64,000 nucleotides of DNA from Candidatus Rokuibacteriota bacterium. GTDB taxonomy: Bacteria; Methylomirabilota; Methylomirabilia; Rokubacteriales; CSP1-6. The DNA is taken from NCBI GenBank assembly GCA_016193045.1, contig JACPSW010000006.1, positions 1,116 through 65,115 of the forward strand, read 5' to 3'. Of this stretch, positions 1 to 64,000 are shown one piece after another. A model generated the notes under the pieces. The model was not told the origin of the DNA. It worked only from the letters and a program-made list of their open reading frames with translations, and made no database searches. A program made the position numbers and the translations under genes. The first letter of the stretch is position 1. The number at the start of each line of letters is the position of its first letter.

Positions 1-256
1 CTAATCGTGGGTCTATCCCCTCCTTGGGCGACTGCTGGCTGAGTCATAGCATGTAGGCTAAAAGTACTACATTTCTCGATCGGAAATGTCAAGAACTTCC
101 TGAGCGGGTGAGGGCAGTGTCGGGCAAAATGCCAAGCATCATGCTGTTTTGTAAAGTATTTGACCGTCAAAATGGGTCTCCAGAGAAGGTCCTTCGGGGG
201 CCGCTGAATTCGTCAACCATCGGTGCTATCATCGGTCGAGGCCCCGCGCCCGGCTG

Positions 257-2572
257 ATGATCAACGTCAACAAGCTGTTCCGTCGCCTCAGGATCCGGAC
301 GAAGCTCATCATCGCGTTCGTTCTCCTCGGGGTGGTGCCGGTGGCGGTCGCCGGCGGGTACGGAGCCGTCTTCTCCTTCGCGCTCCTGAACCAGACCCTT
401 CTCGATGCGCTCCAAGAGGGTGTGTCCCTGAAAGCGGGGGAAGTCCGGCAGTTCCTCGAAACCGTGCGGGAAGACGTCCTCTTCCTGAGCCGCCTGCCGA
501 CGGCTCGGGCGCTCATCGAGGCGCCGCCGGACCCCCCGCGAGGCGTCGCCGCGCCGGTAGAGCGGGCCTTCCTGGCGTTCTCGCAATCCCGAAAGGCGTA
601 CTATCAGATCCGCCACCTCGACGAGCGGGGCCGCGAGGTTGTCCGGGTGGACTTCGACGGCGAGCGCCACAAGGTCATCCCCCCGTCCGCCCTGCAGGAC
701 AAAAGCGATCGCTACTACTTCCGGGAGGCCAGGGCAGTTCGCCCCGGCGCACTCTACGTTTCCCCCATGGACCTGAACGAGGAGTGGGGGAAGGTCGAGG
801 CTCCCGCGAAGCCCGTGGTGCGATATGCCACGCGGCTCGTCAACTCCCGCGGGGAGCCGCGCGGGGTCCTGGTGGTCAACCTCTACGCGGCGAAGATCCT
901 CGCGCAGGTGGTGAGCCTGGCGCACGAGCGAGGAACGGTCTCGCTGGTGGACTCCCGCGGCACGGTCCTCGCCCGCTCCGGCCGAGCGGCGCCCGAATCG
1001 GGCTCGTTCCTCGCCACCGGAGAGACGCTCCAGCGCGATTTTCCGGACGACATCACGGCGCGGGCGCTCTCGGGGAGGCCGGGCGCGGTGGCCGAGTCGG
1101 GGCTCCGGGGGCGGATTCTCGCGTTCGCCCCGATTCAGCCGGCCCCGGGACGCGAGTCCTGGATCGTGGTCCATGCCTACGGCAAAGGGGAGGTGCTTTC
1201 CTCGATCCGCTCGCTCCAGGTCCTCGTGCTGGGGCTGGGGGCCGGGGTGCTCGTCATCGCCCTGATCGCGGGAGTGGCCGCGGCGCGGCACTTCACGCGC
1301 CCCATCGGTTCGCTGATCCGAGGCGCCGAGGCCGTGGCCGCCGGAGACTTCGACCGCCCTATCCGGGTCGAGACCAACGACGAGCTGGAGGACCTGAGCC
1401 ACCAGTTCAACCGGATGGCCCGCCATCTCAAGGAGCACGAGCAGCAGCTTCTGGACGCGCGGGAGCGGGCGGAGCGAAAGGCGCAAGAGGCCGAGGTCCT
1501 CTACCGGATCGCCACCGAGATCTCCCAGCTCCTCTCGCTGCCCCGCATCCTGCAGCTCGTGGTGGACAAGGCCCGGGAGCTCCTCAAGGGCGACCTGGCC
1601 GTCCTCTGCCTGGACGAAGCGGGGGGCGGGTTCCGAGTGGGAGCCGCGAGCGGACCGTCCGAGACTCTCGCACTCCGGCCCGGCGAGCCGGTGGACGCGA
1701 TCGGGTGCGCGAAGATCGCTTCCGCCGCGGGCCATTGCCCCGTCCTCCACGGCGCCGGGCTCACGACCCACGTGGCGGTCCCCCTCAAGAGTGGCGAGCG
1801 CGTGGTGGGGACCCTCTGTGTGGGATACGGGACCGCCCACCCCGTCGCCCGGGACGAGCTGGACTTTCTCAACGGGCTGGCCACCCAGGCGGCGGTCGCG
1901 ATCGAGAACGCCCGGCTCCATGGGGAAGTGCGGGACCTGGCCGCGCTGGAGGAGCGGGAGCGGATCGGCCAGGACCTGCACGACGGCATCATCCAGTCCA
2001 TCTACGCCGCGGGGCTCGGCCTCGAGGAATGCGTGCGGCTCGCCGAGGAGGAGCCGCAGGAGGTCAAGCCCAAGCTGGAGGCGGCCATCGAGAGCCTGAA
2101 CACCGTCATCCGCGACGTGAGGAACTACGTCGTGGGCCTCCAGCCTGAGGAACTCCAGGAGCGAGGGCTGAGCCGCTCGCTGGCCGATCTCACCCGGGGA
2201 CTGGCCCTCAACGCCCTGCTCCACGCCGAGCTCCAGGTGGAGCCGGGCATCGACGGCACTCTCACGCCGGAGCTGGCCGGCCAGCTCTTCCACATCTGCC
2301 GGGAGGCCCTGACCAACGTCGTCAAGCACGCCCGTGCCTCCCGGGTCGCGCTGAGCGTGGAGCGCCGAAAGGGCAACCTCGTGCTCGCGGTCGAGGACGA
2401 CGGGGTCGGCTTTGAGCCCGACCAGCATGAGAGCGCCGGGCAGGGGCTGCGCAACATGGGGGAGCGGGCGCGCCGTCTGGGGGGCTCCTTCGGCGTGGAG
2501 AGCGCGCCGGGGCGGGGGACCCGGATCACCGTGGAGATTCCGCTGGAGGAGCTCGAGCGAGGGACGGCATGA
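257..2572 (+). CDS. Sensor histidine kinase: TM, periplasmic Cache-like region, TM, HAMP, GAF, HisKA_3 (H-box HDGIIQSIYAAGLGLEE), HATPase_c
   Basis: Translation shows an N-terminal TM helix, a roughly 260-aa extracytoplasmic region, a second TM, a HAMP-like linker and a GAF-like segment. It has the NarX-type H-box and G1/G2 ATPase motifs (GQGLRNMGERARRLGG). ATG at 257 with a hydrophobic N-terminus. Confidence 0.9.
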   Translation: MINVNKLFRRLRIRTKLIIAFVLLGVVPVAVAGGYGAVFSFALLNQTLLDALQEGVSLKAGEVRQFLETVREDVLFLSRLPTARALIEAPPDPPRGVAAPVERAFLAFSQSRKAYYQIRHLDERGREVVRVDFDGERHKVIPPSALQDKSDRYYFREARAVRPGALYVSPMDLNEEWGKVEAPAKPVVRYATRLVNSRGEPRGVLVVNLYAAKILAQVVSLAHERGTVSLVDSRGTVLARSGRAAPESGSFLATGETLQRDFPDDITARALSGRPGAVAESGLRGRILAFAPIQPAPGRESWIVVHAYGKGEVLSSIRSLQVLVLGLGAGVLVIALIAGVAAARHFTRPIGSLIRGAEAVAAGDFDRPIRVETNDELEDLSHQFNRMARHLKEHEQQLLDARERAERKAQEAEVLYRIATEISQLLSLPRILQLVVDKARELLKGDLAVLCLDEAGGGFRVGAASGPSETLALRPGEPVDAIGCAKIASAAGHCPVLHGAGLTTHVAVPLKSGERVVGTLCVGYGTAHPVARDELDFLNGLATQAAVAIENARLHGEVRDLAALEERERIGQDLHDGIIQSIYAAGLGLEECVRLAEEEPQEVKPKLEAAIESLNTVIRDVRNYVVGLQPEELQERGLSRSLADLTRGLALNALLHAELQVEPGIDGTLTPELAGQLFHICREALTNVVKHARASRVALSVERRKGNLVLAVEDDGVGFEPDQHESAGQGLRNMGERARRLGGSFGVESAPGRGTRITVEIPLEELERGTA

Positions 2573-3225
2573 GCGGCCAGAAGATCAGGGTGCTCCTCGT
2601 GGACGACCACGAGGTGGTGCGGGTCGGCCTGCGCTCGCTCGTGGCCAGAGAGCGGGGCATGGAAGTCGTCGGCGAGGCGGCGGCCGCGGCCGAGGCCGTG
2701 GCCGGGGCGAGCCGGCTCCGGCCCGACGTGGTCGTCATGGACGTGAGGCTCCCGGACCAGAGCGGCGTCGAGGCCTGCCGGGAGATCCGGAGCGCCGACC
2801 CGGCGGTCAAGGTCATCATGCTCACGTCCTACGCCGATGAGGAGGCCGTCTTCAATTCCATCCTCGCGGGAGCGTCCGGCTACCTCCTCAAGCAGATCCG
2901 GGGGCAGGAGCTGGTGCGCGCCATCGAAGCCGTCGCGGCCGGACAATCCCTCCTCGACCCGACCGTGACCCAGAAGGTCCTCGAAAAGGTCAAGCGGCTG
3001 GCCTCGGGCGCCCCGCCCGACGAGATCGCCCAGCTCTCGACCCAGGAGCGGAAGGTGCTGGCCCTTGTCGCCGACGGGAAGACCAACAAGGAGATCGCGG
3101 CGACGTTGGGACTCAGCGACAAGACCGTGAAGAACTACCTCTCGCACGTCTTCGAGAAGCTCAACCTCTCCCGCCGCGCGGAGGCAGCCGCTTTCTTCGC
3201 CCGCCGTCGCTCGCCGTCCCCCTGA
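2569..3225 (+). CDS. NarL/FixJ-family response regulator (REC + LuxR-type HTH)
   Basis: RVLLVDDHEVVR receiver N-terminus, phosphoacceptor VVVMDVRLPD and a C-terminal LuxR HTH (TNKEIAATLGLSDKTVKNYLSHVFEKLN). 4-nt overlap with the upstream kinase. Confidence 0.9.
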   Translation: MSGQKIRVLLVDDHEVVRVGLRSLVARERGMEVVGEAAAAAEAVAGASRLRPDVVVMDVRLPDQSGVEACREIRSADPAVKVIMLTSYADEEAVFNSILAGASGYLLKQIRGQELVRAIEAVAAGQSLLDPTVTQKVLEKVKRLASGAPPDEIAQLSTQERKVLALVADGKTNKEIAATLGLSDKTVKNYLSHVFEKLNLSRRAEAAAFFARRRSPSP

Positions 3226-3226
3226 C

Positions 3227-3246
3227 ACCAGGGCCATCCGGCCCTG
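3227..3246 (+). terminator. Hairpin ccagggcc-atcc-ggccctgg downstream of the regulator gene
   Basis: Perfect 8-bp inverted repeat immediately after the stop codon, followed by a weak T-run ttcctct. Confidence 0.35.
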
Positions 3247-3326
3247 GTTCCTCTAGAGACAAAAAACTCCGGCAAGCGCCCCATTCGGCACTTTTCCCGG
3301 GGCCTCCACGGCTTGACACTCGGAGC

Positions 3327-3704
3327 ATGGAGCGGCTCGTCACGGTCGCGGTCGTCGATGGAAACCCGGGCGCGCGCCGGGGCCTGGTCCGGCGGCTCGA
3401 GCAGATGCGGGGGATCTCTGTGGTGGGCCAGGCGGCGGACTTGGACGGCGCCCTCGGGATGGTCAGCGAGCGACGGCCAGAGGTGATCGTGATGGACCTC
3501 CGGCGGATCGCTCCCGATGGGGCGGAGTCCCTGGGCCGGCTGGAGGGCGCCGCTCCGCGCGTGGGGATCGTGATCTTCACCGCGTATGTCACAGAGCAGG
3601 AACGGGCCGACCTGACGCGAGCCGGGGCCCGGGCGATCCTCCTCAAGGAGATCGATTCCGAGGCGCTCGCCCGGGCGATCCGGGCGGTCGCCCGGCCCAC
3701 ATAG
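3327..3704 (+). CDS. Single-domain response regulator (receiver only)
   Basis: 125-aa REC fold with the conserved Asp (VIVMDLRR), Thr (IVIFTAY) and Lys (ILLKEI). 12 nt upstream of the first peroxidase gene. Confidence 0.8.
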   Translation: MERLVTVAVVDGNPGARRGLVRRLEQMRGISVVGQAADLDGALGMVSERRPEVIVMDLRRIAPDGAESLGRLEGAAPRVGIVIFTAYVTEQERADLTRAGARAILLKEIDSEALARAIRAVARPT

Positions 3705-3716
3705 AGGAGCCACGCC

Positions 3717-4802
3717 ATGAAGGGCTTTGGGGCGTTCGTTGGGCTGATCGGCGTCGTGCTCAGCGCGGGGGCCGCGGCGGGCCAGGCCCTCGCTCCCCTC
3801 CCGCCGCTGGAGCCCCCGAAGAAGGAGCAGGTAGAGCTGGGGAAGTCTCTCTTCTTCGACCCGCGCCTCTCCGGCGACGGCGGAGTCTCGTGCGACAGCT
3901 GCCACGACCCCACCACCGGGTGGGGCGACGGCAAGGCGCTCTCGACGGGCTATCCCGGGAGCGAGTACTTCCGGAACGCCCAGACGCTCCTGAACGCGGC
4001 CTACTACAAGCGGAACTACTGGGACGGGCGGATGGCGGGGCCCGACCTCCCCACGCTCGTCCGCGACCACCTGACCGAGGCCCACTTCATGCAGGTGGAC
4101 GGCCGGCTCTTCGTCGAACGCCTCAGGCAGGTCCCCGAGTACGAGCAGATGTTCCAGAAGGCGTTCAATGGGGAGCCCACCTTCGGCCGGACTCTCAACG
4201 GGATCGCCGCCTTCCTCAAGACACTGACTTCCCGCAACGCGCCCATCGACCGGTACCTCAAGGGCGATGCCACAGCGCTTTCGGCCGAGGCGCGGGAAGG
4301 CCTGGCGCTCTTTCGGGGGAAGGCCGGGTGCATCCAGTGCCACGGCGGGGCGCTCCTCACCGACCAGAAGTTCCACGCGCTCGGCGTGCCCCCGAACCAG
4401 GCCGTCTTCGCCGAGCCGCTCCGCCACATCACGTTCCGCCGCTTCTTCCGCACGCTCGGCGCGCCGAACGCGGAGAACTACCGCGAGGACCCGGGGCTCT
4501 ACGGCGTAACGAAAGACAGGGCGGACTGGGGGAAGTTCAGGACGGCGAGCCTGAGGGAAGTCAGCCGGACCGCGCCCTACATGCACAACGGCAGCCTCGC
4601 CACCCTCGAGGAGGTCGTGGCCTTCTACGACCGGGGCGGGGGCCAGCACGGGAACAAGAGTCCGCTGCTCCGTCCGCTGAACCTCACGGAGTCGGAGAAG
4701 CGGGTGCTGGTGGAGTTCTTGAAGAGTCTCTCGGGCGACCCGGTGGTGATCGAGCGGCCGGAGCTGCCCGACTACAAGCCACGCAAGCTCGGCCAGAACT
4801 GA
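3717..4802 (+). CDS. Di-heme cytochrome c peroxidase (CCP/MauG family), secreted
   Basis: Signal peptide and two CxxCH motifs (CDSCHDPTTGWGDG and CIQCHGG). ATG 3717 preceded by gaggag. Confidence 0.9.
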   Translation: MKGFGAFVGLIGVVLSAGAAAGQALAPLPPLEPPKKEQVELGKSLFFDPRLSGDGGVSCDSCHDPTTGWGDGKALSTGYPGSEYFRNAQTLLNAAYYKRNYWDGRMAGPDLPTLVRDHLTEAHFMQVDGRLFVERLRQVPEYEQMFQKAFNGEPTFGRTLNGIAAFLKTLTSRNAPIDRYLKGDATALSAEAREGLALFRGKAGCIQCHGGALLTDQKFHALGVPPNQAVFAEPLRHITFRRFFRTLGAPNAENYREDPGLYGVTKDRADWGKFRTASLREVSRTAPYMHNGSLATLEEVVAFYDRGGGQHGNKSPLLRPLNLTESEKRVLVEFLKSLSGDPVVIERPELPDYKPRKLGQN

Positions 4803-4813
4803 GGAGACGAGCC

Positions 4814-5959
4814 ATGCGAACCTCTCGATCTGCCGTCCTCGCGCTGGCGGCGCTCCTCCTCGGCGGCGCGCTCTGGGCCGGCGGAGCCCTGGGCCAGGCC
4901 CCGCGCGTCCCCGCCCTCGGCCCGCTGCCGGCCGTGCCCAGCCCGCCCGACAACCCGACGACCGCGGCCAAGGTCGAACTGGGAAAGCTCCTCTTCTGGG
5001 ACACACGGCTCTCCGGCGACGTCTCGACCTCCTGCGCGACCTGCCACGATCCGAAGCTGGACTGGGGGGACGGGGGCGCCCTCTCCCGCGGCTATCCCGG
5101 CACCGAGCACTGGCGGAACTCCCAGACGGTCCTGAACGCGGCCTACTTCTCGAAGCTCTTCTGGGGCGGCGAAGTCACGAGCCTCGAGTCTCAGGCCAGC
5201 GCTGCGGCTACCGGCAACGTGGCGGGGAACGGCGATCCCATCATGATGGAGGAGCGCCTGCGCCAGGTCCCGGAGTACGTCAGGCGCTTCAAGGAGGTCT
5301 TCGGCGTCGAGCGGCCCACGATCGGGATAGCCTGGATGGCCATCGCCGCCTTCGAGCGGACCCTGGTGTCGAAGGCCGAGCAGGTCCCCTTCGACCGCTA
5401 CGCCCGGGGCGACCAGTCGGCCCTCGCGGCCGGGGCCAGGCGGGGGCTCGCCCTCTTCCAGGGAAAGGCCGGGTGCGTCCAGTGCCACAACGGGCCGCTC
5501 CTGTCCGACGAGAACTACCACAACCTCGGCGTCCCGAGAAACCCGGCCTTCGAGAACACCCCGCTGCGCCAGATCACGCTGCGCTACCAGCACGTGATCC
5601 GCGGCGTCCCCGAGAAGCTCTACCGGAGCGCCGACCGCGACCTGGGGCTCTACTACACGACCAAGCAGGAGGCGGACAAGGGGAAGTTCAGGACCCCGAG
5701 CCTCCGCGAGCTGAAGTACACAGCCCCCTACATGCACAGTGGCGTCTTCGGCGCCCTGGAGGAGGTCGTCGAGTTCTACAACCGCGGCGGGGACGAGAAT
5801 CTCAACAAGAGCCCGCTCATGCGCCCCCTCGGGCTGTCGGAGCAGGAGAAAAAGGACCTTCTCGCGTTTCTCCTGTCGCTCTCGAGCGACCAGCCGCTGA
5901 TCGTCGAGCCGCCCGACCTTCCGGACTACGCACCCATGAAAGTGGAGGCCAGACCATGA
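4814..5959 (+). CDS. Second di-heme cytochrome c peroxidase (CCP/MauG family), secreted paralog
   Basis: Internal ATG at 4814 (MRTSRSAVLALAALLLGG signal peptide) preceded by gaggag. Motifs CATCHDPKLDWGDGG and CVQCHNGP. The longer ORF 3890..5959 is an upstream read-through artefact. Confidence 0.9.
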   Translation: MRTSRSAVLALAALLLGGALWAGGALGQAPRVPALGPLPAVPSPPDNPTTAAKVELGKLLFWDTRLSGDVSTSCATCHDPKLDWGDGGALSRGYPGTEHWRNSQTVLNAAYFSKLFWGGEVTSLESQASAAATGNVAGNGDPIMMEERLRQVPEYVRRFKEVFGVERPTIGIAWMAIAAFERTLVSKAEQVPFDRYARGDQSALAAGARRGLALFQGKAGCVQCHNGPLLSDENYHNLGVPRNPAFENTPLRQITLRYQHVIRGVPEKLYRSADRDLGLYYTTKQEADKGKFRTPSLRELKYTAPYMHSGVFGALEEVVEFYNRGGDENLNKSPLMRPLGLSEQEKKDLLAFLLSLSSDQPLIVEPPDLPDYAPMKVEARP

Positions 5960-6498
5960 CCGGACCAGACGGCGAACGACTCTGTCTTTCCCGGCGGGCG
6001 TTCCTCCTCTCAGGAGGAACAGCGGTGACCATCCTGGCCCTCGCGGGGCTCTCCCCCGCCTTCGGCCAGGGGGCCGCGCTCCAGGTCGCCTCCTACCCGC
6101 GCCGGAGGATCGGCCGGGTGAGCCGGCTCACGGTGGACCAGCCCGTGAGCTTTCAATACCCGTGGAAGGACTTCAACTCCACCAACATGCTGGTCAAGCT
6201 CGGCGTGCCGGCCGGCGGCGGCGTGAGCCCCGAGCAGGACGTCGTGGCCTTCTCGACCCTCTGCACCCACATGGGCGGCCCTCTGACCGGCCAGTACCGG
6301 GGCCAGTGGAAGGTCCTCGGCCCCTGCCCCTTCCACCTCACCACCTTCGACCTGACCAAGCACGGGATGGTTGTGGCGGGTCAGGCCACCGAGAGCCTGC
6401 CGCAGATCGTCCTGGAGGCGAAGGGCGACGAGATCTGGGCCACGGGCGTCATGGGTCTCATCTACGGCTATCACTCGAACCTCGCCCGACGGGCCTGA
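5956..6498 (+). CDS. TAT-exported Rieske [2Fe-2S] small subunit of an AioB/IdrB-type molybdoenzyme
   Basis: Twin-arginine motif SRRAFLLSG. Rieske boxes CTHMGGP and CPFHLTTF. ATG overlaps the stop of the preceding peroxidase gene (ATGA), so the genes are translationally coupled. Confidence 0.85.
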   Translation: MTGPDGERLCLSRRAFLLSGGTAVTILALAGLSPAFGQGAALQVASYPRRRIGRVSRLTVDQPVSFQYPWKDFNSTNMLVKLGVPAGGGVSPEQDVVAFSTLCTHMGGPLTGQYRGQWKVLGPCPFHLTTFDLTKHGMVVAGQATESLPQIVLEAKGDEIWATGVMGLIYGYHSNLARRA

Positions 6499-6511
6499 GG
6501 AGGAGTACCTG

Positions 6512-9181
6512 ATGGCAAAGGCGGTCTCCCACTTCTATCTTCCCGAGGACAGGGTCCCACTCCCCCCGCCGGACGCCAAGGTCTCGACCACGGCGTGCGA
6601 CTACTGCATCGTGGCGTGCGGCTACATGGTCTACACCTGGCCGCTGGGCAAAGAGGGCGGGCCCAAGGCGTCCCAGAACGCCCTCAAGGTAAACTTCCCC
6701 GCCGCGATCAACAGCGGGAAGTGGATCAGCCCCAACATGCACAACATCGTCCACGTCGAGGGCACCCCCCATCACCTCGTCGTGGTCCCTGACGGCGACG
6801 CCAGGGTCGTCAACGTCGGTGGCAACCACTCCATCCGCGGCGGAGTGCTCGCCCAGAAGTGCTTCAACCCCAACAAGCCCTCCCAGGAGCGGCTGCTTCA
6901 CCCGATGATGCGCGTCCGGGGCACGCTCCAGGCGATCTCCTGGGACGCGGCCTTCGAGGTCCTGGCGGGGGTCTCCCGCCACGTGCTCGACCGCTACGGC
7001 GAGAGCGCCTGGGCGATGAAGACGTACTCCTACCAGTACTTCGAGAACACCTACGCGATCTCCAAGCTGGCCTTTTGGGCCATCCAGACGCCCGCCTACG
7101 CCCCTCACGACAAGCCCGGCCCCGGGCCCGACACCCCCGGGCTGGACTGGGCCGGAATCGACGCCTTCAGCGCCTCCTACGAGGACTGGGGGGAGGCGGA
7201 CGTGATCTACTTCGCCGGGGTGGACCCCTGGGAGACCAAGTCGGTCCTCTTCACGACCTGGATCATGAACGGCAAGAACCCGGACAAGAAGCTCATCTTC
7301 GCCCTGCCCCGGAAAACGACGGGGGTGGCGTACGGCGAGGGCAAGGGCGGGCTTTTCCTGCCCGTGATCCCGGGGACGGATGTCGTCCTCCAGCTCGCGA
7401 TCAGCCGGGTGATTCTTGAAAATGGGTGGGAGGACAAGGCGTTCATCGAGAAGTGGGTGTCGAACGCCTGGGAGATCGACACCGGCATGGGGCGCGGCCC
7501 GCGCAACACGCCGTCAGAGTGGTTCACCACGTGGGGCCGCTACGGCGTCGGCTTCGCCGACTACAAGAAGTGGATCCTCGGCTACAAGTACGCCGAGCTC
7601 CCGACCGCCGAGCGGATCACCGGTGTGCCGGCGGACTCCATCAAGCGAGCGGCCGAGTTGCTGGCCAAGCCCCGCCCCGACGGCTCCCGCCCCAAGACCT
7701 CGTTCATGCTGGAGAAGGGGATCTACTGGTGCAACAACCTCGGCAACACGACCTCCTTCGCCGCCCTCGGCCTGCTCTGCGGGGCGGGGAACCGTCCCGG
7801 CCGCGTTATCGCGCGGGGCGGCGGCCACCAGCGCGGCTGGATGGGCGGCAGCGGCTACCCGCGGGGGATCTCCCCAGAGAAGTTCCCGGGGCGGCGGAAG
7901 AAGGAGATCGACCTGGACCGCTGGGTGGTGGATGGCCACGTGCGCTTCGCCTGGGTCATCGGCACGACCTGGCTCCAGGCCATGGCGGCCTCCCAGGAGC
8001 TGATGGACGTCTTCGAGAAGCTCACCCGGGGAAACCCGAACCAGATCAGAAGCTTCGACCCCAAATCCGCCATCGAGACGCTCAAGAGGCGCGCGGACTC
8101 GGGCGGCCTGGTCGTGGTGGACCAGGACATCTACCCCGTGGACCCCATCGGCACCCAGTTCGCCGACCTCGTCCTGCCCGCCGCGACCTGGGGTGAGGAG
8201 GACTTCACCCGCTGCAACGGCGAGCGCCGCCTGCGGCTCTACTCGAAGTTCTACGACGCGCCCGGGGAGGCCAGGCCCGACTGGTGGATCATCGCCGGCT
8301 TCGCCCGGAAGATGGGGTTCAAGGGGTTCGACTGGAAGGACTCCAACGAGGTCTTCGAGGAGTCGGCCCGCTTCGGCCGCGGCGGCGTCCTCAACTATCA
8401 CCCCCTCGTCGTGAAGGCCAAGCGCGAGGGCAAGCGCGCCCACGATCTCCTGCGCCAGTACGGGACCGAGGGGATCCAGACGCCGATCCGGATGGTCGGC
8501 GGAGCCCTCGTGGGGACCAAGCGCCTGCACGATTCGACGCTCCAGCTCGGGCCCCCGGAGGGCGTCACGGTCCATCCCAAGTGGCTCACCTCGTTCGACA
8601 CCCACACGGGCAAGGCCATCCTCCTCCGGAGCTACTGGGAGGACTTCCAGGACTTCCACGAGGCGGTGAGCCCCGTGGGAGACGAGCTCTGGGTGACCAA
8701 CGGCCGGATCAACGAGCTCTGGCAGTCGAACTTCGACGACCTCCGCCGCCCCTACATCATGCAGCGCTGGCCCTATCAATTTCTAGAAATCCACCCGGAG
8801 GACGCCAAGGCCCGCGGGATCGAGTCCGGAGACTTGGTGGCCATCGAGAACGACAACGTCCTGGTTCAGACCGGGGGGTATCTCGGCGTGGACGACAACG
8901 AGCTCTCCTTCGCCGAGCTCCGGAAGGCCGGCCACATCCAGGCCACCACCGGGAGCTTCAACGCGGTGGCGATGGTGACCGACGCGGTCCGGAAGGGCGT
9001 GACGTTCGCCTACTTCGGCTTCTCCGGCAACCCCGCGAACTCCGTAGTCCCGCGGGTCCCCGATCCCGTGACCAACCGCTACCGCTTCAAGCTCGGCAAG
9101 GGCCGCATCACCAAGATCGGCGAGTCGCCCTACAAGCGCTCCTTCACCTCCATGAGCTTCGCGCCGCGGCCGATCGCGTAG
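6512..9181 (+). CDS. Molybdopterin (bis-MGD) oxidoreductase large subunit, arsenite-oxidase (AioA) / iodate-reductase (IdrA) clade
   Basis: N-terminal TTACDYCIVACGYMVYTW matches the AioA-type C-X2-C-X3-C [3Fe-4S] motif (cf. CHFCIVGCGYHVY). 889 aa. RBS gaggagg 9 nt upstream of ATG 6512. No signal peptide, consistent with hitchhiking on the Rieske TAT signal. Confidence 0.88.
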   Translation: MAKAVSHFYLPEDRVPLPPPDAKVSTTACDYCIVACGYMVYTWPLGKEGGPKASQNALKVNFPAAINSGKWISPNMHNIVHVEGTPHHLVVVPDGDARVVNVGGNHSIRGGVLAQKCFNPNKPSQERLLHPMMRVRGTLQAISWDAAFEVLAGVSRHVLDRYGESAWAMKTYSYQYFENTYAISKLAFWAIQTPAYAPHDKPGPGPDTPGLDWAGIDAFSASYEDWGEADVIYFAGVDPWETKSVLFTTWIMNGKNPDKKLIFALPRKTTGVAYGEGKGGLFLPVIPGTDVVLQLAISRVILENGWEDKAFIEKWVSNAWEIDTGMGRGPRNTPSEWFTTWGRYGVGFADYKKWILGYKYAELPTAERITGVPADSIKRAAELLAKPRPDGSRPKTSFMLEKGIYWCNNLGNTTSFAALGLLCGAGNRPGRVIARGGGHQRGWMGGSGYPRGISPEKFPGRRKKEIDLDRWVVDGHVRFAWVIGTTWLQAMAASQELMDVFEKLTRGNPNQIRSFDPKSAIETLKRRADSGGLVVVDQDIYPVDPIGTQFADLVLPAATWGEEDFTRCNGERRLRLYSKFYDAPGEARPDWWIIAGFARKMGFKGFDWKDSNEVFEESARFGRGGVLNYHPLVVKAKREGKRAHDLLRQYGTEGIQTPIRMVGGALVGTKRLHDSTLQLGPPEGVTVHPKWLTSFDTHTGKAILLRSYWEDFQDFHEAVSPVGDELWVTNGRINELWQSNFDDLRRPYIMQRWPYQFLEIHPEDAKARGIESGDLVAIENDNVLVQTGGYLGVDDNELSFAELRKAGHIQATTGSFNAVAMVTDAVRKGVTFAYFGFSGNPANSVVPRVPDPVTNRYRFKLGKGRITKIGESPYKRSFTSMSFAPRPIA

Positions 9182-10191
9182 CGAGGGGGGTGTGCTTTGC
9201 AGCGCGAAAATATCTCATCGGGTGTGAGCAATGAAATCGCGGTCTTCGGGCCCAGCACGTCGATACGTAAGATTCTGTCCGGATTGCGCAAATCGACCTT
9301 TCTGTCGATGCTCGCGGCGAGATAGTCAATGATCTCCTTCGTATGATATTGGCGCCAGCGCCGTTTTTCCACCTCCATGGCCCAGGTGTCATCCTGATCG
9401 ATCAGATCCCTTATGTGCGTCTCGATCACCGACTTCATCGCCTGAAGCTCCGTTTCGCACCAGAAATCGACAGGGACCCATTTCACCGCGAATCGGAAGA
9501 TTGGCCCCCCTTCGAATAATTCCCTGCATCGCCTGATGACGTCTCGGTTATTCAAAGTGGTGCGGACGATGGCGATGCCTGGGACATTCGTCTTTTCGAT
9601 CTGGGGATGTGGATCCCCAAACTGCCGGAGAATGCGCGTTATTTCATGGCGTGCGGGATGGAACTGCCTCCACGGGTAGGAAACGAGGAGTTCATTCGTG
9701 CCCATGGTTGGCATGAGCGCATCCGAGTCCAGGCGTTGGGCTCTTTCTGAACCGCCGCAGATTCCTTTCAAGGGCACGTACCGCACCTCACAAATGATCT
9801 GTCTGACGGTGCCAGTCTCGGTCTTTTCAGCGAGAACGAGATTCTGAACATCGTCTTCAATCATCGGGACGATGAGCCGTCCACCCGTTCGCAACTGATC
9901 GATCAGCGGCGGGGGTATCTTTCGGCAGGCCGCCGTCACGGCGATTCTGTCATAGGGGCTCATCTCCGGACACCCCAGCCCCCCATCCCCCTGGATCAGG
10001 ACGATGTCGCGGTAGCCGGCCCGTTCGAGATTTTCTTTGCCGAACGCAAAAGTCAATGGATCGATTTCGACGGACACGACGAGACCCTCGGGGCCGACGA
10101 CTTCTCGCGCCAGGGCGGTCCCATAGCCCGAGCCCAGGCCGATCTCGAGAAAGCGATGGCCTTGATCCAAGCCGAGCGGCTCGTAAAACAA
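9130..10191 (-). CDS. Protein-L-isoaspartate O-methyltransferase-like domain fused to an unrecognised roughly 200-aa C-terminal domain; N-terminus truncated, possible pseudogene
   Basis: PIMT motifs (FLEIGLGSGYGTA ... VRYVPLKG) begin at residue 14. The only start is TTG at 10191. An in-frame TGA lies 12 codons upstream, and PIMT-like sequence (EATISCPHSY, cf. GQTISQPY) continues beyond it. Lower GC than the core. Convergent 52-nt overlap with the molybdoenzyme gene. Confidence 0.55.
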   Translation of the reverse strand: MFYEPLGLDQGHRFLEIGLGSGYGTALAREVVGPEGLVVSVEIDPLTFAFGKENLERAGYRDIVLIQGDGGLGCPEMSPYDRIAVTAACRKIPPPLIDQLRTGGRLIVPMIEDDVQNLVLAEKTETGTVRQIICEVRYVPLKGICGGSERAQRLDSDALMPTMGTNELLVSYPWRQFHPARHEITRILRQFGDPHPQIEKTNVPGIAIVRTTLNNRDVIRRCRELFEGGPIFRFAVKWVPVDFWCETELQAMKSVIETHIRDLIDQDDTWAMEVEKRRWRQYHTKEIIDYLAASIDRKVDLRNPDRILRIDVLGPKTAISLLTPDEIFSRCKAHPPRYAIGRGAKLMEVKERL

Positions 10192-10887
10192 GGGATAACT
10201 GTGGGGACAGGAGATGGTCGCCTCTCACTGGACTTTCGCGGCTCGCTCCTTTTCCAATTCCTCCCGGCTCTTGGTGGGCGCCTTCGGCGGTGGGATGATC
10301 CAGCCGTGCATTCTTGCCTCGCTCAAGCGCTGGACAGGCGGGTGGGGGGTCCCAATAAGGAGCGGGAAACGTGAGGATCGGCCCAAAAAAAAAATGCCCT
10401 GGAAGCTATCTGAAGCGCTTCCTCCTTACCTTCCTTTTGCCCTTCGAGATTAGTGTCAACCTCGACTGACCGTCGGCTGGTTCGGTTTCCGCAGCTCCGG
10501 AACTTCAACTTCCAGGGTACCCACAATCTAAACCCCGCCTCACCCGCTGTCAATGAGCCGTTCACTCTAATCAAAATGCATGGGAAGAACAAGACTATTC
10601 ACGCCGACTGCGGCGAGCACCTGCCGGGAAGTCTGTGGACGAGCGGCCGGGCCCGCCCCATGCGAGCCGATCTCGAAGCCTAGGGTGGGGGCAGACGATG
10701 TCCCAGTCGCCCCGTCAGATGGGGCGGTGCCACCCCATCAACTCCTTGAAGACGGCTATTGAACTCTATGGTCCGTAACGAAATCAAGGTATTAGAGGGA
10801 CGCCCGCTCTGGCACTGCGGTTGCTCAGTCAACTGGGTTGGCAAGTCCGAAGCAAACAAGACAGGCTCGCCAAGTGGGGGTGACTCG

Positions 10888-11316
10888 ATGAATATCGCAA
10901 GCATCCTGGCGACTAAGGGCGGCCAAGTCATGACGATCCGTCCCGAGCAAACAGTCAGGGAGGCCGTCGCGTCACTCGTCAAACATAATATTGGTGCGCT
11001 CATCGTCGTGAACGATGTCGACAAACCCATCGGGATTATCACCGAGCGCCACATTGTGCGTGAAGTGGCGAGAAACGAGCAGATCTTCACGCAAACCATC
11101 CGTGAGGTTATGACACAGGACTTGCTCACCGGAACGCCGCAGGATGATCTGATGTCGGTCGCCCATGTCATGACCGAACGGCGAATTCGCCATTTGCCGG
11201 TCATGGACAAAGGGAAGCTCATCGGCATCGTGTCCATTGGGGACGTGGTCAAGGCCCAGCGGGACACGTACCGGGGTGAGGTCGAGACCTTGCAGACGCA
11301 GATTCTCGGGAGTTGA
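10888..11316 (+). CDS. CBS-domain pair protein
   Basis: Two CBS motifs (IGALIVVNDVDKPIGIITERHIVREV; IRHLPVMDKGKLIGIVSIGDVV). Internal ATG 10888 follows ggggg. Confidence 0.8.
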   Translation: MNIASILATKGGQVMTIRPEQTVREAVASLVKHNIGALIVVNDVDKPIGIITERHIVREVARNEQIFTQTIREVMTQDLLTGTPQDDLMSVAHVMTERRIRHLPVMDKGKLIGIVSIGDVVKAQRDTYRGEVETLQTQILGS

Positions 11317-11493
11317 CGCGTCCGCGGCAAACGCTCTGAGCCCGCTGGTTCTCCTCCGAGGGAGCTGGATCATGACGAAGACGGACCTGGTGGGCCGAAC
11401 TGGCGAAGGTATCCAATCTGACGAAGAGGGAAAGCGTGTCCAGTGGACGATGACCCGATACGAGTGAGAATGAGTCCCCGAAGGATTCGGACA

Positions 11494-12105
11494 ATGGCAA
11501 GGAGGGATCCACCTGCCGGACTCGGACACAAGTGCCTCATGTTGCTCCCTATACTCCTGGCCCTGTGGGGCCTGGCCGGCTGCGCCACCGCCTATGTCCG
11601 GGGCGAGACCGCCCTTCGTCAAGAGCGCTACGACGAGGCGGCGGGCTATTTCATCGAAGCCCTCGCCACGGACCCCGGACGGATCGACGCTCGAACCGGG
11701 CTCGGCATCACCCGGTACAAGCAGGGGAAGCTCGACGAAGCGGAAGACGCCCTCCGACAGGTCATCACCCAAGTGCCCGGCCGCTCGGAGGCACGGCTCT
11801 ACCTGGGCCTCACATATCTGCAAAAGGGGGAGAACAGCTCGGCCGAGGAGCAATTGACTGCGGTTCTGGCTCTCAAACCCCACCGCCGTATCGCGGCCCA
11901 GATCGAACGGGCCCTCAGGCTGATTCGATCCGGCCCCCTCTCGGACGACACAAGAATGTTCGTCGCGGCGAGTCTCGAAGACGAGGCGGAGTGGGAATGT
12001 GAGGTGCGTGACGCGGAGCGCCAGCGATGCGTTTATGTGGAGCCGGTGTGGCCTGTGTATTGGCACTCCTACTGGTACCCGTATTGGTACCGTTATCGCT
12101 TCTGA
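11494..12105 (+). CDS. TPR-repeat lipoprotein with aromatic-rich C-terminal tail
   Basis: Lipobox LLALWGLAGC. TPR-like repeats. Unusual tail VWPVYWHSYWYPYWYRYRF. Start placed at M18 of the ORF. Confidence 0.55.
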   Translation: MARRDPPAGLGHKCLMLLPILLALWGLAGCATAYVRGETALRQERYDEAAGYFIEALATDPGRIDARTGLGITRYKQGKLDEAEDALRQVITQVPGRSEARLYLGLTYLQKGENSSAEEQLTAVLALKPHRRIAAQIERALRLIRSGPLSDDTRMFVAASLEDEAEWECEVRDAERQRCVYVEPVWPVYWHSYWYPYWYRYRF

Positions 12106-12275
12106 GCTGGAACTGGAGGGTGCGAGGTGTCAATCTTCGGACGAACGATTCGGAGAACTCGAGCGGAGGCGGGATCCATTTGCTGCCGGACCGCCACAAG
12201 CGGCGCCGCCTGATCACTCAGCTCCCCGGCACCCTCAAGGCGAGGCTCCTGGACGAGCCGCCTGGGGCACTCCTC

Positions 12276-12458
12276 ATGGATCTGGACGCATTCCTGCAGC
12301 ATGTCGCAGCCGGGCTCGGCACGCATACGTCGGGAGGCAAACGCGCCGTGCGCATCGTGTACCGCGCGCTCCGCGAAGCGGTGTCCCCAGGCGAGCTGGC
12401 CAAAGCCGAGGCACACCTCCCAAAGGAGGTCGCCGGCTTTCTCGAGCGTGCCGCATGA
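12276..12458 (+). CDS. Short DUF2267-like protein (N-terminal half only)
   Basis: MDLDAFLQHVAAGLG...AVRIVYRALREAVSPGELAKAEAHLPKEVAGFLE resembles the first half of DUF2267. The ORF ends after about 60 aa. Confidence 0.3.
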   Translation: MDLDAFLQHVAAGLGTHTSGGKRAVRIVYRALREAVSPGELAKAEAHLPKEVAGFLERAA

Positions 12459-12504
12459 GCCTCGACCATGACTGACTTCTCGCCGGCCGCCTGATCCCTC
12501 CAGT

Positions 12505-12545
12505 GGCAAAGTTGAGCGCGAGGAGGGCAAAGTTTAGGGCAAAGT
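12505..12545 (+). promoter_or_regulatory. Three direct repeats of GGCAAAGT upstream of the tRNA-Asp promoter
   Basis: Copies at 12505-12512, 12526-12533 and 12538-12545, just upstream of the -35 element. UP/Fis-like arrangement typical of stable-RNA promoters. Confidence 0.4.
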
Positions 12546-12559
12546 GGGGGGGTTCGCCA

Positions 12560-12588
12560 TTGACTCGGCCCGCGTAACCATGTAAATT
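12560..12588 (+). promoter_or_regulatory. Sigma70-type promoter of the tRNA-Asp gene
   Basis: TTGACT (12560-12565), 17-nt spacer, TAAATT (12583-12588). The tRNA starts 8 nt downstream. Confidence 0.6.
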
Positions 12589-12596
12589 CTCAGCGC

Positions 12597-12641
12597 GGGG
12601 TCGTGGTGCAGCCTGGTTAGCACACTGGACTGTCAATCCGA
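12597..12641 (+). tRNA. tRNA-Asp(GTC) 5' fragment (acceptor 5' strand, D-arm, anticodon arm; no T-arm or 3' acceptor)
   Basis: GGGGTCG-TG-GTGC-AGCCTGGTTA-GCAC-A-CTGGA-CTGTCAA-TCCGA with canonical U8, A14, G18G19, A21, U33 and R37. Sequence after position 43 is not tRNA-like. Confidence 0.7.
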
Positions 12642-13331
12642 TCCGCAGTATGAGCCCCGTTGGTAAGTGCGTAACTTGCCAGCGGGTTTTTCTTTCTCTC
12701 GTTGGCTAGGGTCGGGTAGTTTCGGGTGGTTTCTAGGTGCTGACGGGCATAATGGCGGGCATAACGCCAGGGGGCCGAGCCCCGCACGCAGGTCGAGCCC
12801 CGGCACGATTGGAGCCCGTAGGTCGGGGGGGAGGAGGACAAGGACGCAAGCGCTCAACCAGGTCCCTTCGATTGCTCGCCTCAGTAACCGATGGCATTGG
12901 GAACAGAAGGGGCCTTTGATGAACTCATCGAGACTGCCGCGAGAGGGGTTCTCGACGGTACGGAAGGCAGATAGGAAGTGTGGCATGATCTCCCAATCGA
13001 GATCGAAGTGAGAAAAGGGGTAGAAGTCGGGCGGCTTCGCCGTTCGGGTGGGGTCAGGTGACGGTGGTGGAGTAGACGTGGCGACTGGGCGACGAGTCAA
13101 CTGATGTCGGTGGATGATCAGGGCGAGGACCAAGACAAGGGCCACCGAAAGCAGCAGCCACGCTGGTGTTGGAAGAGGGGTCCTCAGGTACGGACCGATT
13201 ACGCGGACGTAGGCGACCACAACTGCGAACAGTATAGCCAGTAACGCAAGAATCCCGGTGGCGATGAGATTCGCTGTCACCTGATTGAAGATGTTCCTGA
13301 GCCAATTGCGGATGCTTCGCCATGACCACAT
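12633..13331 (-). CDS. Hypothetical membrane protein (two N-terminal TM helices, Cys-containing C-terminal region)
   Basis: 232-aa ORF. Its C-terminal 40-50 codons run through repeat copy 1 and the tRNA fragment, so the native C-terminus is probably replaced or non-coding. Confidence 0.4.
   Translation of the reverse strand: MWSWRSIRNWLRNIFNQVTANLIATGILALLAILFAVVVAYVRVIGPYLRTPLPTPAWLLLSVALVLVLALIIHRHQLTRRPVATSTPPPSPDPTRTAKPPDFYPFSHFDLDWEIMPHFLSAFRTVENPSRGSLDEFIKGPFCSQCHRLLRRAIEGTWLSACVLVLLPPDLRAPIVPGLDLRAGLGPLALCPPLCPSAPRNHPKLPDPSQREKEKPAGKLRTYQRGSYCGSD
12662..12691 (+). terminator. Hairpin (ggtaag..cttgcc) plus T-run directly after the truncated tRNA-Asp
   Basis: Stem-loop followed by agcgggttttt. 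The T-run is the first base of repeat copy 1. Confidence 0.5.
12681..12768 (+). repeat. Copy 1 of a roughly 90-bp repeat family (core TTTTTCTTTCTCTCGTTGGCTAGG ... CGGGCATAATGGCGGGCATAACGCC)
   Basis: 21/23 identity in the core and about 65% over the next 55 nt to the copies at 31088..31172 (+) and 39130..39225 (-). All three begin at a terminator T-run. Confidence 0.75.
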
Positions 13332-13408
13332 CGGTCCTCATTATCGAGCCAAAGCCGCTGCCGATCCAAGAACGAAACCAGCGGGCAGAATTCGGGTCCC
13401 GTGCACTC

Positions 13409-13780
13409 TCAAGCCTGAGTCCTTCGAGCGTACTCAGCGTTAAGTAGCCGTTCGAGCAGGTGTCGTACCGCACGATAGCCAATCTCATTAGAGAGCACGT
13501 CAACCGGGCGATCATTGTAGAGGTCTTCGTGAGGCTCGCCGAAAAAGCGCGCCATTTCCTTAGGAGTGAGCCGCTCGCCTACTGCGGCGGCGAGTTCCGA
13601 GAGCCGCGCGAGCGTTCGCGCTTCGCGAGACGAGGGATGCCCACGGCCGCGTTCCCACCTGGAGACACTCACGAGACTCACATTCAACCATTGCGCAAGC
13701 TGCTGCTGGCTGAGTTCAAGTTGCCGTCTGAGTTGCACAAGCTCCTTTGTGGAATGCGCGTTTCGGTCCAAGCTGAACAC
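13409..13780 (-). CDS. Xre-family HTH protein with C-terminal toxin-binding (Xre/MbcA/ParS antitoxin-like) domain
   Basis: HTH LSQQQLAQWLNVSLVSVSRWERG. C-terminal ...RPVDVLSNEIGYRAVRHLLERLL resembles DUF2384-type antitoxin domains. GTG or TTG start at about 13780/13771, abutting the IS21 end. The upstream part of the ORF is non-coding. Confidence 0.55.
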   Translation of the reverse strand: MFSLDRNAHSTKELVQLRRQLELSQQQLAQWLNVSLVSVSRWERGRGHPSSREARTLARLSELAAAVGERLTPKEMARFFGEPHEDLYNDRPVDVLSNEIGYRAVRHLLERLLNAEYARRTQA

Positions 13781-13860
13781 CAGGATCGGACCAACGTGAA
13801 CACCCAGATCGGCATGGTGAACACGTAGATCGGTGATCGTGAACAGGCGACCCTTTCCCC
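13775..13860 (+). repeat. IS21-family left terminal region with multiple direct GTGAACAC...GATCGG repeats
   Basis: ctGAACACcaGGATCGGaccaacGTGAACACccaGATCGGcatgGTGAACACgtaGATCGGtgatcGTGAACAgg, iterated subterminal repeats as in IS21 IstA binding sites. Immediately upstream of istA. Confidence 0.5.
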
Positions 13861-13937
13861 CCAGGGGGGCGGGCGCCTGAGGGCAGCGACGCTGGATGGT
13901 CCAGCGCGCCGTCCGCCCCGAGCCAGAAGGGGGCGCG

Positions 13938-15084
13938 ATGGCGGCCGAGCGACTATCCATGCGGCAGATCCGCGAGGTCCTGCGACAGAAGTGGACCCTG
14001 GGCCGGAGCCACCGGGAGGTGGCCGAGGGCCTGGGGATCGGCCTGGGGACTGTCTCCAGCGTCGACCGACGGGCCCGGGCGGCCGGGCTCGACTGGCCTC
14101 AGGTCGAGGCGGTCAGCGAGGCGGCGCTCGACGCGCGCCTGTACGGGCCGCCGACCCCGCCCACGCATCACCGCCCCGTCCCCGACTGCGCGGCCCTGCA
14201 TGCCGAGCGGCGCAAGCCCGGCGTCACTCTCGAACTGCTCCACCTCGAGTATCTCGAGCAGCATCCTGACGGCTACCGCTACACCCAGTTCTGCGAGGTC
14301 TACCGGCGCTGGCTTCAGCGGCGGGGCCTGTCGATGCGCCAGGTCCCACGCCGGCGACAAGTGCTTCGTGGACTACGCCGGCAAGAAACCCACCATCGTC
14401 GACCCGACGACGGGCGAGGTGATCCCGGTCGAGCTCTTTGTCGCCGCCCTGGGCGCGTCGAACTACACCTACGCCGAGGCGACCCGCACCCAGCAGGTCC
14501 CCGACTGGCTCGCGAGCCATCAGCGCGCCTTCCAGTTCTTCGGCGGGGTCACCAACGCCGTGGTCTGTGACCAGCTCAAGAGTGGCGTCGTGGTCCCGTG
14601 CCGCTACGAGCCCGGACTGCAGCGCACCTACGAGGAGTTCGCCCAGCACTACGGCACCGTGGTGCTCCCGGCCCGGCCGGCGCGCCCTCGGGACAAGGCC
14701 AAGACGGAAGTCGCCGTGCAGATCGTGGAGCGGTGGATCCTCGCTCGTCTCCGCCACGAGACCTTCTTCTCGCTGGCGGCGCTCAACGCCCGCATTGCCG
14801 AGCTCCTCGCGGATCTGAATGGCCGCCCCATGCGCCTGTACCGCGCGAGCCGGCGCGAGCTCTTCGCGCGCCTGGACCAGCCTGCGCTCCGCCCGCTCCC
14901 CGCCGAGCCCTTCGTGTACGGCGAGTGGAAGGTGGGCGCGCGGGTCAACATCGATTATCACATCGAGCTGCACGGGCATTACTACTCCGTCCCCTACGCC
15001 CTCATCCACGAGCACGTCGATGTGCGCCTGACGGCGACGACCGTCGAGTGTCAACGGGAATCCAAAAGTCCCCACTTGCGGTAA
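13938..15084 (+). pseudogene. istA: IS21-family transposase IstA, frameshifted near 14345 and C-terminally truncated
   Basis: [15 protein letters not shown]... then the second frame ...[42 protein letters not shown]...[22 protein letters not shown]. The frames join if one C is removed from caggtcccacgcc (expected [15 protein letters not shown]). Confidence 0.85.
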
Positions 15085-15107
15085 TTGAAAACTCCCCACC
15101 CCCGGGT

Positions 15108-15300
15108 TCACTCCGTGGCCTCGGCGGGGCGGACGAGGCCGGCCTTGAGCTTGTCCTTGAGCCGGTAGGAATTGCCCCGGATGTTGAGGGTGATGGCATG
15201 GTGGAGGATCCGGTCCAGGATCGCCGTGGCGATGACGCGGTCCCCGAAGACCTCCCCCCAGCTGCCGAAGCTCTGGTTGCTCGTGAGGATCATGGGACCC
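15108..15300 (-). pseudogene. istB: IS21-family IstB C-terminal remnant
   Basis: Only the last roughly 60 aa are IstB-like: GPMILTSNQSFGSWGEVFGDRVIATAILDRILHHAITLNIRGNSYRLKDKLKAG. The upstream part of the ORF is noise. Confidence 0.7.
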
Positions 15301-15546
15301 CGTAGGTGGGTACCGAATTTACTGGACAGGACCGAGCGCGCCGCCCACCCGGTGGATGAAGTGCTACCTCGCGCCCTGTGCGGCAGTGGGTCCTGAGCCT
15401 GCCCCACCGCCTCCGCTACCTCCTCGCCTGGAATCCACCCTCTGCCGCGCCGTCTTGGGCGTCTACGCTCCCGAAGACCCGGGGTGCCCGAATTCGGGCG
15501 CCCCGGGTGCGTTCGCACACATTCCAGCCTTGGTCTAGCAGTCCGT

Positions 15547-16746
15547 CTAAACTCCCCAGTTGCACTGTCCGGAGGGCCTGAGAGGATCCGCATCCTTCCT
15601 CCAGTGAGGTGCCTTGTAGTCGATCGTGAACAGTTCCGGCCGGAGGTAATCGTAGTGGTCGTAGAGCCAGGGCAGCTGAGGCCGGTGGAAATCCGGGTGA
15701 TTCGCGAACTCTCTCTCCACCGCGAGCTTCCAGAACGGCGACGAGCTCTGAGGGGAGACGACATCGTGGTGCAGTGGCGCGAAGATTTTCGGCTCGACGG
15801 CGTTGATGTATAGGGCAATGTCCCGCACGCCGTTGGTGGCAAACCCGAGGCTGACGATGGACCCGAAGTGGATGTCGGTGAGTGGCAGCGCGCGCATTAT
15901 GTCGTACAGGCTCAGCGGCCCTGCCTGCTCCTTCAAGCCCACCGTATCGTGCCACACGAATGTGAAACTGTTGTCGTGATTCACCCGGAACTGATAGAAC
16001 AGGCTCAGGGCACCTGCGGCTCCGTCCCCGGACGAGCTGACGCCGTCGCTCGGGCCGGGGCCCGGCGGGAAGAGCACGGGGTCCCGTGGGTCAGGGATCG
16101 GCTCGACCGGGTTGGGTGGGTTTGTCGGGTCCGGGGCTGCGACTCCGGAATGCACGTGCTTGAACACCGTGATACACGCGTCGGGCTTCAGCACCTCCAG
16201 CGCATTCACCTCGGCGCCAGGCGCGGAACTCCGCGACACCGCCTCGACACAGTTGACCGTGGCCGTGGGACCAAGGACGGCCTGAGCGTCCCCACGCGCC
16301 ATGTCACAGTGCTCGGGAGCCCCCACAATCGTCGCCCCGGTGACGGCGGCGATGTACCCGGCCAACTCCGCATGGTCGAAGTGCCCATGCCCGATAAAGA
16401 TCGCCTCGGGCTTGAGCGCGACCAGCTCGTTCAGGGTCGTGGGTGTGCGGCCAGGTGTGTCCTGTCGGTTGTTGATGAAGGCGTCCAGGAGGACCACGCG
16501 CCCCTTCAGTGCAACCGCTAAGCTCGTGTTGCTGAACCACGAGAAGATGACGCGATCCTTGCGTACATTCCCCGTCACCGGATCGACATTCTCAACCCCG
16601 AAGTAGTGCTGACGGGCGGCTACCCGAGATGGAGGCGCCGGTGGCCCCGGGTCGAACAGAGAGTCTAGGAGGGTCTGGGCAGGCACGCAGAGCGGGAGGA
16701 AGAGCACGCTCAGCACGGCGGCTAGAGAAATGACAGCCCTTTTCAT
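15547..16746 (-). CDS. Secreted metallo-beta-lactamase-fold hydrolase
   Basis: Signal peptide MKRAVISLAAVLSVLFLPLCVPAQT. MBL motif IGHGHFDH, with further His/Asp ligands downstream. Confidence 0.8.
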   Translation of the reverse strand: MKRAVISLAAVLSVLFLPLCVPAQTLLDSLFDPGPPAPPSRVAARQHYFGVENVDPVTGNVRKDRVIFSWFSNTSLAVALKGRVVLLDAFINNRQDTPGRTPTTLNELVALKPEAIFIGHGHFDHAELAGYIAAVTGATIVGAPEHCDMARGDAQAVLGPTATVNCVEAVSRSSAPGAEVNALEVLKPDACITVFKHVHSGVAAPDPTNPPNPVEPIPDPRDPVLFPPGPGPSDGVSSSGDGAAGALSLFYQFRVNHDNSFTFVWHDTVGLKEQAGPLSLYDIMRALPLTDIHFGSIVSLGFATNGVRDIALYINAVEPKIFAPLHHDVVSPQSSSPFWKLAVEREFANHPDFHRPQLPWLYDHYDYLRPELFTIDYKAPHWRKDADPLRPSGQCNWGV

Positions 16747-16805
16747 TGTTTAGCCTCCTCTTGTTTAGCTTCCCCCGTTGAGTTGGATCCCGTGATCCGG
16801 TTTTT

Positions 16806-16973
16806 CTAGAAGGCGTCCACCTGGAACGCGGGCGGCGGCTGCGAGGCGCCCCGAACCTCGGCCGTCAGGAGAAGGCCGAGCGCGACCACGAGCAACGCCA
16901 CCATCGGGATTACCGAGGAAGGGCGTCGGCGGCGGATGCCGGCTGCGGGCTCGGGGCGACCGGAACCTGCCAT
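16806..16973 (-). CDS. Small secreted or membrane peptide (55 aa), missed by the ORF track
   Basis: Own translation: MAGSGRPEPAAGIRRRRPSSVIPMVALLVVALGLLLTAEVRGASQPPPAFQVDAF. RBS aaagggga 6 nt upstream. High GC3. Basic N-region plus hydrophobic helix, then a 17-aa tail. Directly upstream of the MBL hydrolase gene on the same strand. Confidence 0.4.
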   Translation of the reverse strand: MAGSGRPEPAAGIRRRRPSSVIPMVALLVVALGLLLTAEVRGASQPPPAFQVDAF

Positions 16974-17084
16974 GGTCGTCCCCTTTCGCGGGGGCCGGGT
17001 GGGACGGCATGCAGCGGCTCAGTTACCTTAGCCCCACTCGGCCTGGTTCTTGAAGATCGGCCGACAGAGAAATCGTAGCTCTCT

Positions 17085-17984
17085 TCATTCGGGCTCCTCC
17101 TTCGCTTCTCCCTGTTTCTTTACCGCGCCACTTTCTTCCTTTACCGGTACCCGGATCACCATTGGCTTGCCGGTCTTATACAGGTGAAATCTTCCCAAAG
17201 CGTAACGCCTCTCGAGTTCAGACGTTTGGTCGTCGTGAACAATCTTTATGTCACGCGGTACCTCAAAGTGGCTGTCCGCGATTTCGACGTTCTTTTCGAT
17301 CTTTGTCGCAAGTAGCTCCTCAGACCGGGCAAACCGGGAACGGAGGACTCTCAGCGGAATCGCGCCTTCCCAGAGGCAGGTGTTCATAGAGAAATCCTGG
17401 CCCGTCTGGAGGCGTTCGAATAACTTTTCTGGAACGGGCTCTTCCCCCAATTGGTAGACGTCGCATGTGTGCCCGAGGATGGTGGCCGTACCGACCTTTT
17501 TTCCCACATAGGGGAGATCGAAGGAGATAACACCTCTCGTTCGCATTCGCTCGTGAAACGCCTCCTTCTCGCCTTCCGACAATTTGTCGTATTCTGCTTT
17601 GCCGTATCGTTTGGGATTATCGATCTTGGTCCCGGTCTTCTGGATGAGGTCAAGCGTAAAGATATGGTCGGCAGTGTAGATCTGCAGCGTTCCTACCGTG
17701 GTAGTCTTGCCCTTTCCCGCCGGTAGCGTCATTTTAGTTACTTTCGCGAGCTTTTCGCCTTTCAGATAGACTGTCTGCGTTCCGCTGAAATCCTCAGTCG
17801 TGCCGCGGGCGGGGCCAGACATGTCACCGTGACCGAATTGGGTGTGGATCACGTAATGAATGATCGCACTGTCAATGGGATACGTTGCGATGTATGGATT
17901 CCTGAGGTGCGAGGCTCCCGCATTAGAGACGCAGACAGCAAGAAAGGCTGTTACGGTCGCGCTTAAGAAAACGTTTCGTCTCAT
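17085..17984 (-). CDS. Secreted hypothetical protein (about 50% GC, Lys-rich)
   Basis: Signal peptide MRRNVFLSATVTAFLAVCVSNAGA. No recognised domain. Composition is clearly foreign to the core. Confidence 0.5.
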   Translation of the reverse strand: MRRNVFLSATVTAFLAVCVSNAGASHLRNPYIATYPIDSAIIHYVIHTQFGHGDMSGPARGTTEDFSGTQTVYLKGEKLAKVTKMTLPAGKGKTTTVGTLQIYTADHIFTLDLIQKTGTKIDNPKRYGKAEYDKLSEGEKEAFHERMRTRGVISFDLPYVGKKVGTATILGHTCDVYQLGEEPVPEKLFERLQTGQDFSMNTCLWEGAIPLRVLRSRFARSEELLATKIEKNVEIADSHFEVPRDIKIVHDDQTSELERRYALGRFHLYKTGKPMVIRVPVKEESGAVKKQGEAKEEPE

Positions 17985-18075
17985 CGCGGACTGCCCCTTT
18001 AAAGCTTAAGGGGGACTCTCGGATGAGTCCCCCTCACCTGGTTACCTGGTCGTCACGAACCGCGGCGCACGAGCG

Positions 18076-20391
18076 CTAGTGTGCGAGCGGATCGGGGCGC
18101 AGCTGGAACTTGACCATATATCCGATTTCGGTCTCGATGTGCCAGACGGCGACCGTACCGTAGTCCGCCCACAAGCCCCGGCCTTTCCACCCCGCGTTCG
18201 GATCATCGATTCTCCCATCGAGCCCGCGATGGTAGAACCCGAGCGGATATGGCACGCGCGCTACCAAGAACTCCTTGGTCGCCGGGTCCAACACGAGGAG
18301 TGCGTCTGACGTACTCCCGGTCGCGATCGGGACATTCTCTCCCAGCCCGAGCGTGTTATGCTGGTCGACCCAGTTATAGTAGTGGAAGTCAGCACTTCCG
18401 GGATCGGTCACGCCCTTCATCTGCGGCCCAGGGGTTGGATACAGGGTCCACCCTTCAGGGCACTGCCGCCCTGTACCCCAAGCGCGCGTACATATGCTGC
18501 GGTCGAAACTGGCGAGGTGTCCGCTGCCGCCGAGCGCGGTCCAGATCAGGCCGTTCTTGTCCACGTCGATCCCTCTCGGTCCGTGGCCAGTCACGGTTCC
18601 CGGGGGGAGGTTCGGGTCCGCGACCGAGGGAGGTTCGTAGGCTTCATGTCGGCCGGTCAACGGGTCATACCGTTCGATTCGCCCGGGAAAACTCGAAACT
18701 GTTGGCCCTTCCGTGTCCAGACCCCCACTCGTCAATGGCAGGACACCGGTCCAGATACTCCCATCAGCGGGGTTGGGGATGATCCCATAGTGAAAGCCGA
18801 CCAATGGAGTATCAGGTACGCCGTCACCGTTAGAATCCACGACAACATAGGACCAGCCTTGGGCGCGCCCAACGCTACTGGGATCGTTCGGGTTGAACTT
18901 GCTCGGGTCAAACCACCCGATGACGAGTAAGTCCCCGCTCAGCCAAAGAATGCCCTTCTTGTCAAATTGCAGATGGTGCGTACCGTAGCAGGTGTCGATC
19001 AGCACAAATTCTTTGTTCCCCGGGTCATAGTATCCGAGCTGCCGCGTGCTCAAGAGTGCCGGCGCTGGGGCGGTGGGATCGGGCAAGGGCGTCTGGTTTG
19101 TGAGGCAAAAGTCCGGCACGTCGTTTGCCTCTCGGATCTTCACAGTGATCCAGACCTTACCGTCGGCATCGATCATGGGGTTATGCGGGTTCATGGGGTT
19201 TGTCCAGATGATCTCGGTGCCCCACTTGGCTGACGGGAAACCCGCGGACATGGTCTGGGGGAAAAACGTGCTAGTATTGCCGACCGGATTCGGGATCTTG
19301 ATCATGCTCGACGTGTGGGCCACGGGGTCGGTGATGATGAGGCGGTCATTTCCGAATTCAACACCGTACACGGGCCCGTTTGCGTTGACCGTAGGGTTTC
19401 GTTTGTCCGTCACAACCTCGTCGTGCGCATACGACACCTCATCGCCCCATGCCCACATCGTGATCACGACGTTTCGCTCCGGTCCTTGCGGCCTCGGTGG
19501 CTGCGTGGGCACCTCGCCCGCGGCCATTCGTTCCGCCCAATCTCCGAACGTGGCGAGGCCGGCTTCTCTGCCGAAGGCGCTCATCGAGCCGCTCATCTGC
19601 GCGCCACGCTGGCCCGAACGGACGTGACGATCAAAGGCGGCAGCACCGGACTCATGGTGGCCGGGATCGTAAATGCCAGCGATGTGATCATGGAGCCGGG
19701 TCGCATGGTTGCCCAGCTGGTGGCAGAGCTGGCAACCGAGCTTCATCTGACTGACCCACTGGGCCTGATGCTCCATGCTCGTAGAAATCCCGTTCCCGCC
19801 TTGGGATGTCGGGCCCGTTCCCGGGAACTGGCTCTTGTCCGGAACTTGGAATATGGAGACCCAATAATTCTCGGGGTAGACCTGTGCTGCCTCGGCAGGG
19901 CAGCGGGCTGGCTCGGCCACGAGCGTCACGAGCTGACCCGTCGACACCTGCACCCGGGCTGAATCGCGGAGCCCGTAGCCCCGCACCCACACGTCATACA
20001 CGGCGGTCGGCAGGTCCGGCAGGACAAACCGTCCCTCGCTGTCTGTCACTGCAATCTTGATATACCTGGTGGGCAGACGACCACGGTGGAGCGCGCTCTC
20101 AGGGACTGTGATGATGTCGGCTTCCGCGATCACCCATACGCCAGCCACATCAACGCCCGGAGGTACGATGACTTTTCCGCCGATACCATCGGAATCAATA
20201 GCAACCTTTGGGGGTTGAAGCTGGGCCCCCTTAGGCCTGAATGGAGTAGGGCTGATACCGCCGCACGGGTCGAGCGTAGTTCTGATGTGCTCCCCGACAT
20301 GGGCGACCGCGGCGGAAGGACCACCAAAGAAGATGGCGAAACCAAAGAAAAGGGCAAGAGCGGATAGCACTATCGCTTGTGGACTTTTCAT
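18076..20391 (-). CDS. Secreted multidomain protein: CarboxypepD_reg-like domain, single c-type heme site (CQLCH), Vgb/NHL-like beta-propeller
   Basis: Signal peptide after the second ATG (ggaggag RBS). IAVTDSEGRFVLPDLPTAVYDVWVRGYG is a CarboxypepD_reg motif. CQLCHQLGNH. Repeated D-x-x-G-x-(I/L)-W blades (DADGKVWITV, DKKGILWLSGD, PADGSIWTGV, DKNGLIWTAL). Confidence 0.55.
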   Translation of the reverse strand: MKSPQAIVLSALALFFGFAIFFGGPSAAVAHVGEHIRTTLDPCGGISPTPFRPKGAQLQPPKVAIDSDGIGGKVIVPPGVDVAGVWVIAEADIITVPESALHRGRLPTRYIKIAVTDSEGRFVLPDLPTAVYDVWVRGYGLRDSARVQVSTGQLVTLVAEPARCPAEAAQVYPENYWVSIFQVPDKSQFPGTGPTSQGGNGISTSMEHQAQWVSQMKLGCQLCHQLGNHATRLHDHIAGIYDPGHHESGAAAFDRHVRSGQRGAQMSGSMSAFGREAGLATFGDWAERMAAGEVPTQPPRPQGPERNVVITMWAWGDEVSYAHDEVVTDKRNPTVNANGPVYGVEFGNDRLIITDPVAHTSSMIKIPNPVGNTSTFFPQTMSAGFPSAKWGTEIIWTNPMNPHNPMIDADGKVWITVKIREANDVPDFCLTNQTPLPDPTAPAPALLSTRQLGYYDPGNKEFVLIDTCYGTHHLQFDKKGILWLSGDLLVIGWFDPSKFNPNDPSSVGRAQGWSYVVVDSNGDGVPDTPLVGFHYGIIPNPADGSIWTGVLPLTSGGLDTEGPTVSSFPGRIERYDPLTGRHEAYEPPSVADPNLPPGTVTGHGPRGIDVDKNGLIWTALGGSGHLASFDRSICTRAWGTGRQCPEGWTLYPTPGPQMKGVTDPGSADFHYYNWVDQHNTLGLGENVPIATGSTSDALLVLDPATKEFLVARVPYPLGFYHRGLDGRIDDPNAGWKGRGLWADYGTVAVWHIETEIGYMVKFQLRPDPLAH

Positions 20392-20607
20392 CTTTCTCCT
20401 CCTCTCCCTAATTCGCACCCTGACTTTCCACCTTTGTGAATCTTTGCGCTGTCCGAGAGCACCCCACTGGCAACGCTACAATCGTCACGCGGCGCTGCCG
20501 GGCGCAGGCAATTCAGAGTTCCCTGTAAATACTTGCGCATCACGATATCCCCGCCGTTTTAACCGTCAACCCCTGATCAGGGGCTTTCGGAGCCCCCAAA
20601 TGGGGGA

Positions 20608-20695
20608 GGCGTGGCGGCAGGATTACAAGAACCTCTGGCCTCACAACAGCTTGGGGCATCGAACCCCGGCGAGTTCCGGGCTGGCTTTGTGGTGA
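20608..20695 (+). pseudogene. C-terminal remnant of an rve/DDE transposase (IS3/IS481-like)
   Basis: RQDYKNLWPHNSLGHRTPASSGLALW matches the Y-N-x-x-R-P-H-x-S-L-G-x-x-T-P transposase C-terminal motif. The upstream ORF sequence is noise. Confidence 0.4.
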
Positions 20696-20833
20696 ACCCG
20701 GCACCGAGAGGGCTCCGAAAGTTGCACACCTAGCGGCTCAGATCGGGGGGTGGACGAGATCTTGAACTCCGCCATGTTGTCCGGCTATCATGCTGCTGTA
20801 AATGTCGTACCCGCCGGGCACGGGCATCGACTT

Positions 20834-22546
20834 ATGAGCAGAGAGTCCACCCAGCAATCCTTGACGCACGCCGACAGCCGCGTGTCGGCACTACTCGAGA
20901 TCGCCGCCGCGATCAACTCCACCTTGGATTTCAAGATGCTCCTAAAGGTCTTCGCGAAGAAAGCAGCTCAGGCTTGCGGCTTTGATCGGTGCTCGATCTT
21001 CCTGTGGCGCGATGGCGTTCTGCTCCCCGTGATGTCGCAGTACGCTTCCGGGGTGAGCCGCGACCACCTCTGGAGGGTCTTCAAGTCTCTTGGGCCTTAC
21101 CACTCGGACGACGTTCCGGCCTTTGGTCGAGCCCTCCGTGAGCGGAGGCCGGTTCTTGTGGAGGACGTGGGCCGCAGTGGACTCGTACCGACCGATTGGT
21201 TCGACATTTTCGACCTGCACTCCGTTCTCGTATTCCCGCTTCTTCGGCAGGATCTTCCTGTCGGGATCATGCACTTCGATAACTGCCTGAGCTCGATGCC
21301 GTTCAACCAGGCTGACGTCGATCTCGGTAGCGCGATCGCGAGCCAGCTCGCGTTAGCCATCGACAATGCGCGCCTTGTCGAGGAGACCAGAAATAGACTC
21401 CAAGAGACAGCGACGCTGTTAAGCGTCGGGCGCACTGTAGGCTCGACGCTGGACCTTGGCGAAGTCGCTCGCCGACTCAGCCACGCCGCCGCGGCTGCTA
21501 TCAACGCGGACTCCGCTGGGATCTACGTCAGCAGCGAGGATAATGCGATGCTGAAGCCGCTCGCCGGCTACCATGTTCCAAAACCGCTCCTCGAGTGGAT
21601 GGGGAGCGAGCGCGTGTTGCACAATTTTCACCACCTAGGCCGTATGTTGAAGGAGTCGGGGCATAGCCTGTGGTCTGACGACGTGCGAAATGATCCCCGA
21701 TTCGAGCACGAGATCTTCCGTCGTTTCCCTATGCAGTCGATCCTAGTGACGAGTCTTGAGGCTATGGACGAGCTGTTAGGTGTGCTCGTCTGCGTGTGGT
21801 GGACCGAGCGCCGGCGGTTTTTAGAAAAGGAGCTGCGCCTAATTGAAGGGATCGCTGACCAGGCGGCGATCGCGATCGCCAATGCGCGCCTGTACGCGAA
21901 GGCTGAAGAGCTGGCCGTGAGCCGGGAGCGGCTACGTATGGCGCAGGAACTTCACCACAAGTTGAGTCAGAGTGTTTTCTCGATGCGGCTTACGCTCGAG
22001 TGGTGCCTCCACCAAACGCTTGACTCAGGAGTTCGTTCACGGCTCGAACAGGTCAAACAAGAGGCCAGCGCCATCATGGGGCAGATGCGTCAGCTGATCT
22101 ACGAGCTGACTCCTGAAAGTGGCTCAGGGATGACCTTCGCCGCACGGCTTCGGAAACTGGTGGACGATTTCCGAGAGCTGAGCGGCCTTGCCGTGGAATA
22201 CGGGGCGCAAGGGGACCTTGCGAGATTGGGTGAGTCACAGCAGGAGGCCCTCCTGAAGGCGTTGCAGGAGAGCTTGGCGAACATTGTGAAACACGCGCGA
22301 GCGTCGCACGTAAGTGTCCGCGTTGATGTCCTCGCGGAGGAGGTTCAGTTCGAGGTGAGGGACGACGGCATTGGCGTTCCCGCAGGCTTCAGGAGCGCAG
22401 TCTACGCGAGCTCTGGCCACCTCGGGCTTTTCGGGATGATCGAACGCATCAAAGCAATAGGTGGCGAAATTGAGTTAAACAACTCCGCTCCCTCGGGTTT
22501 TTGCCTGAGAGGCAAGTTTCCGGTGGGGTATGGCGAGCATGTCTAA
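20834..22546 (+). CDS. Cytoplasmic tandem-GAF sensor histidine kinase (HisKA_3 + HATPase_c)
   Basis: Two GAF-like regions (...ENARLYAKAEEL), H-box ELHHKLSQSVFSMRLTLEW, ATPase LQESLANIVKHARASHVSV. Start could instead be 20750. Confidence 0.85.
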   Translation: MSRESTQQSLTHADSRVSALLEIAAAINSTLDFKMLLKVFAKKAAQACGFDRCSIFLWRDGVLLPVMSQYASGVSRDHLWRVFKSLGPYHSDDVPAFGRALRERRPVLVEDVGRSGLVPTDWFDIFDLHSVLVFPLLRQDLPVGIMHFDNCLSSMPFNQADVDLGSAIASQLALAIDNARLVEETRNRLQETATLLSVGRTVGSTLDLGEVARRLSHAAAAAINADSAGIYVSSEDNAMLKPLAGYHVPKPLLEWMGSERVLHNFHHLGRMLKESGHSLWSDDVRNDPRFEHEIFRRFPMQSILVTSLEAMDELLGVLVCVWWTERRRFLEKELRLIEGIADQAAIAIANARLYAKAEELAVSRERLRMAQELHHKLSQSVFSMRLTLEWCLHQTLDSGVRSRLEQVKQEASAIMGQMRQLIYELTPESGSGMTFAARLRKLVDDFRELSGLAVEYGAQGDLARLGESQQEALLKALQESLANIVKHARASHVSVRVDVLAEEVQFEVRDDGIGVPAGFRSAVYASSGHLGLFGMIERIKAIGGEIELNNSAPSGFCLRGKFPVGYGEHV

Positions 22547-23198
22547 GATCCGGATCGTCGTCGTGGATGATCACGAGGTTGTCCGGCACGGCCTCCGGTT
22601 GTCCCTGGAGCTCGAGGCTGATATGGTGGTCGTGGGCGAGGCACGGACGGGCGAAGAAGCTGTCACCGTGGCGTTGCAGAAACGTCCCGACGTTTTACTG
22701 CTGGACGCACGGCTTGGGGACGTCGATGGGCCGGAGGTCTGCCGTCAGGTGCGCGCGGTGGCTCCAAACATAGCGATCTTGATGCTCAGCAGCTATTTGC
22801 AGGATGGCTTGGTTCTTCGAAGCCTAGTCGCCGGAGCGAAGGGTTACATCAGCAAGGATGTTGAACTTGCTGACCTCAAGAAGATAATACGCTCGGTCTA
22901 CCGGGGGAACGCGGTGCTGGACCCAAAGGTGACGAAACAGCTGATTTCGACGGCGACGGGCGAGAGCAAGCTACCAAAGCTGCAAGAAAGGCTGACAAAG
23001 GGTACAGTGTCCCTCACGGAGACTGATCTTCTCATCATGCGACATCTCGCCAGCGGGTTGACCAATAAGGAGATCGCCGCCATGGTTCACTTGAGCCCAT
23101 ATACTGTCAAGGATCACCTGCTGAAGATCTGCAGTGTGCTCAACGCGAGGTCGCGTACCGAAGTCGTCGCGGAGGCGTTGAGGCGCGGTCTGATCTGA
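22530..23198 (+). CDS. NarL/FixJ-family response regulator
   Basis: IRIVVVDDHEVVRHGL, D in LLLDARLGD, LuxR HTH TNKEIAAMVHLSPYTVKDHLLKI. 17-nt overlap with the kinase gene. Confidence 0.9.
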   Translation: MASMSKIRIVVVDDHEVVRHGLRLSLELEADMVVVGEARTGEEAVTVALQKRPDVLLLDARLGDVDGPEVCRQVRAVAPNIAILMLSSYLQDGLVLRSLVAGAKGYISKDVELADLKKIIRSVYRGNAVLDPKVTKQLISTATGESKLPKLQERLTKGTVSLTETDLLIMRHLASGLTNKEIAAMVHLSPYTVKDHLLKICSVLNARSRTEVVAEALRRGLI

Positions 23199-23383
23199 TC
23201 AGTTCTGTTTCATCCCCGGACTCCAGCGCCTTCGCGACCCCCCACGGCTGCGCAGCCAGGTGGGCCCCGTGGCGTCCGCCTGAAACTCGCTAGAAAATTA
23301 GGCCAAACGTTTCACTCTTGCGCGGGGGATCGTCAGGCTCCCCCCGCGGCGGTGGTATTCTATTTCAAAGGACAGCATTTGGC

Positions 23384-23422
23384 GATAGACCTTTTCTATT
23401 GAGCCGTTATAGGAGGTCTATC
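23384..23422. repeat. 9-bp perfect inverted repeat GATAGACCT...AGGTCTATC in the AT-rich island border
   Basis: gatagacct(23384-23392) ... aggtctatc(23414-23422), within a roughly 350-bp non-coding stretch beside the Xis-like gene. Confidence 0.4.
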
Positions 23423-23549
23423 CAGTAGGTTTCAGGGACCGTGTAGTATTCAGGATATCCAACCCCCGTAACCAATCAGATCTCAAGCCACTCCCTGCGC
23501 ACGTCCGCGCTGGCGCGGGGGTCGTTGGGGGTGCCGGCCGCTTTGGGGC

Positions 23550-23861
23550 TCATGCCAGCTCCTTCCGGGTCTCGATCAGGCGATCAAGATCTGCCCGCTC
23601 GATCCTGATGAGCCTCTCGCCCAGGCGGACCGGGGCGAGCTTCCCGCTCTCCACCCAGCCCCGGACCGTCCGATAGGACACGGCGAGGTACTCAGCGGTG
23701 GACTGCTGAGCCAGCGCTCTCCCGTCCTTGCCGCTGCTCGGGCTGCCGCCAGCCTCGGGTCTTCCCGCGTCATGCCTGGCCGGGGCCTTCCTCGGCCGGT
23801 CGGGCCGGCGTCGGAGCTTGAGGCTGGCCGTAGCGAGTGGGAGGGAAGATGGGGCACTCAT
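23550..23861 (-). CDS. AlpA/Xis-like HTH (HTH_17, excisionase family) DNA-binding protein
   Basis: AEYLAVSYRTVRGWVESGKLAPVRLGERLIRIERADLDRLIE. Basic low-complexity N-terminus. At the right edge of the low-GC island. Confidence 0.6.
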   Translation of the reverse strand: MSAPSSLPLATASLKLRRRPDRPRKAPARHDAGRPEAGGSPSSGKDGRALAQQSTAEYLAVSYRTVRGWVESGKLAPVRLGERLIRIERADLDRLIETRKELA

Positions 23862-24286
23862 CGAATCCTGGTCCTTTGACGTATTCACAGCCTCGCAGTG
23901 GATCCGGAGTGGCTCAATGGTCAAAGTGCCTCGTCTTCGAGCAGCATTCTGAGTGCCCCCTGTGGGTGGCGTCTGGCCGTTCCGGGCTCTCGGTCAGGAA
24001 CGAGGCGCGGCCGGATGGGGGACTCCCGGATCGGTACCGCCAGGGAACGGAATCAGGCCGCCGCGCCCGCGGCGAACGCTACCCCGAGATCCTGGTTCAG
24101 CGTGTTGATCAGCCCTCGGACCTCCTGAGGGTCCAGGCCGGCGCGCCTCCGGTCCGTGTCGACCTGCACCGGAGTGAGTGGGTCCGGAGAGAACCTGGGC
24201 GCGACTACGCCGAGGCGAGTTCCCTGGCAAAACGTAGTGCAACGGCGGCCGGCGGTCAAGGGCGCGCCTGCGCCGGGCGTTTTCGC

Positions 24287-24334
24287 TTGACACGCCGCTC
24301 GGGCGAGTGTAGAAAATGTAGAAAACGTTTTCAT
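24287..24334 (+). promoter_or_regulatory. Promoter (TTGACA-17-TAGAAA) overlapping a LacI-type palindromic operator GAAAACGTTTTC
   Basis: TTGACA 24287-24292, -10 24310-24315, perfect 12-bp palindrome 24321-24332 with a partial second half-site TGTAGAAAA. 20 nt upstream of the lacI-family gene. Confidence 0.55.
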
Positions 24335-24353
24335 AACTTTTCATTCTTGCCAA

Positions 24354-25426
24354 TGGGCCGCCCTGCTCCGCGCTCCGGCCGTCGCCCGGCCACGATCCTC
24401 GACGTGGCCCGACGGGCCAGCGTGTCCCCCGCGACGGTCTCGCGGGTGCTCAACCGGCGGCCCCACGTGCGTCCGGAGGTGCGGGCCGCGGTCGAGCGTG
24501 CGGTGGCAGCGCTGGGATTCCGGCCTAATCCCGTCGCGCGGAGCCTCGTCGGGGGCGGCAGCCGGACCCTGGGGCTAATCGTCGCGGACATCACGAACCC
24601 GTTCTACGCCGAGACGGCGAAGGCGATCGTGGAGACCGCCCGTGGTCGCGGGTACATGGTCGTGCTGTGCAACACGGACAATCTGCCGCGCCTCCAGGCG
24701 GAGCAGATCCGCATGCTCCGCGAGCAGCGCGTCGAGGGGATCATCCTTGGGTCCGTGCACCGCCGGGACCCCGCGGCCGAGGAGCTCGTGGCCAGCAGGT
24801 TCCCATGCGTCATGTACAACCGGCGCCTAGCCTCCCAGGCCGGGACGTTTGTCGTCCTGGACAACGTGCGGGGCGCCGAGGAAGTGACCCGGCACTTCAT
24901 CGAGCTCGCGCACCGGCGCATCGCGTTCCTCGCCGGCCCGCCGAGCTTCTCCACCGCCGCCGAGCGTCTCACCGGCTACCGTCGGGCGCTCGCGCACGCG
25001 GGGATCCCCTTCGACCGGCGGCTCGTCCGCCAGGGGCAGTTCAAGGCCGAGCTCGCCTATCAGGCGGCGCGCGAACTGCTCCAGCAGCGGCCGCGCCCCA
25101 CCGCCATCGTCGCGGGCAACGACCTGACGGCGCTGGCCGTGCTGGATGCCGCCGCGCACCTCGGGGTCCGGGTGCCGGAGGACGTGGGCGTGAGCGGGTT
25201 CGACGACATCGAGCTGGCGGGCAGCGAACGCATCCAGTTGACGACGGTGGGGCAGCAGAAGGCGGAGATGGGGCGCCTTGCGGTCAACTACCTGCTGGAG
25301 CTCGTCGAGGCCCGGGATGGGCTCCGGCGCGATCCGATCCATCACGTCCTCCCGCCGACGCTGGTCGTCCGGAGGAGCTGCGGCGCGATGGCGGGCGCAC
25401 GAGTGCGGCGGGCGGCAACACTCTAA
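24354..25426 (+). CDS. LacI-family transcriptional regulator
   Basis: ATILDVARRASVSPATVSRVLN HTH plus a periplasmic-binding-fold sugar-binding domain. Internal ATG 24354. Confidence 0.85.
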
Positions 25427-25470
25427 GCGGCGTGGCGGGCGCACGAGTCCGCACGCGGGGAGGACCAACC

Positions 25471-26755
25471 ATGGACCGACGGGAGTTCTTGCGGCAGGGA
25501 GCCCTGGCCAGCGCGGCCGTGACGCTGGGGGCCACGGCGGGGCCACGGATCGCACGCGCCCAGGGGAAGACGGGGACGGTCCGGGTGTGGGGGGAGCCCG
25601 GCCCCTATGCGGGCGTGGCGGTCGAAGGGATGAACGAGTGGGCGAAGGCCAACGCGCCCGGGCTCAAGTTCACCATCGAGACGCTCAGCTGGACGGACGT
25701 CTACCCCAAGCTCATGACGGACCTGGCGGCCGGGCGGCCGGCCTCGTGCATCAGCGTGGAGTCCCCCATCGCCTTCCAGCTCATGGCCGAGGGGCTGCTG
25801 GCGCCGGTGGACGACGTGATCGACAAGATCGGCCGGCACCGCATGATCCCCGGCGCGAAGTGGGAGTACTGGGGCGCCTGGAAGGGGAAGCAGTACGTCG
25901 TGCCGGCCCACCACCAGTCGCACCTCCTGGTGGTCCGGACGGATGCCCTCGGGGACGCCGGGGTCACGAAGTCGCCGGAGCAGTGGAATTGGAACGACCT
26001 GTTGGCCGCCGCCAAGGCCGTCAAGGAGAAGACCAAGCTCTTCGGTTTCTGCATCGCGCTGGGGCGGACAATCGCCACCGACTACTACCTGAGCGGCTTG
26101 CTCCACTCCGCAGGGGCGCGCATGTTCGACGTCAGAAACAACTTCGCGGTCGCGTTCGACTCCCCGGCCTCGATCGAGACCTTTGAGTTCGTGAGCGAGC
26201 TCTACCCCTATATGCCGCCGGGGGCGCTCGGGTACACCTTCCTGGACGTGGTGGACTCGATGGCGACCGGCCATAGAGGCCTACCAGCACGCCGGGCATC
26301 CCCGGACGGGCAAGCGGCTCAACTGGAACGACTTCCAGGGCTAGGCGATCCCGAAGGACAACAACCCCTACGTCGCCGAGGTCAAGGCGGCGCTCGGGTA
26401 CTACCTGACGCACAAGGACTGGCCGCTCCGCTACGTCCACTCGCTCGTGCCGAACGTCTCGCCGGTGTTCCAGGACGTCGCCCAGGATCCGCGGCTGACG
26501 ACGCATCCCTTCTTCAAGACGAAGCGGCGGACGATCTTCGAGTACTATGTGGAGGCGCTCAAGCATGCGAGCAACTCCGGCAACGAGCTCCTCGAGGGCA
26601 TCAACCCGTTGGCGGGCATCGTCCACGGCCGGAGCATCCTGGCCCAGGGGATCCAGAAGGTGTTGATCGACAAGTGGTCCTCAAAGAACGCTGTGAAGTG
26701 GGTGGCGGGCGAGCTGGAGCAGGTCCGTCGCGAGCACATCCGGCTCCTGATCTGA
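25471..26755 (+). pseudogene. ABC transporter extracellular solute-binding protein (TAT signal), frameshift near 26268 and in-frame TAG at 26342
   Basis: MDRREFLRQGALASAAVTL... reads to ...LDVVDSMATG. The sensible sequence then continues in the +1 frame (IEAYQHAGHPRTGKRLNWNDFQG*AIPKDNNPYVAEVKAALGYYLTHKDW...EHIRLLI). Confidence 0.65.
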
Positions 26756-26768
26756 GGACGATCGGTTT

Positions 26769-27725
26769 GTGAGTGCTCCCTACGGGCGCCACGGCCACGC
26801 CGGTTCGGGCGGGGCCGTGGCGCTGACCGTTTTCGTGCCCCCGCCCCGGCGATGGCGGCTGTCGGACCGCCAGGTCGGCGTCCTCTTCATGGTCCCGTTC
26901 ATCCTCGTGGCAGCGGCCTTCATCCTGTGGCCGGTCCTGGAGGCGGTCCGGCTCGCCTTCTACTCGAAAAGCCCCTTCCGCCCGACGATGACGTACGTGG
27001 GGCTCGATAACTTCCGCTACCTCTTCGGGGACCCGGTATTCTGGGCCGCGCTCCGGCAGGCTGTGGTCTGGACGCTCAGCTCGACGATCCTCCAATCGAT
27101 CCTCGGGGTCGGGCTGGCCCTCCTCCTTCACCAGGCGATCCGCGGGATCAACGTCTTCCGCGGGCTCCTCCTCTTCCCCTACATGGTGCCCACCGTCGTC
27201 ATCGCCCTGATCTGGCGGTGGATGTTCAACCCCGAGTTCGGGATCATCAACGCCACCCTGCTCCGGTTCGGGGTGATCGAGAAGAACATCTACTGGTTCT
27301 CGGAGCCGACCTGGGCGATGGCATCGGTCATCCTCCTGAACGTCTGGAAGTTCACCCCGTTCGTGGTGATCTGCGTGCTCGCCCGTCTCCAGATGATCCC
27401 GGTCGATCTCTACGACGCGGCGCGCGTCGACGGGGCTTCGGCCTGGCAACGGTTCCGCGACATCACGCTCCCGCAGCTCAAGGCCGTCCTCTCGGTGGTC
27501 GTCGTCTTCCGGACGATCTGGACCTTCAACAAGTTCGAGGAGATCTACCTCCTCACGCGTGGCGGGCCGGGCACCTCGACGTTCAACCTGGCCGTGTACG
27601 GGTTCGAGCAGGCTACGGCGAATCTCAAGCTCGGCGTCGCCGCGGCCACCGGGGTCGTGATGCTGGCGCTACTGTTCACGGGGAGCGCGCTGTACCTGCG
27701 CCTGATCGGGCGCCAGGAGGAGTGA
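26769..27725 (+). CDS. ABC transporter permease (MalF/UgpA-like)
   Basis: Six-TM binding-protein-dependent permease with EAA-loop region. GTG start. Confidence 0.85.
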   Translation: MSAPYGRHGHAGSGGAVALTVFVPPPRRWRLSDRQVGVLFMVPFILVAAAFILWPVLEAVRLAFYSKSPFRPTMTYVGLDNFRYLFGDPVFWAALRQAVVWTLSSTILQSILGVGLALLLHQAIRGINVFRGLLLFPYMVPTVVIALIWRWMFNPEFGIINATLLRFGVIEKNIYWFSEPTWAMASVILLNVWKFTPFVVICVLARLQMIPVDLYDAARVDGASAWQRFRDITLPQLKAVLSVVVVFRTIWTFNKFEEIYLLTRGGPGTSTFNLAVYGFEQATANLKLGVAAATGVVMLALLFTGSALYLRLIGRQEE

Positions 27726-27729
27726 GCGC

Positions 27730-28623
27730 ATGACCTACGAGACACGCCGTCGCCTGCGGCTCGTCCTGCTGTATACCACCCTGGTGACCGTCACGGTCGT
27801 CATCTGCTTCCCCCTGGCCTGGGCCCTGGTCACCTCGGTGAAGCCCAACGACGAGATGCTCCGGCTCCCGCCGACCTTCCTCCCCGAGCGCCTGACTGCC
27901 GACCACTACCGGGCGCTCCTCACGGGGCGCGCCATGTACTTCGAGGCCGCCACCGGGTACCGGCCGAAGACCGCGCCGCCCCAGCACTTCCTCGCGTGGT
28001 TCTTCAACAGCGTGGTGGTGAGTGTCGGCACCACCGTGATCAGCGTGGGGGTGAGCACGCTGGCGGCCTACAGCCTCACCCGGTTTTCGTTTCCGGGGCA
28101 GCGGTTCTTCTCCTATTTCAGCCTGATGGGCTACATGGTGCCCTCCGTCATCTTCGTGTTCCCGCTCTTCCTCCTTATGGCGCGGCTGGGGCTCACGGAT
28201 CGGCTGCCGAGCCTGGTCCTGGGCTACATCAGCATCACGCTGCCATTCTGCCTCTGGCTCATGTGGGCGTTCTTCCGCGGCATCCCCCTCGAGGTGGAGG
28301 AGGCCGGGCTCATCGACGGCGCGAGCCGGCTTCAGGTGTTCTGGCAGATCGTCCTCCCGCTCGCGCTCCCCGGGATCATCGCGACCTCGATTTTCTCTTT
28401 TGTCGTCTCGTGGAACGACTACCTGATCGCCCGGATCTTCATGAACTCGATCAGCCAGCTTCCCCTCACGGTCGGCGTGATGCACTTCTTCGAGGGGGTG
28501 CACGTGGACTGGGGCCTCATGATGGCCTCGGCGGTGCTGATGACGCTCCCCCTCTCCATCCTCTTCATGCTGGTGCAGCGGCATCTCATCGTGGGGTTCG
28601 GCGCCGGGGCCGTGAAGGGGTAG
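27730..28623 (+). CDS. ABC transporter permease (MalG/UgpE-like)
   Basis: Permease with EAA motif (EEAGLIDGASRLQVFWQIVLPLALPG). Confidence 0.85.
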   Translation: MTYETRRRLRLVLLYTTLVTVTVVICFPLAWALVTSVKPNDEMLRLPPTFLPERLTADHYRALLTGRAMYFEAATGYRPKTAPPQHFLAWFFNSVVVSVGTTVISVGVSTLAAYSLTRFSFPGQRFFSYFSLMGYMVPSVIFVFPLFLLMARLGLTDRLPSLVLGYISITLPFCLWLMWAFFRGIPLEVEEAGLIDGASRLQVFWQIVLPLALPGIIATSIFSFVVSWNDYLIARIFMNSISQLPLTVGVMHFFEGVHVDWGLMMASAVLMTLPLSILFMLVQRHLIVGFGAGAVKG

Positions 28624-28625
28624 CG

Positions 28626-29726
28626 ATGGAGATCCGGCTCCAGGGGGTCGAGAAGGTCTTCGGCCGGGGGGCGCGGACGGTCCGGGCCGTTCGCGCGCTC
28701 GACCTGGTCATCCCGAGCGGGGAGTTCGTGACGCTGGTGGGGCCGAGCGGGTGCGGGAAGACCACGACGCTTCGGATGATCGCGGGGCTGGAGCGGCCGA
28801 CGGCTGGGCGGATCTTCTTCGGGGACAGGGACGTGACGGACTGGGAGCCCCGGGACCGGAACGTCGCGATGGTCTTCCAGAACTACGCCCTCTACCCGCA
28901 CATGAACGTCTTCCGGAACCTGGCCTACGGGCTCCGGGTGCGCCGGACGGCGCCGGAGGTGATCGACCGGCAGGTCCAGGACACGGCGCGCGTCCTGGAG
29001 ATCGGCTCCTATCTCGACCGCAAGCCCCGCGAGCTCTCGGGGGGCCAGCGCCAGCGCGTTGCCCTCGGGCGGGCCATCGTCCGCAACCCGGCGGTGTTCC
29101 TCATGGACGAGCCGCTGTCCAACCTGGATGCGAAGCTCCGCCTGACGACGCGGGCCGAGCTCAAGCGGCTCCACCTCGAGCTCCGGACGACGACGGTGTA
29201 CGTGACCCACGACCAGCTCGAAGCCATGACGATGTCGGACCGCGTGGCCGTGATGCATGACGGCGTGCTTCAGCAGTACGACGGGCCGGCGGTCCTCTAC
29301 GAGCGCCCGGTCAACACGTTCGTGGCCGGGTTCATCGGGTCACCCCCCATGAATTTCCTGCCGGCGACGGTGGAGCGGAGCCAAACGGGGATGGCCCTTC
29401 AGGTGGCGGGTGTGACCGTGGCCCTGCCCGACCCGCTCCGGCGCGCGCTCGATCAGCGGGCGGAGCGCCGGCAGGTCGTCCTGGGGGTCCGCCCGGAGCA
29501 CCTCCGGTTTCAGTCGCCACAGGTGGCCGGCGTGCTGCCGGCGCGGGTCTTCGTGGTCGAGCCTGTGGGAGCGGAGACGTACGTGGACCTCTTGGTGAAT
29601 GGTCACCGGGTGGTCGCGCGGGTGGACGCCGACACGGCGGTGAGCGTGGACGACAAGGTCGGGCTGGTGGTGGACCTGCGCCGGATTCACCTCTTCGACG
29701 GGGAGACCGGGCAGGCCATCCGCTGA
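28626..29726 (+). CDS. ABC transporter ATP-binding protein (MalK/UgpC-like with C-terminal TOBE domain)
   Basis: Walker A GPSGCGKTT, signature LSGGQRQRV, Walker B FLMDEPLSNLD. Confidence 0.9.
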   Translation: MEIRLQGVEKVFGRGARTVRAVRALDLVIPSGEFVTLVGPSGCGKTTTLRMIAGLERPTAGRIFFGDRDVTDWEPRDRNVAMVFQNYALYPHMNVFRNLAYGLRVRRTAPEVIDRQVQDTARVLEIGSYLDRKPRELSGGQRQRVALGRAIVRNPAVFLMDEPLSNLDAKLRLTTRAELKRLHLELRTTTVYVTHDQLEAMTMSDRVAVMHDGVLQQYDGPAVLYERPVNTFVAGFIGSPPMNFLPATVERSQTGMALQVAGVTVALPDPLRRALDQRAERRQVVLGVRPEHLRFQSPQVAGVLPARVFVVEPVGAETYVDLLVNGHRVVARVDADTAVSVDDKVGLVVDLRRIHLFDGETGQAIR

Positions 29727-29740
29727 GTCCGCGGGGGAGG

Positions 29741-31021
29741 GTGCCGATGCGCGAGTATCTGAAGAAGGCCCGGCCGCGCAGCCGGGAGACCGATGAGGCG
29801 GTCGCGCGGACGGTGGAGCGGATCCTGGCCGATGTGCGGAGTGGCGGCGACGCGGCCGTCCGCCGCTACTCCGAGCAGTTCGACCGGTGGTCGCCGCCGA
29901 GCTTCCGGGTGAGCCCGGAGACGATCCGCGAGGTGACGGCGACCCTCCCCGAGCGCGTGAGGGCGGACATCGACTTCTCGCGGGACCAGATCGCATCCTT
30001 CGCGCGCCGGCAGCGGGACAGTCTCGCCGAGTTCGAGGTGGAGGCGCCGGCCGGGGTCGTGCTCGGCCAGCGCCTGATTCCCGTGGCAGCGGTGGCGGCG
30101 TACGTCCCGGGCGGTCGGTACCCGCTGGTCGCGTCCGCCCTGATGAGCATCGTGACGGCCAAGGTCGCCGGGGTCTCCCGGCTCGTCGCGTGCTCGCCCC
30201 CCGTGGCCGACGGGAGGGGCATCTACCCGGCTACGCTCTACGCCATGACGAGCGCGGGGGCGGACGAGATCTACTGCCTGGGTGGCGTCCAGGCGCTCGC
30301 GGCGATGGCCTATGGCACCGAGACGATCCGGCCGGTCGACATGCTCGTCGGCCCGGGCAATCAGTACGTGGCCGAGGCTAAGCGACAGCTCTTCGGGGTG
30401 GTGGGGATCGACCTCCTGGCAGGTCCGACGGAAATCCTCGTCATCGCCGACGGCACGGCCGATCCGGAGGTGGTGGCCGCCGACCTGCTCGGGCAGAGCG
30501 AGCACGGCCCGACGTCCTGGGCCGTGCTCGTCACCCCCTCGAGAGCGCTCGGGGAGGCGGTGATCGCGGAAGTGGAGCGGCTCTTGCCCACGTTGCCCAC
30601 GCGGGAGGTGGCGGCCGAGTCCTGGGCGGCCAATGGGGAAGTGATCGTGGTCGCGAGCGACGAGGAGGCGGTAGCGGTGTCCGACGAGTACGCGCCCGAG
30701 CACCTGGAGGTCCAGACGCGCGACCCCCGCTGGTATCTCGAGCGCCTCCGAAACTACGGGTCGCTCTTCTTGGGCGAGGAGGCGACCGTGGCCTACTCGG
30801 ACAAGAGTGTCGGGACCAACCACATCCTGCCGACGGGGCGCGCGGCGCGGTATACCGGGGGGCTCTGGGTCGGCAAGTTCCTCAAGACCGTGACCTATCA
30901 GCAGCTCAGCCGCGCGGCGAGCATCCGGATCGCTCCGGTCGTCGCCCGCATCTGCCAGCTGGAGGGGATGCTCGCCCACGGGGTGACCGCGGACTTGCGT
31001 TTGAGGAAGTATCGCGGATAG
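29741..31021 (+). CDS. Histidinol dehydrogenase-family (HisD-like) NAD-dependent dehydrogenase embedded in a sugar ABC operon
   Basis: HisD-fold motifs (LIPVAAVAAYVPGGRYPLVASALMSIVTAKVAGV; GPGNQYVAEAKRQLFG; EHLEV). Operon context suggests a polyol or sugar-acid substrate (cf. HpsN-type paralogs) rather than histidinol. Confidence 0.75.
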   Translation: MPMREYLKKARPRSRETDEAVARTVERILADVRSGGDAAVRRYSEQFDRWSPPSFRVSPETIREVTATLPERVRADIDFSRDQIASFARRQRDSLAEFEVEAPAGVVLGQRLIPVAAVAAYVPGGRYPLVASALMSIVTAKVAGVSRLVACSPPVADGRGIYPATLYAMTSAGADEIYCLGGVQALAAMAYGTETIRPVDMLVGPGNQYVAEAKRQLFGVVGIDLLAGPTEILVIADGTADPEVVAADLLGQSEHGPTSWAVLVTPSRALGEAVIAEVERLLPTLPTREVAAESWAANGEVIVVASDEEAVAVSDEYAPEHLEVQTRDPRWYLERLRNYGSLFLGEEATVAYSDKSVGTNHILPTGRAARYTGGLWVGKFLKTVTYQQLSRAASIRIAPVVARICQLEGMLAHGVTADLRLRKYRG

Positions 31022-31066
31022 CCCCGTGCGGGGGTCTCATAAGCCCGGAGCGAAACCCGCCCCCAT

Positions 31067-31097
31067 CGGGAAGTCGCGGATTTCCCGAGCGGTTTTT
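31067..31097 (+). terminator. Hairpin cgggaa..ttcccg plus T-run after the hisD-like gene
   Basis: cgggaagtcgcggatttcccg, then agcggttttt. The T-run is the first bases of repeat copy 2. Confidence 0.55.
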
Positions 31098-31172
31098 CAT
31101 TTGCTCGTTGGCTGGCGGGGGCGGGTTTTGGGCAGGTTTCGGGCCGTCGCGGGCACATTTCCGGGGCACGCC
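31088..31172 (+). repeat. Copy 2 of the roughly 90-bp repeat family (core TTTTTCATTTGCTCGTTGGCTGG ... CGGGCACATTTCCGGGGCACGCC)
   Basis: See copy 1. It sits at the left edge of the 31.0-33.3 kb low-GC insertion. Confidence 0.75.
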
Positions 31173-31403
31173 AACTGGAGCACGATCAGATGTTGTACGC
31201 GAATCCTTCGCGCTCCTCGACGCCAGAGAGCGCGGCCTGCCTCAAGAAGTAGCGTGTCGCGTCGAGCGTAAGGCGGCGCTACTTCGCATGGTGAACTGGT
31301 GTGGTCACTCCTAGGTGTTTTTGCACCGGGGCCTGAGCTGGGTGGCAACTCGCGGCTCGTTCCGGTGTGAAGCTGGCGGGCTAGGACTCCACAGAAGGCG
31401 CGG

Positions 31404-32408
31404 CTACTTCTTGCCCCCTCCAGGTGCGGGCACTGGCATAACTGGACCCGGCCCGACCGTGAAAACCTGCACAACTCTGATGTAGGCGTCGCCGCGTGAG
31501 TTCTCGATAATCCGATACGCGCCAGTGCCTCCGAACGTGAGTAACAGCGTGTGATACACCGTCATCACTGCATCATGAAGAGGCCTGTCTTCGTTCAGGA
31601 TCTTGACCGGCACGCCCTGTGCTCGAAGCTCCCTCACCCCGACGCGGGCACCGTGCGACTTGAACTGATTGTGATCTCCGAGGTAATCGACGACCTTCTT
31701 GGCTGCGGCTTCGGCGGCAGCAGGATCATCCGGTGAGTTGAACATCCCCGTCTTGAGCCATTGCATCACATACCGCTTCGAGAGTTCTATCGCGTTCAGG
31801 CACTGCTGATAAAGCGATGGCCCATACTGCTGAAGAATGGGGATCCAGGCAGCGAGCTTCTTGGGATCCTTCCCGATTATGTCCTGGGCCTTCTCGAACT
31901 GGTCAATGATGGCTTGCGCGGGAGCCGCGACGGGCACGCCGTCAGCCTTCACGAAGCGAAACTGAGGGTCGATCGGTCCCAGCTCCGCATTGTGCTCCAT
32001 CATGAGCTCGTGTCCAGACAGAGCAACCATTGTCGCCGCGCTCTTCGCCACGCCGGGGATGATGAAGCGGATTTGATCGAACTTCGACCGCAGGATCTGA
32101 ACAATGGAGTCCGCGGCATCGGGAAGGCCGCCGGGACTGTACAACATTACGTCGGCTACCTTGTCGGTCAGTCCTTGGGTGACCTCAAGGAATCCTTCGC
32201 GGTCGGTCAGGTCGATCTCAACGTCGCCTTGGCACGCGCTGACCTTGCCCTTGTTGAGGAAGTCAGTCGCGTAGACGATCAACGGCCGCCCAGTGATTTT
32301 CTCGACCGCTACGTACTTCTCGCGGCGAAACTTGTCGAAATCGATGTTTCCGTTCGGGAGCTTCGGGCGTTTGTCGAGTTCGATTCTGACCGCGTTCCAG
32401 GAGGCCAT
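31404..32408 (-). CDS. SppA/S49-like (SDH_sah-type, ClpP-fold) serine peptidase family protein
   Basis: LYSPGGLPDAADSI and GVAKSAATMVALSGHEL resemble the S49 oxyanion and Ser motifs. About 55% GC. No signal peptide. Confidence 0.55.
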   Translation of the reverse strand: MASWNAVRIELDKRPKLPNGNIDFDKFRREKYVAVEKITGRPLIVYATDFLNKGKVSACQGDVEIDLTDREGFLEVTQGLTDKVADVMLYSPGGLPDAADSIVQILRSKFDQIRFIIPGVAKSAATMVALSGHELMMEHNAELGPIDPQFRFVKADGVPVAAPAQAIIDQFEKAQDIIGKDPKKLAAWIPILQQYGPSLYQQCLNAIELSKRYVMQWLKTGMFNSPDDPAAAEAAAKKVVDYLGDHNQFKSHGARVGVRELRAQGVPVKILNEDRPLHDAVMTVYHTLLLTFGGTGAYRIIENSRGDAYIRVVQVFTVGPGPVMPVPAPGGGKK

Positions 32409-32411
32409 CTA

Positions 32412-32600
32412 CTAGGCAGGCTGCGTAGAAGATCCCGTGTGAGTCACAGAAGGGTACAAGGCGCGGAGCGCTCGCTCGTACTCGGAAGACGCGATGCCGA
32501 AGACTTCGAGGGCCTCCACCAAATCTGGATTCTCGGACATGAAGTCAGCGATGGCCTGCTCGATCTCGTTTTTCGTGGTCGCCGGGTCCGACATCGTCAC
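32412..32600 (-). CDS. Small acidic helical protein (62 aa) co-oriented directly upstream of the peptidase gene
   Basis: MTMSDPATTKNEIEQAIADFMSENPDLVEALEVFGIASSEYERALRAL... 4-nt gap to the peptidase ORF. Confidence 0.4.
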   Translation of the reverse strand: MTMSDPATTKNEIEQAIADFMSENPDLVEALEVFGIASSEYERALRALYPSVTHTGSSTQPA

Positions 32601-33126
32601 ACCCCCTCTCTGCTCGTGTCGTGCGCTCCCCCGAAACAGAGAGCACCGGCCATTGAGTGAAGCAAGATCCGCGCCCGAGAGAACCCCGCGACTAAAGATA
32701 CCTTAGTGTATTACAAGACTCTGATTTTTCAATGAAAAACAGAGCTGGCCGCGCCCCCTCGGCGTGGGCTGCGATTCCCCACCTGCGCCAAATCGTCGGG
32801 AATTTTGACACGCTCAGTCCTGCCCTTTGTCGCTTGGGCACACCGAGCGTAACTCTCCGGCCAGCGTTCCGCAAGACCCGGCCACGACGGCTAACCGCCC
32901 AAAATGCCGAGACGAGTGCACCGAATGAGCCTGCCCGCGGATCACCAGCAGGTTTCCCGGCGTTCTGGGGCTTCGCCGCCGCCCGTCTAGCCCGTTCATC
33001 ACCGCCAGCACACGTCCCGGCTTCTGTTCTTCCAAGTTCGTAATCAGCAGGGCGTGAGTTGGAGTCCCACCGCCGGCTCGAGAACCTGCCCACATCGGTC
33101 CGAGCCCCCTTCTGTGCGCCTATGTC

Positions 33127-33250
33127 TTACGCTCCGGATTCCTTCCACGTCTCGATCAACCGGTCCAGATCGGCCCTGTCGAAGAGGAGCTTTCGCAGCT
33201 CTCCGCCGTTGGGCAGAGGGACTCTGACTCGTCGAAGCACTCCAGCCGGG
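33127..33250 (-). pseudogene. Degenerate AlpA/Xis-like HTH gene remnant
   Basis: Own translation: ...GVLRRVRVPLPNGGELRKLLFDRADLDRLIETWKESGA*. Homologous to the C-terminus of the 23550..23861 protein (LIRIERADLDRLIETRKELA). In-frame stop a few codons upstream. Confidence 0.35.
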
Positions 33251-33440
33251 GCCTGAACTCGTCGTCATCCAGGCGCTCCTGCCCGGTAGCGGCGGGCGCG
33301 ACGTGACCCGCGGCACCACGCCCTTCGTCCTGTGCTCCTGGTGGTGCTGCTCTTCCTGGCCCCGCCCCTGGCCCTCGGGCTCCCGCGCACGATGGAGGTG
33401 CGATGACGCGGGGCACCCGAAGGGGCTGTGCAGGTTGAAG

Positions 33441-36400
33441 TCAGCCCGGGAACGCGAGCGCCGCCGGGGGTACGAGCTCCCCGCCTCCGTCGCGGGCGCT
33501 CCGGGGGCGTTCTTCGGGCGAGGGCGCGAGGGCTTCCACCAGCACCGCCTGGACGCTCTCGAAGGCGAACGGTTTCGCCAGCACGAAGTCCACGCCCTTC
33601 GCCCGGGCCTCGTCGGGGTTCAACTGCTCCCCCCAGCCGGTGAGGAGCATGACGGGGGTCCCGGGGCTGTGAAGCTTGACGCGCCTGGCGACCTCCCAGC
33701 CGGTCAAGGTCGGTGATGACGAGGTCGAACCACTCGCCCTCCAGCCGGGCGAGAGCGGCCTCGGCATCCGAGAACGCGCTCACCGCGTGCCCGCGGGAGG
33801 CGAGGTATTCCCGGAGGACCTCGCCGACCTCGGCCTCGTCGTCGACCACCAGGATCCTGCCGGCTCTGGTCTCCTGTGGGATCGAGACAGCGACTGCAGA
33901 TTCCATCTTCCCCTCCACGACCGGCAGCCAGATCGTGAACGTGCTGCCGTGTCCGACTTGACTCTCGACGTCGATGTCCCCGCCGTGCCGCGTCACGATG
34001 CCGTGCACGATGCTCAGGCCCAGCCCCGTCCCCTTTTCGTGCTTCGTGGTGAAGAACGGGTCGAACACGCGGCGCTTCACCTCATCCGGCATCCCCACCC
34101 CCGTGTCGGTCACCCGGCAATACACGCGCGTGCCCTCCACCCCGGTCCGGAGTGTTACCCGGCCGCCCTCCGGCATGGCGTCCAGCGCGTTGAACAGAAG
34201 GTTGGTGATCGCCTCTCGCAGCTCGGACGGGTCGCCCATCGTCGGCGGCACGATCCCCGGTTCCACCACCACGTCGTACGCGAGGCTCCGGGCCTCGGCC
34301 TCGTCCTTCCACCGGGACTGGGTCAGCCCCCTGATGTCCTCGACGATCTGGCTCAGGTTGACCTGCTGGAACGGGCGGGCGCGCCGCATCCGGGTGAATT
34401 CCTGGATCCGCCGGACGGTCCGGGCGGCGTCGGACGCCGCTCGGTCGATGATCTTCATCTGCCGCTCCCCCTCGGGGTCGCCGGTCTGGCTGAGGAGCAA
34501 CCGGGTCCGCCCGAGGATGATCGCCAGGGCGTTGTTGAAGTCATGAGCCACTCCGCCCGCCATCTCGCCGAGCGCCCGGAGCCGCTCGGTCCGGACGATC
34601 CGCTGCTGGGAGGTCTCGATCGTCGCCACGGCCTCCTGGAGCTTCCCGATGAGCTCGGCCTTCTCGATGGCGATCGCGGCCTGATCCGCCAGGAGTTGCA
34701 TCAGCTCCCGCTCCTCGCCGCTGAACCCGCGCGCCTCGCCGAACACCAGGGCCAGCACGCCGATGACGCGGTCGCCGGTGATCAGGGGGATCCCGGCGAA
34801 CGCGTAGAGGCCCCGGGCATCGGCCAGCCGCCGGTTGATCACCCGGGAATCCTGGTGCAGATCCGTCACGTAGACGGGCTGCCTATCGGCCAGGACGGCC
34901 CCGACCAGCCCGCGACCGTACGCAACCGTCGTGAACCCCTGGCTCGCCTCGGTGGTTTCGGTATCGGCGGCGAAGCTGGCCCGCACGCGCAGGACGCGGT
35001 CGGTGGGATCGTCCACCCAGACCCGGGTCAGCTTCGCTCCCAGCAGGCTGGCCGCGGCCCGGGCGACCGCGTCGAAGACCTGGCCGGCGTCCGAGGCGGA
35101 GATCATGAGCCGCGTGAGCGAGCTCAGGGTCTTGAGCTTTTCGGCGCGCGCTTCCGCGCGCTGATACAGGCTCGCATTCTGCAGGGCCAGCGCGGCCTGG
35201 CTGGCGATGGTCACGGCGAGGTCGATCTGGTCCCGGGACCAGGACGAGGGCTCCGGCTGGTCCACCATCATCGTGCCCACGACCTGATCCTGGTGGATCA
35301 GCGGGAGCACCAGGGCCGAGTGGAGCCCGAAGGTCTCGCACCAGGCCGCGGGGATGGCCGTCGTGGCCGCCGTGTCCTCGATCACGACCGGCAGCCGCGT
35401 GCGGATCGCCTCGGCGTGAGCCAGGACCTCCTCCAGACGTTCCGGCTTCATCGCCTTGAACTGTTCCCACTGCCGCCCGTCCGCGTGGCCGTCCGCGAAC
35501 TGCGACATGACCGGCACGAGCCGGTCGCCCTGCATGAGGTTGACGGAACAGCGCTGCGCGCCGACGGCCCGGGCCGTCCGCTGGGCGATGATCTTCAGCG
35601 CGGCGCGCAGGTCCAGGGTCGAGCCGAGGGCGCGCGAGATCTCGAGGAGGGCCTCAGCGGCCTCACGCCGACGCTGCGTCTCCGTGAACAGGCGGACGTT
35701 CTCCACGGCCATCCCGATCTGCCGGGAGATGGCCCCGAAGAACTCCGGCGGGTGGAGCCCGAACCCGGTCACCCGGCGGCTGACCAGGATCACGACGCCG
35801 ACGCTCTTGTCGTCGGCCATGAGGGGCAGCAGGGCGGCCGACCGGAGCCCGTCCCGCGCCAGCCGCCTCCTTGAGCGCGCCCTTGAGGGAGGGCGGGTGC
35901 GAGGTCTCCAGGACCTCCGCTCGGTCCGGACCAGAAATCCGGATGAGGCCGCCGTCTGCGCCGGTCATCTCCGTGATCTTCGCCAGGGCGGCGTCCAGGG
36001 TCTCCTCCAGGTGGCCGGTTGGGCTCAGCGGGGTGACCAGGGCGTAGAGCGCCGACAGGTCGCGGGTTTTCTCCGCCACCTTGCGCTCCAGGCCCTCCCG
36101 TGAGAGGCGGAGTTGCTCCGCCATCTCGTTGAACTCGCGGGCGAGGGCCTCGATCTCGTGGCTGGCCGTGATTTCCAGGCGGTGGCGCAGGTCGCCGCGG
36201 GAGATCCGGGCGGCCCCCTCCTGGAGCTGCCGGATCGGGCGGGCGATGCGCGCGCTGAACCAGTAGCTCAGGCCGAAGCTCCCCACGAGGGCCACGAAAA
36301 TGAGCGCGGTGGCGATCCGCTTCACGCGGCTCACCCCGGCCAGGGCGGTAGCCTCGGGCTCCTCGATGATGACGACCCAGCCCGTCCGGGGAACGATTGC

Positions 36401-37180
36401 GAAGGCGCTGATGACGCCCGCGCCGTCCGAGGGGCGGCGGCCGCCCTCGATGACGCGGCCGTTGTCGCGGGCCCCGGCGCGGGCCAGTCGGAACGCCGGG
36501 TGGTCCGCGAGGCTCACGCCGAGGAGGACCCGCGAGTAGTCCCGGTGAGCGATGAGCCGGCCGACGCGATCCACCACGAAGGCGGAGCCCCCCCGGCCCA
36601 CCGTGAGGTCGGCGATCGGGTCCCAGAGCGTCTTCAGGTTGATCTCCGCAAGGAGGACTCCGCGGATGTCGGTGGCGGTGAACTTGATGGGCACGCCCAC
36701 CCGGACCATCGGTTCGGCCGTGGCGCCGTGGAAGACGTCGCCGACGTACACCTCGCCCGCGACGGCCCGCCGGAACCCGGGGTCGGCCTCCACGGATGCG
36801 CCCAGGTCGGCCCCCGTGTAGACGCGGTGGCGCGCCAGGCGGGAGACGACGCGCCCTCCCGCGTCCGCCAGGCGCACCTCCTGGACCGTCGGGGCGAGCT
36901 TCAGCAGGCGGTAGAGGATTTCCTTCTGGCTGCCGGGCCTCTCGCGCCAGAGCCGGCCCAGCTCGGTGGCGGCCGTCAGTTCCGCGATCTGGTGGTCCAT
37001 GAACTCCTGGATTTGATCGGCGGCCCGGCCGGCCACTTCCTGGTGGTGGGCCGCCACCGCCTGCCGCAGGGCCGGCTCCACCGTGAGCCGCCACACGATG
37101 GAGACGATCACCACCAGCACCGCCAGGGCGCTGGCTAGGGCCCAGAAGAGCCGGGAACGGAGCGTCTTCCGACGGAGCAC
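33441..37180 (-). pseudogene. Giant hybrid sensor kinase (TM, dCache-like, HAMP, GAF x3, HisKA, HATPase_c, REC) split by at least two frameshifts
   Basis: Three consecutive ORFs in different frames: 35663..37180 (TM/Cache/HAMP), 33700-35850 (GAF...HisKA HDFNNALAIILGRTRLL...HATPase...REC up to VITDL) and 33441..33767 (rest of REC: TGWEVARRVKLHSPGTPVMLLTGWGEQ...). Junctions at about 35850 and 33705. Confidence 0.8.
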
Positions 37181-37184
37181 CGGG

Positions 37185-38186
37185 CTACCTCTGGCTCCGG
37201 CTCCCGATCAGTTCGTCGGCCCGGTTCAGCACCTCGGCCGAGAAGCTGACTCCGATCTCCCGGGCCGTCTCGAGATTCAGGATAAGCTGGTGGAGCCGCG
37301 GGCGCTCGATTGGCAGCTGGGCCGGCGGCACGCCCCGCCGGATCTTGTCCACGAGCGAGGCGGCCTGCTTCCCCTGCAGGTAGTAGGACGACCCGTAGCT
37401 CAAGAGGGCGCCGTGCTGCCGGACGTGCTCCACCTGGTAGACCGCGAACGGCAGGCGGGCGGCCTTTGCCGCGGCCGCGATCTCGCCCGTGACGGCAACG
37501 GTGTGGAGGCTCGGGATAAGGAACACGGCGTCGGCCTCCCGGCGCGTGAGCCGCCGCGCGACCGCGACGGCCTCGTCGTTGCTGCCGACCCGGAACTCCA
37601 CGAGGCGGAGCCCCAGCTTCGCGGCAGCTTCCTGGGCGAGCCGGAACGCCGCGATGGAGCTGTCCGCCTCCCGCTCGCCGATCAGCGCCACCCGCTTCAC
37701 GTGGGGGAGGACCTCCCTCAGGATCTCCAGCCGCTTAGGCACCAGCTCGATGCTGCCGCTGGTGACCCCGGTGACCTGGGTTCCGGGCGTCGCGTAGGAC
37801 GGCACCACCCCACTCTCGACCGGGCCCGACGCGGACCCGAACACGACCGGCGTCCCCGAGGGCTTCGCGACGCCGGCCACGATCTTCAGTGCCGTGTTGG
37901 TGATGGTGAAGATGAGGTCCACCCTGTCCTCGACGAACCCGCGGGTCGCCTCCTCGACCTTCCGCTTGTCCCCCCGGGCGTTGACCAGCACGTACTCGAC
38001 GTCCCGGCCCTCCACGTAACCGAGATCTCGCATCCCCTCCTTGAGTCCCTCGATCCCGGAGACCCACTGGTCCCCGGGCAGGACGATCCCGACGCGGTAC
38101 GGCTTGGTGTCGGCCGCCGCCGGAACCGCCAGCAGGAGAAGGATCCCCAGGGAGATGACCATCCGCTTCGCCCACTGTCCACGCAT
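37185..38186 (-). CDS. Periplasmic ABC-type substrate-binding protein (PF04392-like), probable ligand sensor partner of the downstream kinase
   Basis: Signal peptide. YRVGIVLPGDQW...TNTALKIV... periplasmic-binding fold. 5 nt upstream of the giant kinase on the same strand. Confidence 0.7.
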   Translation of the reverse strand: MRGQWAKRMVISLGILLLLAVPAAADTKPYRVGIVLPGDQWVSGIEGLKEGMRDLGYVEGRDVEYVLVNARGDKRKVEEATRGFVEDRVDLIFTITNTALKIVAGVAKPSGTPVVFGSASGPVESGVVPSYATPGTQVTGVTSGSIELVPKRLEILREVLPHVKRVALIGEREADSSIAAFRLAQEAAAKLGLRLVEFRVGSNDEAVAVARRLTRREADAVFLIPSLHTVAVTGEIAAAAKAARLPFAVYQVEHVRQHGALLSYGSSYYLQGKQAASLVDKIRRGVPPAQLPIERPRLHQLILNLETAREIGVSFSAEVLNRADELIGSRSQR

Positions 38187-38528
38187 GGTGTTGCCCTCCG
38201 TTCCCCGCGCCTCCTAGGCGCGGCTGCTCTCGCGCGTAAAAGGAGCAACGCGGATGCCAGGCTCGAAGGAAGCAGGAGGCCTGAAGAATCAGACTCTTAG
38301 AGGCAAATCAGTCAATGGTGGGACGGAACGGCACGAAGCGGATAGGAGAAACTACCAGGGAGTCGGGGCGTCCCCTCGTGCAGGTCCAAACCACCGCTCG
38401 TGCGCGTCGTCAGCGGCTGCCTTTCGATCTCTGGAACTACTGCCAGGGCAACGTGCCGGATAAAGGGCCGCGAGCGGTAGGTCCCTCAGATGGCGCCAAA
38501 TGTTACGTCTGATCGCGCGCTGCCTTTG

Positions 38529-39056
38529 TCAAAGCTCGCGCTCCATCAGAACGCAGTGAATGCCCGGCCCCGCATAGTCGAGGATGGCCGGGACATCTCC
38601 CTCCCAGGCGGCGCCGCTCTCTCGAAACGCAAATCCAAGGCGCCGGTGGAACGCCAGTGAGCCGGTGTTGTACGGGACCGTGATCGCGACGACCCGCCGG
38701 CACCCTCGCTCGCCAGCCAACCCGAAGAAGGTTTCGTAGAGGGCCCGGCCGATCCCCCGGCCCCGCCGGTCAGGGACCGTCGCGATCATGTGCACGTAAG
38801 CCTCGTCCGGACGGCTCTGGCTGACGAAGCCCAACAGGAAGCCGGCGATCCCCCGGTCATCCTCCAGCACCAGCGAGGTCTCCGAGAAGTGGTCCACATA
38901 CACGGGATGGACGAGATAGCGGACCGCGTCGCCCCACCAGAGGTCAACGACCTGACAGAGGAACCCGTAGTCGGTCCGGGTGATGCGGCGGATTCGCCGT
39001 CCGTCTGTCTCGCTGAGCGCGGCGTGGAGCGCCGCGCCCACGTTTCCCCGCACCAC
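38529..39056 (-). CDS. GNAT-family N-acetyltransferase
   Basis: RRGRGIGRALYE acetyl-CoA-binding motif. Lies between repeat copy 3 and lower-GC non-coding DNA. Confidence 0.8.
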   Translation of the reverse strand: MVRGNVGAALHAALSETDGRRIRRITRTDYGFLCQVVDLWWGDAVRYLVHPVYVDHFSETSLVLEDDRGIAGFLLGFVSQSRPDEAYVHMIATVPDRRGRGIGRALYETFFGLAGERGCRRVVAITVPYNTGSLAFHRRLGFAFRESGAAWEGDVPAILDYAGPGIHCVLMEREL

Positions 39057-39129
39057 GAGGGTCGCCTGCCCGTCCCATGGGGTGGTCGTTCGGTTGATGA
39101 CCGCGAGAGGTGCGCGTCAGCGTGCCGGC

Positions 39130-39225
39130 GATCGAGCCCAACGATATGCCCGAAAACATGCCCGCGCCGGTCTCGAACACAGCCAAACCAGCCCCTCTCC
39201 AGCCAGTGAGCAAAAGAAAAACCCC
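39130..39225 (-). repeat. Copy 3 of the roughly 90-bp repeat family (minus orientation: GGTTTTTCTTTTGCTCACTGGCTGG ... CGGGCATGTTTTCGGGCAT)
   Basis: See copy 1. It begins at the T-run of the 39222..39252 hairpin and runs toward the GNAT gene. Confidence 0.75.
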
Positions 39226-39252
39226 TCGGTAAATCATCAAGTTGCCGAGGGG
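39215..39252 (-). terminator. Hairpin cccctcgg..ccgagggg plus T-run (minus strand) after the truncated tRNA-Arg
   Basis: Minus-strand read: ccgaggggtttttcttttgc. Perfect 8-bp stem. Confidence 0.6.
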
Positions 39253-39270
39253 TTCTCTCTCCCGGTGAAG

Positions 39271-39310
39271 ATTAGAAGTCCGACGCTCTATCCAGCTGAG
39301 CTACAGGCGC
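39271..39310 (-). tRNA. tRNA-Arg(TCT) 5' fragment (positions 1 to about 40); no T-arm or 3' acceptor
   Basis: Minus-strand read GCGCCTG-TA-GCTC-AGCTGGATA-GAGC-G-TCGGA-CTTCTAA-TC, then divergent sequence (TTCACCGGGAGAG) and the terminator hairpin. Confidence 0.7.
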
Positions 39311-39319
39311 ATCAGGGAC

Positions 39320-39667
39320 TTATGATACACCAGCGCCGCGCGGTCCTCCCACGATCACGAAGCGCGATGCAGCCAGGCGCTCGCTCTTGCACTCCGGACA
39401 CCGCGACGGCTTGTCCAGGCGCGTCCGCTCCTTGAAGACAAACCCACAGGCCAGGCACCGTGTGGGTTCGACGTGCAACCGCTCGCCGCTCTGCCTAAGC
39501 GAGCGGGCCAGGTGCCTGAGATGGCCGGCGACCTCTTTTTCGCCGATTCCGACGCGCGCCGACAGTTCGCGCGCCGTGCGCGGTCCCTCTGCGAGGACCC
39601 GCCTGAGTTGCGACCGGATCGTGACGTGCCGCTCGGACAACGCCATGGAGGAGGGTTTTTTCGCCAA
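39320..39667 (-). CDS. Small transcriptional regulator: winged HTH plus C-terminal Zn-ribbon (CxxC...CxxC)
   Basis: ARELSARVGIGEKEVAGHLRHLARS; CLACGF...CPECKS. Confidence 0.5.
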   Translation of the reverse strand: MAKKPSSMALSERHVTIRSQLRRVLAEGPRTARELSARVGIGEKEVAGHLRHLARSLRQSGERLHVEPTRCLACGFVFKERTRLDKPSRCPECKSERLAASRFVIVGGPRGAGVS

Positions 39668-39680
39668 GGGGCGCCGAAGG

Positions 39681-39983
39681 CTACAGGCCGGCGAGCGCCG
39701 CGGCTTCCTCGGCCAACGCCTGGGCGGTCTTCGCCTTCCGGATCGCCGCGGCGTGATCGGCCGGGCCCCTGGCGCCCGCGTGGCTCGTTCGTGCCTCGCC
39801 GACGAGCTTCCGCGCCTCGTCCAGGAGCGCCCGGGCCGCCGGGGGCAGCGTCCCCCGCTCGGCCTTCTGGATCAGCGCCTCGGCGCGCTGGATCTCCACG
39901 GGGCAGGTGTTGGCCCACGCCGGGAGGCTGCCCCCGACGGTCAGGAGGAGGAGCGTCAGGACCGCCAGAACTCGCGTCGTCAT
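39681..39983 (-). CDS. Small secreted alpha-helical hypothetical protein
   Basis: Internal ATG (MTTRVLAVLTLLLLTVGGSLPAWA signal). Ala/Glu/Lys-rich. Confidence 0.4.
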   Translation of the reverse strand: MTTRVLAVLTLLLLTVGGSLPAWANTCPVEIQRAEALIQKAERGTLPPAARALLDEARKLVGEARTSHAGARGPADHAAAIRKAKTAQALAEEAAALAGL

Positions 39984-39987
39984 CAGG

Positions 39988-40064
<77 letters not shown>

Positions 40065-40086
40065 AAAAATCAGGCCGCAGTATATC

Positions 40087-40692
40087 CTACGCCGCCCAGC
40101 GCCTCAACACCTCCCGGGCGCGCGCCAGGGCCTGGCCCCGGTGGCTGACCTCGTTCTTGAGCGCCGGATCCAGCTCGGCGAAGGTCCGGCCCAGCGGCGG
40201 AGAGAAGAAGACCGGGTCGTAGCCGAACCCGCCCGTGCCCCGGGGGGTCTCGAGAATCCGGCCCTCGGCCACGCCCTCGACGACCTCTTCGCGGCCGTCG
40301 GGAGCGGCGAGCGCCACCACACAGCGGAATCTCGCCGCGCGCCGCTCGGGAGGGAGCCCGCCGAGCTCCGCCAGGAGCGCCGCGCAGCGGTCGGCATCGG
40401 AGAGGCCGGCGCCGCCGTAGCGGGCCGAGCGCACCCCGGGGCGCCCTCCCAACGCATCCACCTCCAACCCCGAGTCGTCGGCCAGCGCCACGGCCCCCGA
40501 GAGCCGGGCCGCGGCCCGCGCCTTGGCGAGCGCGTTCGCCCGGTAGGAGTCGTCCCCTTCGGGCGGGAGCGCGGCGCCGGGGATGGTCGAGAGAGCGACG
40601 ACCTCGAAGGGAATCTCGCCGAGCAGGGAGGCCAGCTCCCGCGCCTTCGCGGGATTGAGGGTGGCAACGACGAGGCGCGGCCTAGAGATTGA
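40087..40692 (-). CDS. rdgB: RdgB/HAM1-family dITP/XTP pyrophosphatase
   Basis: [19 protein letters not shown]...FGYDPVFF...[16 protein letters not shown]. Start not resolvable (no canonical start codon just upstream of RLVVAT). Overlaps the rph stop. Confidence 0.7.
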
Positions 40693-41419
40693 AGGTCTTC
40701 GTCCCAGGCGCGGCCAGAGCCCGCCGCTGGAGGGCAACGAGCTGCTCGATCCCGCGCCGGACCAGGGCGAGCATCTCCTGGAGGCGGTCGGGGCCGAAGG
40801 GCACCTGCTCGGCGGTCCCCTGGATCTCGACGAACTCACCGGCCCCGGTCATCACCACGTTCATGTCCACCTCGGCCGAGGAGTCCTCCAGGTAGTCGAG
40901 ATCGAGCAGTGCGGTCCCCGCCACGACCCCCACGCTCGCCGCGGCCACCTGGTCGCGGAGCGGCAGGCTCGGAAGCAGCTGGGCCTCGACGAGCTTGGCG
41001 CAGGCATCCGCCAGCGCGAGGAAGCCGCCCGTGATCGCCGCCGTGCGCGTCCCCCCGTCGGCCTGGATCACGTCGCAGTCCACCCAGAACGTCCGCTCGC
41101 CGAGCTTGGCCAGCTCGACCACGGCGCGGAGCGAGCGCCCGACGAGACGCTGGATCTCCTGGGACCGGCCGCCGGCGCGGGTGGTCTCGCGCGGCGTGCG
41201 GGTCGCCGTCGAGCGCGGGAGCATGCCGTACTCGGCGGTCACCCAGCCCTGGCCCTGCCCCCGGAGAAACGGCGGCACCCTGTCCTCCACGGAGGCCGTG
41301 CAGATCACCCGGGTGGCGCCGAACTCCACGAGCACCGACCCCTCGGCGTGCTGGATGAACTCGCGCGTCAGCGTGATCGGGCGGAGCTGGTCGGGGCGCC
41401 GCCCATCGCGCCGGTTCAC
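40682..41419 (-). CDS. rph: Ribonuclease PH
   Basis: [33 protein letters not shown]...[22 protein letters not shown] start. Confidence 0.9.
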
Positions 41420-42918
41420 TTCGGGACCTCCGCGACGCCCATCTTCTGATCGTAGCGGCGCTTGTACTCCGCGAGGCCGGCGTAGATCGCCCGGGCCACG
41501 CGATCCCGGTACTGGGTGTCCATGAGCCGCCGCTCTTCCTTCCGGTTGGTCACGAAGCCGATCTCGACGAGGATGGCGGGCATGGCGGCGCCGCCCAGGA
41601 CGTAGAAGCCGGCCTGCTTCACGCCGCGGTTGGCGATGCGCAGGGTCTGGGTCACGGAGTCCTGGACCGTCTCCGCCAGGTGGCTGGACTCCTCCTGGAA
41701 TTCGGACTGGGCCAGGTCCCAGAGAATCGTCTTCAGGATATCCATCTTCGCCCGGGAGTTGCCCGTCTCCAGCTGGATGACCCCGTTCTCCAGCGCCGCC
41801 ACCTGGCGCGCGTCGTTGTCGGTGGCCTCGGAGGAGAGAAAATAGGTCTCGACCCCCTGGGAGCCCAGGTCCCGGTGGGCGTTGGCGTGGATGGACACGA
41901 AGAGCTGGGCGCGCTCCTTGTTCGCGAACTGGGTGCGGTCCCGTAGCGGCACGAAGTAATCCCCGGTCCGGGTCAGCGCGACTTTGATGCCGAGCCCCTC
42001 CTCCACCAGGCGCGCCACGCGCCGGGTCACGTCCAGCACCACGTCCTTCTCCTGCAGGCCGCCCGGGCCGACGGCGCCCGGGTCGAACCCGCCATGGCCG
42101 GCGTCCAGCACGATCCGCCGGAGCGCCTCCCCCGGTCCGCTGAGCGCGCCCCGCGCCCCGGCCGGGCGACCGCTGTAAATGTCCAGCACCAGCCGGTAGG
42201 GATCCTGGAGCGTCAGGGTCTTGATCTCGCCGCGGGCGCCCTCGAGGCTCACGCTGAGCACGGCGTCGCGCCCCCTCGGCGCCATTCGGATCTCCTTCAC
42301 GAGCCCGTCGCCCACGTCCTCGACCTGCGGCCCGTCCAGCGAGAGGCCGCTGAGCCGCGCCCGGACCTCGCCTTTGCCGTCCTCGATCTGGTAGCCGAAG
42401 GGCCCGCTGGCTTCGACCACGACGCGCGTGAAGGACGGATACGACCGGAACCGGAGCTCCTCGAGGGTGGCGGCGGCCCGCGCCGGCTTGACCCGCGGCT
42501 TGACCTCCGCGTCCACCACCCGGACGGAGGGGTAGAGCTTGGGCAGGACGCGAGTCAGGAACTCCTCGGGGACCACCCATCCGCCCGACAGAATGCGCGG
42601 CGGGGCCCGGAGGGCGAGTGGCTTGCCGCCGACGAGCACCTGGCTCCGGTCCCGCGTGAGATTCACCCTCTTCGCCCCCACCTGCAGGGTCGCCGTCCAC
42701 GACCTTCCGGACCAGGTCCCCTTGCACTGCAGGAGGCGCGCCAGCCGCTCCAGCGAGACATAGGAGACGCCGTCCTCACCCTGGATGACCGGAAGCTGGC
42801 CGCGGATGGCCCCCTGGCGCCCCTCGGCCGCGACAAGCAGGCTCCGCCCCTCGGCCTCGTGCCAGAGAAAGCCTAGGAACAGGAGGGAAAACGTCCAACA
42901 CAGGACCTGTCGCCGCAT
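41416..42918 (-). CDS. N-acetylmuramoyl-L-alanine amidase (AMIN domain + Amidase_3)
   Basis: Signal peptide. [16 protein letters not shown]...FVSIHANA amidase_3 motifs. Confidence 0.85.
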
Positions 42919-43061
42919 ACCGCCCCGCCTTTCTAGGGTGAGGGGTATTCTAGCAACACCGGGGGAGGGGGAAGAAGCTTTTCCCCACCCGACGCGCCCC
43001 TCACCTCTTCTCCTCTCCCCCGGGGGGAGAGGCCGGGTGAGGGGCAGCGTGGGGAGGAAAA

Positions 43062-43426
43062 TGGTGGAGGTGGAGGGTATCGAACCCTCGTCCGGAAACC
43101 CTCAGCAGCAGGCTTCTACATCAATAGTCGGTATTTTCAGTCTCGCCACCCGAGGCTCCTGCCGACAGGATCCCCGGGCCGCCAGCCTCAAAAGATCTCG
43201 CCCCTCCCCCCGAGGCCGGGTTCAGGACCAGCCACCAGAATATGGCGCCCCACCCCAGGCCCTGATGGCTCAACCCGGCGGGACGCTAGCCGTTCTTTAG
43301 GCGGCCAGACTTAGCTGAGTGTCGGCAGCTATAACCGTTCTCTCGGTTTTACGAGGAGAGAGAACCTCGAGATGCCGCCTGCGCCTCGTTGATCCCCGTC
43401 GAAGCCAGTCACCCCCTCTAAGACCT
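43062..43426 (-). ncRNA. ssrA: tmRNA (SsrA); tag reading frame GCC GAC ACU CAG CUA AGU CUG GCC GCC UAA, giving (A)ADTQLSLAA
   Basis: Minus-strand 5' end GGGGGTGACTGGCTTCGACGGGG. 3' end GGACGAGGGTTCGATACCCTCCACCTCCACCA. Internal tag ORF ends in LAA. Located directly downstream of smpB. Confidence 0.85.
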
Positions 43427-43883
43427 AGCGTTCGCGGGAGCGGACGGCTTTCTCCATCTCCCGCCGCATCTCCCGCTCGCGGATGGCCCGGCGTTTGTCG
43501 TGGAGCTTTCGCCCGCGCCCCAGGCCCAGCTCGAGCTTCGCCCGACCGTTCTTAAAGTATAGCCGCAGGGGAACCAGAGTCAACCCGCGCTCCTGGACCT
43601 TGCCCAGCAGCCGGTTGATCTCTCCCCGGTGGAGCAGGAGCTTCCGCCGGCGCTCGGGGTCGTGGTTGGCGTCCGACCCGTGGCGGTACGGGCTGATATG
43701 GCAGCCCACCAGCCAGAGCTCCCCGCCCTCCACCAGGGCGTAGCTGTCCTTGAAGTTGGCCTGCCCCGCTCGCAGGGACTTCACTTCCGTCCCCCGGAGG
43801 ACGAGACCCGCCTCGAACGTTTCCAAGATCTCATAGAGGTGGGTGGCCTTCCGGTTGGTGAGCACCACCCGCCCGATTGCCAT
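43425..43883 (-). CDS. smpB: SsrA-binding protein SmpB
   Basis: VLTNRKATHLYEILETFEAGLVLRGTEVKSLR...LLLHRGEINRL. Confidence 0.9.
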   Translation of the reverse strand: MAIGRVVLTNRKATHLYEILETFEAGLVLRGTEVKSLRAGQANFKDSYALVEGGELWLVGCHISPYRHGSDANHDPERRRKLLLHRGEINRLLGKVQERGLTLVPLRLYFKNGRAKLELGLGRGRKLHDKRRAIREREMRREMEKAVRSRER

Positions 43884-43931
43884 CCTGTCCCCTTGCCTGG
43901 TCCCCGGCCGTGTGATAAGTAGGATATCCGA

Positions 43932-44018
43932 GCCGAAGTGGCGGAATTGGCAGACGCGCTAGATTCAGGGTCTAGTGCCCGCAAGGGTGTCGGGGTTCGA
44001 GTCCCCGCTTCGGCACCA
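43932..44018 (+). tRNA. tRNA-Leu(CAG), type II with long variable arm
   Basis: GCCGAAGTGGCGGAATTGGCAGACGCGCTAGATTCAGGGTCTAGTGCCCGCAAGGGTGTCGGGGTTCGAGTCCCCGCTTCGGCACCA. Confidence 0.9.
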
Positions 44019-44190
44019 CCTCTAACAATACCCTAGTTCCCACTCAGAGTTCTTCCCGTCAATTCGGCAACGCGATGACAGTCTGTCTCGCGAATTGACT
44101 GCAGAAGCGAATGCAACTAGGTGTTTTTGCGCGGGTTCCTCGTTGGCACAACCTGTGCTATCTGCTGATCATCTGCGGGTGATCAGGCCC

Positions 44191-44412
44191 ATGAGCCGGC
44201 AGAAGAATAAGACGAGCGCATATTACCTTCGCAGCATCCCCCCCGACTTATGGGAGTCGGTGACGGCGAAGGCCAAAGCCGAGGGGCGAAACATCCGCTG
44301 GGTGATTCTCCACGCCCTCCGAGACTGGTTGGACGGCCTCTACGAGCCCGCGAACAAAGAGGCCGGGGGCGACCGCGTGGACGCCGCGAAGCGCGACGGA
44401 CTAGGATGGTAA
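44191..44412 (+). CDS. Small hypothetical protein, possible ribbon-helix-helix DNA-binding fold
   Basis: MSRQKNKTSAYYLRSIPPDLWESVTAKAKAEGRNIRWVILHALRDWL. The internal ATG is the only part that looks protein-like. Confidence 0.35.
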   Translation: MSRQKNKTSAYYLRSIPPDLWESVTAKAKAEGRNIRWVILHALRDWLDGLYEPANKEAGGDRVDAAKRDGLGW

Positions 44413-44416
44413 GGCC

Positions 44417-47170
44417 GTGTCGATCCGAACCAAGCTGACTTTCCTCATCTCCTTCCTGATCGCGGCTCCCCTGCTGTTTTCCGCGGCGTTCTGGATCAAC
44501 ACCCTGATTTCCTCCTTGGGCGGCCTCCGGTGGGAGGACCTCGTCTGGCACGGCCGCGCCGAGGTGGAGGAGCGTACCGCCCTCCGTTTCTGGAATACGG
44601 CGCTTGCCCACAACGACTCGGTGGTTCGCGCCCTGACCCCCGTGGGCCGGCGGCTCACCCGCGAGCTCACGTTCCTCACGGCGCGCCTTCGGGAGGGCCA
44701 ATGCTTGGCCACGCGGGGCGATCTCCCGGCCCCCTGCCGGGCCCTGGCCCGCGAGTTCCTGAGCCTGCACCCGGAGCTGGAAGGGCTGCTGGCCTTTTCG
44801 GGCCGCCGGTCGGCGGCGGTCCTGAACCGCGAGGTTCCGCCGGACCGGATGTCCGCCATTCAGGCCGCCCTGTTCCCGCTGGCCCAGGCCCCCGGCAATG
44901 TCGCGCTGCGGCCGGTCTCGGTGGGGCCTGAATTCGCCCTGGCAACGGCGCACGCGCCCCGTGAGGCCGCCGGCTGGAGCGTCATCGTCTGGACGACCAC
45001 CCGGGACTTCACGGCGCCCTTCGAGGGGTTGATGTCGGGGAGTCTCTACCGCACGGTGCTCGCCAACGACCAGGGCCGGCTGCTGCTCCCGCTCGAGCTC
45101 CAGGGACAGACGGCCAGCGGGAGCCCGCGCGTGCCCCTCTCCTACTTCTTCCTCGAGGACGCCGAGCAGCGCAAGCGGGTGCTGGAGAACCTCCGGGACG
45201 GTCGGTCCGGCAACGGTCGCGGCGTTCTGGCCGGGACGCGCTATATCTTCGCCCACGCCTCCATCCCGGGCACCGGCGTCCGCGTGCTGACCCTGCTGCG
45301 GCTGGACCAGCCCGCCGAGACCCGCGTCTTCGGGGCCCTCCGGAACTACCTCGTCGTGTCCGCGGCGCTGATCATCCTGACGGCGGTCGGAGCGTTCTTC
45401 CTGGCCACGCGCCTGACCCGGAGCTTCCGCCTGCTCGCCACCGCGGCGGAGGAGATCGGAGCCGGCCGCCTCGACACGCCGATCGAGGTCAGAGGCAAGG
45501 ACGAGATCGCCCGGCTGGCGGCCAGTTTCCAGACCATGGCCGAGCAGATCCGGGAAAGCTTCGCGACCCTCGAGCAGAAGGTCGCCGACCGGACCCGGGA
45601 CCTCACGCTGAAGTCCGAGGAGCTGGGGCGCGCCAACGACGACCTGATTCGGATGCACAAGACCAAGTCCGACTTCCTCGCCAAGATGTCCCACGAGCTT
45701 CGCACCCCGCTCAACTCGATCATCGGCTTCAGCGACCTCGTGCTCTCCGGCTCCTTCGGCCAGATCACGGACAAGCAGAAGGACGCCCTGGGGCGGGTCG
45801 TGCGCAACGCCAAGAACCTTCTCCAGCTGATCAACGACATCCTCGACCTCTCCAAGATCGAGGCCGATCGCATGACGTTGAAGCTCGGGCCCGTGAATCT
45901 CAAGATCCTCATCGGCTCCGCGACCGGCAACCTCGAGTTCAAGGCGCTGGAGAAGAAGATCTTCCTGAAGGCGGAGGTCGCCCCGGACATTCCCACCCTG
46001 CAGGCCGATGAGGTCCGGCTCATGCAGATCCTGAACAACCTCCTCTCCAACGCGGTCAAATTCACCCACGAGGGCGGCGTGAGCCTCACCGCCGGGCTCC
46101 TGGACCAGAGCCGCGTGCGGATCGAGGTCCGAGACACCGGGATCGGCATGACCACCAAGGACCTGGCCAACCTCTTCACCGAGTTCTACCAGGCCGACAC
46201 CTCCCTCACGCGCAAGTACGAGGGCACCGGGCTTGGCCTGGCGATCACCAAGCGGCTCGTCGAAGCCATGGGGGGGAGCATCTCGGTCGCGAGCCGGCTG
46301 GGCGATGGCTCCGCGTTCACCGTGACGCTCCCGCTGATCGCCGCGGGCGAAGAGGCCGAAACTGTCACGCTCCCCCCGGTGCCGGTGCCCGCCAGGGCGG
46401 CGCCCAAGCCGGCCGTGTTCGAGGGGAAGCGCCGGATCCTGGTCATCGACGACGACCCGGAGATCCACACGCTCATCGTGGAAACCCTCAAGGAGGCCGG
46501 CGTGGAATTCCTGCGTGCCCTGGACGGCGACGAGGGGCTCGAGCTCGCCCGGGACGCCCGGCCCGACCTCATCCTGCTGGACATCCGCATGCCGAACAAG
46601 GACGGCTGGGAGGTCCTGCACGACCTCAAGGCCAACACCATCACGGCCGGGATCCCCGTGGTCATCATGAGCTCCGTGGACAACAAGTCGCTGGGGTTCT
46701 CGCTCGGCGCCGCGGATTACCTCGTCAAGCCCGTCCACCGGGACGGCCTCTTCCAGACGCTGAACCGCCTCAGCATCGGGCCGGGCTCGGGGTACATCCT
46801 CGTGGTGGACGACGATCACGAATCGGCGGCGGTGGTGAAGGAGGCGCTGGAGGTCAAGGACTTCACGGTGGCCGTCGCGCACAACGGCAAACAGGCGCTC
46901 CAGGCGGTGAAGCAGCAGATTCCCCGCCTCATCGTCCTGGACCTGATGATGCCCGTCATGGACGGCTTCGAGACGCTGGCCCAGCTCCGGAGCGAGGCGG
47001 CCACCAAGGACATCCCGGTCGTCATCCTCACCGCCAAGGACCTCAACCAGCAGGAGCGGGCCGCGCTGGACGGCAAGATCCAGGCGCTCTTCCAGAAGGG
47101 CCAGGTGTCGCTCGACCAGCTCATCGGCGACGTCCAGAGCGCCATCACGCGGCACCCGGCGGAGGTGTGA
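44417..47170 (+). CDS. Hybrid sensor histidine kinase (TM, extracytoplasmic sensor, TM, HAMP, HisKA, HATPase_c, REC, REC)
   Basis: H-box MSHELRTPLNSIIGFSDL, GTGLGLAI, two C-terminal receiver domains (ILVIDDDPEI...; ILVVDDDHES...). Confidence 0.85.
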   Translation: MSIRTKLTFLISFLIAAPLLFSAAFWINTLISSLGGLRWEDLVWHGRAEVEERTALRFWNTALAHNDSVVRALTPVGRRLTRELTFLTARLREGQCLATRGDLPAPCRALAREFLSLHPELEGLLAFSGRRSAAVLNREVPPDRMSAIQAALFPLAQAPGNVALRPVSVGPEFALATAHAPREAAGWSVIVWTTTRDFTAPFEGLMSGSLYRTVLANDQGRLLLPLELQGQTASGSPRVPLSYFFLEDAEQRKRVLENLRDGRSGNGRGVLAGTRYIFAHASIPGTGVRVLTLLRLDQPAETRVFGALRNYLVVSAALIILTAVGAFFLATRLTRSFRLLATAAEEIGAGRLDTPIEVRGKDEIARLAASFQTMAEQIRESFATLEQKVADRTRDLTLKSEELGRANDDLIRMHKTKSDFLAKMSHELRTPLNSIIGFSDLVLSGSFGQITDKQKDALGRVVRNAKNLLQLINDILDLSKIEADRMTLKLGPVNLKILIGSATGNLEFKALEKKIFLKAEVAPDIPTLQADEVRLMQILNNLLSNAVKFTHEGGVSLTAGLLDQSRVRIEVRDTGIGMTTKDLANLFTEFYQADTSLTRKYEGTGLGLAITKRLVEAMGGSISVASRLGDGSAFTVTLPLIAAGEEAETVTLPPVPVPARAAPKPAVFEGKRRILVIDDDPEIHTLIVETLKEAGVEFLRALDGDEGLELARDARPDLILLDIRMPNKDGWEVLHDLKANTITAGIPVVIMSSVDNKSLGFSLGAADYLVKPVHRDGLFQTLNRLSIGPGSGYILVVDDDHESAAVVKEALEVKDFTVAVAHNGKQALQAVKQQIPRLIVLDLMMPVMDGFETLAQLRSEAATKDIPVVILTAKDLNQQERAALDGKIQALFQKGQVSLDQLIGDVQSAITRHPAEV

Positions 47171-47547
47171 TGGCGCCCCTGGTCCTGATCGTCGAAGATA
47201 TCGAGGACAACCTGATCCTCATCAAGACCCTTTTGGAGCTGGCGGAGTACCGGGTGGTCGAGGCCCGCGACGGGCGCGAGGCGCTCGCCCAGGCCCAGGC
47301 CAATCATCCGGATCTCATCCTGCTCGACCTGTCCCTGCCGGAGATCGACGGCTGGACCGTCGCGCGGACGCTCCGCCAGCTCCCCGACTTTCGCTCCACG
47401 CTCATCGTCGCCCTCACCGCCCACGCCATGCAGGGCGACCGGGAGAAAAGCATCGAGGCGGGGTGCGACGAATTCATGACCAAGCCCATCGACGCCCCCA
47501 CGTTCGTCCCGACCGTCACCAAGATCCTGGAGGGCAAGCGTGGCTGA
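47167..47547 (+). CDS. Single-domain response regulator (CheY-like)
   Basis: VLIVEDIEDN...LLDLSLPEIDGW...FMTKP. Confidence 0.85.
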   Translation: MMAPLVLIVEDIEDNLILIKTLLELAEYRVVEARDGREALAQAQANHPDLILLDLSLPEIDGWTVARTLRQLPDFRSTLIVALTAHAMQGDREKSIEAGCDEFMTKPIDAPTFVPTVTKILEGKRG

Positions 47548-48610
47548 GGAGTTCAAGGCGACCATCCTGGTCGCCGACGACAACCCCGACAACGTGGCGC
47601 TCCTGCGCGAGGTGCTGGAGGCGGCAGACTACACGGTGGTGGTCGCCTACGACGGGGACGAAGCCCTCCTGAAGGTCGCCGAATCCAACCCCGACCTGAT
47701 CCTCCTCGACGTCATGATGCCGGGCAAGGACGGCTTCGAGGTCTGCCGCCGCCTCAAGAAGTGGGAGCAGACGCGCAACATCCCGGTGATGATGCTCACG
47801 GCGCTCCAGGAGGTGGCCGACAAGGTGCGAGGGATCGAGTCGGGCGCCGACGAGTTTCTCACCAAGCCCGTGGACACGGTGGAGCTCCAGACGCGGGTCA
47901 AGGCCCTCGTGAAGGCCAAGATCTACCACCAGCAAGTGATCGAGAAGAACGCGCTCCTGGAGAAGATCCTGAGCCGCTACCTGCCGGAAGAGGTGGTGGC
48001 AAAGATCCTGGAAGACTCGACCCTCCTGACGCTCGGCGGCGTGCGCGACTTCGTCACGGTTCTGTTCGTCGACCTCACGGGATTCACCACGTTCGCCGAC
48101 GCCGTCCCCCCCGAGCACGTCATGGAGACCCTGAACCAGGCCTTCTCACAGCTCACGAAGATCGTTGCCGACAACCACGGCACCTTCGACAAGTACCTCG
48201 GCGACGGCCTGATGGCCTTCTACGGCGCGCCCATTGCCTCCGACAACGACGCCCTGAACGCCGTCCGCACGGCGGTGAAGATGCAGGAGGCCTTCCAGGC
48301 GCTCAAGGACGAGTGGGGCGAGGGACCCCGCGCCCAGCTCGGCCTCGCCGTCGGGATCAACTCCGGGGAGGTCATCGTCGGCAACATGGGCTCGGAGCGG
48401 CTCATGAACTACACCGTGATCGGCGACGCCGTGAACGTCGCGGCCCGCCTCGAGGAGCGCGCGGGCCCGAGCCAGATCCTGATCGGCGAAACGACGCACA
48501 CCCTGGTGGAGGACCTGGTCGTCGCCAAGAAGTTCGGCGAGATCGAGCTTCGGGGCCGCTCCAAGCCCGTGGTCGCCTACGAGCTCGTGCGGCTGTTCAA
48601 CCCCGTCTAA
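47540..48610 (+). CDS. Response regulator fused to a class III adenylate/guanylate cyclase domain
   Basis: REC (ILVADDNPDN...LLDVMMPGKDG). Cyclase motifs FVDLTGFT...KYLGDGLMAFYGAP...GINSGEVIVGNMGS...NYTVIGDAVNVAARLE. Confidence 0.85.
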   Translation: MAEEFKATILVADDNPDNVALLREVLEAADYTVVVAYDGDEALLKVAESNPDLILLDVMMPGKDGFEVCRRLKKWEQTRNIPVMMLTALQEVADKVRGIESGADEFLTKPVDTVELQTRVKALVKAKIYHQQVIEKNALLEKILSRYLPEEVVAKILEDSTLLTLGGVRDFVTVLFVDLTGFTTFADAVPPEHVMETLNQAFSQLTKIVADNHGTFDKYLGDGLMAFYGAPIASDNDALNAVRTAVKMQEAFQALKDEWGEGPRAQLGLAVGINSGEVIVGNMGSERLMNYTVIGDAVNVAARLEERAGPSQILIGETTHTLVEDLVVAKKFGEIELRGRSKPVVAYELVRLFNPV

Positions 48611-48620
48611 TACCCGAGCC

Positions 48621-49600
48621 CTAGACCTCGTCGAGGGGGACGCGCCGGCCCAGGTGGGAGGAGCGCCGGGCCGCCTCCACCACCCTGAGGGCCTGGAGCC
48701 CCGCCTCGGCATCGACGGCCGGCCGTCGGCGTCCCGCGACGGCCTCCAGAAACTCCTCCAGCTCTCGACGCAGCGGCTCCGTCCCGGCCGCCTTTATCTC
48801 TTCCTGCTCTCCTTCCCGGGCCGTCCACCGCCCGCCGGCCTGCTGGTGCTCGTGGCCGAAGACCGTGACGACGGAGCGGCCGAAGTCGGCCACCAGGCTC
48901 CCGCGCTCGCCCACGATCAGGCAGTCGCGATGGGTGCCCGGGACGAAGTAGCCCGCTTCCACAAACGCCGGCACCTCCCCGTACTCCACGGCCACAAAGG
49001 CCAGATCGTCCAGGCCCCGGCCCAGATAATCCCGGAGCGTGGCCGTCACGGCGGTCGGCGGCCGGCCGAGCAGATGGGCGAACAGGTCGAAGAAGTGGGT
49101 GGCGTCGGTCTGGGTGACGCCCACGTCCGTGCGGGGGCGCTTGAAGCCGGCGAAGCGACCGGTCAGGTAGCGCACGGGGCCCACCCGGCCCTCCGCCAGG
49201 CAGCGCTGGAGCGCGTCGGTCACGGGGTGAAAGCGGAAGATATGACCGACCTGGAGAACCCGCCCGGTGGCATCCACGACCGCGACGAGCTGCCGCGCCT
49301 CTGCCACCGTCAGGGCGAGGGGCTTCTCCACGAAACAGCCCTTGCCGGCATTGAGGCAGTGACTGGCGATCGCTCGGTGCGTATCGGCCGGCGTGACGAT
49401 GTCCACCGCATCCACGCGCCCCAGCGCCCCCGTGAAGTCGGCGACGACGCGGGAGGGATCCACGCCGTTCGTGGCCGCCCAGGCACGCCGCTCGGGAGAC
49501 ACGTCCGCGACCCACACGGTCACCCCGAGCTCGGAGAGCACGCGGAGGTGCTTTTCCCCCCAGCGGCCCAGGCCGATCAGCAGGACGTTCAGGGGACGCC
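48621..49600 (-). CDS. Gfo/Idh/MocA-family NAD(P)-dependent oxidoreductase
   Basis: LNVLLIGLGRWGEKHLRVLSE Rossmann N-terminus plus C-terminal alpha/beta domain. Start approximate. Confidence 0.6.
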
Positions 49601-50353
49601 CCCCTCTCCCCCCTCGCCGCCCAGATCCTCGATCACCTGATAGCGGAGGTGGCGATCGGCCATCCAGCGCACCACGAGGAGATCCCGGAACGCGCTGAAG
49701 GCCCGGTTGGCGATCCCGTACTTGGATTCCCCGAAGCGCCGTGGCCGGTGGTTGACGGGCACCTCGAGTACGCGGAAGCCCCGCATCCGGAGGAGCGTGG
49801 GAATGAAGCGGTGGAACCCGCGGTAGAGCGTGAGCCCCCGGAGGCATTCGCGGCGGAAGGCCCGGAAGGTGCAGCCGCTGTCCTGGATCGAGTCGCCGCT
49901 GATCCTGTTCCGGACCCGGTTGGCGACGCGCGAGGAGACTTTGCGAACCCACGGGTCCTCCCGGCGCGTCCGCCAGCCCGTCACCGCATCCCACCGGTCG
50001 AGGTGGCTGAGCAGCGTCGGGATGTCGTGCGGGTCGTTCTGGAGGTCCGCATCCATCGTGACGACCCAGCCCCCCCGGGCCGCCTTGAACCCTGCGTCGG
50101 TGGCCGCTGACTCCCCCGAGTTGACCTTGAGCCGGACGAGCCTCACGCGGGGATCGCGCTCGTGGAATCCGCGGATCACCTCCGCGCTCCGGTCCCGGCT
50201 CCCATCGTCCACGAAGACGATCTCGTAGCGAAGGCCGGTTGGATCGAGGACTTCCCGGATCTCGGGCCAGAGGAGCGGCAGGTTGGCCTCCTCGTTGTAC
50301 ACGGGGACGACCAGGGAGAGATCGAGGTCGCCGGCCAGCCGGGTGTCAGACAC
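49589..50353 (-). CDS. Family 2 glycosyltransferase (polyprenyl-phosphate sugar transferase, ArnC/DPM1-like)
   Basis: SLVVPVYNEE...VFVDDGSRD...DADLQNDP. GTG start (VSDTRL). Confidence 0.8.
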   Translation of the reverse strand: MSDTRLAGDLDLSLVVPVYNEEANLPLLWPEIREVLDPTGLRYEIVFVDDGSRDRSAEVIRGFHERDPRVRLVRLKVNSGESAATDAGFKAARGGWVVTMDADLQNDPHDIPTLLSHLDRWDAVTGWRTRREDPWVRKVSSRVANRVRNRISGDSIQDSGCTFRAFRRECLRGLTLYRGFHRFIPTLLRMRGFRVLEVPVNHRPRRFGESKYGIANRAFSAFRDLLVVRWMADRHLRYQVIEDLGGEGGEGGVP

Positions 50354-50358
50354 CGGTG

Positions 50359-50967
50359 TCAGATACCGGGAGGATCGAACCGGGGCGGGCGAGGCCGCGT
50401 GCCCTTCCACTCCTCCGTGAGCCGGTGCGGGAGCCGGAGGTGGTCCAGCGCGCGGGCCAGGGTGTGGGCAACGAGGTCCTCGATCTGCTTTGGCCGGGTG
50501 TAGAAGGCGGGCATGGGCGGGAGCACCACCGCCCCCAGCTCGGCCAGCGCCAGGAGGCACCGGAGGTGGCCGGCGTGCAGCGGCGTCTCCCGGACCAGCA
50601 GGATCAGCGGGCGGCGCTCCTTCAGGGTGACGTCTGCGGCCCGGGAGAGGAGGGTGTCCGTATGGCAGTGAGCCACGGCGGACGCCGTCTTGATGCTGCA
50701 CGGGGCAATCACCATGCCGTCGGTGCGGAAGGAGCCCGAGGCCAGGGCGGCGCCGATGTCCTTGTCGTCGTAGGGCCGGTGTGCCAGCGCCTCGACCTCG
50801 GCGACGCTGTACTCGGTCTCCTCGACGATGGTCCGCTTGCCCGGGCCCGAGATCACCAGATGCGACTCGACCTCGGGAACCCCGCGGAGCAACTCGAGGA
50901 GCCGGATGCCGTAGATCGCCCCGGTGGCCCCCGTGATGCCCACGACAATCCGCCTGGCGTCCGTCAT
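50359..50967 (-). CDS. ubiX: Flavin prenyltransferase UbiX
   Basis: RIVVGITGATGAIYGIRLLELL...MVIAPCSIKT. Confidence 0.9.
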   Translation of the reverse strand: MTDARRIVVGITGATGAIYGIRLLELLRGVPEVESHLVISGPGKRTIVEETEYSVAEVEALAHRPYDDKDIGAALASGSFRTDGMVIAPCSIKTASAVAHCHTDTLLSRAADVTLKERRPLILLVRETPLHAGHLRCLLALAELGAVVLPPMPAFYTRPKQIEDLVAHTLARALDHLRLPHRLTEEWKGTRPRPPRFDPPGI

Positions 50968-50983
50968 GGTCGTGCCCGCGGGG

Positions 50984-51274
50984 CTAGAGGCGAAAGCGCT
51001 TCCGGAACACTTCGTCGCGCGTCTTGTTGTACAGCACCTCCCACTCGCGGCTGCCCTCGGGGGCGGGGCGCGAGTAGGAGGAGAGAGTCCGGCGGACCTC
51101 CTGGTCGATGGACTCTTCCAGCTTGGCCTCGTCGGTGAGGGTCCGGACCACCTCGCTCCGCACGTCTTTCCGGACCTCCTCGTCGCCGTCTTTGACCACC
51201 ACGCCCTCGGTGGCCCGGAGCTCGGCGACGATCCGGTCGGCCAGGTAGAAGATGCGCTCCCGGCTCAGGCGCAT
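50984..51274 (-). CDS. DUF507-family protein
   Basis: MRLSRERIFYLADRIVAELRATEGV... paired with a paralog immediately upstream. Confidence 0.55.
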   Translation of the reverse strand: MRLSRERIFYLADRIVAELRATEGVVVKDGDEEVRKDVRSEVVRTLTDEAKLEESIDQEVRRTLSSYSRPAPEGSREWEVLYNKTRDEVFRKRFRL

Positions 51275-51552
51275 CAGAGGATGAACCCCCGCTCCCGGGC
51301 GAGCTTGCCCTTGAGCATCGCCAGGAGCCGGGCGTAATCGACCGCGGCGTCCCGGATCTCCCGGGTGTGCTCCATCAGGATCTGCCGGGCCTCGGCGTCC
51401 AGCCGCTCCTCGGCCTGGAGGTTCTCCAGCAGCACTTTGCGGACGGCGCCCCGGGCCGCGGCTTCATTCTTGGTCTCCATGAGCTTTTTCACCACCAGCC
51501 GTTTCACCACGGCATCGGCCATCCGCTCAGCCATCGCGTCGCGTCTCGGCAT
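51274..51552 (-). CDS. DUF507-family protein (paralog)
   Basis: AERMADAVVKRLVVKKLMETKNEAAARGAV... Confidence 0.55.
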   Translation of the reverse strand: MPRRDAMAERMADAVVKRLVVKKLMETKNEAAARGAVRKVLLENLQAEERLDAEARQILMEHTREIRDAAVDYARLLAMLKGKLARERGFIL

Positions 51553-51636
51553 CTCGCTGGTTCAACACCGGGGTCCAGTCCGCCCACAGACTACACGGGC
51601 GCCCTTCGAAGTGTCAAGGCAAAGGCCGCGAGAAAT

Positions 51637-53148
51637 TTACGCAATCGGGAGACTCACGACGAAGCGGCTGCCCACGCCCGGCTCGCTCTCCACCCGGATG
51701 CGCCCGCCCTGAGCCTCCACGAGGGATTTGACCAGGGCGAGCCCCAGCCCGAGCCCCCCCACCGCGGCCGTGTCCGGATGGGGCACACGGCAGTACCGCT
51801 CGAAGATCCCGGGAAGGGCCGCCGCGGGGATCCCGACCCCGCGATCCTCCACGCCGAGCTCGACCGAGCCCGACTCTTCGGCCACGCGCGCCCAGACCCG
51901 GATCGGACCGCCCGCCGGGGAATACTTGATGGCGTTGGCGAGCAGGTTCTTCAGCACGCGGTCCAGCGCGTCGTGATCGGCCAGGACCGGCGGAAGCGCC
52001 GGGGGGAGGTCCCGCTCGATCGTGTGGGTGGCGCTCTGGGACTGGAACAGGTGCGCGTTGGCGTCCACCAGCGGGCCCAGAGCCAGGGGCACCGGCCCGA
52101 GGGCGCGCTCCCGCCCGCTCTCGATCCGCGCGAGGTCGAGCAGGTCGGCGACGATCCGCCCCAGCCGCTCGGCCTCCCGGTGGATCGCCTCCAGACAGCG
52201 GCGCGCCCCCTCCGCCGCCGGCGGCCGGGTCAGGAGCAGCTCGCTGAATCCCTGGATCGAGGTCAGGGGCGTTCTGAGCTCGTGGGACACGATGGAGACG
52301 AAGTCGGATTTCGCGCGATCGAGCTCCCTAAGCCGCCGCGTCGCGGCCGCGACCTTTTCCTCCAGCTCGTCGGCGAACCGGCGCTGGCGTTCCGCGAGGG
52401 CGGCATTGTCGATCCCCAGGGCCAGCGCGAGGGCCAGCGTCTGGACCGTCGCGCGCAGCTCGCGGGGGAATTCACCGCGGCGCTGGATCGCCAGCACCCC
52501 GACGCGTCCCGCCCGGGCGTCGAGCGGCACCAGCAGGGCGCGGCGGGGCGGCCCCGCGCCGGGCCAGGGCGCGCCGAACCGCCGGTCGCTCTCCAGATCG
52601 CTCACGAAGAGGCTCCCCCCCGCCCTCATCACCCACGCCGCCGCCGAATCGTCCGCGAGGGCGCCCTCCGCCCCGCGCGCCGTCACGGGCGGCTCCGCGC
52701 CCCCTGCCAGGACGATTGCGACGCCCTCGGCTTCCAGGGCCGTTTGAAGCTGTCGGACCACCTCCTCGAGGAGATCTCGGAGTCCCCCGCCGCCGGTCAG
52801 CGCGCCCTGCAGGGACAGGAGCAATTGAACCCGGGCCGCCCGGGTCCACGCCCGGCGGGCCAGGGCCCCCGTCACGCTGCCCACGAAGAGGAACAGGGCG
52901 AGGCTGATCAAGCCCTCGACAGCTTCCGCGGTGAGGCCGTCTCGCTCGATCGCGGGCAGGACGAACGGCGCGTAGAGAAGCGCGGCCAGAAGCCCCCCGC
53001 CCCCGCCGCCGAGCCCGCCGAAGCGGAGCGCCGCCCAGAGCGTCGGCACGAGGTAGAGGTGGCGGAACCCCGACGCCGGACCGGCGCCCATCCAGACGAG
53101 GGTCGCCGTGACGGCGCCGAAGCCGAGGAGGATCCCGGGTGGACTCAC
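51637..53148 (-). CDS. Sensor histidine kinase with membrane DUF4118-like N-domain, GAF, HisKA, HATPase_c
   Basis: H-box VSHELRTPLTSIQGF. ATPase GGLGLGLALVKSLVEAQGG. The N-terminal 175 codons of the ORF are antisense to the CPBP gene and not coding. Confidence 0.8.
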   Translation of the reverse strand: MSPPGILLGFGAVTATLVWMGAGPASGFRHLYLVPTLWAALRFGGLGGGGGGLLAALLYAPFVLPAIERDGLTAEAVEGLISLALFLFVGSVTGALARRAWTRAARVQLLLSLQGALTGGGGLRDLLEEVVRQLQTALEAEGVAIVLAGGAEPPVTARGAEGALADDSAAAWVMRAGGSLFVSDLESDRRFGAPWPGAGPPRRALLVPLDARAGRVGVLAIQRRGEFPRELRATVQTLALALALGIDNAALAERQRRFADELEEKVAAATRRLRELDRAKSDFVSIVSHELRTPLTSIQGFSELLLTRPPAAEGARRCLEAIHREAERLGRIVADLLDLARIESGRERALGPVPLALGPLVDANAHLFQSQSATHTIERDLPPALPPVLADHDALDRVLKNLLANAIKYSPAGGPIRVWARVAEESGSVELGVEDRGVGIPAAALPGIFERYCRVPHPDTAAVGGLGLGLALVKSLVEAQGGRIRVESEPGVGSRFVVSLPIA

Positions 53149-53972
53149 CGCACCTCGAGCGTCCGGTACGCCCCGAAGAACGCGAGCGCGGCGGCCAGGG
53201 ACGGCAGGAGGCTCCCCGAATACCAGAGCAGCGCGCAGCCCGAGAGCGACAGGAGCGCGAGGTAAAAGACCGCTCCGACCGTCAACTCCACCACGCCCGG
53301 CAGGGCGGGATCCCCGAGATACCGGAGGATCGAGAGTCCGGTCGCCGCCAGGGCGCCCGGCCAGAAGCCCCACCGCCGCTGCCAGCGATTGAACAGCGTC
53401 CCACGGAAGAAGCACTCCGCCGACAGGACGTTGGCGCCGACGTCGTAGAGTAGGGCGCTCAGGTACCCGGCCGGCGGGCCCAGGCGGAGCGGGTAGCCCA
53501 ATGTCCGCGAGGCCGACAGGAGCAGATGAGCGCCGAGAAACCCTCCCACGGCCACGCCGAGGCCGAGGGCCGCCCAGGGAGTGCCGGCCACAAGCCCCAT
53601 GCGGCGGCACTCGCCGCAGCGGAGCGCCACCGACGCCAGCACGATCGGCGGCAGGACGTAGCCGAGACATCCCCACGGCATCGCGGCGCAGGCCCCCGCG
53701 GCGACCAGCAGGGAGAGCGCCAGCCCGGCGGCCGCAGGGCCCCAGCCCGGCGCGCCCTCCCAGGCGGCCGCCAGCGAGGCCGCCAAGAGCCCGCCGTGGA
53801 AACTGCCGACGCCGACGATCCTCATGACCTCGAGGGACAGCACGCCGGCATGGCCCGCGGCCACCGCGAGCAGGCCGATCCCCCCGAACGGCGCCAGAAT
53901 CCCCAGCCGGAATGGAACGAGCGGCCCGTGGGCCGGCCGCTCCGCGTCAAAGGGGCGCGTCAGGACATCCAT
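53145..53972 (-). CDS. CPBP-family (CAAX/Abi, PF02517-like) intramembrane protease
   Basis: Polytopic membrane protein with an EE-x3-R-like motif ([14 protein letters not shown]) and downstream conserved helices. Confidence 0.55.
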
Positions 53973-54662
53973 CGGTCGCGAGCCGGAGGAAGACGGAGAC
54001 GATTCCGGCGTCGAGCAGCCGCTCGGCCGCGGCTTCGATCCAGTGGAGCGCCTCCCCCCGCTGGAGGCTCCGGCGATACGGACGCTCCGACGTCAGGGCA
54101 TCGTAGACATCGGCCACCGCGACGATGCGGGCGCCCAGCGGGATGGCTCCGCCCGCGAGGCCGGCCGGGTAGCCGCTGCCGTCCTGCCGCTCATGGTGAT
54201 GGCGGATGATCAGCGGTGATGGCGGATGATCAGCGCGCCGTCCGCGAAGAACTCCAGCGGGGCCACGATCCGCGCCCCCACGACGGGGTGTTCGCGCATC
54301 AGCGCCCACTCTTCCCCGGTCAGGGGACCGGGCTTGCGCAAGACCGACTCGGGAATCCCGATCTTCCCCAGGTCGTGGAGGAGCCCGGCCTGGGCGACGA
54401 TCCGCGCCTCGATCGGGGAGAAGCCGAGGCGGCGGGCCAGCCGCTGGGCCAGGGCCGCGACGCGCTCGGAGTGGCCACGCGTGTACGGATCTTTCGCCTC
54501 CAGGGCGTTGGCCAGTCCCTGCAGGCTCTGGAGGAACGCCCGCTGGAGCCGGTCGTGAATGCTCTTGAGGTCGCACGCGTAGCGGAGGGACTGCTGGTAG
54601 GCCGCCCGGAGGCGCGCGTAGGCGAGCCGGAGATCCTCGGCGGTGGCTACCGCTCCGGCCAC
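53947..54662 (-). pseudogene. HD-GYP phosphodiesterase, disrupted by a perfect 20-bp tandem duplication (54195..54234)
   Basis: N-terminal part ...[20 protein letters not shown]...LIIRHHR(stop). C-terminal part in another frame [19 protein letters not shown].... The junction lies exactly at GGTGATGGCGGATGATCAGC x2. Confidence 0.75.
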
Positions 54663-55108
54663 AGCGGGACCTCGGGAAGGAGGGACGACACGAGGGTGAG
54701 GAGCCGGAGGGGAGAAAACGGCTTGGTCAGGTAGAGATCGGCCCCGGCGGCGCGCCCCCGGGCCAGGTCCTGCGCCTGGCCGGCGGCGGTGAGCATGACG
54801 ATCCTCGTTTTCTCGAGCCCCGCCTCCAGCCTGAGCCGCCGGCAGACCTCGAAGCCGTTCAGGCGCGGCAGCTGGACGTCGAGAAAAATGAGGTCGGGCC
54901 GCTCGGCGAACGCCACCGCCAGCGCCTCCAGCCCGTCGCCCGCCTCGAGCACGCGCACGTGCTCGTCCTCCAGCGTGAAGCGCACCAGCTCCACGATCGG
55001 CGGCTCGTCGTCCACGATGAGCACGGTGGCCACGGCCCGGACAGGGGGCAATCGCCGTGCCAGGAAGAGACGCTCACGGTGACGGAGAGATGGCTGGCGG
55101 CGCCACAC
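54647..55108 (-). CDS. Response regulator receiver protein (partner of, or originally fused to, the HD-GYP domain as in RpfG)
   Basis: [12 protein letters not shown]...[13 protein letters not shown]...YLTKPF. 16-nt out-of-frame overlap with the HD-GYP ORF. Confidence 0.8.
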
Positions 55109-55212
55109 GAAGGTGCCCGCCGGGCTGTGCAGCGGCGGGGCGGGACCGCCCCGCGGAGTGTGCAGATCGCAATCGTCGGGGGTCTCGACAGCCCCCGCGC
55201 CAGAACGAGCCG

Positions 55213-55632
55213 CTAGTGGGAGGGGCCCCGGCCGGCCACCTGCAGGCGAGCGAGCGCCCGGGAGAACGCCGCCAGGGCGCGCGTGTAGTCGATCTCTTCC
55301 GGGGTCTTGCCCTGGAGGCGGCGCTCCGCGCGCTGGCGCGCCCGCTCGGCCCGCTCCCGATCGATCTCCTCCGGCCGCTCGGCGTGCTCGGCGAGGATGG
55401 TGACGCGGTCCCCCTGCACCTCGGCGAACCCGCCACTCACGGCCAGGTACCGCTCGGCGCGGCCGATCCGGTAGGCGACCTCCCCGCTCTGGAGCGAGGT
55501 CAGGAAGGGCACGTGCCCCGGCAGGACGCCGAAGTAGCCCTGGAAGCCCGGCGCCACCACTTCTTCGACGTCCTCGGCGACGACGAGGCGGCTCGGGGTC
55601 GCCAGCTCGAAGCGAACGCGGGACTCGGCCAC
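55213..55632 (-). CDS. atpC: F1 ATP synthase epsilon subunit
   Basis: FELATPSRLVVAEDVEEVVAPGFQGYFGVLPGHVPF. Confidence 0.9.
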   Translation of the reverse strand: MAESRVRFELATPSRLVVAEDVEEVVAPGFQGYFGVLPGHVPFLTSLQSGEVAYRIGRAERYLAVSGGFAEVQGDRVTILAEHAERPEEIDRERAERARQRAERRLQGKTPEEIDYTRALAAFSRALARLQVAGRGPSH

Positions 55633-55637
55633 CGGGG

Positions 55638-57942
<2,305 letters not shown>

Positions 57943-57954
57943 GCCCCGTGGCAG

Positions 57955-59481
57955 TTACGCGGTCTTGATGCCCTTGGCCTGGATAAACTCCGCCTTGGCC
58001 TCGCCGATCGCCGTATCCAGGGTCTGCCTGAGGGCCTCCGAAAGCTCGCGCTTCTCCCGGATCTCGTCATAGACCCGCTTGTACCGCCGCTCCATGAAGG
58101 GGGAGAGGAACTCCTCGAAGGGGCGGATCGTCTCGATGGGCAGATCGTCCAGGAGCCCCTGGGTCCCCGCGTAGATGATGACCACCTGCTTTTCGACCGG
58201 GACCGGCCCGAACTGCCCCTGCTTCAGGATCTCCACCATCCGCTGGCCACGCGCCAGCTGGGACTGGGTGGCCTTGTCCAGCTCCGAACCGAACTGGGCG
58301 AAGGCCGCGAGCTCGCGGAACTGCGCGAGGTCCAGCCGCAGCTTGCCTGCCACCTGGCGCATCGCCTTGATCTGGGCGCTACCGCCGACCCGCGACACCG
58401 AGAGGCCCACGTTGACGGCTGGACGCACGCCGGCGAAGAAGAGGTCGTTCTCCAGATAGATCTGGCCATCGGTGATGGAGATGACGTTCGTGGGAATGTA
58501 CGCCGAGACGTCGCCCAGCTGAGTTTCAATGATGGGGAGCGCCGTGAGCGAGCCGCCCCCCAGGTCGTCGTTGAGCTTTGCCGCCCGCTCCAGGAGGCGC
58601 GAGTGGAGGTAGAACACGTCGCCGGGGTATGCCTCGCGCCCGGGCGGCCGCCGGAGCAGCAGCGAGAGCTGCCGGTAGGCCTGCGCGTGCTTTGAGAGAT
58701 CGTCGTAGATGCAGAGGGCGTGGCGGCCGGAGTCGCGGAAGTACTCACCCATGGCGCAGCCGGCGTAGGGGGCGATGTACTGGAGCGGCGCCGGCTCCGA
58801 GGCCGAGGCGGTGACGACCGTCGTGTAGGCCATGGCCCCGGACTCCTCCAGGACCTTGACCACCTGGGCCACCGTGGAGCGCTTCTGCCCGATCGCCACG
58901 TAGAAGCAGTGCACCCCCTGCCCTGCCTGGTTGATGATCGCGTCCACGCCGATCGCGGTCTTGCCGGTCTGGCGGTCGCCGATGATGAGCTCGCGCTGGC
59001 CCCGACCGATGGGGATCATGGAGTCGATGGCCTTGAGGCCGGTCTGGAGCGGCTCCTTCACGGGGCGCCGGTCCACCACGCCCGGCGCGTAGCGCTCGAT
59101 GGGCCGGAACTCCTTGGCGTCCATCGGGCCCTTGCCGTCCACCGGCTGGCCGAGGGCGTTCACCACCCGCCCCACGAGGGCCTCGCCCACCGGCACCTGG
59201 GAGATGCGCTTGGTGCGCGCGACCTGATCGCCCTCCTTGATCAGCGTGTCCTCGCCGAGGAGGACGGCGCCCACGTTGTCCTCCTCCAGGTTCATCACCA
59301 TGCCGTACACGCCGCCGGGGAACTCGAGCAGCTCGCCCGCCATCGCGTTCTCGAGGCCATAGACGCGGGCGATGCCGTCGCCCACCTCGATGACGCGCCC
59401 GACCTCTTTCAGGTCCACCTCCGGCTCGTAGCCCTGGAGCTGGCGCTTGATGATCTCGCTGATCTCGTCGGCCTTGATCAT
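57955..59481 (-). CDS. atpA: F1 ATP synthase alpha subunit
   Basis: [18 protein letters not shown]. Confidence 0.95.
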
Positions 59482-59484
59482 CCC

Positions 59485-60030
59485 CTATCCCTTCACGAGG
59501 CGCTCGCGCATCCGCGCGAGCTGCCCGTCCAGGCTGCCGTCCACCACGAGGCTCCCGAGCTGGGCCACGAACCCCCCGAGCAGGCTCGCGTCCACCCGGG
59601 CCTCGACGATAACCTCTTTGCCTGCCATCCGCGCCAGGCGCGTGGCCAGCCGCGCGCGGTCCGCGTCGCCGAGCGCCACCGCGCTCCGGACCTGGGCGCG
59701 CACCCGTCCGCGCTCGGCATCGAGCAGCTTCCCGTACGCCTCGAGGATCGCCACCAGATGGTCCGTGCGCCCCCGCTGCGCCACCAGTCCCGTGAAGTCC
59801 CGGACCAGCGCGGAACAGCCCAGATGCTCGGCGACCCGCATCGCGACGGACCGCTTCATCGCGCCCCTGATCCAGGGGCGGCTCAAAAATTCCCGGAGCC
59901 GGCGCTCGGCGGCCAGGGCCTGCACGACCTTGACCAGCTCCTCGCCCACCGGATCGAGCCGCCCGGCCTCTCGCGCCACGCCGAAGAGGGCCTTGGCATA
60001 GCGCCGGGCCGTAGCCTCCTGCTGCCTCAT
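59485..60030 (-). CDS. atpH: F1 ATP synthase delta (OSCP) subunit
   Basis: ARRYAKALFGVAREAG. Confidence 0.85.
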   Translation of the reverse strand: MRQQEATARRYAKALFGVAREAGRLDPVGEELVKVVQALAAERRLREFLSRPWIRGAMKRSVAMRVAEHLGCSALVRDFTGLVAQRGRTDHLVAILEAYGKLLDAERGRVRAQVRSAVALGDADRARLATRLARMAGKEVIVEARVDASLLGGFVAQLGSLVVDGSLDGQLARMRERLVKG

Positions 60031-60593
60031 GGGGTCCGCTCGAGCTCGGCGATGGCGTCGGTGACGATCTTTCGGTGCTCCTCGCCGCGAAGGCTCTTCC
60101 GGATGAGCCGCTCCGCCGCCGAGACCGCCAGGTTCGCCACCTCCTGGCGGAGCTCCTGCCGGGCCCGCCGGACATCCTGCTCGACCTCGGCGCGGGCGCC
60201 CTCCACCAGCCGCCCCGCCTCGGCGCGGGCGGCCTCCACGAGGCGCCGCTGCTCCGCCGCCGCCTCCTTGAGCGCCGCCTCGCGAATCGACTGGGCCTCG
60301 GCGTAGGCCGCCTGGAGCTGCTTCCGGTGCTCCTCCCGCTGGCGCTCGGCTTCGGCCTGCGCCGCCTGCGCCTCCGAGAGCGACTTCCGGATCGCCTGGG
60401 AGCGCTCGTCGAGCTTGGCCAGGAAGGGCCGGTAGAGAAACTTCCAGAGGAAAAACAAGAGGAGAACGAAGTTGACGATCTGGATCAGGAGGGATCGGTC
60501 CAGGTTGATGAAGCCCCCGCCCTCCTCCGAGGCAAGGGCGAGCCCCGGGGCCAGCCCCAAAAGGAGCGTGATTCCCCCTAAGACCTTAGACAT
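60027..60593 (-). CDS. atpF: Fo ATP synthase b subunit
   Basis: Signal-anchor then long charged coiled coil (AEAERQREEHRKQLQAAYAE). Start taken at the MSKVLGG methionine. Confidence 0.85.
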   Translation of the reverse strand: MSKVLGGITLLLGLAPGLALASEEGGGFINLDRSLLIQIVNFVLLLFFLWKFLYRPFLAKLDERSQAIRKSLSEAQAAQAEAERQREEHRKQLQAAYAEAQSIREAALKEAAAEQRRLVEAARAEAGRLVEGARAEVEQDVRRARQELRQEVANLAVSAAERLIRKSLRGEEHRKIVTDAIAELERTP

Positions 60594-60676
60594 GCGTGAA
60601 ATTCTCCGGTCCGAAGGCGTTGTGAAAAGAGGAGCAAGCAAAACACTAGACAAATATCACGCGTGCGAGAAACCTG

Positions 60677-61780
60677 TCAAGGCCTGGTGATGATCCCGCC
60701 CCCGATCACCTGCGCCCCATCATAGAACACCACCGACTGCCCCGGGGTCACGGCGCGCTGGGGCTCCTCGAAGTGGACCTCGACGCACCGCTTCCCGGGC
60801 TCTGCCCGGGGGCCGGCCAGCGGGCGGACCTCCGCGGGCGCCGGCGCGTGGCTGTGGCGGATCTTGGCTGTCACCCGGAGCGCCTCGTCCGGCCAGTCGA
60901 ACGGGATGAAGTTGGCCGCCGTCGCCACGAGGTGCTGGCTCTCCAGGCCCGCCGCCTCCCCCACGACGACGGCATTCCGCTCCGGGTCCAGGGCGAGCAC
61001 GTAGAGCGGCCGCTCGGAGGTCACGCCGAGGCCGCGCCGCTGGCCCACGGTGTAAGCCGCGAGCCCCTGGTGCTCCCCCAGCCGCCGCCCCGCCCGATCC
61101 ACGATCGGCCCGGGACGGAACGCGTCGGGAATCCGGCGCCGTAGGAACCCCCGGTAGTCGTCGTCGGGAATGAAGCAGATCTCCATGCTCTCGGGCTTGT
61201 CCGCCACGGGCAGCCCGAGGGCGCGGGCCTTGGCGCGCACCTCCTCCTTGTGGAGCGCCCCGACCGGGAATTCAGCCGCAGCGAGCTGCGCCTGGGTCAG
61301 CGGCCAGAGAAAATCCGACTGGTCCTTCCGGGGATCCCGCCCGCGGAACAAGAGGCGCCGGCCGGTCCGCGGATCTCGCTCCAGGCGCGCGTAGTGCCCG
61401 GTGGCGACCGCCGTGGCCTCCCAGGCGCGCGCCCGGCGGAGCAGCGACCCGAACTTGAGTTCCTGGTTGCATATGACGCAGGGCACCGGCGTTCGCCCCG
61501 CCCGGTACTCGCGGGCGAAGTTGTCGATGACCGTCCGGTCGAACTCGCGCTCCGAGTTGAGCAGGTAGTACGGGATCCCCAGCCGGCGCGCGACCTGCCG
61601 CGCGTCGTCCACGGTCTGGGGCGAGCAGCAACTGCCGAAGCGCCGGGGCGCGTCCTCGGGCTCCTGCCACGGCCACACGCGGAGCGTGACCCCCACGACG
61701 TCGTGCCCCTGCTCGACCAGGAGCGCGGCGGCCACCGACGAATCAACGCCGCCGCTCATCCCGACGACGATGCGCTTCGT
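60677..61780 (-). CDS. mnmA: tRNA 2-thiouridine synthase MnmA
   Basis: RIVVGMSGGVDSSVAA P-loop. CVICNQELKFG. GTG start. The N-terminal part of the ORF is non-coding. Confidence 0.9.
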   Translation of the reverse strand, partial: TKRIVVGMSGGVDSSVAAALLVEQGHDVVGVTLRVWPWQEPEDAPRRFGSCCSPQTVDDARQVARRLGIPYYLLNSEREFDRTVIDNFAREYRAGRTPVPCVICNQELKFGSLLRRARAWEATAVATGHYARLERDPRTGRRLLFRGRDPRKDQSDFLWPLTQAQLAAAEFPVGALHKEEVRAKARALGLPVADKPESMEICFIPDDDYRGFLRRRIPDAFRPGPIVDRAGRRLGEHQGLAAYTVGQRRGLGVTSERPLYVLALDPERNAVVVGEAAGLESQHLVATAANFIPFDWPDEALRVTAKIRHSHAPAPAEVRPLAGPRAEPGKRCVEVHFEEPQRAVTPGQSVVFYDGAQVIGGGIITRP

Positions 61781-62622
61781 CACCGGATCCGGCTCCCCGA
61801 GATCTGCTCGACCAGCCGCTCGAGCTCTTCGCGCGAGGCATAGACGATCTCGATGCGGCCTCGGCGGTCCGACCCCACCAGGCGCACGCGCGTCGCCAGG
61901 CGCTCGCGAAGCTGATCCTCGAGGGCGGTCAGCTCGGCGGCGCGGCGCGGCGCCCGCCGTGGGATGTGGCTCCGCTGGACCCCTTCCTCCGTCGTGCGCA
62001 CCGACCACGAGTGGGCGAGGATCTCCTCCCGGAGCTTCAGCTGGTCGGCCGCCGAGGTCAGCGAGAGGAGCGCCCGCGCGTGGCCCATCGTGAGCCTGCC
62101 GGCTCTGAGATCATCCTGGATGACCGCCGGGAGCTTCAGGAGGCGCAGGCAATTGGCGATCGAGCTCCGATCCTTCCCCACGCGCCCGGCCAGCTCCTCC
62201 TGGGTCCACCCGAACTCCGCGAGCAAACGCTGGTAGGCTTCCGCTTCCTCCATGGGATTGAGATCCTCGCGGAGCAGATTCTCGACGAGGGCGAGCTCGA
62301 GACTCTCAGCGTCCGTCGCCTCGCGGATCACCGCCGGGACCCGCTCGAGGCCCGCCAGCTTGGCGGCGCGGAGCCGTCGCTCGCCGACGATCAGTTGATA
62401 GCCGCTCCCCGCCCGCCGCACGACCACGGGCTGGAGGATCCCGGACTGGCGCATGGAGGCGGAGAGTTCTTGTAACCCACTAATATTAAAGGATTTTCTC
62501 GGTTGGTTCGGGTTGGGGCCAATCTCCTCGATGCGAAGCTCCCGGAGGGTCTCCCCTTCTGCGGGGCTCGTGGAAAGCAGCGCGCCCAGTCCTCTCCCCA
62601 GCCCCCGCTTAGTCATGGGCAA
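61780..62622 (-). CDS. parB: Chromosome partitioning protein ParB (Spo0J)
   Basis: KRGLGRGLGALL...LQPVVVRR...GERRLRAAKLAGL. Confidence 0.9.
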   Translation of the reverse strand: MPMTKRGLGRGLGALLSTSPAEGETLRELRIEEIGPNPNQPRKSFNISGLQELSASMRQSGILQPVVVRRAGSGYQLIVGERRLRAAKLAGLERVPAVIREATDAESLELALVENLLREDLNPMEEAEAYQRLLAEFGWTQEELAGRVGKDRSSIANCLRLLKLPAVIQDDLRAGRLTMGHARALLSLTSAADQLKLREEILAHSWSVRTTEEGVQRSHIPRRAPRRAAELTALEDQLRERLATRVRLVGSDRRGRIEIVYASREELERLVEQISGSRIR

Positions 62623-63427
62623 GCACCTCCTTGGTCAGTTCCAGGTAGGCCAGGGCGCCACTCGATCGCAGGTCGTAGAGGAGAATGGGCTTGCCGTGGC
62701 TCGGCGCCTCTGAGAGCCGGACGTTGCGTGGGATGACGGTCTGAAAGATCTGGCCACTAAAATAGCGGTGAACCTCCGCCTTCACCTGCCCGGCCAGGCT
62801 CGTCCGCCCATCGAACATCGTCAGGACGATGCCCTCCACCTCGAGCCGTGCATTCACGCGATCCCTCACGAGCCGGATGGTCTTCAGGAGCTGGGCGAGC
62901 CCCTCCAGGGCGTAGAACTCGCACTGAAGTGGAACCAGCGCCGAATCCGCAGCGGTGAGGGCGTTGACGGTCAGGAGTCCGAGGGACGGCGGACAGTCCA
63001 GCAGAACATAGTCGAACTTGCCCCTCAGCACCTCGAGCGCGTCCTTCAGCTTGGATTCCCTTCCCGGAAGCCCCACCAGCTCCACTTCAGCGCCGACCAG
63101 GTCGATGTCGGCGGGCACCAGGAAGAGATTGGGAACGGCCGTCTCGCGGACCGCCTTCTCCAGGGGCTCCCCGCCCAGCAAAACGTGATAGATCGTGGGA
63201 TAGAGCGCCTCCTTCGACAGGCCGAGGCCCGTGGTGGCATTCCCCTGAGGGTCGAGATCCACCAACAGCGTGGGGCGCTCCACTACGGCGAGTCCCGCGG
63301 CGAGATTCACCGCCGTCGTGGTCTTGCCGACTCCCCCCTTCTGGTTGACGACCGCCACCACCCGTCCCACCAACTCCCCCTGGCGTTTCACGTGGAACAT
63401 GCCTTCGCAACGTTGCACGTGAAACAT
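62609..63427 (-). CDS. parA: Chromosome partitioning ATPase ParA (Soj)
   Basis: VVAVVNQKGGVGKTTTAVNLAAGLA Walker A'. The start is ambiguous between ATGs at 63427 and 63400 because of a 27-nt near-duplication (EGMFHVQRC/EGMFHVKRQ). Confidence 0.88.
   Translation of the reverse strand: MFHVQRCEGMFHVKRQGELVGRVVAVVNQKGGVGKTTTAVNLAAGLAVVERPTLLVDLDPQGNATTGLGLSKEALYPTIYHVLLGGEPLEKAVRETAVPNLFLVPADIDLVGAEVELVGLPGRESKLKDALEVLRGKFDYVLLDCPPSLGLLTVNALTAADSALVPLQCEFYALEGLAQLLKTIRLVRDRVNARLEVEGIVLTMFDGRTSLAGQVKAEVHRYFSGQIFQTVIPRNVRLSEAPSHGKPILLYDLRSSGALAYLELTKEVLAHD
63385..63425. promoter_or_regulatory. 10-bp perfect dyad GTTTCACGTG ...21 nt... CACGTGAAAC spanning the parA start region
   Basis: 63385-63394 and 63416-63425. 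Each arm contains a CACGTG palindrome. Overlaps both candidate parA start codons. Confidence 0.35.
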
Positions 63428-63431
63428 ACCC

Positions 63432-64000
63432 TCAATCGGCTTTTTCGACAAGCAAAAATAGCCGCTTACCGATCTTCGCGTGGGTTGAAACGGATTCCCA
63501 CCGGCAGGGAGTGTCCGGGGGGAGGCGAGGAAGCGCCTTCCCCACCGGAGGACCGGAGGCAATAAACCAACCACCAGGCCTCAAAAACGCCATAGCCACC
63601 GGGAAGATGGAGGGGAGGGGGGCCGCGGCCCTCGTCACAACCGCATCGAAGGCGGACCGAAGCTCGGATGCCGCTTCGACCAGGTCCTCGGCCCGCCCTT
63701 CGAGCACCGAGACCCCTTCCAGGCAGAGCTCTCTCACGACCGCGGTCAGAAAAGAGACCCGGCGGCGGCGGGCTTCGACCAACGTGAGCGTGATCTCGGG
63801 CTTGACGATCTTCAGCGGGAGACCTGGAATCCCGGCTCCGGCGCCGAGATCGAGCACCCGTGCCGGCCCCGGTGGCACCCACCGGAGAAAGAGGAGCGAG
63901 TCGAGGAAAAGCTTTTCAACGATGTCGGCCGGCCGCCGGTAACTCGTCAGATGCTGCACGCGATTCCACTGGAGCAGAAGCCGGAGGTAGCGGGAGAAGG
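63432..64000 (-). CDS. rsmG: 16S rRNA m7G527 methyltransferase RsmG (GidB), N-terminus beyond the window end
   Basis: VLDLGAGAGIPGLPLKIV SAM motif. The ORF stays open to the window edge. Confidence 0.85.
   Translation of the reverse strand, partial: FSRYLRLLLQWNRVQHLTSYRRPADIVEKLFLDSLLFLRWVPPGPARVLDLGAGAGIPGLPLKIVKPEITLTLVEARRRRVSFLTAVVRELCLEGVSVLEGRAEDLVEAASELRSAFDAVVTRAAAPLPSIFPVAMAFLRPGGWFIASGPPVGKALPRLPPDTPCRWESVSTHAKIGKRLFLLVEKAD

Follow-up and report, generated by a model that had tools for sequence, protein, structure and literature searches.

Gene content and organisation of the locus

The window analysed here is a 64,000-nucleotide stretch of a Candidatus Rokuibacteriota chromosome (contig JACPSW010000006.1), near the start of which lie seven genes, all on the plus strand and all strongly coding by their third-position GC of 0.89-0.93 (Table 1). 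The gene set described by the first-pass annotation, i.e. a histidine kinase, a NarL-type response regulator, a receiver-only protein (REC), two di-haem peroxidases (CCP1 and CCP2), a TAT-exported Rieske protein and an 889-aa molybdenum subunit, was recovered in full. The kinase and response regulator genes overlap by 4 bp (ATGA), as do the CCP2 and Rieske genes, and gaps of 12 bp, 11 bp and 13 bp separate REC from CCP1, CCP1 from CCP2 and the Rieske gene from the large subunit gene, respectively, a spacing that fits tight coupling of the genes. The 101-bp spacer between the response regulator and REC genes contains a hairpin that lacks a U tract and whose function is putative (folding of 3216-3330, -44.5 kcal/mol, z = -2.76). 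A scan for consensus promoters and terminators returned nothing exceeding the shuffled background.

Table 1. Positions and diagnostic features of the genes and the hairpin at the locus
Feature	Position	Strand	Domains and motifs
Sensor histidine kinase, 771 aa	257-2572	+	TM, periplasmic PF21623/dCache-type sensor, TM, HAMP, GAF, HisKA_3, HATPase_c (Pfam)
NarL/LuxR-family response regulator	2569-3225	+	REC + GerE HTH (Pfam, NCBIfam)
Hairpin, 9-bp stem	3227-3248	+	Directly 3' of the response regulator stop codon, within the 101-bp spacer
Receiver-only response regulator (REC), 125 aa	3327-3704	+	Pfam Response_reg, 1.7e-16
CCP1, di-haem cytochrome c peroxidase	3717-4802	+	CCP_MauG, 3.7e-41; CDSCH + CIQCH; Sec-type signal
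CCP2, di-haem cytochrome c peroxidase	4814-5959	+	CCP_MauG, 4.1e-41; CATCH + CVQCH; stop overlaps idrB start
IdrB, TAT-exported Rieske [2Fe-2S] small subunit, 180 aa	5956-6498	+	Twin-arginine SRRAFL; C-x-H-x18-C-x2-H
IdrA, molybdopterin large subunit, 889 aa	6512-9181	+	Pfam Rieske_3, Molybdopterin, Molydop_binding

DNA similarity to relatives starts between 3748 and 3814 and, on subject contigs that run far enough, stops at about 9185, and because it is bounded in this way the last four genes behave like a cassette. Its recent horizontal acquisition was considered and rejected, as the third-position GC of both the idr and the two-component genes is that of the host. A stretch of low third-position GC with a transposase fragment begins only downstream, at about 9130.

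The cassette resembles the iodate reductase island idrABP1P2 of Pseudomonas sp. SCT, reportedly described by Yamazaki et al. in 2020, in its four genes, their order and their orientation, with 52-60% identity in all four proteins; the [3Fe-4S] and Rieske motifs and the TAT/Sec export signals are also held in common, although the host belongs to another phylum. Other named idr systems are those of Denitromonas iodatirespirans IR-12, Azoarcus sp. DN11 and Aromatoleum toluclasticum TC-10. Synteny was compared across 80 retrieved idr-like loci, one per species; species-level idr loci number 485 in total. The first-pass annotation had regarded the gene order as unusual, but CCP, CCP, idrB, idrA on one strand is the order of SCT itself (L094) and of nearly all loci that extend far enough, in several phyla; the exceptions are two Pirellulaceae loci (L054 and L059), in which the CCP pair lies downstream, while six Dehalococcoidia/Chloroflexi loci have a single CCP and no Rieske match passing the filter. 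The name 'idrABP1P2' does not give the transcription order (PMC10989891), and by position, following the order of Zhu et al. 2022, CCP1 is idrP2 and CCP2 is idrP1.

A widened distribution of Idr-like enzymes, also proposed at first, had been anticipated by published idr clusters from Rokubacteria, NC10 and groundwater (PMC8692401, PMC10989891, PMC8801600, PMC10149662). Deep IdrA branches already include Rokubacteria, Lindowbacteria and NC10 (PMC8692401), the idr cluster of 'Ca. Methylomirabilis iodofontis' has been published (Zhu et al. 2022, PMC10989891) and cultured iodate reducers from freshwater and groundwater exist (PMC8801600, PMC10149662). The gene cluster is a standard idr cluster of the kind already reported from Rokubacteria and NC10, only the adjoining regulator genes are unusual, and the published list of cassette-bearing genomes gains one Rokubacteria chromosome.

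The surroundings of the cassette differ from those in SCT, in which a c-type cytochrome and moaA/moaD/moeA lie downstream: tblastn across the whole window detected no cytochrome c or moaA homologues and the genes downstream of idr are unrelated. A sigma-54 two-component system, a c551-like cytochrome and moaA are frequent but not universal companions of idr, and since several accepted idr genomes also lack them (PMC8801600), the missing accessory genes do not exclude membership of the Idr group. A secreted protein of ~245 aa, encoded upstream in 38 other loci, is likewise missing beside the window cluster; searches of PDB and NCBIfam gave no significant match to it.

Regulatory genes upstream of the cassette

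The first-pass annotation had termed the two-component system NarXL-type, a description that holds for the transmitter and output domains and fails for the sensor. As in NarX/NarL, a membrane kinase with HAMP and HisKA_3 (phospho-acceptor) domains is paired with a REC-GerE regulator, whereas the window sensor, whose periplasmic domain spans about residues 40-320, is of the dCache/PF21623 type with an extra GAF domain and that of NarX is a four-helix P-box module. Every NCBIfam equivalog match to the kinase fell far under its cut-off (NarX, 95 bits vs 578), and the NarL model gave the response regulator 159 bits against a cut-off of 250.

The HisKA_3/NarL pair is the lineage-specific part of the locus, common to one other Rokubacteria genome (GWA2_73_35, L006), where it is co-oriented with the idr genes and likewise precedes them. 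The closest homologue of the kinase is that of L006 (56% identity), and the response regulators of the two loci are 76% identical. The other idr loci from Methylomirabilota, NC10 and Rokubacteria MAGs (Reyes-Umana et al. 2021, PMC8692401; PMC10989891) share the phylum and the four-gene cassette but not the pair, which is absent at the three other informative Methylomirabilota loci (L044, L004 and L002); their upstream genes vary, e.g. L004 has an ECF sigma factor there and L044, the closest relative, an acyl-CoA dehydrogenase. In the receiver-only protein the phospho-acceptor Asp is conserved, together with the Thr and the Lys, but one of the two acidic-pocket Asp residues is Gly. No counterpart adjoining idr was found by tblastn in any other retrieved locus, the only matches being the full-length response regulator of L006 and a distant one in L062, and in L006 the receiver-only slot is occupied by a different gene.

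The proposal that this regulatory arrangement was undescribed is correct only in part. A two-component system upstream of idr, with a proposed role in iodate sensing, has been published, but in a sigma-54, AtoS/AtoC-like form (PMC10149662, PMC8801600), and neither the HisKA_3/NarL form nor the receiver-only gene was found in the publications consulted. SCT also has a two-component system directly upstream of idr with a PF21623/dCache-HAMP kinase sensor; there a HisKA kinase is combined with a sigma-54 NtrC-type regulator, whereas the window combines a GAF-HisKA_3 kinase with a NarL/LuxR regulator and has the extra receiver-only gene before the first CCP. The idr cassette is evidently wired differently by lineage, via a sigma-54 or NarL-type two-component system, an ECF sigma factor or a PAS-LuxR regulator, and this variety bears on the possible control of groundwater iodine cycling.

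Residues 13-393 of the kinase are 36% identical to the SCT kinase upstream of idr, and the window sensor is 34-38% identical to the idr-upstream kinases of SCT, Azonexus, Thiothrix, a Myxococcales MAG and an Azospirillaceae MAG. An idr-dedicated 'iodate sensor' domain shared by these kinases was rejected, because another sensor, P0397, scores higher against that of the window (215 bits vs 152) and the idr-linked sensors are not monophyletic by neighbour joining (NJ), which leaves relatedness at the level of the family only. The gene for P0397 adjoins multihaem cytochrome genes; its contig ends within the sensor gene, and the 8 kb upstream carries no idr. A word-index database search with the sensor domain gave 17 matches, mostly fragments, and missed the SCT kinase, so it carries little information on distribution.

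Adjacency in two genomes is what suggests a link between the two-component system and idr. It is possible, if on balance doubtful, that the three regulatory genes (kinase, NarL regulator and receiver-only) adjoin idr with no functional link to it, in which case the pair may control other genes and idr would be regulated from elsewhere. Two-component systems abound in such genomes, with at least four further kinase/regulator genes in the window itself, among them a second HisKA_3/NarL pair at 20750-23198; moreover, the system is missing at three of the five informative Methylomirabilota idr loci (an acyl-CoA dehydrogenase standing upstream in L044), a hairpin lies between the response regulator and REC genes and the sensor shows no specific kinship with the idr-linked sensor of SCT, its domain being equally similar to one that does not adjoin idr. 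Set against this, L006 has the same pair, likewise oriented and ahead of its idr genes, at identities that denote no recent copy, sensors of the same Pfam family adjoin idr in Myxococcales, Azospirillaceae, Azonexus, Thiothrix and SCT, the REC gene is only a few base pairs from CCP1 and the two-component genes agree with idr and the host in third-position GC.

Relationship of the cassette proteins to iodate reductase

The large subunit is Idr-like rather than a canonical arsenite oxidase, as its comparison with validated members of both groups indicates. It is 58% identical to SCT IdrA (UniProt A0A391NTR7; 73% positives over 888 aa), against ~31% to AioA of NT-26, Thermus and Hydrogenophaga, and it is 81-95% identical to its counterparts in seven MAG loci (L001-L006 and L044), including Rokubacteria GWA2_70_23 and NC10 RIFCSPLOWO2_12_FULL_66_18. 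The [3Fe-4S] motif, defined as C-x2-C-x3-C-x70-S (PMC10149662), is present as C29-x2-C32-x3-C36 with S107, all invariant in the alignment. In an NJ tree with 100 bootstraps the window sequence did not fall inside AioA, but in a clade with SCT IdrA (96% support), and the AioA core was separate (100%). A direct union of the Methylomirabilota/Nitrospinota subclade with the proteobacterial IdrA group received only 38% support, compared with 96% for the wider clade. Furthermore, at 24 of the 25 alignment columns that discriminate AioA from Idr, the window protein has the Idr state.

The substrate pocket of AioA, reportedly formed by His195, Glu203, Arg419 and His423 (A. faecalis numbering; Ellis et al. 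2001), is represented in the window by H199, D207, R435 and H439, and the same H/D/R/H set is found in SCT IdrA. The column equivalent to Glu203 holds Glu in all seven AioA sequences and Asp in 78 of the 82 Idr-clade sequences. As three of the four AioA pocket residues (H, R, H) are kept, the pocket alone does not exclude arsenite.

The small subunit carries a Rieske signature that reads CTH-x18-CPFH and is 58% identical to SCT IdrB, compared with 40% to AioB. Each of the two peroxidases, which are 52% identical to one another, is the reciprocal best match of the SCT peroxidase in the same position: CCP1 matches the first SCT CCP with 52% identity and 375 bits (269 bits for the second), and CCP2 the second with 60% identity and 425 bits (288 bits for the other). 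Grouping with MauG-type maturases, raised at first as a possibility, can be set aside on these matches and on the low MauG scores. Among PDB entries, bacterial cytochrome c peroxidases gave 143-156 bits and MauG 52-65 bits, and both window proteins fall below the cut-offs of the MauG model (230-232 bits vs 443.85) and the MbnH model (212-230 bits vs 362.85), on which the SCT Idr peroxidases behave alike.

Proposed function, substrate and alternatives

We consider it likely that the four genes idrP2-idrP1-idrB-idrA form the core of an iodate-reduction island in a Methylomirabilota ('Rokubacteria') chromosome, working by the mechanism outlined here. By homology, the twin-arginine signal of IdrB would carry the folded IdrAB complex to the periplasm, where electrons are predicted to pass from a soluble periplasmic carrier to the Rieske [2Fe-2S] cluster, then to the [3Fe-4S] cluster of IdrA and on to the molybdenum cofactor. 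Following published models, the molybdenum site would reduce iodate to hypoiodous acid, with H2O2 formed alongside in one model. The peroxide or reactive by-product would be cleared by the two di-haem peroxidases, both exported by the Sec route, and HIO would then be converted to iodide. From their adjacency, the kinase and NarL-type regulator probably turn on the REC-idr operon upon a periplasmic signal, and the receiver-only protein, apparently co-transcribed with idr, may modulate phosphate flow, e.g. as a phosphate sink.

Iodate as the substrate of the window enzyme is suggested by its resemblance to characterised iodate reductases. Knockout of idrA and molybdate dependence have been reported (PMC8692401), as have Idr activity and iodate induction in SCT, Azoarcus DN11 and Roseovarius (PMC10149662, PMC11445184), and molybdenum-dependent, iodate-inducible activity is known only from Proteobacteria, namely SCT, IR-12, DN11, TC-10 and Roseovarius (PMC8692401, PMC10149662, PMC11445184). 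Whether the deep non-proteobacterial branch truly reduces iodate is a question already raised in the literature. At 58% identity to SCT IdrA, the substrate of the Methylomirabilota/Nitrospinota subclade could differ, and Idr-type machinery with a non-iodate substrate (bromate, chlorate or selenate), or with a role in low-oxygen detoxification rather than respiration, is an unlikely alternative. The subclade stands apart from all cultured iodate reducers, with the weakly supported sister node described above, its members are mostly groundwater and soil MAGs from settings where iodate is scarce, the regulators are unlike the sigma-54 system linked to iodate induction and the accessory genes differ. 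However, the pocket is that of SCT, the clade-specific columns are held in common at all but one position and the entire four-gene cassette is conserved. Iodate is also respired by freshwater and aquifer idr bacteria (PMC8801600, PMC10149662), and 0.1 uM iodate suffices for induction in Roseovarius (PMC11445184). A more specific form of this alternative, in which the Methylomirabilota/Nitrospinota branch has another substrate or role and the dCache-GAF-HisKA_3 kinase, NarL regulator and receiver-only protein are its dedicated sensing circuit, is slightly less probable still; if true, it would mean that uncultured phyla widespread in groundwater and soil possess an oxyanion metabolism of a new kind.

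Iodate reduction by an Idr-type enzyme must finally be weighed against automatic annotation, which labels the window protein 'arsenate reductase (azurin) large subunit', while NCBI and JGI call its homologues arsenite oxidase. The window subunits exceed the curated cut-offs of TIGR02693 and TIGR02694, the best PDB matches are AioA and the pocket retains His, Arg and His. The AioBA systems of Pseudorhizobium banfieldiae NT-26, Alcaligenes faecalis and Thermus thermophilus HB8 are also similar in layout, with a TAT Rieske subunit followed by a [3Fe-4S]/Mo subunit in small-then-large gene order. Validated SCT IdrA, however, has the same annotation, is likewise above the cut-off and scores nearly the same on TIGR02693 (422.9 bits vs 436.6 for the window), far from NT-26 AioA (1,499.5) and Thermus AioA (1,467.7), i.e. 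~1,480 for true AioA; TIGR02694 gives 124.8 bits for window IdrB, 114.4 for SCT IdrB and 231.7 for NT-26 AioB. Beyond the low identity to AioA and the Idr state at 24 of 25 columns, the change of Glu203 to Asp is accompanied by 24 further fixed differences. Synteny with the CCP pair extends to essentially every relative, whereas no peroxidases occur in the aio loci examined (NT-26, Thermus, Hydrogenophaga and Cytobacillus), which have AioXSR/sigma-54 or ArsR regulators; among the window ORFs scanned with Pfam there are no aioX/S/R or ars genes. Periplasmic As(III) oxidation by an AioBA enzyme, with the peroxidases as unrelated neighbours, is thus very improbable. The NCBI arsenite-oxidase models mislabel the entire Idr clade, the validated SCT enzyme included.

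Relationship of the large subunit and the peroxidases

Used as a database query, the large subunit drew over 1,000 relatives, and those nearest to it (81-90% identity) belong to Rokubacteria, NC10 and Methylomirabilota MAGs. With one genome per GTDB species as the search set, relatives were located on 485 genome stretches, and a groundwater 'Rokuibacteriota' MAG ranked first (95%). Cluster look-up led to the iodate reductase IdrA of Pseudomonas sp. SCT (UniProt A0A391NTR7, WP_125025141.1), with 58% identity and 73% positives over 888 residues. Identities in tblastn searches of annotated plasmids were two-peaked: three plasmid-borne homologues, from Azonexus, Thiothrix and Vibrio, reach 49-59%, and every genuine arsenite oxidase (among them those of NT-26, Thermus, Ralstonia and Burkholderia) lies at 28-32%. 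The Idr-like identity proposed in the first-pass annotation was borne out when 102 large subunits were placed in a neighbour-joining tree (100 bootstraps), where the window protein falls within a Methylomirabilota subclade (77% support) adjoining a Nitrospinota-like group (86%); both lie in a 96% clade with SCT IdrA, Azonexus, Vibrio and the loci with near-full-length matches, and the AioA core forms a group of its own (100%). Support is low (38%) at the node that would unite the window subclade directly with proteobacterial IdrA. AioA and the Idr clade have different fixed residues at 25 alignment columns, and in 24 of these the window agrees with the Idr clade. Substrate-pocket residues, also suggested as a discriminator, differ at one position: of the four classic AioA residues (His, Glu, Arg and His), the Glu is Asp in the window, SCT IdrA and 78/82 Idr-clade sequences, but His, Arg and His are common to both. 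The PDB holds no Idr structure, and the best matches there are AioA (~275 bits).

Judged by sequence scores, the 'arsenite oxidase' label on the window protein is model over-reach. The curated cut-offs of the NCBI arsenite-oxidase models (TIGR02693, 359 bits; TIGR02694, 96 bits) admit the Idr clade in its entirety, the experimentally validated SCT proteins among them, and because of this iodate reductases carry the public name 'arsenate reductase (azurin)'. Against TIGR02693 the window large subunit scores 436.6 bits and SCT IdrA 422.9, compared with 1,499.5 for NT-26 AioA and 1,467.7 for Thermus AioA; against the small-subunit model TIGR02694 the window scores 124.8 and SCT IdrB 114.4, compared with 231.7 for true AioB. 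No IdrA-specific model was returned by the NCBIfam release searched. Many proteins of 1,000-2,100 aa (e.g. P0163, P0172, P0177, P0194 and P0201 among the database matches) aligned with the large subunit over residues ~20-445 only (33-37% identity) and look like long fusions bearing an AioA/IdrA-like N-terminal half.

The two peroxidases are 52% identical to each other. In the SCT locus, the best match of CCP1 is the first peroxidase (52%, 375 bits, versus 269 to the second) and that of CCP2 is the second (60%, 425 bits, versus 288); therefore both paralogues are old and positionally conserved. A MauG-type grouping, which would have spoken against an Idr module, was not seen: bacterial cytochrome c peroxidase structures score 143-156 bits and the di-haem enzyme 6E1C 132-145, compared with 52-65 for MauG structures, and neither these proteins nor the SCT peroxidases reach the MauG and MbnH equivalog cut-offs. 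By homology, IdrAB would be exported via TAT on the IdrB signal and the peroxidases via Sec, with electrons passing from the Rieske centre through [3Fe-4S] to molybdenum. By analogy with published models (PMC8692401, PMC10989891, PMC10746228), iodate would be reduced to HIO, with or without H2O2, any peroxide would be cleared by IdrP1 and IdrP2, and HIO would go on to iodide.

Gene order and extent of the cassette

All seven genes of the first-pass annotation were recovered at the positions it gave by translation and Pfam/NCBIfam scans, with third-position GC (0.89-0.93 in 7/7) similar to that of the remaining chromosome. Their junctions comprise two 4-bp ATGA overlaps, three gaps of 11-13 bp and a single large gap, the 101 bp that separate RR from REC. 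In this gap a perfect hairpin (9-bp stem, 3227-3248; ACCAGGGCC-AUCC-GGCCCUGGU) begins one base past the RR stop codon and lacks a U tract; the 115-nt spacer region is more stably folded than shuffles (z = -2.76). The hairpin could divide a kinase-regulator transcript from a REC-idr transcript.

Coordinates of genes in the window and of a protein encoded at other idr loci
Feature	Location	Strand	Description
HK	257-2572	+	membrane kinase, 771 aa; periplasmic PF21623/dCache-type sensor, HAMP, GAF, HisKA_3, HATPase_c
RR	2569-3225	+	REC-GerE regulator
REC-only	3327-3704	+	receiver domain, 125 aa
CCP1	3717-4802	+	di-haem peroxidase, CCP_MauG family, two CxxCH motifs
CCP2	4814-5959	+	di-haem peroxidase, CCP_MauG family, two CxxCH motifs
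Rieske subunit (IdrB)	5956-6498	+	180 aa; SRRAFL twin-arginine signal; C-x-H-x18-C-x2-H
Large subunit (IdrA)	6512-9181	+	889 aa; Rieske_3/Molybdopterin/Molydop_binding; C29-x2-C32-x3-C36, S107
Mu-type transposase fragment	14200-15084		within low-GC3 stretch
Second kinase/regulator pair	20750-23198		GAF-GAF-HisKA_3 kinase, NarL-type regulator
Secreted ~245-aa protein	L008:5824-6564; L069:6295-7023; L006:~6499-7218		also at 35 other loci

Peroxidases first, then small and large subunits, had been taken as a departure from described idr loci, a view that does not stand. The SCT contig (GCA_003864275.1, BDJA01000015.1) encodes on one strand a kinase (dCache/PF21623-HAMP-HisKA), a sigma-54 regulator, CCP, CCP, Rieske, IdrA, cytochrome c, moaA, moaD, a MoCF gene and moeA, so this is the type organism's order; Zhu et al. 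give idrP2, P1, B, A as 'the same as in SCT and IR-12' (PMC10989891). When window proteins were compared with 80 species loci by tblastn, nearly every sufficiently long locus shared order and strand. This holds for Beta- and Alphaproteobacteria, Planctomycetes (the cultured Stieleria marina among them), most Dehalococcoidia, Nitrospinota, Myxococcales and other groups. Two Pirellulaceae loci (L054, L059) depart from it, their CCP pair following the Mo subunit on its downstream side, and in six Dehalococcoidia/Chloroflexi loci just one CCP and no Rieske match passed the filter used. DNA similarity to relatives starts at 3748-3814 and ends at ~9185 where the subject contig reaches that far, and therefore the four genes move or persist as a cassette.

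Directly upstream of the first peroxidase gene, and co-directional with it, 38 of ~90 idr loci encode a secreted ~245-aa protein, among them Nitrospinota-like MAGs, Planctomycetes (with Stieleria marina), Myxococcales and Alpha- and Betaproteobacteria; neither the window nor the SCT-type loci encode it. Pfam finds only a weak C-terminal CarboxypepD_reg/fn3 domain. Conserved His residues are present, as is an 'ECDVHNWM' (C-x2-H-x2-M) motif reminiscent of an amicyanin-type copper site. The gene may thus far have gone unrecognised as a fifth member of the idr set, and its product may carry electrons.

Regulation and prior distribution

The proposed extension of Idr distribution had been anticipated: deep IdrA branches include Rokubacteria, Lindowbacteria and NC10 (PMC8692401, whose named MAGs show 63-89% identity to the window), an idr cluster has been published for Methylomirabilis (PMC10989891), and iodate reducers have been cultured from freshwater and aquifer (PMC8801600, PMC10149662). 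The regulatory arrangement was also called undescribed, but a sigma-54 regulator and kinase are published upstream of idr in Azoarcus DN11 (PMC10149662), and sigma-54 systems occupy this position in SCT, Azonexus and Thiothrix; idr regulation is not discussed in PMC8692401. What is new is small: the two-component system is of the NarL rather than the sigma-54 type and a receiver-only gene is added, as seen in one or two genomes.

The HisKA_3/NarL pair was found upstream of idr in just one other locus, L006 of Rokubacteria GWA2_73_35 (kinase 56%, regulator 76% identity). In the closest relative (L044) that position is taken by genes for an acyl-CoA dehydrogenase and a cytochrome oxidase, in L004 by an ECF sigma factor and in one Dehalococcoidia locus by a PAS-LuxR regulator. 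By tblastn the receiver-only gene has no counterpart in other loci, matching just the full-length RR of L006 and a distant RR of L062; at its slot L006 encodes a ~240-aa secreted protein. In the receiver the phospho-acceptor Asp is retained, as are the Thr and the Lys, with Gly at one acidic-pocket position. Adjacency makes control of idr by the kinase/NarL-type system fairly likely.

Over its N-terminal 380 residues the window kinase shares 36% identity with that of SCT, and sensors of this family adjoin idr in eight retrieved loci. A dedicated idr sensor was rejected, as a sensor beside multihaem cytochromes outscores that of SCT against the window sensor (215 versus 152 bits) and idr-linked sensors are not monophyletic; no idr lies on the 8 kb upstream of the former, whose contig ends within the sensor gene. 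In a metagenomic SCT-type island (L085:4269-6965), a DDE transposase (4620-5744, opposite strand) splits the sigma-54 regulator gene into two ORFs, and the idr regulator of that genome appears to be inactivated.

Chromosomal surroundings

No molybdenum-cofactor gene adjoins the cluster, and homologues of the SCT-island cytochrome c and moaA were not found within the window. Directly downstream of idrA, third-position GC drops to 0.63-0.73 (versus 0.89-0.95) over ~14 kb (~9130-23200), a stretch with a convergent PCMT methyltransferase, a metallo-beta-lactamase-fold gene, the Mu-type transposase fragment, the second kinase/regulator pair and several ORFs without a Pfam match. The stretch probably represents an insertion of foreign or mobile DNA beside the cassette. 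The remainder of the window is ordinary chromosome, with F-type ATP synthase, hisD, ABC transporters and many signalling genes.

Follow-up and report, generated by a model that had tools for sequence, protein, structure and literature searches.

A lower-GC stretch beside a molybdenum-enzyme operon in a Rokubacteria genome is probably the worn remnant of at least two mobile islands inserted at the 5' half of tRNA-Asp

Genomic islands accompanied by 5' fragments of tRNA genes are a known minority class (159 of 3919 islands; PMC4383910), and 125 tandem arrays of islands have been documented (PMC4383910). Complete elements of this type on other Rokubacteria contigs have the order tRNA 5' fragment, P' arm, cargo, Xis gene, tyrosine integrase gene, P arm with promoter and intact tRNA gene. 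The integrase homologs lie upstream of a co-oriented tRNA gene in all six cases examined; Phage_integrase genes end 11-60 nt 5' of tRNA-Asp (L081/L098, L102) or tRNA-Pro (L100, L106), and in L105 a tRNA-Ala lies 1 kb downstream of the integrase and a 39-nt 5' fragment 6.2 kb upstream. Contig L106 carries a complete 10.9-kb element, composed of tRNA-Pro nt 3-41, P' repeat (E 3e-19), cargo, integrase, P arm and intact tRNA-Pro, with GGGCACA tandems in both arms. In L077 the tRNA-Asp 5' fragment is followed 6063 nt downstream by an intact tRNA-Asp that has a P arm in front of it, which gives a 45-nt direct repeat; the element contains no integrase. The P arms 5' of Asp and Pro tRNAs have common tandem arm motifs followed by TTGAC-17-TGTAnAnT, which argues that the predicted promoter is borne by the element.

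The locus described here lies in a 64,000-nt stretch of contig JACPSW010000006.1 (the window), where positions 9182-23924 have a mean GC of 0.611 vs 0.688 for the rest. Measured in 1-kb windows, GC ranges over 0.58-0.62 from 9.0 to 13.5 kb and over 0.54-0.62 from 16.5 to 23.5 kb, with flanks at 0.66-0.72; the drop claimed in an earlier, sequence-only reading of this DNA is therefore real, but its range of 50-58% underestimated GC by about 4 points. Composition changes sharply on the left, at the aioA-like stop (9181), and on the right GC recovers between 23.5 and 24.3 kb. The block itself is uneven, with segments 9190-12596, 12640-13760 and 16761-23549 at 0.597, 0.591 and 0.594, the MBL gene region at 0.643 and the IS21 debris at 13761-15295, a patch of host-like composition, at 0.687. 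GC3 separates the island genes (0.63-0.74) cleanly from the flanking genes (0.87-0.95), a gap of about 0.2, with istA' (0.88), the MBL gene (0.80) and the Xis-like gene (0.79) as exceptions within the block.

The foreign origin proposed for the block is supported by this composition and by its absence from the closest relatives. Synteny of the whole block is not conserved: none of the 14 Rokubacteria loci that share the operon has it, and neither do the three metagenome contigs that are closest. The comparison with sister loci that had been suggested did yield a block-free site: metagenome contigs L085, L090 and L094, 94-97% identical to the aioA 3' end, have the order aioA, CMD gene, tRNA-Val remnant and intact tRNA-Asp, the last about 750 nt past the aioA stop. 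The region probably represents the scarred remains of a tRNA-Asp integration hotspot whose native position is directly 3' of the aioA-like operon.

Table 1. Features of the lower-GC stretch and its edges, in window coordinates
Feature	Position	Strand	Evidence
Left junction, host aioA-like 3' flank to island Y	9190..9206	.	identity breakpoints
Fused pseudogene ORF, THUMP/TAN1-like + PCMT	9130..10224 (ORF 9130-10191)	-	Pfam PCMT 2.5e-37, THUMP
Leftover PCMT 5' end, first ~42 codons	10226..10347	-	blastn vs L097; 133-nt deletion splits off rest
Degraded homolog of 117-aa gene, no known family; no intact ORF	10345..10832	-	81% identity, 11 gap openings to L097 1800-2285
CBS-pair protein, apparently intact	10891..11316	+	Pfam CBS 3.7e-25; 92% nt identity to L097
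Scar of deleted HU-family gene	11437..11474	.	comparison with L097
TPR lipoprotein, apparently intact, likely start 11494	11443..12105	+	Pfam TPR_16 4.5e-19; 93% nt identity to L097 185-816
DUF2267 fragment	12027..12458	+	Pfam DUF2267 profile positions 38-120 of 122
P arm of island Y	12505..12596	+	80% identity to L102 11069-11192, spanning int 3' end
tRNA-Asp(GTC) 5' fragment, nt 1-43, shared core (O)	12597..12639	+	identity to intact tRNA-Asp
P' arm of island X	12640..12775	+	alignment; nhmmer E 3.9e-22; terminator scan
ORF, two predicted membrane helices, truncated or read-through	12633..13331	-	3' part crosses P' arm 12640-12775
Orphan Xre/ParS-type antitoxin	13409..13760	-	Pfam HTH_3 2.5e-9; Xre_MbcA_ParS_C 26.4 bits (cut-off 24.5)
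Dead IS21-family copy 1	13769..15050	+	terminal repeats; Pfam rve, Mu-transpos_C_2; GC3 0.88
Dead IS21-family copy 2, inverted, inside istA of copy 1	15050..15295	-	Pfam IstB_IS21 E 2.7e-20; repeats
Cargo block, four genes	15547..20418	-	Pfam; contig L075
MBL-fold hydrolase	15547-16746	-	Pfam
55-aa ORF	16806-16973	-	cargo block
299-aa protein, no known family	17085-17984	-	cargo block
771/780-aa protein	last of four genes in 15547..20418	-	Pfam, AF2 model
Possible C-terminal tail of IS3/IS481-type transposase, weak	20606..20695	+	Pfam rve_3 E 0.0012, below cut-off
GAF-GAF-HisKA_3 kinase + NarL/LuxR-type regulator	20750..23198	+	Pfam
AT-richer spacer with unique 9-bp inverted repeat (23384-23422)	23199..23549	.	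no att features found
Excisionase-like HTH_17 gene, likely start 23861	23550..23924	-	Pfam HTH_17 5.9e-11; TIGR01764

Within the block, the segment 12505-12775 reads as an integrase-proximal arm with promoter, a 43-nt tRNA-Asp 5' half and a terminator-bearing arm (Table 1). The P arm, whose profile has its sole match in the window here (E 8.8e-23), contains the last integrase codons, three GGCAAAGT repeats and a promoter-like site, TTGACT-17-TAAATT, predicted at 12560-12588, 9 nt 5' of the tRNA start (one promoter found in a scan vs 0.1 expected). The tRNA fragment is unique in the window, and its break lies in the anticodon stem, on the 3' strand. Over its 43 nt it does not differ from the intact tRNA-Asp genes of 16 metagenome contigs; neither ARAGORN nor Rfam detected it. 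The 3' half is absent throughout the window, and the broken tRNA-Asp noticed earlier is accordingly real, but only as a 5' half. The P' arm consists of a 16-nt spacer, a predicted terminator hairpin with a T-run (12656-12686), TTGGCTAG, and GGGCATAA-N4-GGGCATAA at 12745-12763. In L077, L083 and L106, too, this arm comes after a tRNA 5' fragment, and the joint of tRNA-Asp fragment and P' arm recurs in L077/L088/L093 and L083/L095, where the fragment comes directly after tRNA-Val. Copies of the P' arm in the window are found at 12653-12761, 31061-31167 and 39255-39147, including the edges of two other lower-GC stretches, and one of these follows a 5' fragment of tRNA-Arg(TCT) whose break is at the position seen in tRNA-Asp. 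The P' arm is the recurring repeat at such borders, and not the 9-bp inverted repeat at 23384-23422 that had been put forward for this role, which exists but is absent from 106 related loci.

The two arms are discordant, the P arm being of the GGGCAAAGT type (as in L102) vs the GGGCATAA type of the P' arm (as in L081/L083). Because they carry different repeat motifs, two elements would meet here, by a rule of arm-motif concordance drawn from a few complete examples. To judge from its anatomy, the site at 12.6 kb looks like the joint of two tandem islands arranged head to tail. The internal boundary that had been proposed at this position is real, but the islands appear to be tandem rather than nested, as the tRNA-Asp fragment is flanked by different arms. 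The att-like joint, together with the complete elements on other contigs, supports the derivation of the block from integrative elements. The ORF that crosses the P' arm has no Pfam, NCBIfam or PHROG match.

Reconstructed from this one internal joint, the explanation of the whole region by tandem islands is one that we regard as likely. Recombination would occur at the anticodon loop, but the identity block would be formed by the tRNA gene's 5' half, so that a dead 5' fragment would stay behind upstream after integration. The P' arm, opening with the predicted intrinsic terminator, would come after this fragment, and the intact tRNA gene would be rebuilt downstream, behind the element's Xis, its integrase and a P arm with arm-type repeats and its own tRNA promoter. 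Island Y (now 9.2-12.6 kb) might have been the first to insert upstream of tRNA-Asp, followed by island X, of the other arm subtype and beginning at 12640, which would have entered the rebuilt tRNA gene and so created the joint of Y P arm, 5' fragment and X P' arm. Deletions might then have taken the native spacer, the tRNA-Val remnant and the left end of Y (joint at 9190-9206), as well as both integrase genes, the HU gene and part of PCMT. Two IS21-family copies, one inserted into the other, would subsequently have been truncated, and the right end of X with the intact tRNA-Asp would have parted from the locus. An intact tRNA-Asp, the tRNA-Val end and the downstream (B') sequence were not found in the window; no outer att site survives, and no direct repeats flank the 9181-23924 block. 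The earlier statement that no integrase survives is borne out by tblastn searches of the window with five family members, and no remnant beyond about 6 codons is present.

The independent contig L097, collinear with island Y at 81-93% identity, has the Y-like stretch flanked by tRNA-Val and an intact tRNA-Asp; relative to it, the copy in the window shows additional deletions. No tRNA-Asp 5' fragment follows tRNA-Val in L097, so that one more deletion has to be assumed if Y is of integrative origin. At the left edge, the 94-97% identity to L085/L090/L094 ends at about 9189 and identity to L097 begins at about 9205-9207; the THUMP ORF ends in 21 codons that are aioA sequence read in antisense, and the THUMP gene is without its final ~8 codons. 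The joint at 9190-9206 stems from an illegitimate deletion, cuts through a gene and is not an att site. The gene formerly called a PIMT fusion is rejected as such: in L097 PCMT and THUMP are two genes with an 11-nt overlap, their homologs are separate proteins (~240 and ~190 aa), and in the window they were joined through small indels. PCMT has a 133-nt internal deletion (by blastn, L097 2342-2462 = 10347-10226 and L097 2596-3601 = 10224-9205) and is present in the fused ORF from residue 87 onward (Pfam profile positions 65-206 of 210); from that residue the ORF is 96% identical to P0121, and it is 68% identical to P0122. The HU gene of L097 (817-1122; Bac_DNA_binding 2.2e-34) has no counterpart in the window. 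The DUF2267 fragment sits in ~400 nt absent from L097, where the TPR gene is ~40 nt from the P arm; the integrase gene occupies this slot in L081/L098/L102.

The right part is a mosaic that combines an orphan antitoxin with two dead IS21 copies, one nested in the other, and with a conserved secreted-protein/kinase module. The antitoxin matches NF049845 at 1.9e-10, below the cut-off of that model, and no RES toxin gene follows it. Copy 1 of IS21 has three 21-nt terminal repeats (13769-13833) and an istA that starts at 13938, is split over two frames (HTH; rve plus Mu-transposase C) by a single frameshift near 14.33 kb, and breaks off around 15050. Copy 2 retains two 21-nt repeats at its end (15055-15099) and the last ~60 codons of istB (15108-15293; profile positions 185-238 of 238). 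The sequence-only calls of a two-frame istA and an inverted IstB tail were upheld, as were nearly all other gene calls by Pfam/NCBIfam matches; that of an rve transposase tail has a match, but a weak one. Independent contig L075 repeats 15234-22138 at 99.94%. Homologs of the cargo number more than 5000, the named ones from Acidobacteria at 52-55% identity. The 771/780-aa protein combines an N-terminal hydrophobic segment, a CarboxypepD_reg beta-sandwich, a helical domain with an invariant CxxCH (C220/C223/H224) and a beta-propeller, which in the AF2 model (pLDDT 72.7) is nearest virginiamycin B lyase (TMt 0.78). Its homologs elsewhere, though set in different surroundings, keep this ~290-aa partner and have a divergent GAF kinase gene nearby; for a 74%-identical homolog a divergent GAF-GAF-HisKA_3 kinase gene lies on the same contig with two genes between. 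Composition alone ties 15.3-23.2 kb, a stretch bracketed by IS remnants, to element X, and we infer that 15.3-23.9 kb arrived within X. The Xis-like gene scores 41.7 bits against TIGR01764 (cut-off 28.8) and shares 63% identity over 52 aa with a small HTH_17 gene (9715-9870) of L102, the nearest MAG, directly 5' of an integrase of the relevant family. Its excisionase homology stands, but the gene is inverted relative to the anchor at 12.6 kb, 11 kb away, and is on the wrong strand for it. At 23.2-23.9 kb no tRNA fragment, arm motif or repeat was found, and neither this limit nor 9.19 kb is an att site.

A less probable account is that only the 12.5-12.8 kb joint, and perhaps Y, is site-specific, that 15.3-23.2 kb came through IS21/IS3 transposition or illegitimate recombination into a disrupted hotspot, and that the Xis-like gene stems from a third, opposite element. 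The MBL/299-aa/780-aa block does lie between an IS21 remnant (15050-15295) and the rve_3-like tail (20606-20695), the GC3 of the MBL gene is intermediate, the recurrence of the 780-aa homologs with the ~290-aa partner and GAF kinase suggests a self-contained module, and the inverted Xis-like gene and the right limit, where no att feature was found, fit as well. However, no intact IS, matching IS ends or target duplications surround this block, the rve_3 match is weak, and in GC 16.8-23.5 kb (0.594) is no different from the att-proximal parts (0.591-0.597). The main claim of the sequence-only reading, a single decayed element from the aioA stop to the Xis-like gene, would explain the GC drop across the whole block and the excisionase-family gene at its right edge; it is improbable in view of the discordant att-type joint inside the block, a left edge that cuts a gene without an att feature, the lack of flanking direct repeats and the occurrence of the left 3.4 kb alone between tRNA-Val and tRNA-Asp in L097.

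An assembly chimera, in which contigs of a lower-GC organism were joined at repeats to a high-GC Rokubacteria contig, appears slightly less probable still. The sequence is apparently metagenome-derived, composition changes abruptly, genes are truncated at joints, and exact-protein look-ups (AioA, NarL, Xis) gave no independent contig across the outer joints. Against this, the block is flanked left and right by host-like DNA and contains a host-like IS, independent assemblies repeat 9205-12639 (L097, from another sample) and 15234-22138 (L075), the fragment-plus-P' joint occurs in five other contigs, and the aioA/tRNA-Asp neighbourhood is as in close relatives. A native, vertically inherited region with GC lowered by local mutation or selection has nothing specific in its favour beyond CBS, TPR and two-component genes of ordinary housekeeping-type families, and its absence from all the compared loci, the GC3 gap, and the pseudogenes, IS debris and att arms render it most improbable.

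Tyrosine-integrase islands of this type are common in Rokubacteria/Methylomirabilota, and the lower-GC block is a genuine island, no longer mobile, of a kind that is known though uncommon. What is left is immobile cargo, which takes in the putative secreted propeller protein with the heme motif and its ~290-aa partner as well as the MBL hydrolase and the GAF kinase/NarL pair; this two-component pair probably regulates the divergent secreted-protein genes.

Directly after the stop codon of the aioA-like gene at 9181, GC falls from 0.66-0.72 to 0.58-0.62 in 1-kb windows; it is back to 0.68-0.71 at 13.5-15.5 kb, lies at 0.54-0.62 at 16.5-23.5 kb and has recovered by 24 kb. By segment, GC is 0.597 for 9190-12596, 0.591 for 12640-13760 and 0.594 for 16761-23549, as compared with 0.688 for the remaining window. 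Third-position GC (GC3) is a clearer measure than total GC: it is 0.63-0.74 in the island genes vs. 0.87-0.95 in their neighbours, the exceptions inside the block being istA' (0.88), the MBL gene (0.80) and the Xis-like gene (0.79). The compositional anomaly pointed out by the sequence-only reading is thus real, although the percentages given there fall short by a few points and composition varies within the block; Pfam and NCBIfam uphold the gene list of that reading and its coordinates.

The Mo-enzyme operon to the left (~3.77-9.19 kb) shows 78-97% DNA identity to Candidatus Rokubacteria/Methylomirabilota MAGs and metagenome contigs, and one Nitrospinae-labelled MAG is also among its carriers. 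The operon (3770-9189) encodes two CCP_MauG di-haem peroxidase paralogs, a Rieske subunit and an AioA-like subunit with 3Fe-4S Rieske_3 domain, and it behaves as a 5.4-kb cassette, with synteny lost at both edges in nearly every genome. In all 14 Rokubacteria genome loci that have downstream sequence, homology to the window ends at 9168-9189, about the aioA stop, and the regions that follow are unlike one another too, so that no classical (aioA-LacI) empty site can be recovered from these genomes. A scan of metagenome contigs with the 43-mer of the tRNA-Asp fragment yielded 21 loci, three of which (L085, L090 and L094) match the aioA 3' end at 94-97% identity as far as window position 9189. 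In these three contigs aioA is followed by a CMD-family gene, a tRNA-Val remnant and an intact tRNA-Asp ~750 nt past the aioA stop; a tRNA-Asp beside aioA is therefore the state in the closest relatives. In the window, 3.4 kb of lower-GC DNA lies between aioA and tRNA-Asp, and the tRNA-Asp is broken. The tRNA-Val upstream of the intact tRNA-Asp in L085 (2200-2280), and also in L089, L090 and L094, consists of a 5' acceptor strand joined to a T-arm/acceptor 3' end, and is no longer called by ARAGORN.

What is left of tRNA-Asp in the window is a 5' fragment, identical to the intact tRNA-Asp genes on other contigs, that was missed by both ARAGORN and Rfam; half-tRNAs are invisible to Rfam, whose sole match in the block at E<=1 was a chance CRISPR-DR33. 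No intact tRNA-Asp exists in the 64-kb window, which likewise contains neither the 3' end of tRNA-Val nor the B' sequence that follows tRNA-Asp. A tRNA-Asp 3' half was sought at the breakpoints by a T-arm/acceptor pattern search and by Smith-Waterman alignment with shuffles, and was found at none of them. The two arms that flank the fragment are described in the table below, together with other features of the block and the contexts of related integrases.

Features of the lower-GC block and integrase contexts on related contigs
Feature	Position	Description
P arm (integrase-proximal)	12505-12596	GGCAAAGT repeats; sigma-70-like promoter, TTGACT-17-TAAATT, with 9 nt between its end and the tRNA start
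tRNA-Asp(GTC) 5' fragment	12597-12639	first 43 nt: acceptor, D arm, anticodon arm and three bases past the loop
P' arm (terminator-bearing)	12640-12775	16-nt spacer, strong hairpin with T-run (terminator scan), ~90 conserved bases
IS21 copy 1, dead	13769-13833 (end repeats)	three 21-nt end repeats; istA frameshifted, cut at ~15050
IS21 copy 2, dead	15055-15099 (end repeats)	inverted, inside copy 1; two 21-nt end repeats; only the last ~60 istB codons remain
Propeller gene	18076-20418	771/780-aa protein: N-terminal hydrophobic segment, CarboxypepD_reg-like beta-sandwich, helical domain with invariant CxxCH, beta-propeller
L098		integrase (97% identity to that of L081), then tRNA-Asp
L102 (MAG nearest the window by aioA)		HTH_17 gene, integrase (61% identity), GGGCAAAGT x5, tRNA-Asp
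L100, L106		integrase, then tRNA-Pro
L105		integrase; tRNA-Ala 1 kb downstream

The conserved bases of the P' arm contain TTGGCTAG and a tandem GGGCATAA motif, and the arm follows an identical 43-nt fragment, directly 3' of tRNA-Val, in two sets of contigs (L077/L088/L093 and L083/L095). The P arm is found 5' of intact tRNA-Asp on many contigs and 5' of tRNA-Pro(GGG) in L100 and L106, always in the same layout: tandem arm motif, TTGAC, 17 nt and TGTAnAnT. Since this block travels between tRNAs of different identity, it is a property of the element and not of the tRNA. The P' arm of the window was recovered by nhmmer at E 3.9e-22, and the same profile matches the complete element L106 at E 3e-19; the P arm, which matches its profile at E 8.8e-23, is 80% identical to that of L102, including the last integrase codons. 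The two arms of the window are discordant, in that the P arm is of the L102 type and the GGGCATAA motif of the P' arm is that of the L081/L083 subtype, whereas the arms are concordant in the sole complete element that has both. This discordance argues that 12.6 kb would be the joint of two different islands in tandem, Y on the left and X on the right; the promoter, terminator and recombination activities are predicted ones. The earlier proposal of a decaying integrative element, possibly of two nested ones, was largely right as to its reality, its decay and its two parts; the discordant arms point to a tandem rather than a nested arrangement.

Island Y (9205-12639) is collinear with the independent contig L097 (GC 0.583) at 81-93% identity, and in L097 its genes are flanked by tRNA-Val and an intact tRNA-Asp. 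Compared with that contig, the window has a 133-nt deletion within the PCMT gene, indels that fuse PCMT with the neighbouring THUMP gene, a lost HU gene, a degraded 117-aa gene, an additional DUF2267 fragment at the place expected for an integrase and a left joint (9190-9206) at which the 3' end of THUMP is lost along with the spacer and tRNA-Val. What had been read as a PIMT fusion gene is thus two genes joined by indels; a natural PCMT-THUMP fusion protein was rejected as no homologue covers both halves. This ORF and several others should be annotated as pseudogenes.

Integrases that might be cognate to these arms are found on other contigs. In L081, the gene of a 374-aa Phage_integrase protein is co-oriented with tRNA-Asp and stops 11 nt before it; 6371 homologues were found at E<=1e-20, several of them labelled Rokubacteria, and six contexts were inspected. 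L106 is a complete 10.9-kb element in which nt 3-41 of tRNA-Pro are followed by a P' arm, cargo that includes a DnaB-like helicase, the integrase, a P arm and an intact tRNA-Pro, with a GGGCACA tandem common to both arms. L105 has a 39-nt tRNA-Ala 5' fragment 6.2 kb upstream of an intact tRNA-Ala, and L077, which is without an integrase, has a 45-nt direct repeat with copies 6063 nt apart. The tRNA 5' fragments end at nt 39-43, just beyond the anticodon loop, which fits the anticodon-loop crossover known for tyrosine integrases (10.1101/2020.11.02.365908). In the window itself, tblastn with L081, P0241, P0246, P0249, P0264 and P0282 was negative, five integrases of the family giving nothing below E 0.1, which bears out the earlier statement that no integrase survives; the sole trace is a run of ~6 terminal codons at 12505-12524.

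The P' arm opens island X; next come a truncated ORF that fits no known class, an orphan antitoxin gene of Xre/ParS type and the two IS21-family copies. The antitoxin shares with those of RES-Xre (ParST/MbcTA-type) modules an Xre HTH and a C-terminal toxin-binding domain, the latter detected by Pfam at 26.4 bits (cut-off 24.5); the antitoxin scores below the NCBIfam cut-off and differs from them in being without a RES gene, as the ORFs downstream match neither RES nor any other family. IS21-family elements carry istA (HTH, rve and Mu-transposase C-terminal domain) followed by istB, and have multiple short terminal repeats. Gene order, domains and repeats are matched here, but both copies are dead: istA is spread over two frames and istB covers only positions 185-238 of the 238 of its profile. 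The host-like GC3 of the IS suggests that it probably originated within the lineage, at a time when the island was already in place.

The stretch 15234-22138 is reproduced at 99.94% by the independent assembly L075, and by composition the DNA of 15.3-23.2 kb would have entered as cargo of island X. Its main gene encodes the propeller protein, whose family has >5000 homologues, the named ones being from Acidobacteria at 52-55% identity; except for a sub-threshold CarboxypepD_reg, the family has no Pfam or NCBIfam match. Across 24 of its sequences the mean column identity is 64%, with many invariant Trp, Asp and Arg residues. An AF2 model of the 780-aa protein (pLDDT 72.7) places the propeller nearest virginiamycin B lyase; a PDB sequence search was negative and a fold search gave generic beta-propeller matches only. 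Two closer homologues (74-81%) keep a ~280-290-aa partner of no known family downstream, and one of them has on its contig a divergent GAF-GAF-HisKA_3 kinase gene, with two genes between. The conserved partner and the divergent kinase suggest that the 780-aa protein and its partner (299 aa in the window) form a functional module under the control of the adjacent kinase/NarL pair, from which it is separated by a weak rve_3 tail. The two closest homologues (P0002/P0003) are also accompanied by a DUF6351 protein.

At the right border there is no arm motif, tRNA fragment or att feature. Neither a repeat search of the whole window nor short-word self-BLAST of all borders turned up, beyond chance matches, any flanking direct or inverted repeats that might serve as att sites. 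The 9-bp inverted repeat at 23384-23422, put forward earlier as a possible recurrent border motif, occurs only once in the window and in none of 106 loci; it is the P' arm that is informative as a repeat. The Xis-like gene (TIGR01764, 41.7 bits vs. a cut-off of 28.8; Pfam HTH_17, 42.9 bits vs. 27) has no adjoining integrase in the window; it is a true relative of its L102 homologue (63% identity), which immediately precedes an integrase. As the gene is encoded on the opposite strand, the right end is either rearranged or part of another element. The outer limits of the block are deletion or rearrangement joints and not the att sites of an element; look-ups of exact proteins (NarL, AioA and Xis) have no independent contig on record that crosses these joints.

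As to the kind of element that left these traces, a prophage was rejected, since PHROGs and two viral-contig scans were negative: there are no phage structural, packaging or lysis genes, and the only PHROGs matches are a methyltransferase, a repressor-type HTH protein and an excisionase. Islands or prophages of the classical 3'-side type (P4-type and related integrases) likewise have a tyrosine integrase and a small HTH excisionase, an integrase 3' end that faces the tRNA and arm-type repeats that separate the integrase gene from the core. Here, in contrast, the identity block is the 5' half of the tRNA, so that what the element has to provide for the rebuilt gene is a promoter rather than a 3' end and a terminator. 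Classical islands do occur on the 3' side of this same tRNA-Asp: in L082, a 42%-identical integrase is convergent with its 3' end, and in L098 (3474-9370) the tRNA-Asp is used on both sides, the integrase abutting the 5' end and a 48-nt 3' fragment (nt 31-78) marking the classical island 5.8 kb downstream.

The closest fit is the Islander 5'-tDNA class, in which a tyrosine-integrase island is located 5' of a tRNA gene, the intact copy adjoining the integrase and a co-oriented 5' fragment being left at the opposite end. This class accounts for 159 of 3919 islands, vs. 3760 others, and 125 tandem arrays are recorded (PMC4383910, Table 1). L106, L105 and L077 are complete relatives that fit the 5'-fragment definition, and the likeness extends to crossover in the anticodon region and to the occurrence of tandem arrays. 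The window copy has the displaced 43-nt fragment and arms homologous to those of complete, integrase-bearing elements; it differs from the class in having lost the integrase from within the island and, over 64 kb, the intact cognate tRNA at the other end, so that only the joint between two islands is kept. The Klebsiella pneumoniae islands upstream of the arg2 tRNA (arg2A-VII, integrase clade I.d) likewise show the rare upstream-side integration and a dedicated integrase clade (10.1101/2020.11.02.365908), but they use a D-loop sublocation and belong to another phylum, whereas in the fragments described here the break falls at nt 39-43, 3' of the anticodon loop. Elements of this kind are known but uncommon, and the window copy is probably an immobile remnant. 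The tRNA-Asp beside the Mo-enzyme operon appears to be a hotspot that was hit at least twice by upstream-side islands and then eroded.

Other copies of the P' arm flag two more islets in the window. At 39310-39147 (minus strand), the first 41 nt of tRNA-Arg(TCT), with the same breakpoint in the anticodon stem as in tRNA-Asp, are directly followed by a P' copy (nhmmer E 3e-28) and then by a GNAT gene in a stretch of mildly lower GC (0.655 vs. 0.70); the window has no intact tRNA-Arg. A third copy (31061-31167) is the left edge of a 2-kb low-GC islet (31061-33082; GC 0.595 vs. 0.70 and 0.69) which has a gene for a ClpP-like SDH protease and ends on the right in a decayed tRNA-Thr(CGT)-like 3' half (33037-33082), 93% identical to L102 8065-8110 (46 nt). 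Elsewhere, tmRNA, SmpB and tRNA-Leu(CAG) genes lie within 1 kb (43062-44412), and the ORF directly after tRNA-Leu (44095-44412), with an island-like GC3 of 0.71 and no match to any family, may be what is left of a further small integration. The pair of gidB (rsmG) and parA/soj at the window end (62450-64000; GC3 somewhat lower, 0.73-0.79) suggests that the window is near the chromosomal origin region.

We consider it improbable, though worth stating, that the P-O-P' joint (12505-12775, O being the shared 43-nt core) is equivalent to an attP, and could serve as a landing pad or excision substrate for integrases elsewhere in the genome, that the "dead" island might thereby be mobilisable in trans, and that Rokubacteria/Methylomirabilota might host a large undescribed family of tyrosine-integrase elements that swap the front halves of tRNAs, each with a promoter of its own for the rebuilt tRNA and a terminator for the orphaned fragment, and can thereby invade polycistronic tRNA operons such as tRNA-Val/tRNA-Asp.

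The more interesting by-product of this analysis is the family of elements to which the remnant points, with integrases at tRNA 5' ends and a predicted element-borne tRNA promoter and terminator; in a limited literature, we found no description of such a promoter (P arm) or of a terminator at the start of P'. A promoter-carrying P arm explains the conserved ~90-nt block before tRNA-Asp or tRNA-Pro in many uncultured Rokubacteria, and the P' repeat is a usable marker of island borders in their genomes. The locus enlarges the rare class of 5'-fragment islands by examples from an uncultured phylum, and suggests how such elements cope with separating a tRNA gene from its operon promoter.

Follow-up and report, generated by a model that had tools for sequence, protein, structure and literature searches.

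Truncated tRNA genes in a Rokubacterial contig as probable left junctions of integrative elements that replace the promoter and 5' half of the gene

The window analysed here, a stretch of 64,000 nucleotides from a contig of Candidatus Rokuibacteriota, raises the question of why pieces of tRNA genes, broken at the anticodon arm, should be followed in three places by the same short repeat. These three repeats are very probably the left junctions (attL = B-O-P') of integrative elements mobilised by one lineage of tyrosine integrases, which is found in soil metagenomes and in assemblies, some proteins of which bear Methylomirabilota (Rokubacteria) names. The polarity of such elements, in which the promoter and the tRNA 5' half are replaced, is already known, yet rare in bacteria. 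The first-pass annotation had seen in the repeats the conserved end of an integrative family acting at the tRNA anticodon arm, leaving behind 5' fragments as the mirror image of the usual 3' fragment, and the related loci agree on both points. The separation it drew from tyrosine-integrase islands is not sustained, given that an integrase (Pfam PF00589) sits at the other end of the element. The features of the window on which the argument depends are listed here, with loci outside the window designated by L and a number.

12508..12545, + strand: decayed 3' tail of the integrase gene of an earlier element, with three copies of GGCAAAGT, the P-arm repeat
12560..12588, + strand: element-type sigma-70 promoter TTGACTCGGCCCGCGTAACCATGTAAATT of the tRNA-Asp 5' half, from a promoter scan
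12597..12639, + strand: tRNA-Asp(GTC) positions 1-43 (acceptor 5' strand, D arm, anticodon stem-loop and TCC), broken after 12639
12640..12772, + strand: copy 1, element left end (P' arm), with a 16-nt linker, terminator hairpin 12656-12686, T-run and 23-nt core 12687-12709, and tandem GGGCATA words 12745-12763
31031..31046, + strand: tRNA-Met(CAT) anticodon-arm remnant GGGGTCTCATAAGCCC, 16 nt, the same as in the tRNA-Met of L023 and L028
31047..31180, + strand: copy 2, left end, with a linker, hairpin 31066-31088, T-run and core 31093-31115, and words GGGCAC ... GGGGCAC at 31151-31169
39270..39310, - strand: tRNA-Arg(TCT) positions 1-41 with its native upstream region, broken after CTTCTAATC
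39137..39269, - strand: copy 3, left end, with a linker, hairpin 39252-39222, T-run and core 39221-39199, and tandem GGGCAT words 39163-39145

The core TTTTTCWTTYKCTCRYTGGCTRG occurs exactly three times in the window (12687+, 31093+ and 39199-), where 100 shuffles give a chance expectation of none, and the three copies with a shared 23-nt core stand as originally described. A profile built from 13 family members, i.e., the 3 window copies and 10 loci from metagenomes and assemblies, returns the same three places with E values of 1e-32 to 1e-34 and no further full-length match in the window. The 13 copies can be aligned from the anticodon loop through the GGGCAY words, and in all 13 the unit is preceded by a loop of 7 nt that reads YTNNNAA or YTNNNAT. 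The repeat had been thought to begin at the T-run, with the hairpin outside its conserved part, whereas the similarity continues to the left across the hairpin and reaches the nucleotide that follows the anticodon loop; the hairpin lies within the homologous unit, its pairing kept by compensatory changes.

This hairpin comprises 12 pairs, is 94% paired and has changes on both sides in 5 of the pairs, a level of pairing and covariation that was reached in 0 of 500 shuffles. [quoted passage not shown] The hairpin and U-run fold in all three predicted window transcripts; for copies 1 and 2, the terminator is also found by a consensus scan. Going by position and conservation, the terminator may shield the element from transcription that starts at the orphaned promoter, the 23-nt core is a putative protein-binding site, and the GGGCAY words are putative arm-type integrase sites. 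The core was also considered as a promoter, and neither a sigma-70 nor a sigma-54 pattern fits by eye; it does not recur elsewhere in the integrase-bearing loci. Its three matches in species-representative genomes (Oscillospiraceae, Planctomycetia and Gammaproteobacteria) have no extended similarity and are attributed to chance, and a scan of viral contigs gave no match. Copies 2 and 3 are inverted and face each other. As for the claim that every copy edges lower-GC DNA, the step is clear at copy 2 (0.71 to 0.60) and mild at copy 3, but copy 1 lies within DNA that is already low in GC.

The tRNA pieces were next to two of the copies in the first description, and both are indeed truncated: at the tRNA-Asp and tRNA-Arg halves no whole tRNA is found by ARAGORN or at the Rfam gathering score (best tRNA-model score 20.1 bits against a threshold of 29), and the window contains no T-loop motif besides those of its tRNA-Pro and tRNA-Leu. 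A tRNA-Asp that naturally lacks the T arm was considered from a weak Rfam match (12597-12658, 20.1 bits, with partial acceptor pairing) and rejected, since nothing comparable exists at copy 3 and the continuation of the true gene is visible in L032. The pairing of a fragment with two copies holds for Asp and Arg, but falls short at copy 2, which has a remnant too: the 16 nt of a tRNA-Met anticodon arm. As expected of a tRNA island, the junctions lie inside the anticodon stem-loop, at position 41 of tRNA-Arg by comparison with L031 and at position 43 of tRNA-Asp by comparison with L032.

Copy 3 is a primary insertion whose target was the native tRNA-Arg(TCT). The 5' part of this gene at 39310-39270 (-) matches positions 1-41 of the intact L031 orthologue without a difference, and the synteny of the two loci, at 86% over 1775 nt, breaks off precisely at 39270; the corresponding L031 position is 5760, in the intact tRNA-Arg, and the break lies some 50 nt ahead of the T-run. 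L031 contains tRNA-Pro, a 100-aa gene, a PF0610-like gene and the intact tRNA-Arg(TCT); it is the unoccupied site in a relative, with the same upstream genes as the window and no left-end unit. An empty site of this kind, which the first-pass annotation had proposed as a means of defining the boundary, is thus available and places it at tRNA position 41. The 115-aa gene upstream of the tRNA-Arg, tried as a gene of the element, is a conserved host PF0610-like regulator instead. A third locus completes the comparison: the window runs from the native upstream region through the 5' half into P', and L034 from the integrase gene through the element promoter and a whole tRNA into the same downstream flank as L031. 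The L034 and L031 tRNA-Arg genes differ at three places, all of them 5' of position 28, and the crossover therefore lies at positions 28-41.

At copy 1, the target is a tRNA-Asp whose promoter and 5' half came from an earlier, now decayed element. The tRNA-Asp 5' part (12597-12639) matches positions 1-43 of the intact tRNA-Asp of L032 at 100%, up to CTGTCAATCC, and the TTGACT-17-TAAATT promoter reported upstream of it is recovered by the consensus scan at 12560-12588. This promoter is homologous to those located between integrase and tRNA in L023, L028 and L040, and the family promoter pattern has no other match in the window. Upstream, the last two copies of GGCAAAGT in 12508..12545 are spaced 12 nt apart and read G-K-V-stop-G-K-V, for which the C-terminus of integrase P0278 (...LAGKVSGKV) is the comparison, and the module lines up, in register, with those of integrase tail, promoter and tRNA start in L023, L028, L029, L032, L034 and L040 (E 4e-16). 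When a profile of the integrase tail and promoter was used to look for right-end modules in the window, none was found except this one upstream of tRNA-Asp. By eye, the stretches 38283-38317 (-) and 33010-33036 (+) also look like the family promoter, yet neither of them scores.

Copy 2 is a junction that has decayed further. Its remnant (31031-31046) equals the matching 16 nt of the intact tRNA-Met anticodon arm in L023 and L028 and falls in register with the other anticodon loops in the family alignment; the acceptor and D arms are absent, and the remnant begins 9 nt past the hisD stop codon. The junction is also present on an independent Logan contig, L004. That only 16 nt of tRNA remain to the left of this copy counts against the main reading.

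Across the 64 kb there is no family integrase, no intact tRNA-Asp, tRNA-Arg(TCT) or tRNA-Met, and no right end (integrase and intact tRNA) for any of the three copies. All three are therefore orphan scars, with right ends that have been lost or separated from them. The 8 kb between copies 2 and 3 is host-like (GC 0.70, histidine kinases, ABC binding protein), and an inversion between these copies could explain the absent right ends.

About a dozen distinct copies of the unit are present in soil metagenomes and assemblies, each beside a different tRNA anticodon loop, including Asp-GTC, Met-CAT, Arg-TCT, Arg-CCT, Val-CAC, Val-TAC and others. The two ends of an element are seen together in L023, where a 41-nt tRNA-Met 5' half and a left-end unit are followed, approximately 2.2 kb on, by a C-terminal integrase remnant (PF00589), a promoter and an intact tRNA-Met. 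The 41-nt tRNA 5' half is repeated from end to end at 100% and the promoter region at 91%. All five distinct family integrases examined have an intact tRNA directly downstream of their gene, in the same orientation, and the integrase-to-tRNA pairs are those of L023 and L028 (Met), L032 (Val-TAC), L034-39 (Arg-TCT) and L040 (Arg-CCG). The integrase stop codon falls at or within the tRNA start, the reading frames ending at tRNA nucleotides 1-10; in L034, for example, the tRNA begins at 11137, and the integrase gene runs on to 11146. The PF00589 matches of L032, L034 and L040 have E values of 3e-11 to 2.5e-15, and the catalytic motifs of tyrosine recombinases (R..HxxR..H..Y) are visible in the L032 protein as GWRT, HDFRRT, TGHKT and DRYH. 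In L034-39 an HTH_17 gene of the excisionase type is located just upstream of the integrase gene. The family numbers 3779 at E <= 1e-40, and L029 suggests that it may likewise replace the 5' end at lpxK.

No both-ended locus besides L023, the integrase of which is truncated, was found among the sampled loci; L005, L006 and L016 have no right end, despite 8-12 kb to the right of the left end, and the full-length integrases of L034-L040 have no left end within 10 kb upstream. No active element with an intact integrase gene and both junctions was found among the loci examined. L005 and L011, considered as one element in two sites, are a single locus differing by a deletion of roughly 150 nt.

The same word is found in both arms. 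L023 has CGGGCACAtTTTCGGGCACAGTG in the P' arm and CGGGCACAaTTTCGGGCACAGTG in the integrase tail, and the word of copy 3, CGGGCATGTTTTCGGGCATATC, recurs as the 3' end of the full-length L032 integrase gene. The corresponding protein tail, G-X-x-x-G-X, where X is T, I, H, K or R, is present in 96 of the 120 best-scoring full-length or nearly full-length integrase hits, and this variation in X indicates that the repeat is kept at the DNA level.

A candidate attP can be proposed from this arrangement. It would start with the 3' end of the integrase gene, the last codons of which form a tandem GGGCAN word 12 nt apart, followed about 20 nt past the end of the gene by a sigma-70 promoter, and then by a duplicated tRNA 5' part reaching as far as the anticodon loop, the presumed region of crossover. 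A linker of approximately 20 nt and the intrinsic terminator would come next, and the module would end with the conserved TTTTTCTTTnnCTCGTTGGCTGG core and the tandem GGGCAY word again. Recombination with the anticodon stem-loop of a chromosomal tRNA would place the integrase gene, promoter and 5' half of the element ahead of the host 3' half, rebuilding an intact tRNA at the right end, while the left end would receive the host promoter and 5' half, the transcript of which would be halted by the terminator of the element. A second copy of each tRNA, or a function for the halves, had been thought necessary; neither is needed, because the promoter and 5' half brought in with the element restore an intact tRNA at its opposite end, as in L023 and at the tRNA-Arg(TCT) of L034.

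Other origins have to be weighed against site-specific integration with tRNA replacement. In the tRNA-dependent lysogeny documented in mycobacteriophages (PMC10865867), attP and attB share approximately 10 bp, the tRNA is not rebuilt, and a separate whole tRNA of the same kind is carried. The window by itself, with three broken tRNA genes and none rebuilt, would suit such disruptive integration, which is nonetheless very unlikely here: the repeat of L023 spans the whole 41-nt 5' half and the promoter, its intact tRNA-Met is the flank junction itself, with no extra 3' fragment, and both the 3' half and the downstream flank of the integrase-linked tRNA-Arg(TCT) are those of the host. A similarly small probability is given to the tRNA halves and terminators being genes for small RNAs of about 95 nt, kept for regulation or as decoys. 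The promoter of copy 1 has a good consensus, the upstream region of copy 3 is native and conserved in L031, the foldable terminator is kept in all three copies, and orphan left ends outnumber complete elements among the loci sampled. The tRNA part, however, varies by copy, with 16 nt left in copy 2 and a loop in L005, L012 and L015, and the half itself is therefore not conserved; a by-product of integration accounts for everything.

If the copies were insertion elements homing to intrinsic terminators, in the manner of group IIC introns and certain IS, the hairpins would belong to the host and the tRNA halves would be incidental. A hairpin and T-run do precede each copy, and the three window stems differ in sequence; terminators had also been named as a possible target in the first-pass annotation. 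Against this, the hairpin and T-run belong to the element, covary within the family and keep a fixed distance from the anticodon loop and core, the hairpin being the same in most members and otherwise changed in a compensatory way; the homology with the empty site stops at the anticodon loop, well ahead of the T-run; Rfam returns no match to a group II intron or other RNA family; and no transposase lies beside the copies, bar unrelated IS21 debris, the adjacent cargo being an unknown ORF, an SDH protease and a GNAT. Terminator homing is accordingly most improbable. The local duplication of a single intergenic block, without mobile DNA, deserves still less credence and is already contradicted: the three copies do fall in a span of 27 kb, where two face each other in inverted orientation, but the mean column identity of their blocks is only 68%, their flanks are unrelated, and they are not each other's closest relatives, each having closer ones in other samples or genomes, beside other tRNAs.

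A broader version of the integration reading joins several propositions, namely that a huge integrase lineage of an uncultured phylum is specialised in seizing tRNA promoters, that its tail codons double as arm sites, and that a tRNA-half RNA of about 95 nt is kept for function. With each insertion a tRNA would then come under the control of a promoter that lies within the integrase gene's own 3' end, and the orphaned promoter and 5' half would give rise to the RNA, for example as a decoy or regulator where the islands carry defence cargo. Taken jointly, these propositions are improbable.

As left junctions, the three odd "half tRNA genes" become ordinary by-products of site-specific integration, making split tRNAs, tRNA loss and terminator-homing elements unnecessary. 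They lead to a large and so far undescribed lineage of integrases, whose members in soil metagenomes number in the thousands and whose 5'-replacing polarity is rare. Island finders built for 3' fragments and for an integrase gene downstream of the tRNA may suit this arrangement less. Integrase tail, promoter, 5' half, terminator and repeat together make up a compact and clearly delimited candidate attP, which could serve to mine integrases of differing tRNA specificity.

Among known systems, a displaced 5' tDNA fragment is recorded in 159 of the 3919 islands of Islander, the other 3760 of the 3919 replacing the 3' part (PMC4383910), and a review of archaeal recombinases describes the 5'-fragment situation as "seldomly encountered in bacteria" (PMC8371274). 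These 5'-fragment islands are alike in polarity, with a 5' fragment at one end and, at the other, a rebuilt tRNA that is expressed from element DNA. The dusA-specific integrases (PMC4482086), compared by target and outcome alone, also integrate in the 5' end of a conserved gene and supply a replacement 5' end, the target being protein-coding rather than a tRNA.

The pTN3-like integrases of Thermococcales (Cossu et al. 2017, PMC5495485; PMC8371274) use the tRNA 5' half as attB, and the recombinant tRNA is expressed from element DNA beside the integrase gene. They are archaeal and "suicidal" in the manner of SSV, with attP inside the integrase reading frame, so that integration splits the gene. 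In the present family, by contrast, the integrase stop codon is at the tRNA start and the crossover is downstream of it, at positions 28-41, and the integrase gene therefore stays whole.

A close likeness in mechanism is with the tRNA islands and prophages that use the anticodon loop (Williams 2002; Islander, PMC4383910), which share a PF00589 recombinase, a crossover in the anticodon stem-loop, a partial tRNA copy that rebuilds the gene, a displaced fragment at the far end, tandem arrays, and defence and accessory cargo. The usual islands keep the host promoter and replace the 3' part, with the integrase gene downstream of the rebuilt tRNA, whereas this family replaces the 5' part and the promoter, carries the integrase gene directly upstream, and has a conserved terminator after the displaced 5' fragment.

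The 23-nt core TTTTTCWTTYKCTCRYTGGCTRG is present at three places in the window, 12687 (+), 31093 (+) and 39199 (-), against a chance expectation of none in shuffled sequence, in line with the three copies with a near-identical core reported by the first-pass annotation. The repeat had been taken to begin at the T-run of a terminator; however, once the left flanks are included in the alignment, the similarity among the three copies runs on through the hairpin to the nucleotide after an anticodon loop, which gives a repeat unit of about 130 nt.

Copies of the unit in the window, and its successive parts
12640..12772 (+), copy 1
31047..31180 (+), copy 2
39137..39269 (-), copy 3
Part 1, linker of about 20 nt
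Part 2, hairpin of 12 bp
Part 3, T-run and conserved core
Part 4, about 35 nt of weaker similarity
Part 5, tandem GGGCAY word

The claimed promoter TTGACT-17-TAAATT (12560-12588) was recovered by consensus scan, as were the terminators by consensus scans and folding. ARAGORN found only tRNA-Pro, tRNA-Leu and one tmRNA in the window, with no intact tRNA-Asp, tRNA-Arg(TCT) or tRNA-Met; Rfam at gathering thresholds gave the same outcome, and the sole tRNA match of a permissive Rfam scan (12597-12658) reached 20.1 bits, under the 29-bit threshold. Given that no whole tRNA lies at the half-genes and that a search of the window yielded no T-loop motifs beyond those of the intact tRNA-Pro and tRNA-Leu, the two 5' tRNA halves were read correctly by hand, and this reading is confirmed by identity to intact genes in related loci from metagenome contigs or assemblies (L-handles): 12597-12639 equals positions 1-43 of the tRNA-Asp(GTC) of L032, and 39310-39270 (-) equals positions 1-41 of the tRNA-Arg(TCT) of L031. 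Only these two copies had been said to follow a tRNA remnant, but copy 2 also adjoins an anticodon loop, given that GGGGTCTCATAAGCCC (31031-31046) is identical to the matching 16 nt of the anticodon arm in the intact tRNA-Met of L023 and L028. These 16 nt are all that is left of the gene; the hisD stop codon is 9 nt to the left of the copy, whose junction was found again on an independent Logan contig. At 33037-33092 (+), a tRNA-Thr(CGT)-like gene is represented by a degenerate 3' fragment without its 5' half, beginning at the anticodon loop (TTCGTAA TCAGC AGGGC GTGAG TTGGAGT CCCAC CGCCGGC). The low-GC stretch separates this fragment from copy 2, where the stretch starts, and there is no match between the fragment and that of tRNA-Met.

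When metagenome contigs were scanned with a relaxed version of the core, 23 loci came up, of which 18 are true, mutually redundant relatives; the NCBI assembly loci L029 and L030 hold one more copy. The alignment comprises 13 distinct copies, three from the window and ten from other loci, and in every copy with a readable left flank the unit begins directly after a 7-nt anticodon-type loop.

Loops preceding the unit
CTGTCAA, tRNA-Asp, copy 1
CTCATAA, tRNA-Met, copy 2 and L023
CTTCTAA, tRNA-Arg-TCT, copy 3 and L005
TTCCTAA, tRNA-Arg-CCT, L014
CTCACAT, tRNA-Val-CAC, L021, L012 and L016
CTTACAA, tRNA-Val-TAC, L027
CTTCAAA, no tRNA named, L015

Complete 5' halves are found at copies 1 and 3, L014, L021 and L023, the other copies keeping the loop or the arm only. 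The hairpin is kept in place and shape (12 pairs, 94% of cells paired, five pairs changed on both sides), and it is part of the element and selected for its structure, because none of 500 shuffles reached the observed pairing or covariation and every slid register collapses.

The empty site is provided by L031, from a relative whose PF0610-like protein is 86% identical to that of the window; its gene order is tRNA-Pro, a 100-aa gene, the PF0610-like gene and an intact tRNA-Arg(TCT). Synteny between L031 and the window (86% over 1775 nt at the nucleotide level) ends exactly at 39270, which is tRNA position 41, and the three-way alignment with L034 gives an attL/attB/attR picture. The window and L031 share the native upstream DNA and tRNA positions 1-41, after which the window enters the left-end unit; in L034, an integrase tail and the element promoter replace the native upstream DNA, and are followed by the whole tRNA and by a downstream flank shared with L031. 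Given that the synteny ends at position 41 and that the three differences between the tRNA of L034 and its native counterpart are all 5' of position 28, the exchange occurred between positions 28 and 41, within the anticodon stem-loop, the classical core for tyrosine recombinases (PMC8371274). Copy 3 is a primary insertion in the native tRNA-Arg(TCT), with the upstream genes and promoter region of the host still in place, as in L031. Downstream of this tRNA, L031 (5797-5900) and L034 (11214-11320) each have short tandem words in two sets, CGTAGTTyCCGCGTAGTTTC and GGAGACAGAACGGAGACAG, which resemble the arm sites of a different, conventional element 3' of the same gene.

The other end is seen in L023, where the parts follow one another on one strand.

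Order of features in L023
1, right-end-like module
2, first 41 nt of tRNA-Met
3, left-end unit
4, 2.2 kb of DNA
5, C-terminal part of a tyrosine integrase (PF00589)
6, promoter TTGACT...TAGATT
7, intact tRNA-Met

The two copies of the 41 nt are 100% identical, and those of the promoter region 91%. As a query, this integrase remnant has more than 1100 relatives, and the full-length family integrase of L032 (377 aa) matches 3779 proteins at E <= 1e-40, several bearing Methylomirabilota or Rokubacteria names. In all genomic contexts retrieved, an intact tRNA lies 3' of the integrase gene (int) on the same strand, and the int stop codon falls at the tRNA start or inside its first ten nucleotides. 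The tRNA promoter is located within the last codons of int.

tRNA genes following the integrase
L028, tRNA-Met
L032, tRNA-Val(TAC), then tRNA-Asp
L034-L039 (six contigs with one integrase), tRNA-Arg(TCT)
L040, tRNA-Arg(CCG)

An HTH_17 gene of excisionase type precedes int in L034-L039, and L040 has a Prim-Pol gene. The 120 best of the more than 1100 C-terminus matches (P0001-P0120) are all just 75-161 aa long, even on contigs of 50-270 kb; truncated integrase tails before tRNA genes seem to be retained far oftener than whole genes, which would fit selection on the promoter inside them. The independent remnants of L023 (~1072, -) and L029 (~10223, +) start at the same codons, F-(K/R)-K-A-W, each fused to unrelated upstream sequence, and the L005 integrase fragment terminates at that point; the shared breakpoint is either a coincidence or an internal recombination hot spot. 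L028 (ENA ERZ25039541, contig_2282) has a 36-nt 3' fragment of tRNA-Met (20259-20294), 9.7 kb downstream from the intact tRNA-Met linked to the integrase, that begins at the same post-anticodon position; one tRNA gene is thus used both by a 5'-replacing element and by a conventional island of the 3'-fragment type.

The two ends also share repeated words. The left-end unit terminates in CGGGCAY, 5-6 nt and CGGGCAY, and this word, in the same orientation, makes up the last conserved codons of int: L023 has CGGGCACATTTTCGGGCACAGTG in the P' arm and CGGGCACAATTTCGGGCACAGTG in int, and the variant of copy 3, CGGGCATGTTTTCGGGCATATC, is that of the L032 integrase tail. The tail G-X-x-x-G-X occurs in 96 of the 120 best-scoring matches to the full-length L032 integrase, with X being T (70), I (16), H (8), K (1) or R (1). 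Because this residue varies while the tandem persists, what is conserved is a DNA repeat with a 12-nt period, which the protein tail merely reads. The words are putative arm-type integrase sites on both attP arms.

Right ends from other elements align, in register, with the module before copy 1 (E 4e-16), which holds GGCAAAGT words (reading G-K-V-stop-G-K-V), the only family-type promoter in the window and the tRNA-Asp 5' half. Given this right-end module, the half was supplied by an earlier element with a decayed integrase, and a second element with GGGCAT words later integrated into the rebuilt tRNA-Asp gene, a tandem arrangement also found in L021 and L023. Low-GC DNA (0.58-0.62) starts about 3.5 kb left of copy 1. 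The genes of this region (9000-12640) include those for a PCMT-THUMP methyltransferase, DUF2267, a CBS protein and a TPR protein, and the region may represent cargo of the earlier element, from whose decayed right end the tRNA-Asp promoter comes; no left end of that element was found. The genes adjoining the three copies are accessory genes that differ in kind.

Genes adjoining the copies
Copy 1, 232-aa ORF without assigned function and Xre-type antitoxin
Copy 2, SDH-family protease
Copy 3, GNAT acetyltransferase

Defence-type genes are present in L006 (RelA/SpoT-TPR protein, SNase, methylase with S domain, DUF4917/AbiH-like protein), and the Qat-type genes (KAP NTPase, QatB, QueC, TatD) and TIR gene near the L032 integrase, sitting beyond the host PF0610-like gene, are possible cargo only. 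L029 (NCBI GCA_040961595.1, JBFOND010000144.1; regions 4940-5083 and 12001-12140) has a family left end abutting the stop codon of a kdtA-like gene (GTCAGTATAA / T) and a right-end module (integrase tail and promoter) ahead of lpxK, whose early codons, CTGGC-GTATAAT-GCCAG, resemble an anticodon arm; here the 5'-replacement strategy seems to have been applied to a protein-coding gene.

As the window has no family integrase and no intact tRNA for Asp, Arg(TCT) or Met, all three copies are orphan left ends. Orphan ends are common among the sampled loci: a right end is absent within 8-12 kb in L005, L006 and L016, and a left end within 10 kb of the full-length integrases. Possible causes are long tandem arrays, deletion, if other tRNA copies exist, and rearrangement, which is hinted at because copies 2 and 3 stand face to face and broken IS21 pieces lie 1.2 kb right of copy 1. 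This debris (13896-15842; istA pieces (+) with rve and Mu-transpos_C_2, IstB-like C-terminus (-)) may mark a rearrangement that parted copy 1 from its right end.

The repeat had been read as the conserved end of small integrative or insertion elements targeting tRNA genes just past the anticodon arm, which is essentially right, with the corrections given here. Very probably, a tyrosine recombinase integrates at the anticodon stem-loop of a tRNA gene, and the element provides the promoter and 5' half. The strong host promoter would then point into the element, where the hairpin and T-run are presumed to halt its transcript within ~95 nt. Terminators had also been proposed as the target, but homing to them is contradicted by the covarying hairpin within the unit and by the empty-site homology, which ends at the anticodon loop. 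The long repeat argues against disruptive integration with compensation by a carried tRNA (PMC10865867), which is contradicted also because the junction is the intact tRNA itself. A local duplication is contradicted by the wider family outside the window; a function of the tRNA halves themselves is improbable and not needed. Integration at the anticodon stem-loop thus gives a clean explanation for a strange-looking feature and points to an unexplored integrase lineage, without a new principle.

Our literature search found no account of such elements in Rokubacteria or Methylomirabilota, and no prior description of a promoter inside the integrase tail, a built-in terminator or arm words read as protein. 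The family is large and of an already known kind, the tRNA islands, which usually replace the 3' part of the gene (PMC4383910). In Islander, the fragment is a 3' one in 3760 islands and a 5' one in 159, and attP is anticodon-centred in 2083 (PMC4383910); pTN3-like integrases use the 5' half, with the tRNA expressed from the integrase promoter, a use described in a review of archaeal recombinases as "seldomly encountered in bacteria" (PMC8371274); the 5'-replacing polarity is thus known but rare. Unlike the pTN3 or SSV type, however, the present family leaves int unsplit upon integration, and for this reason belongs to neither.
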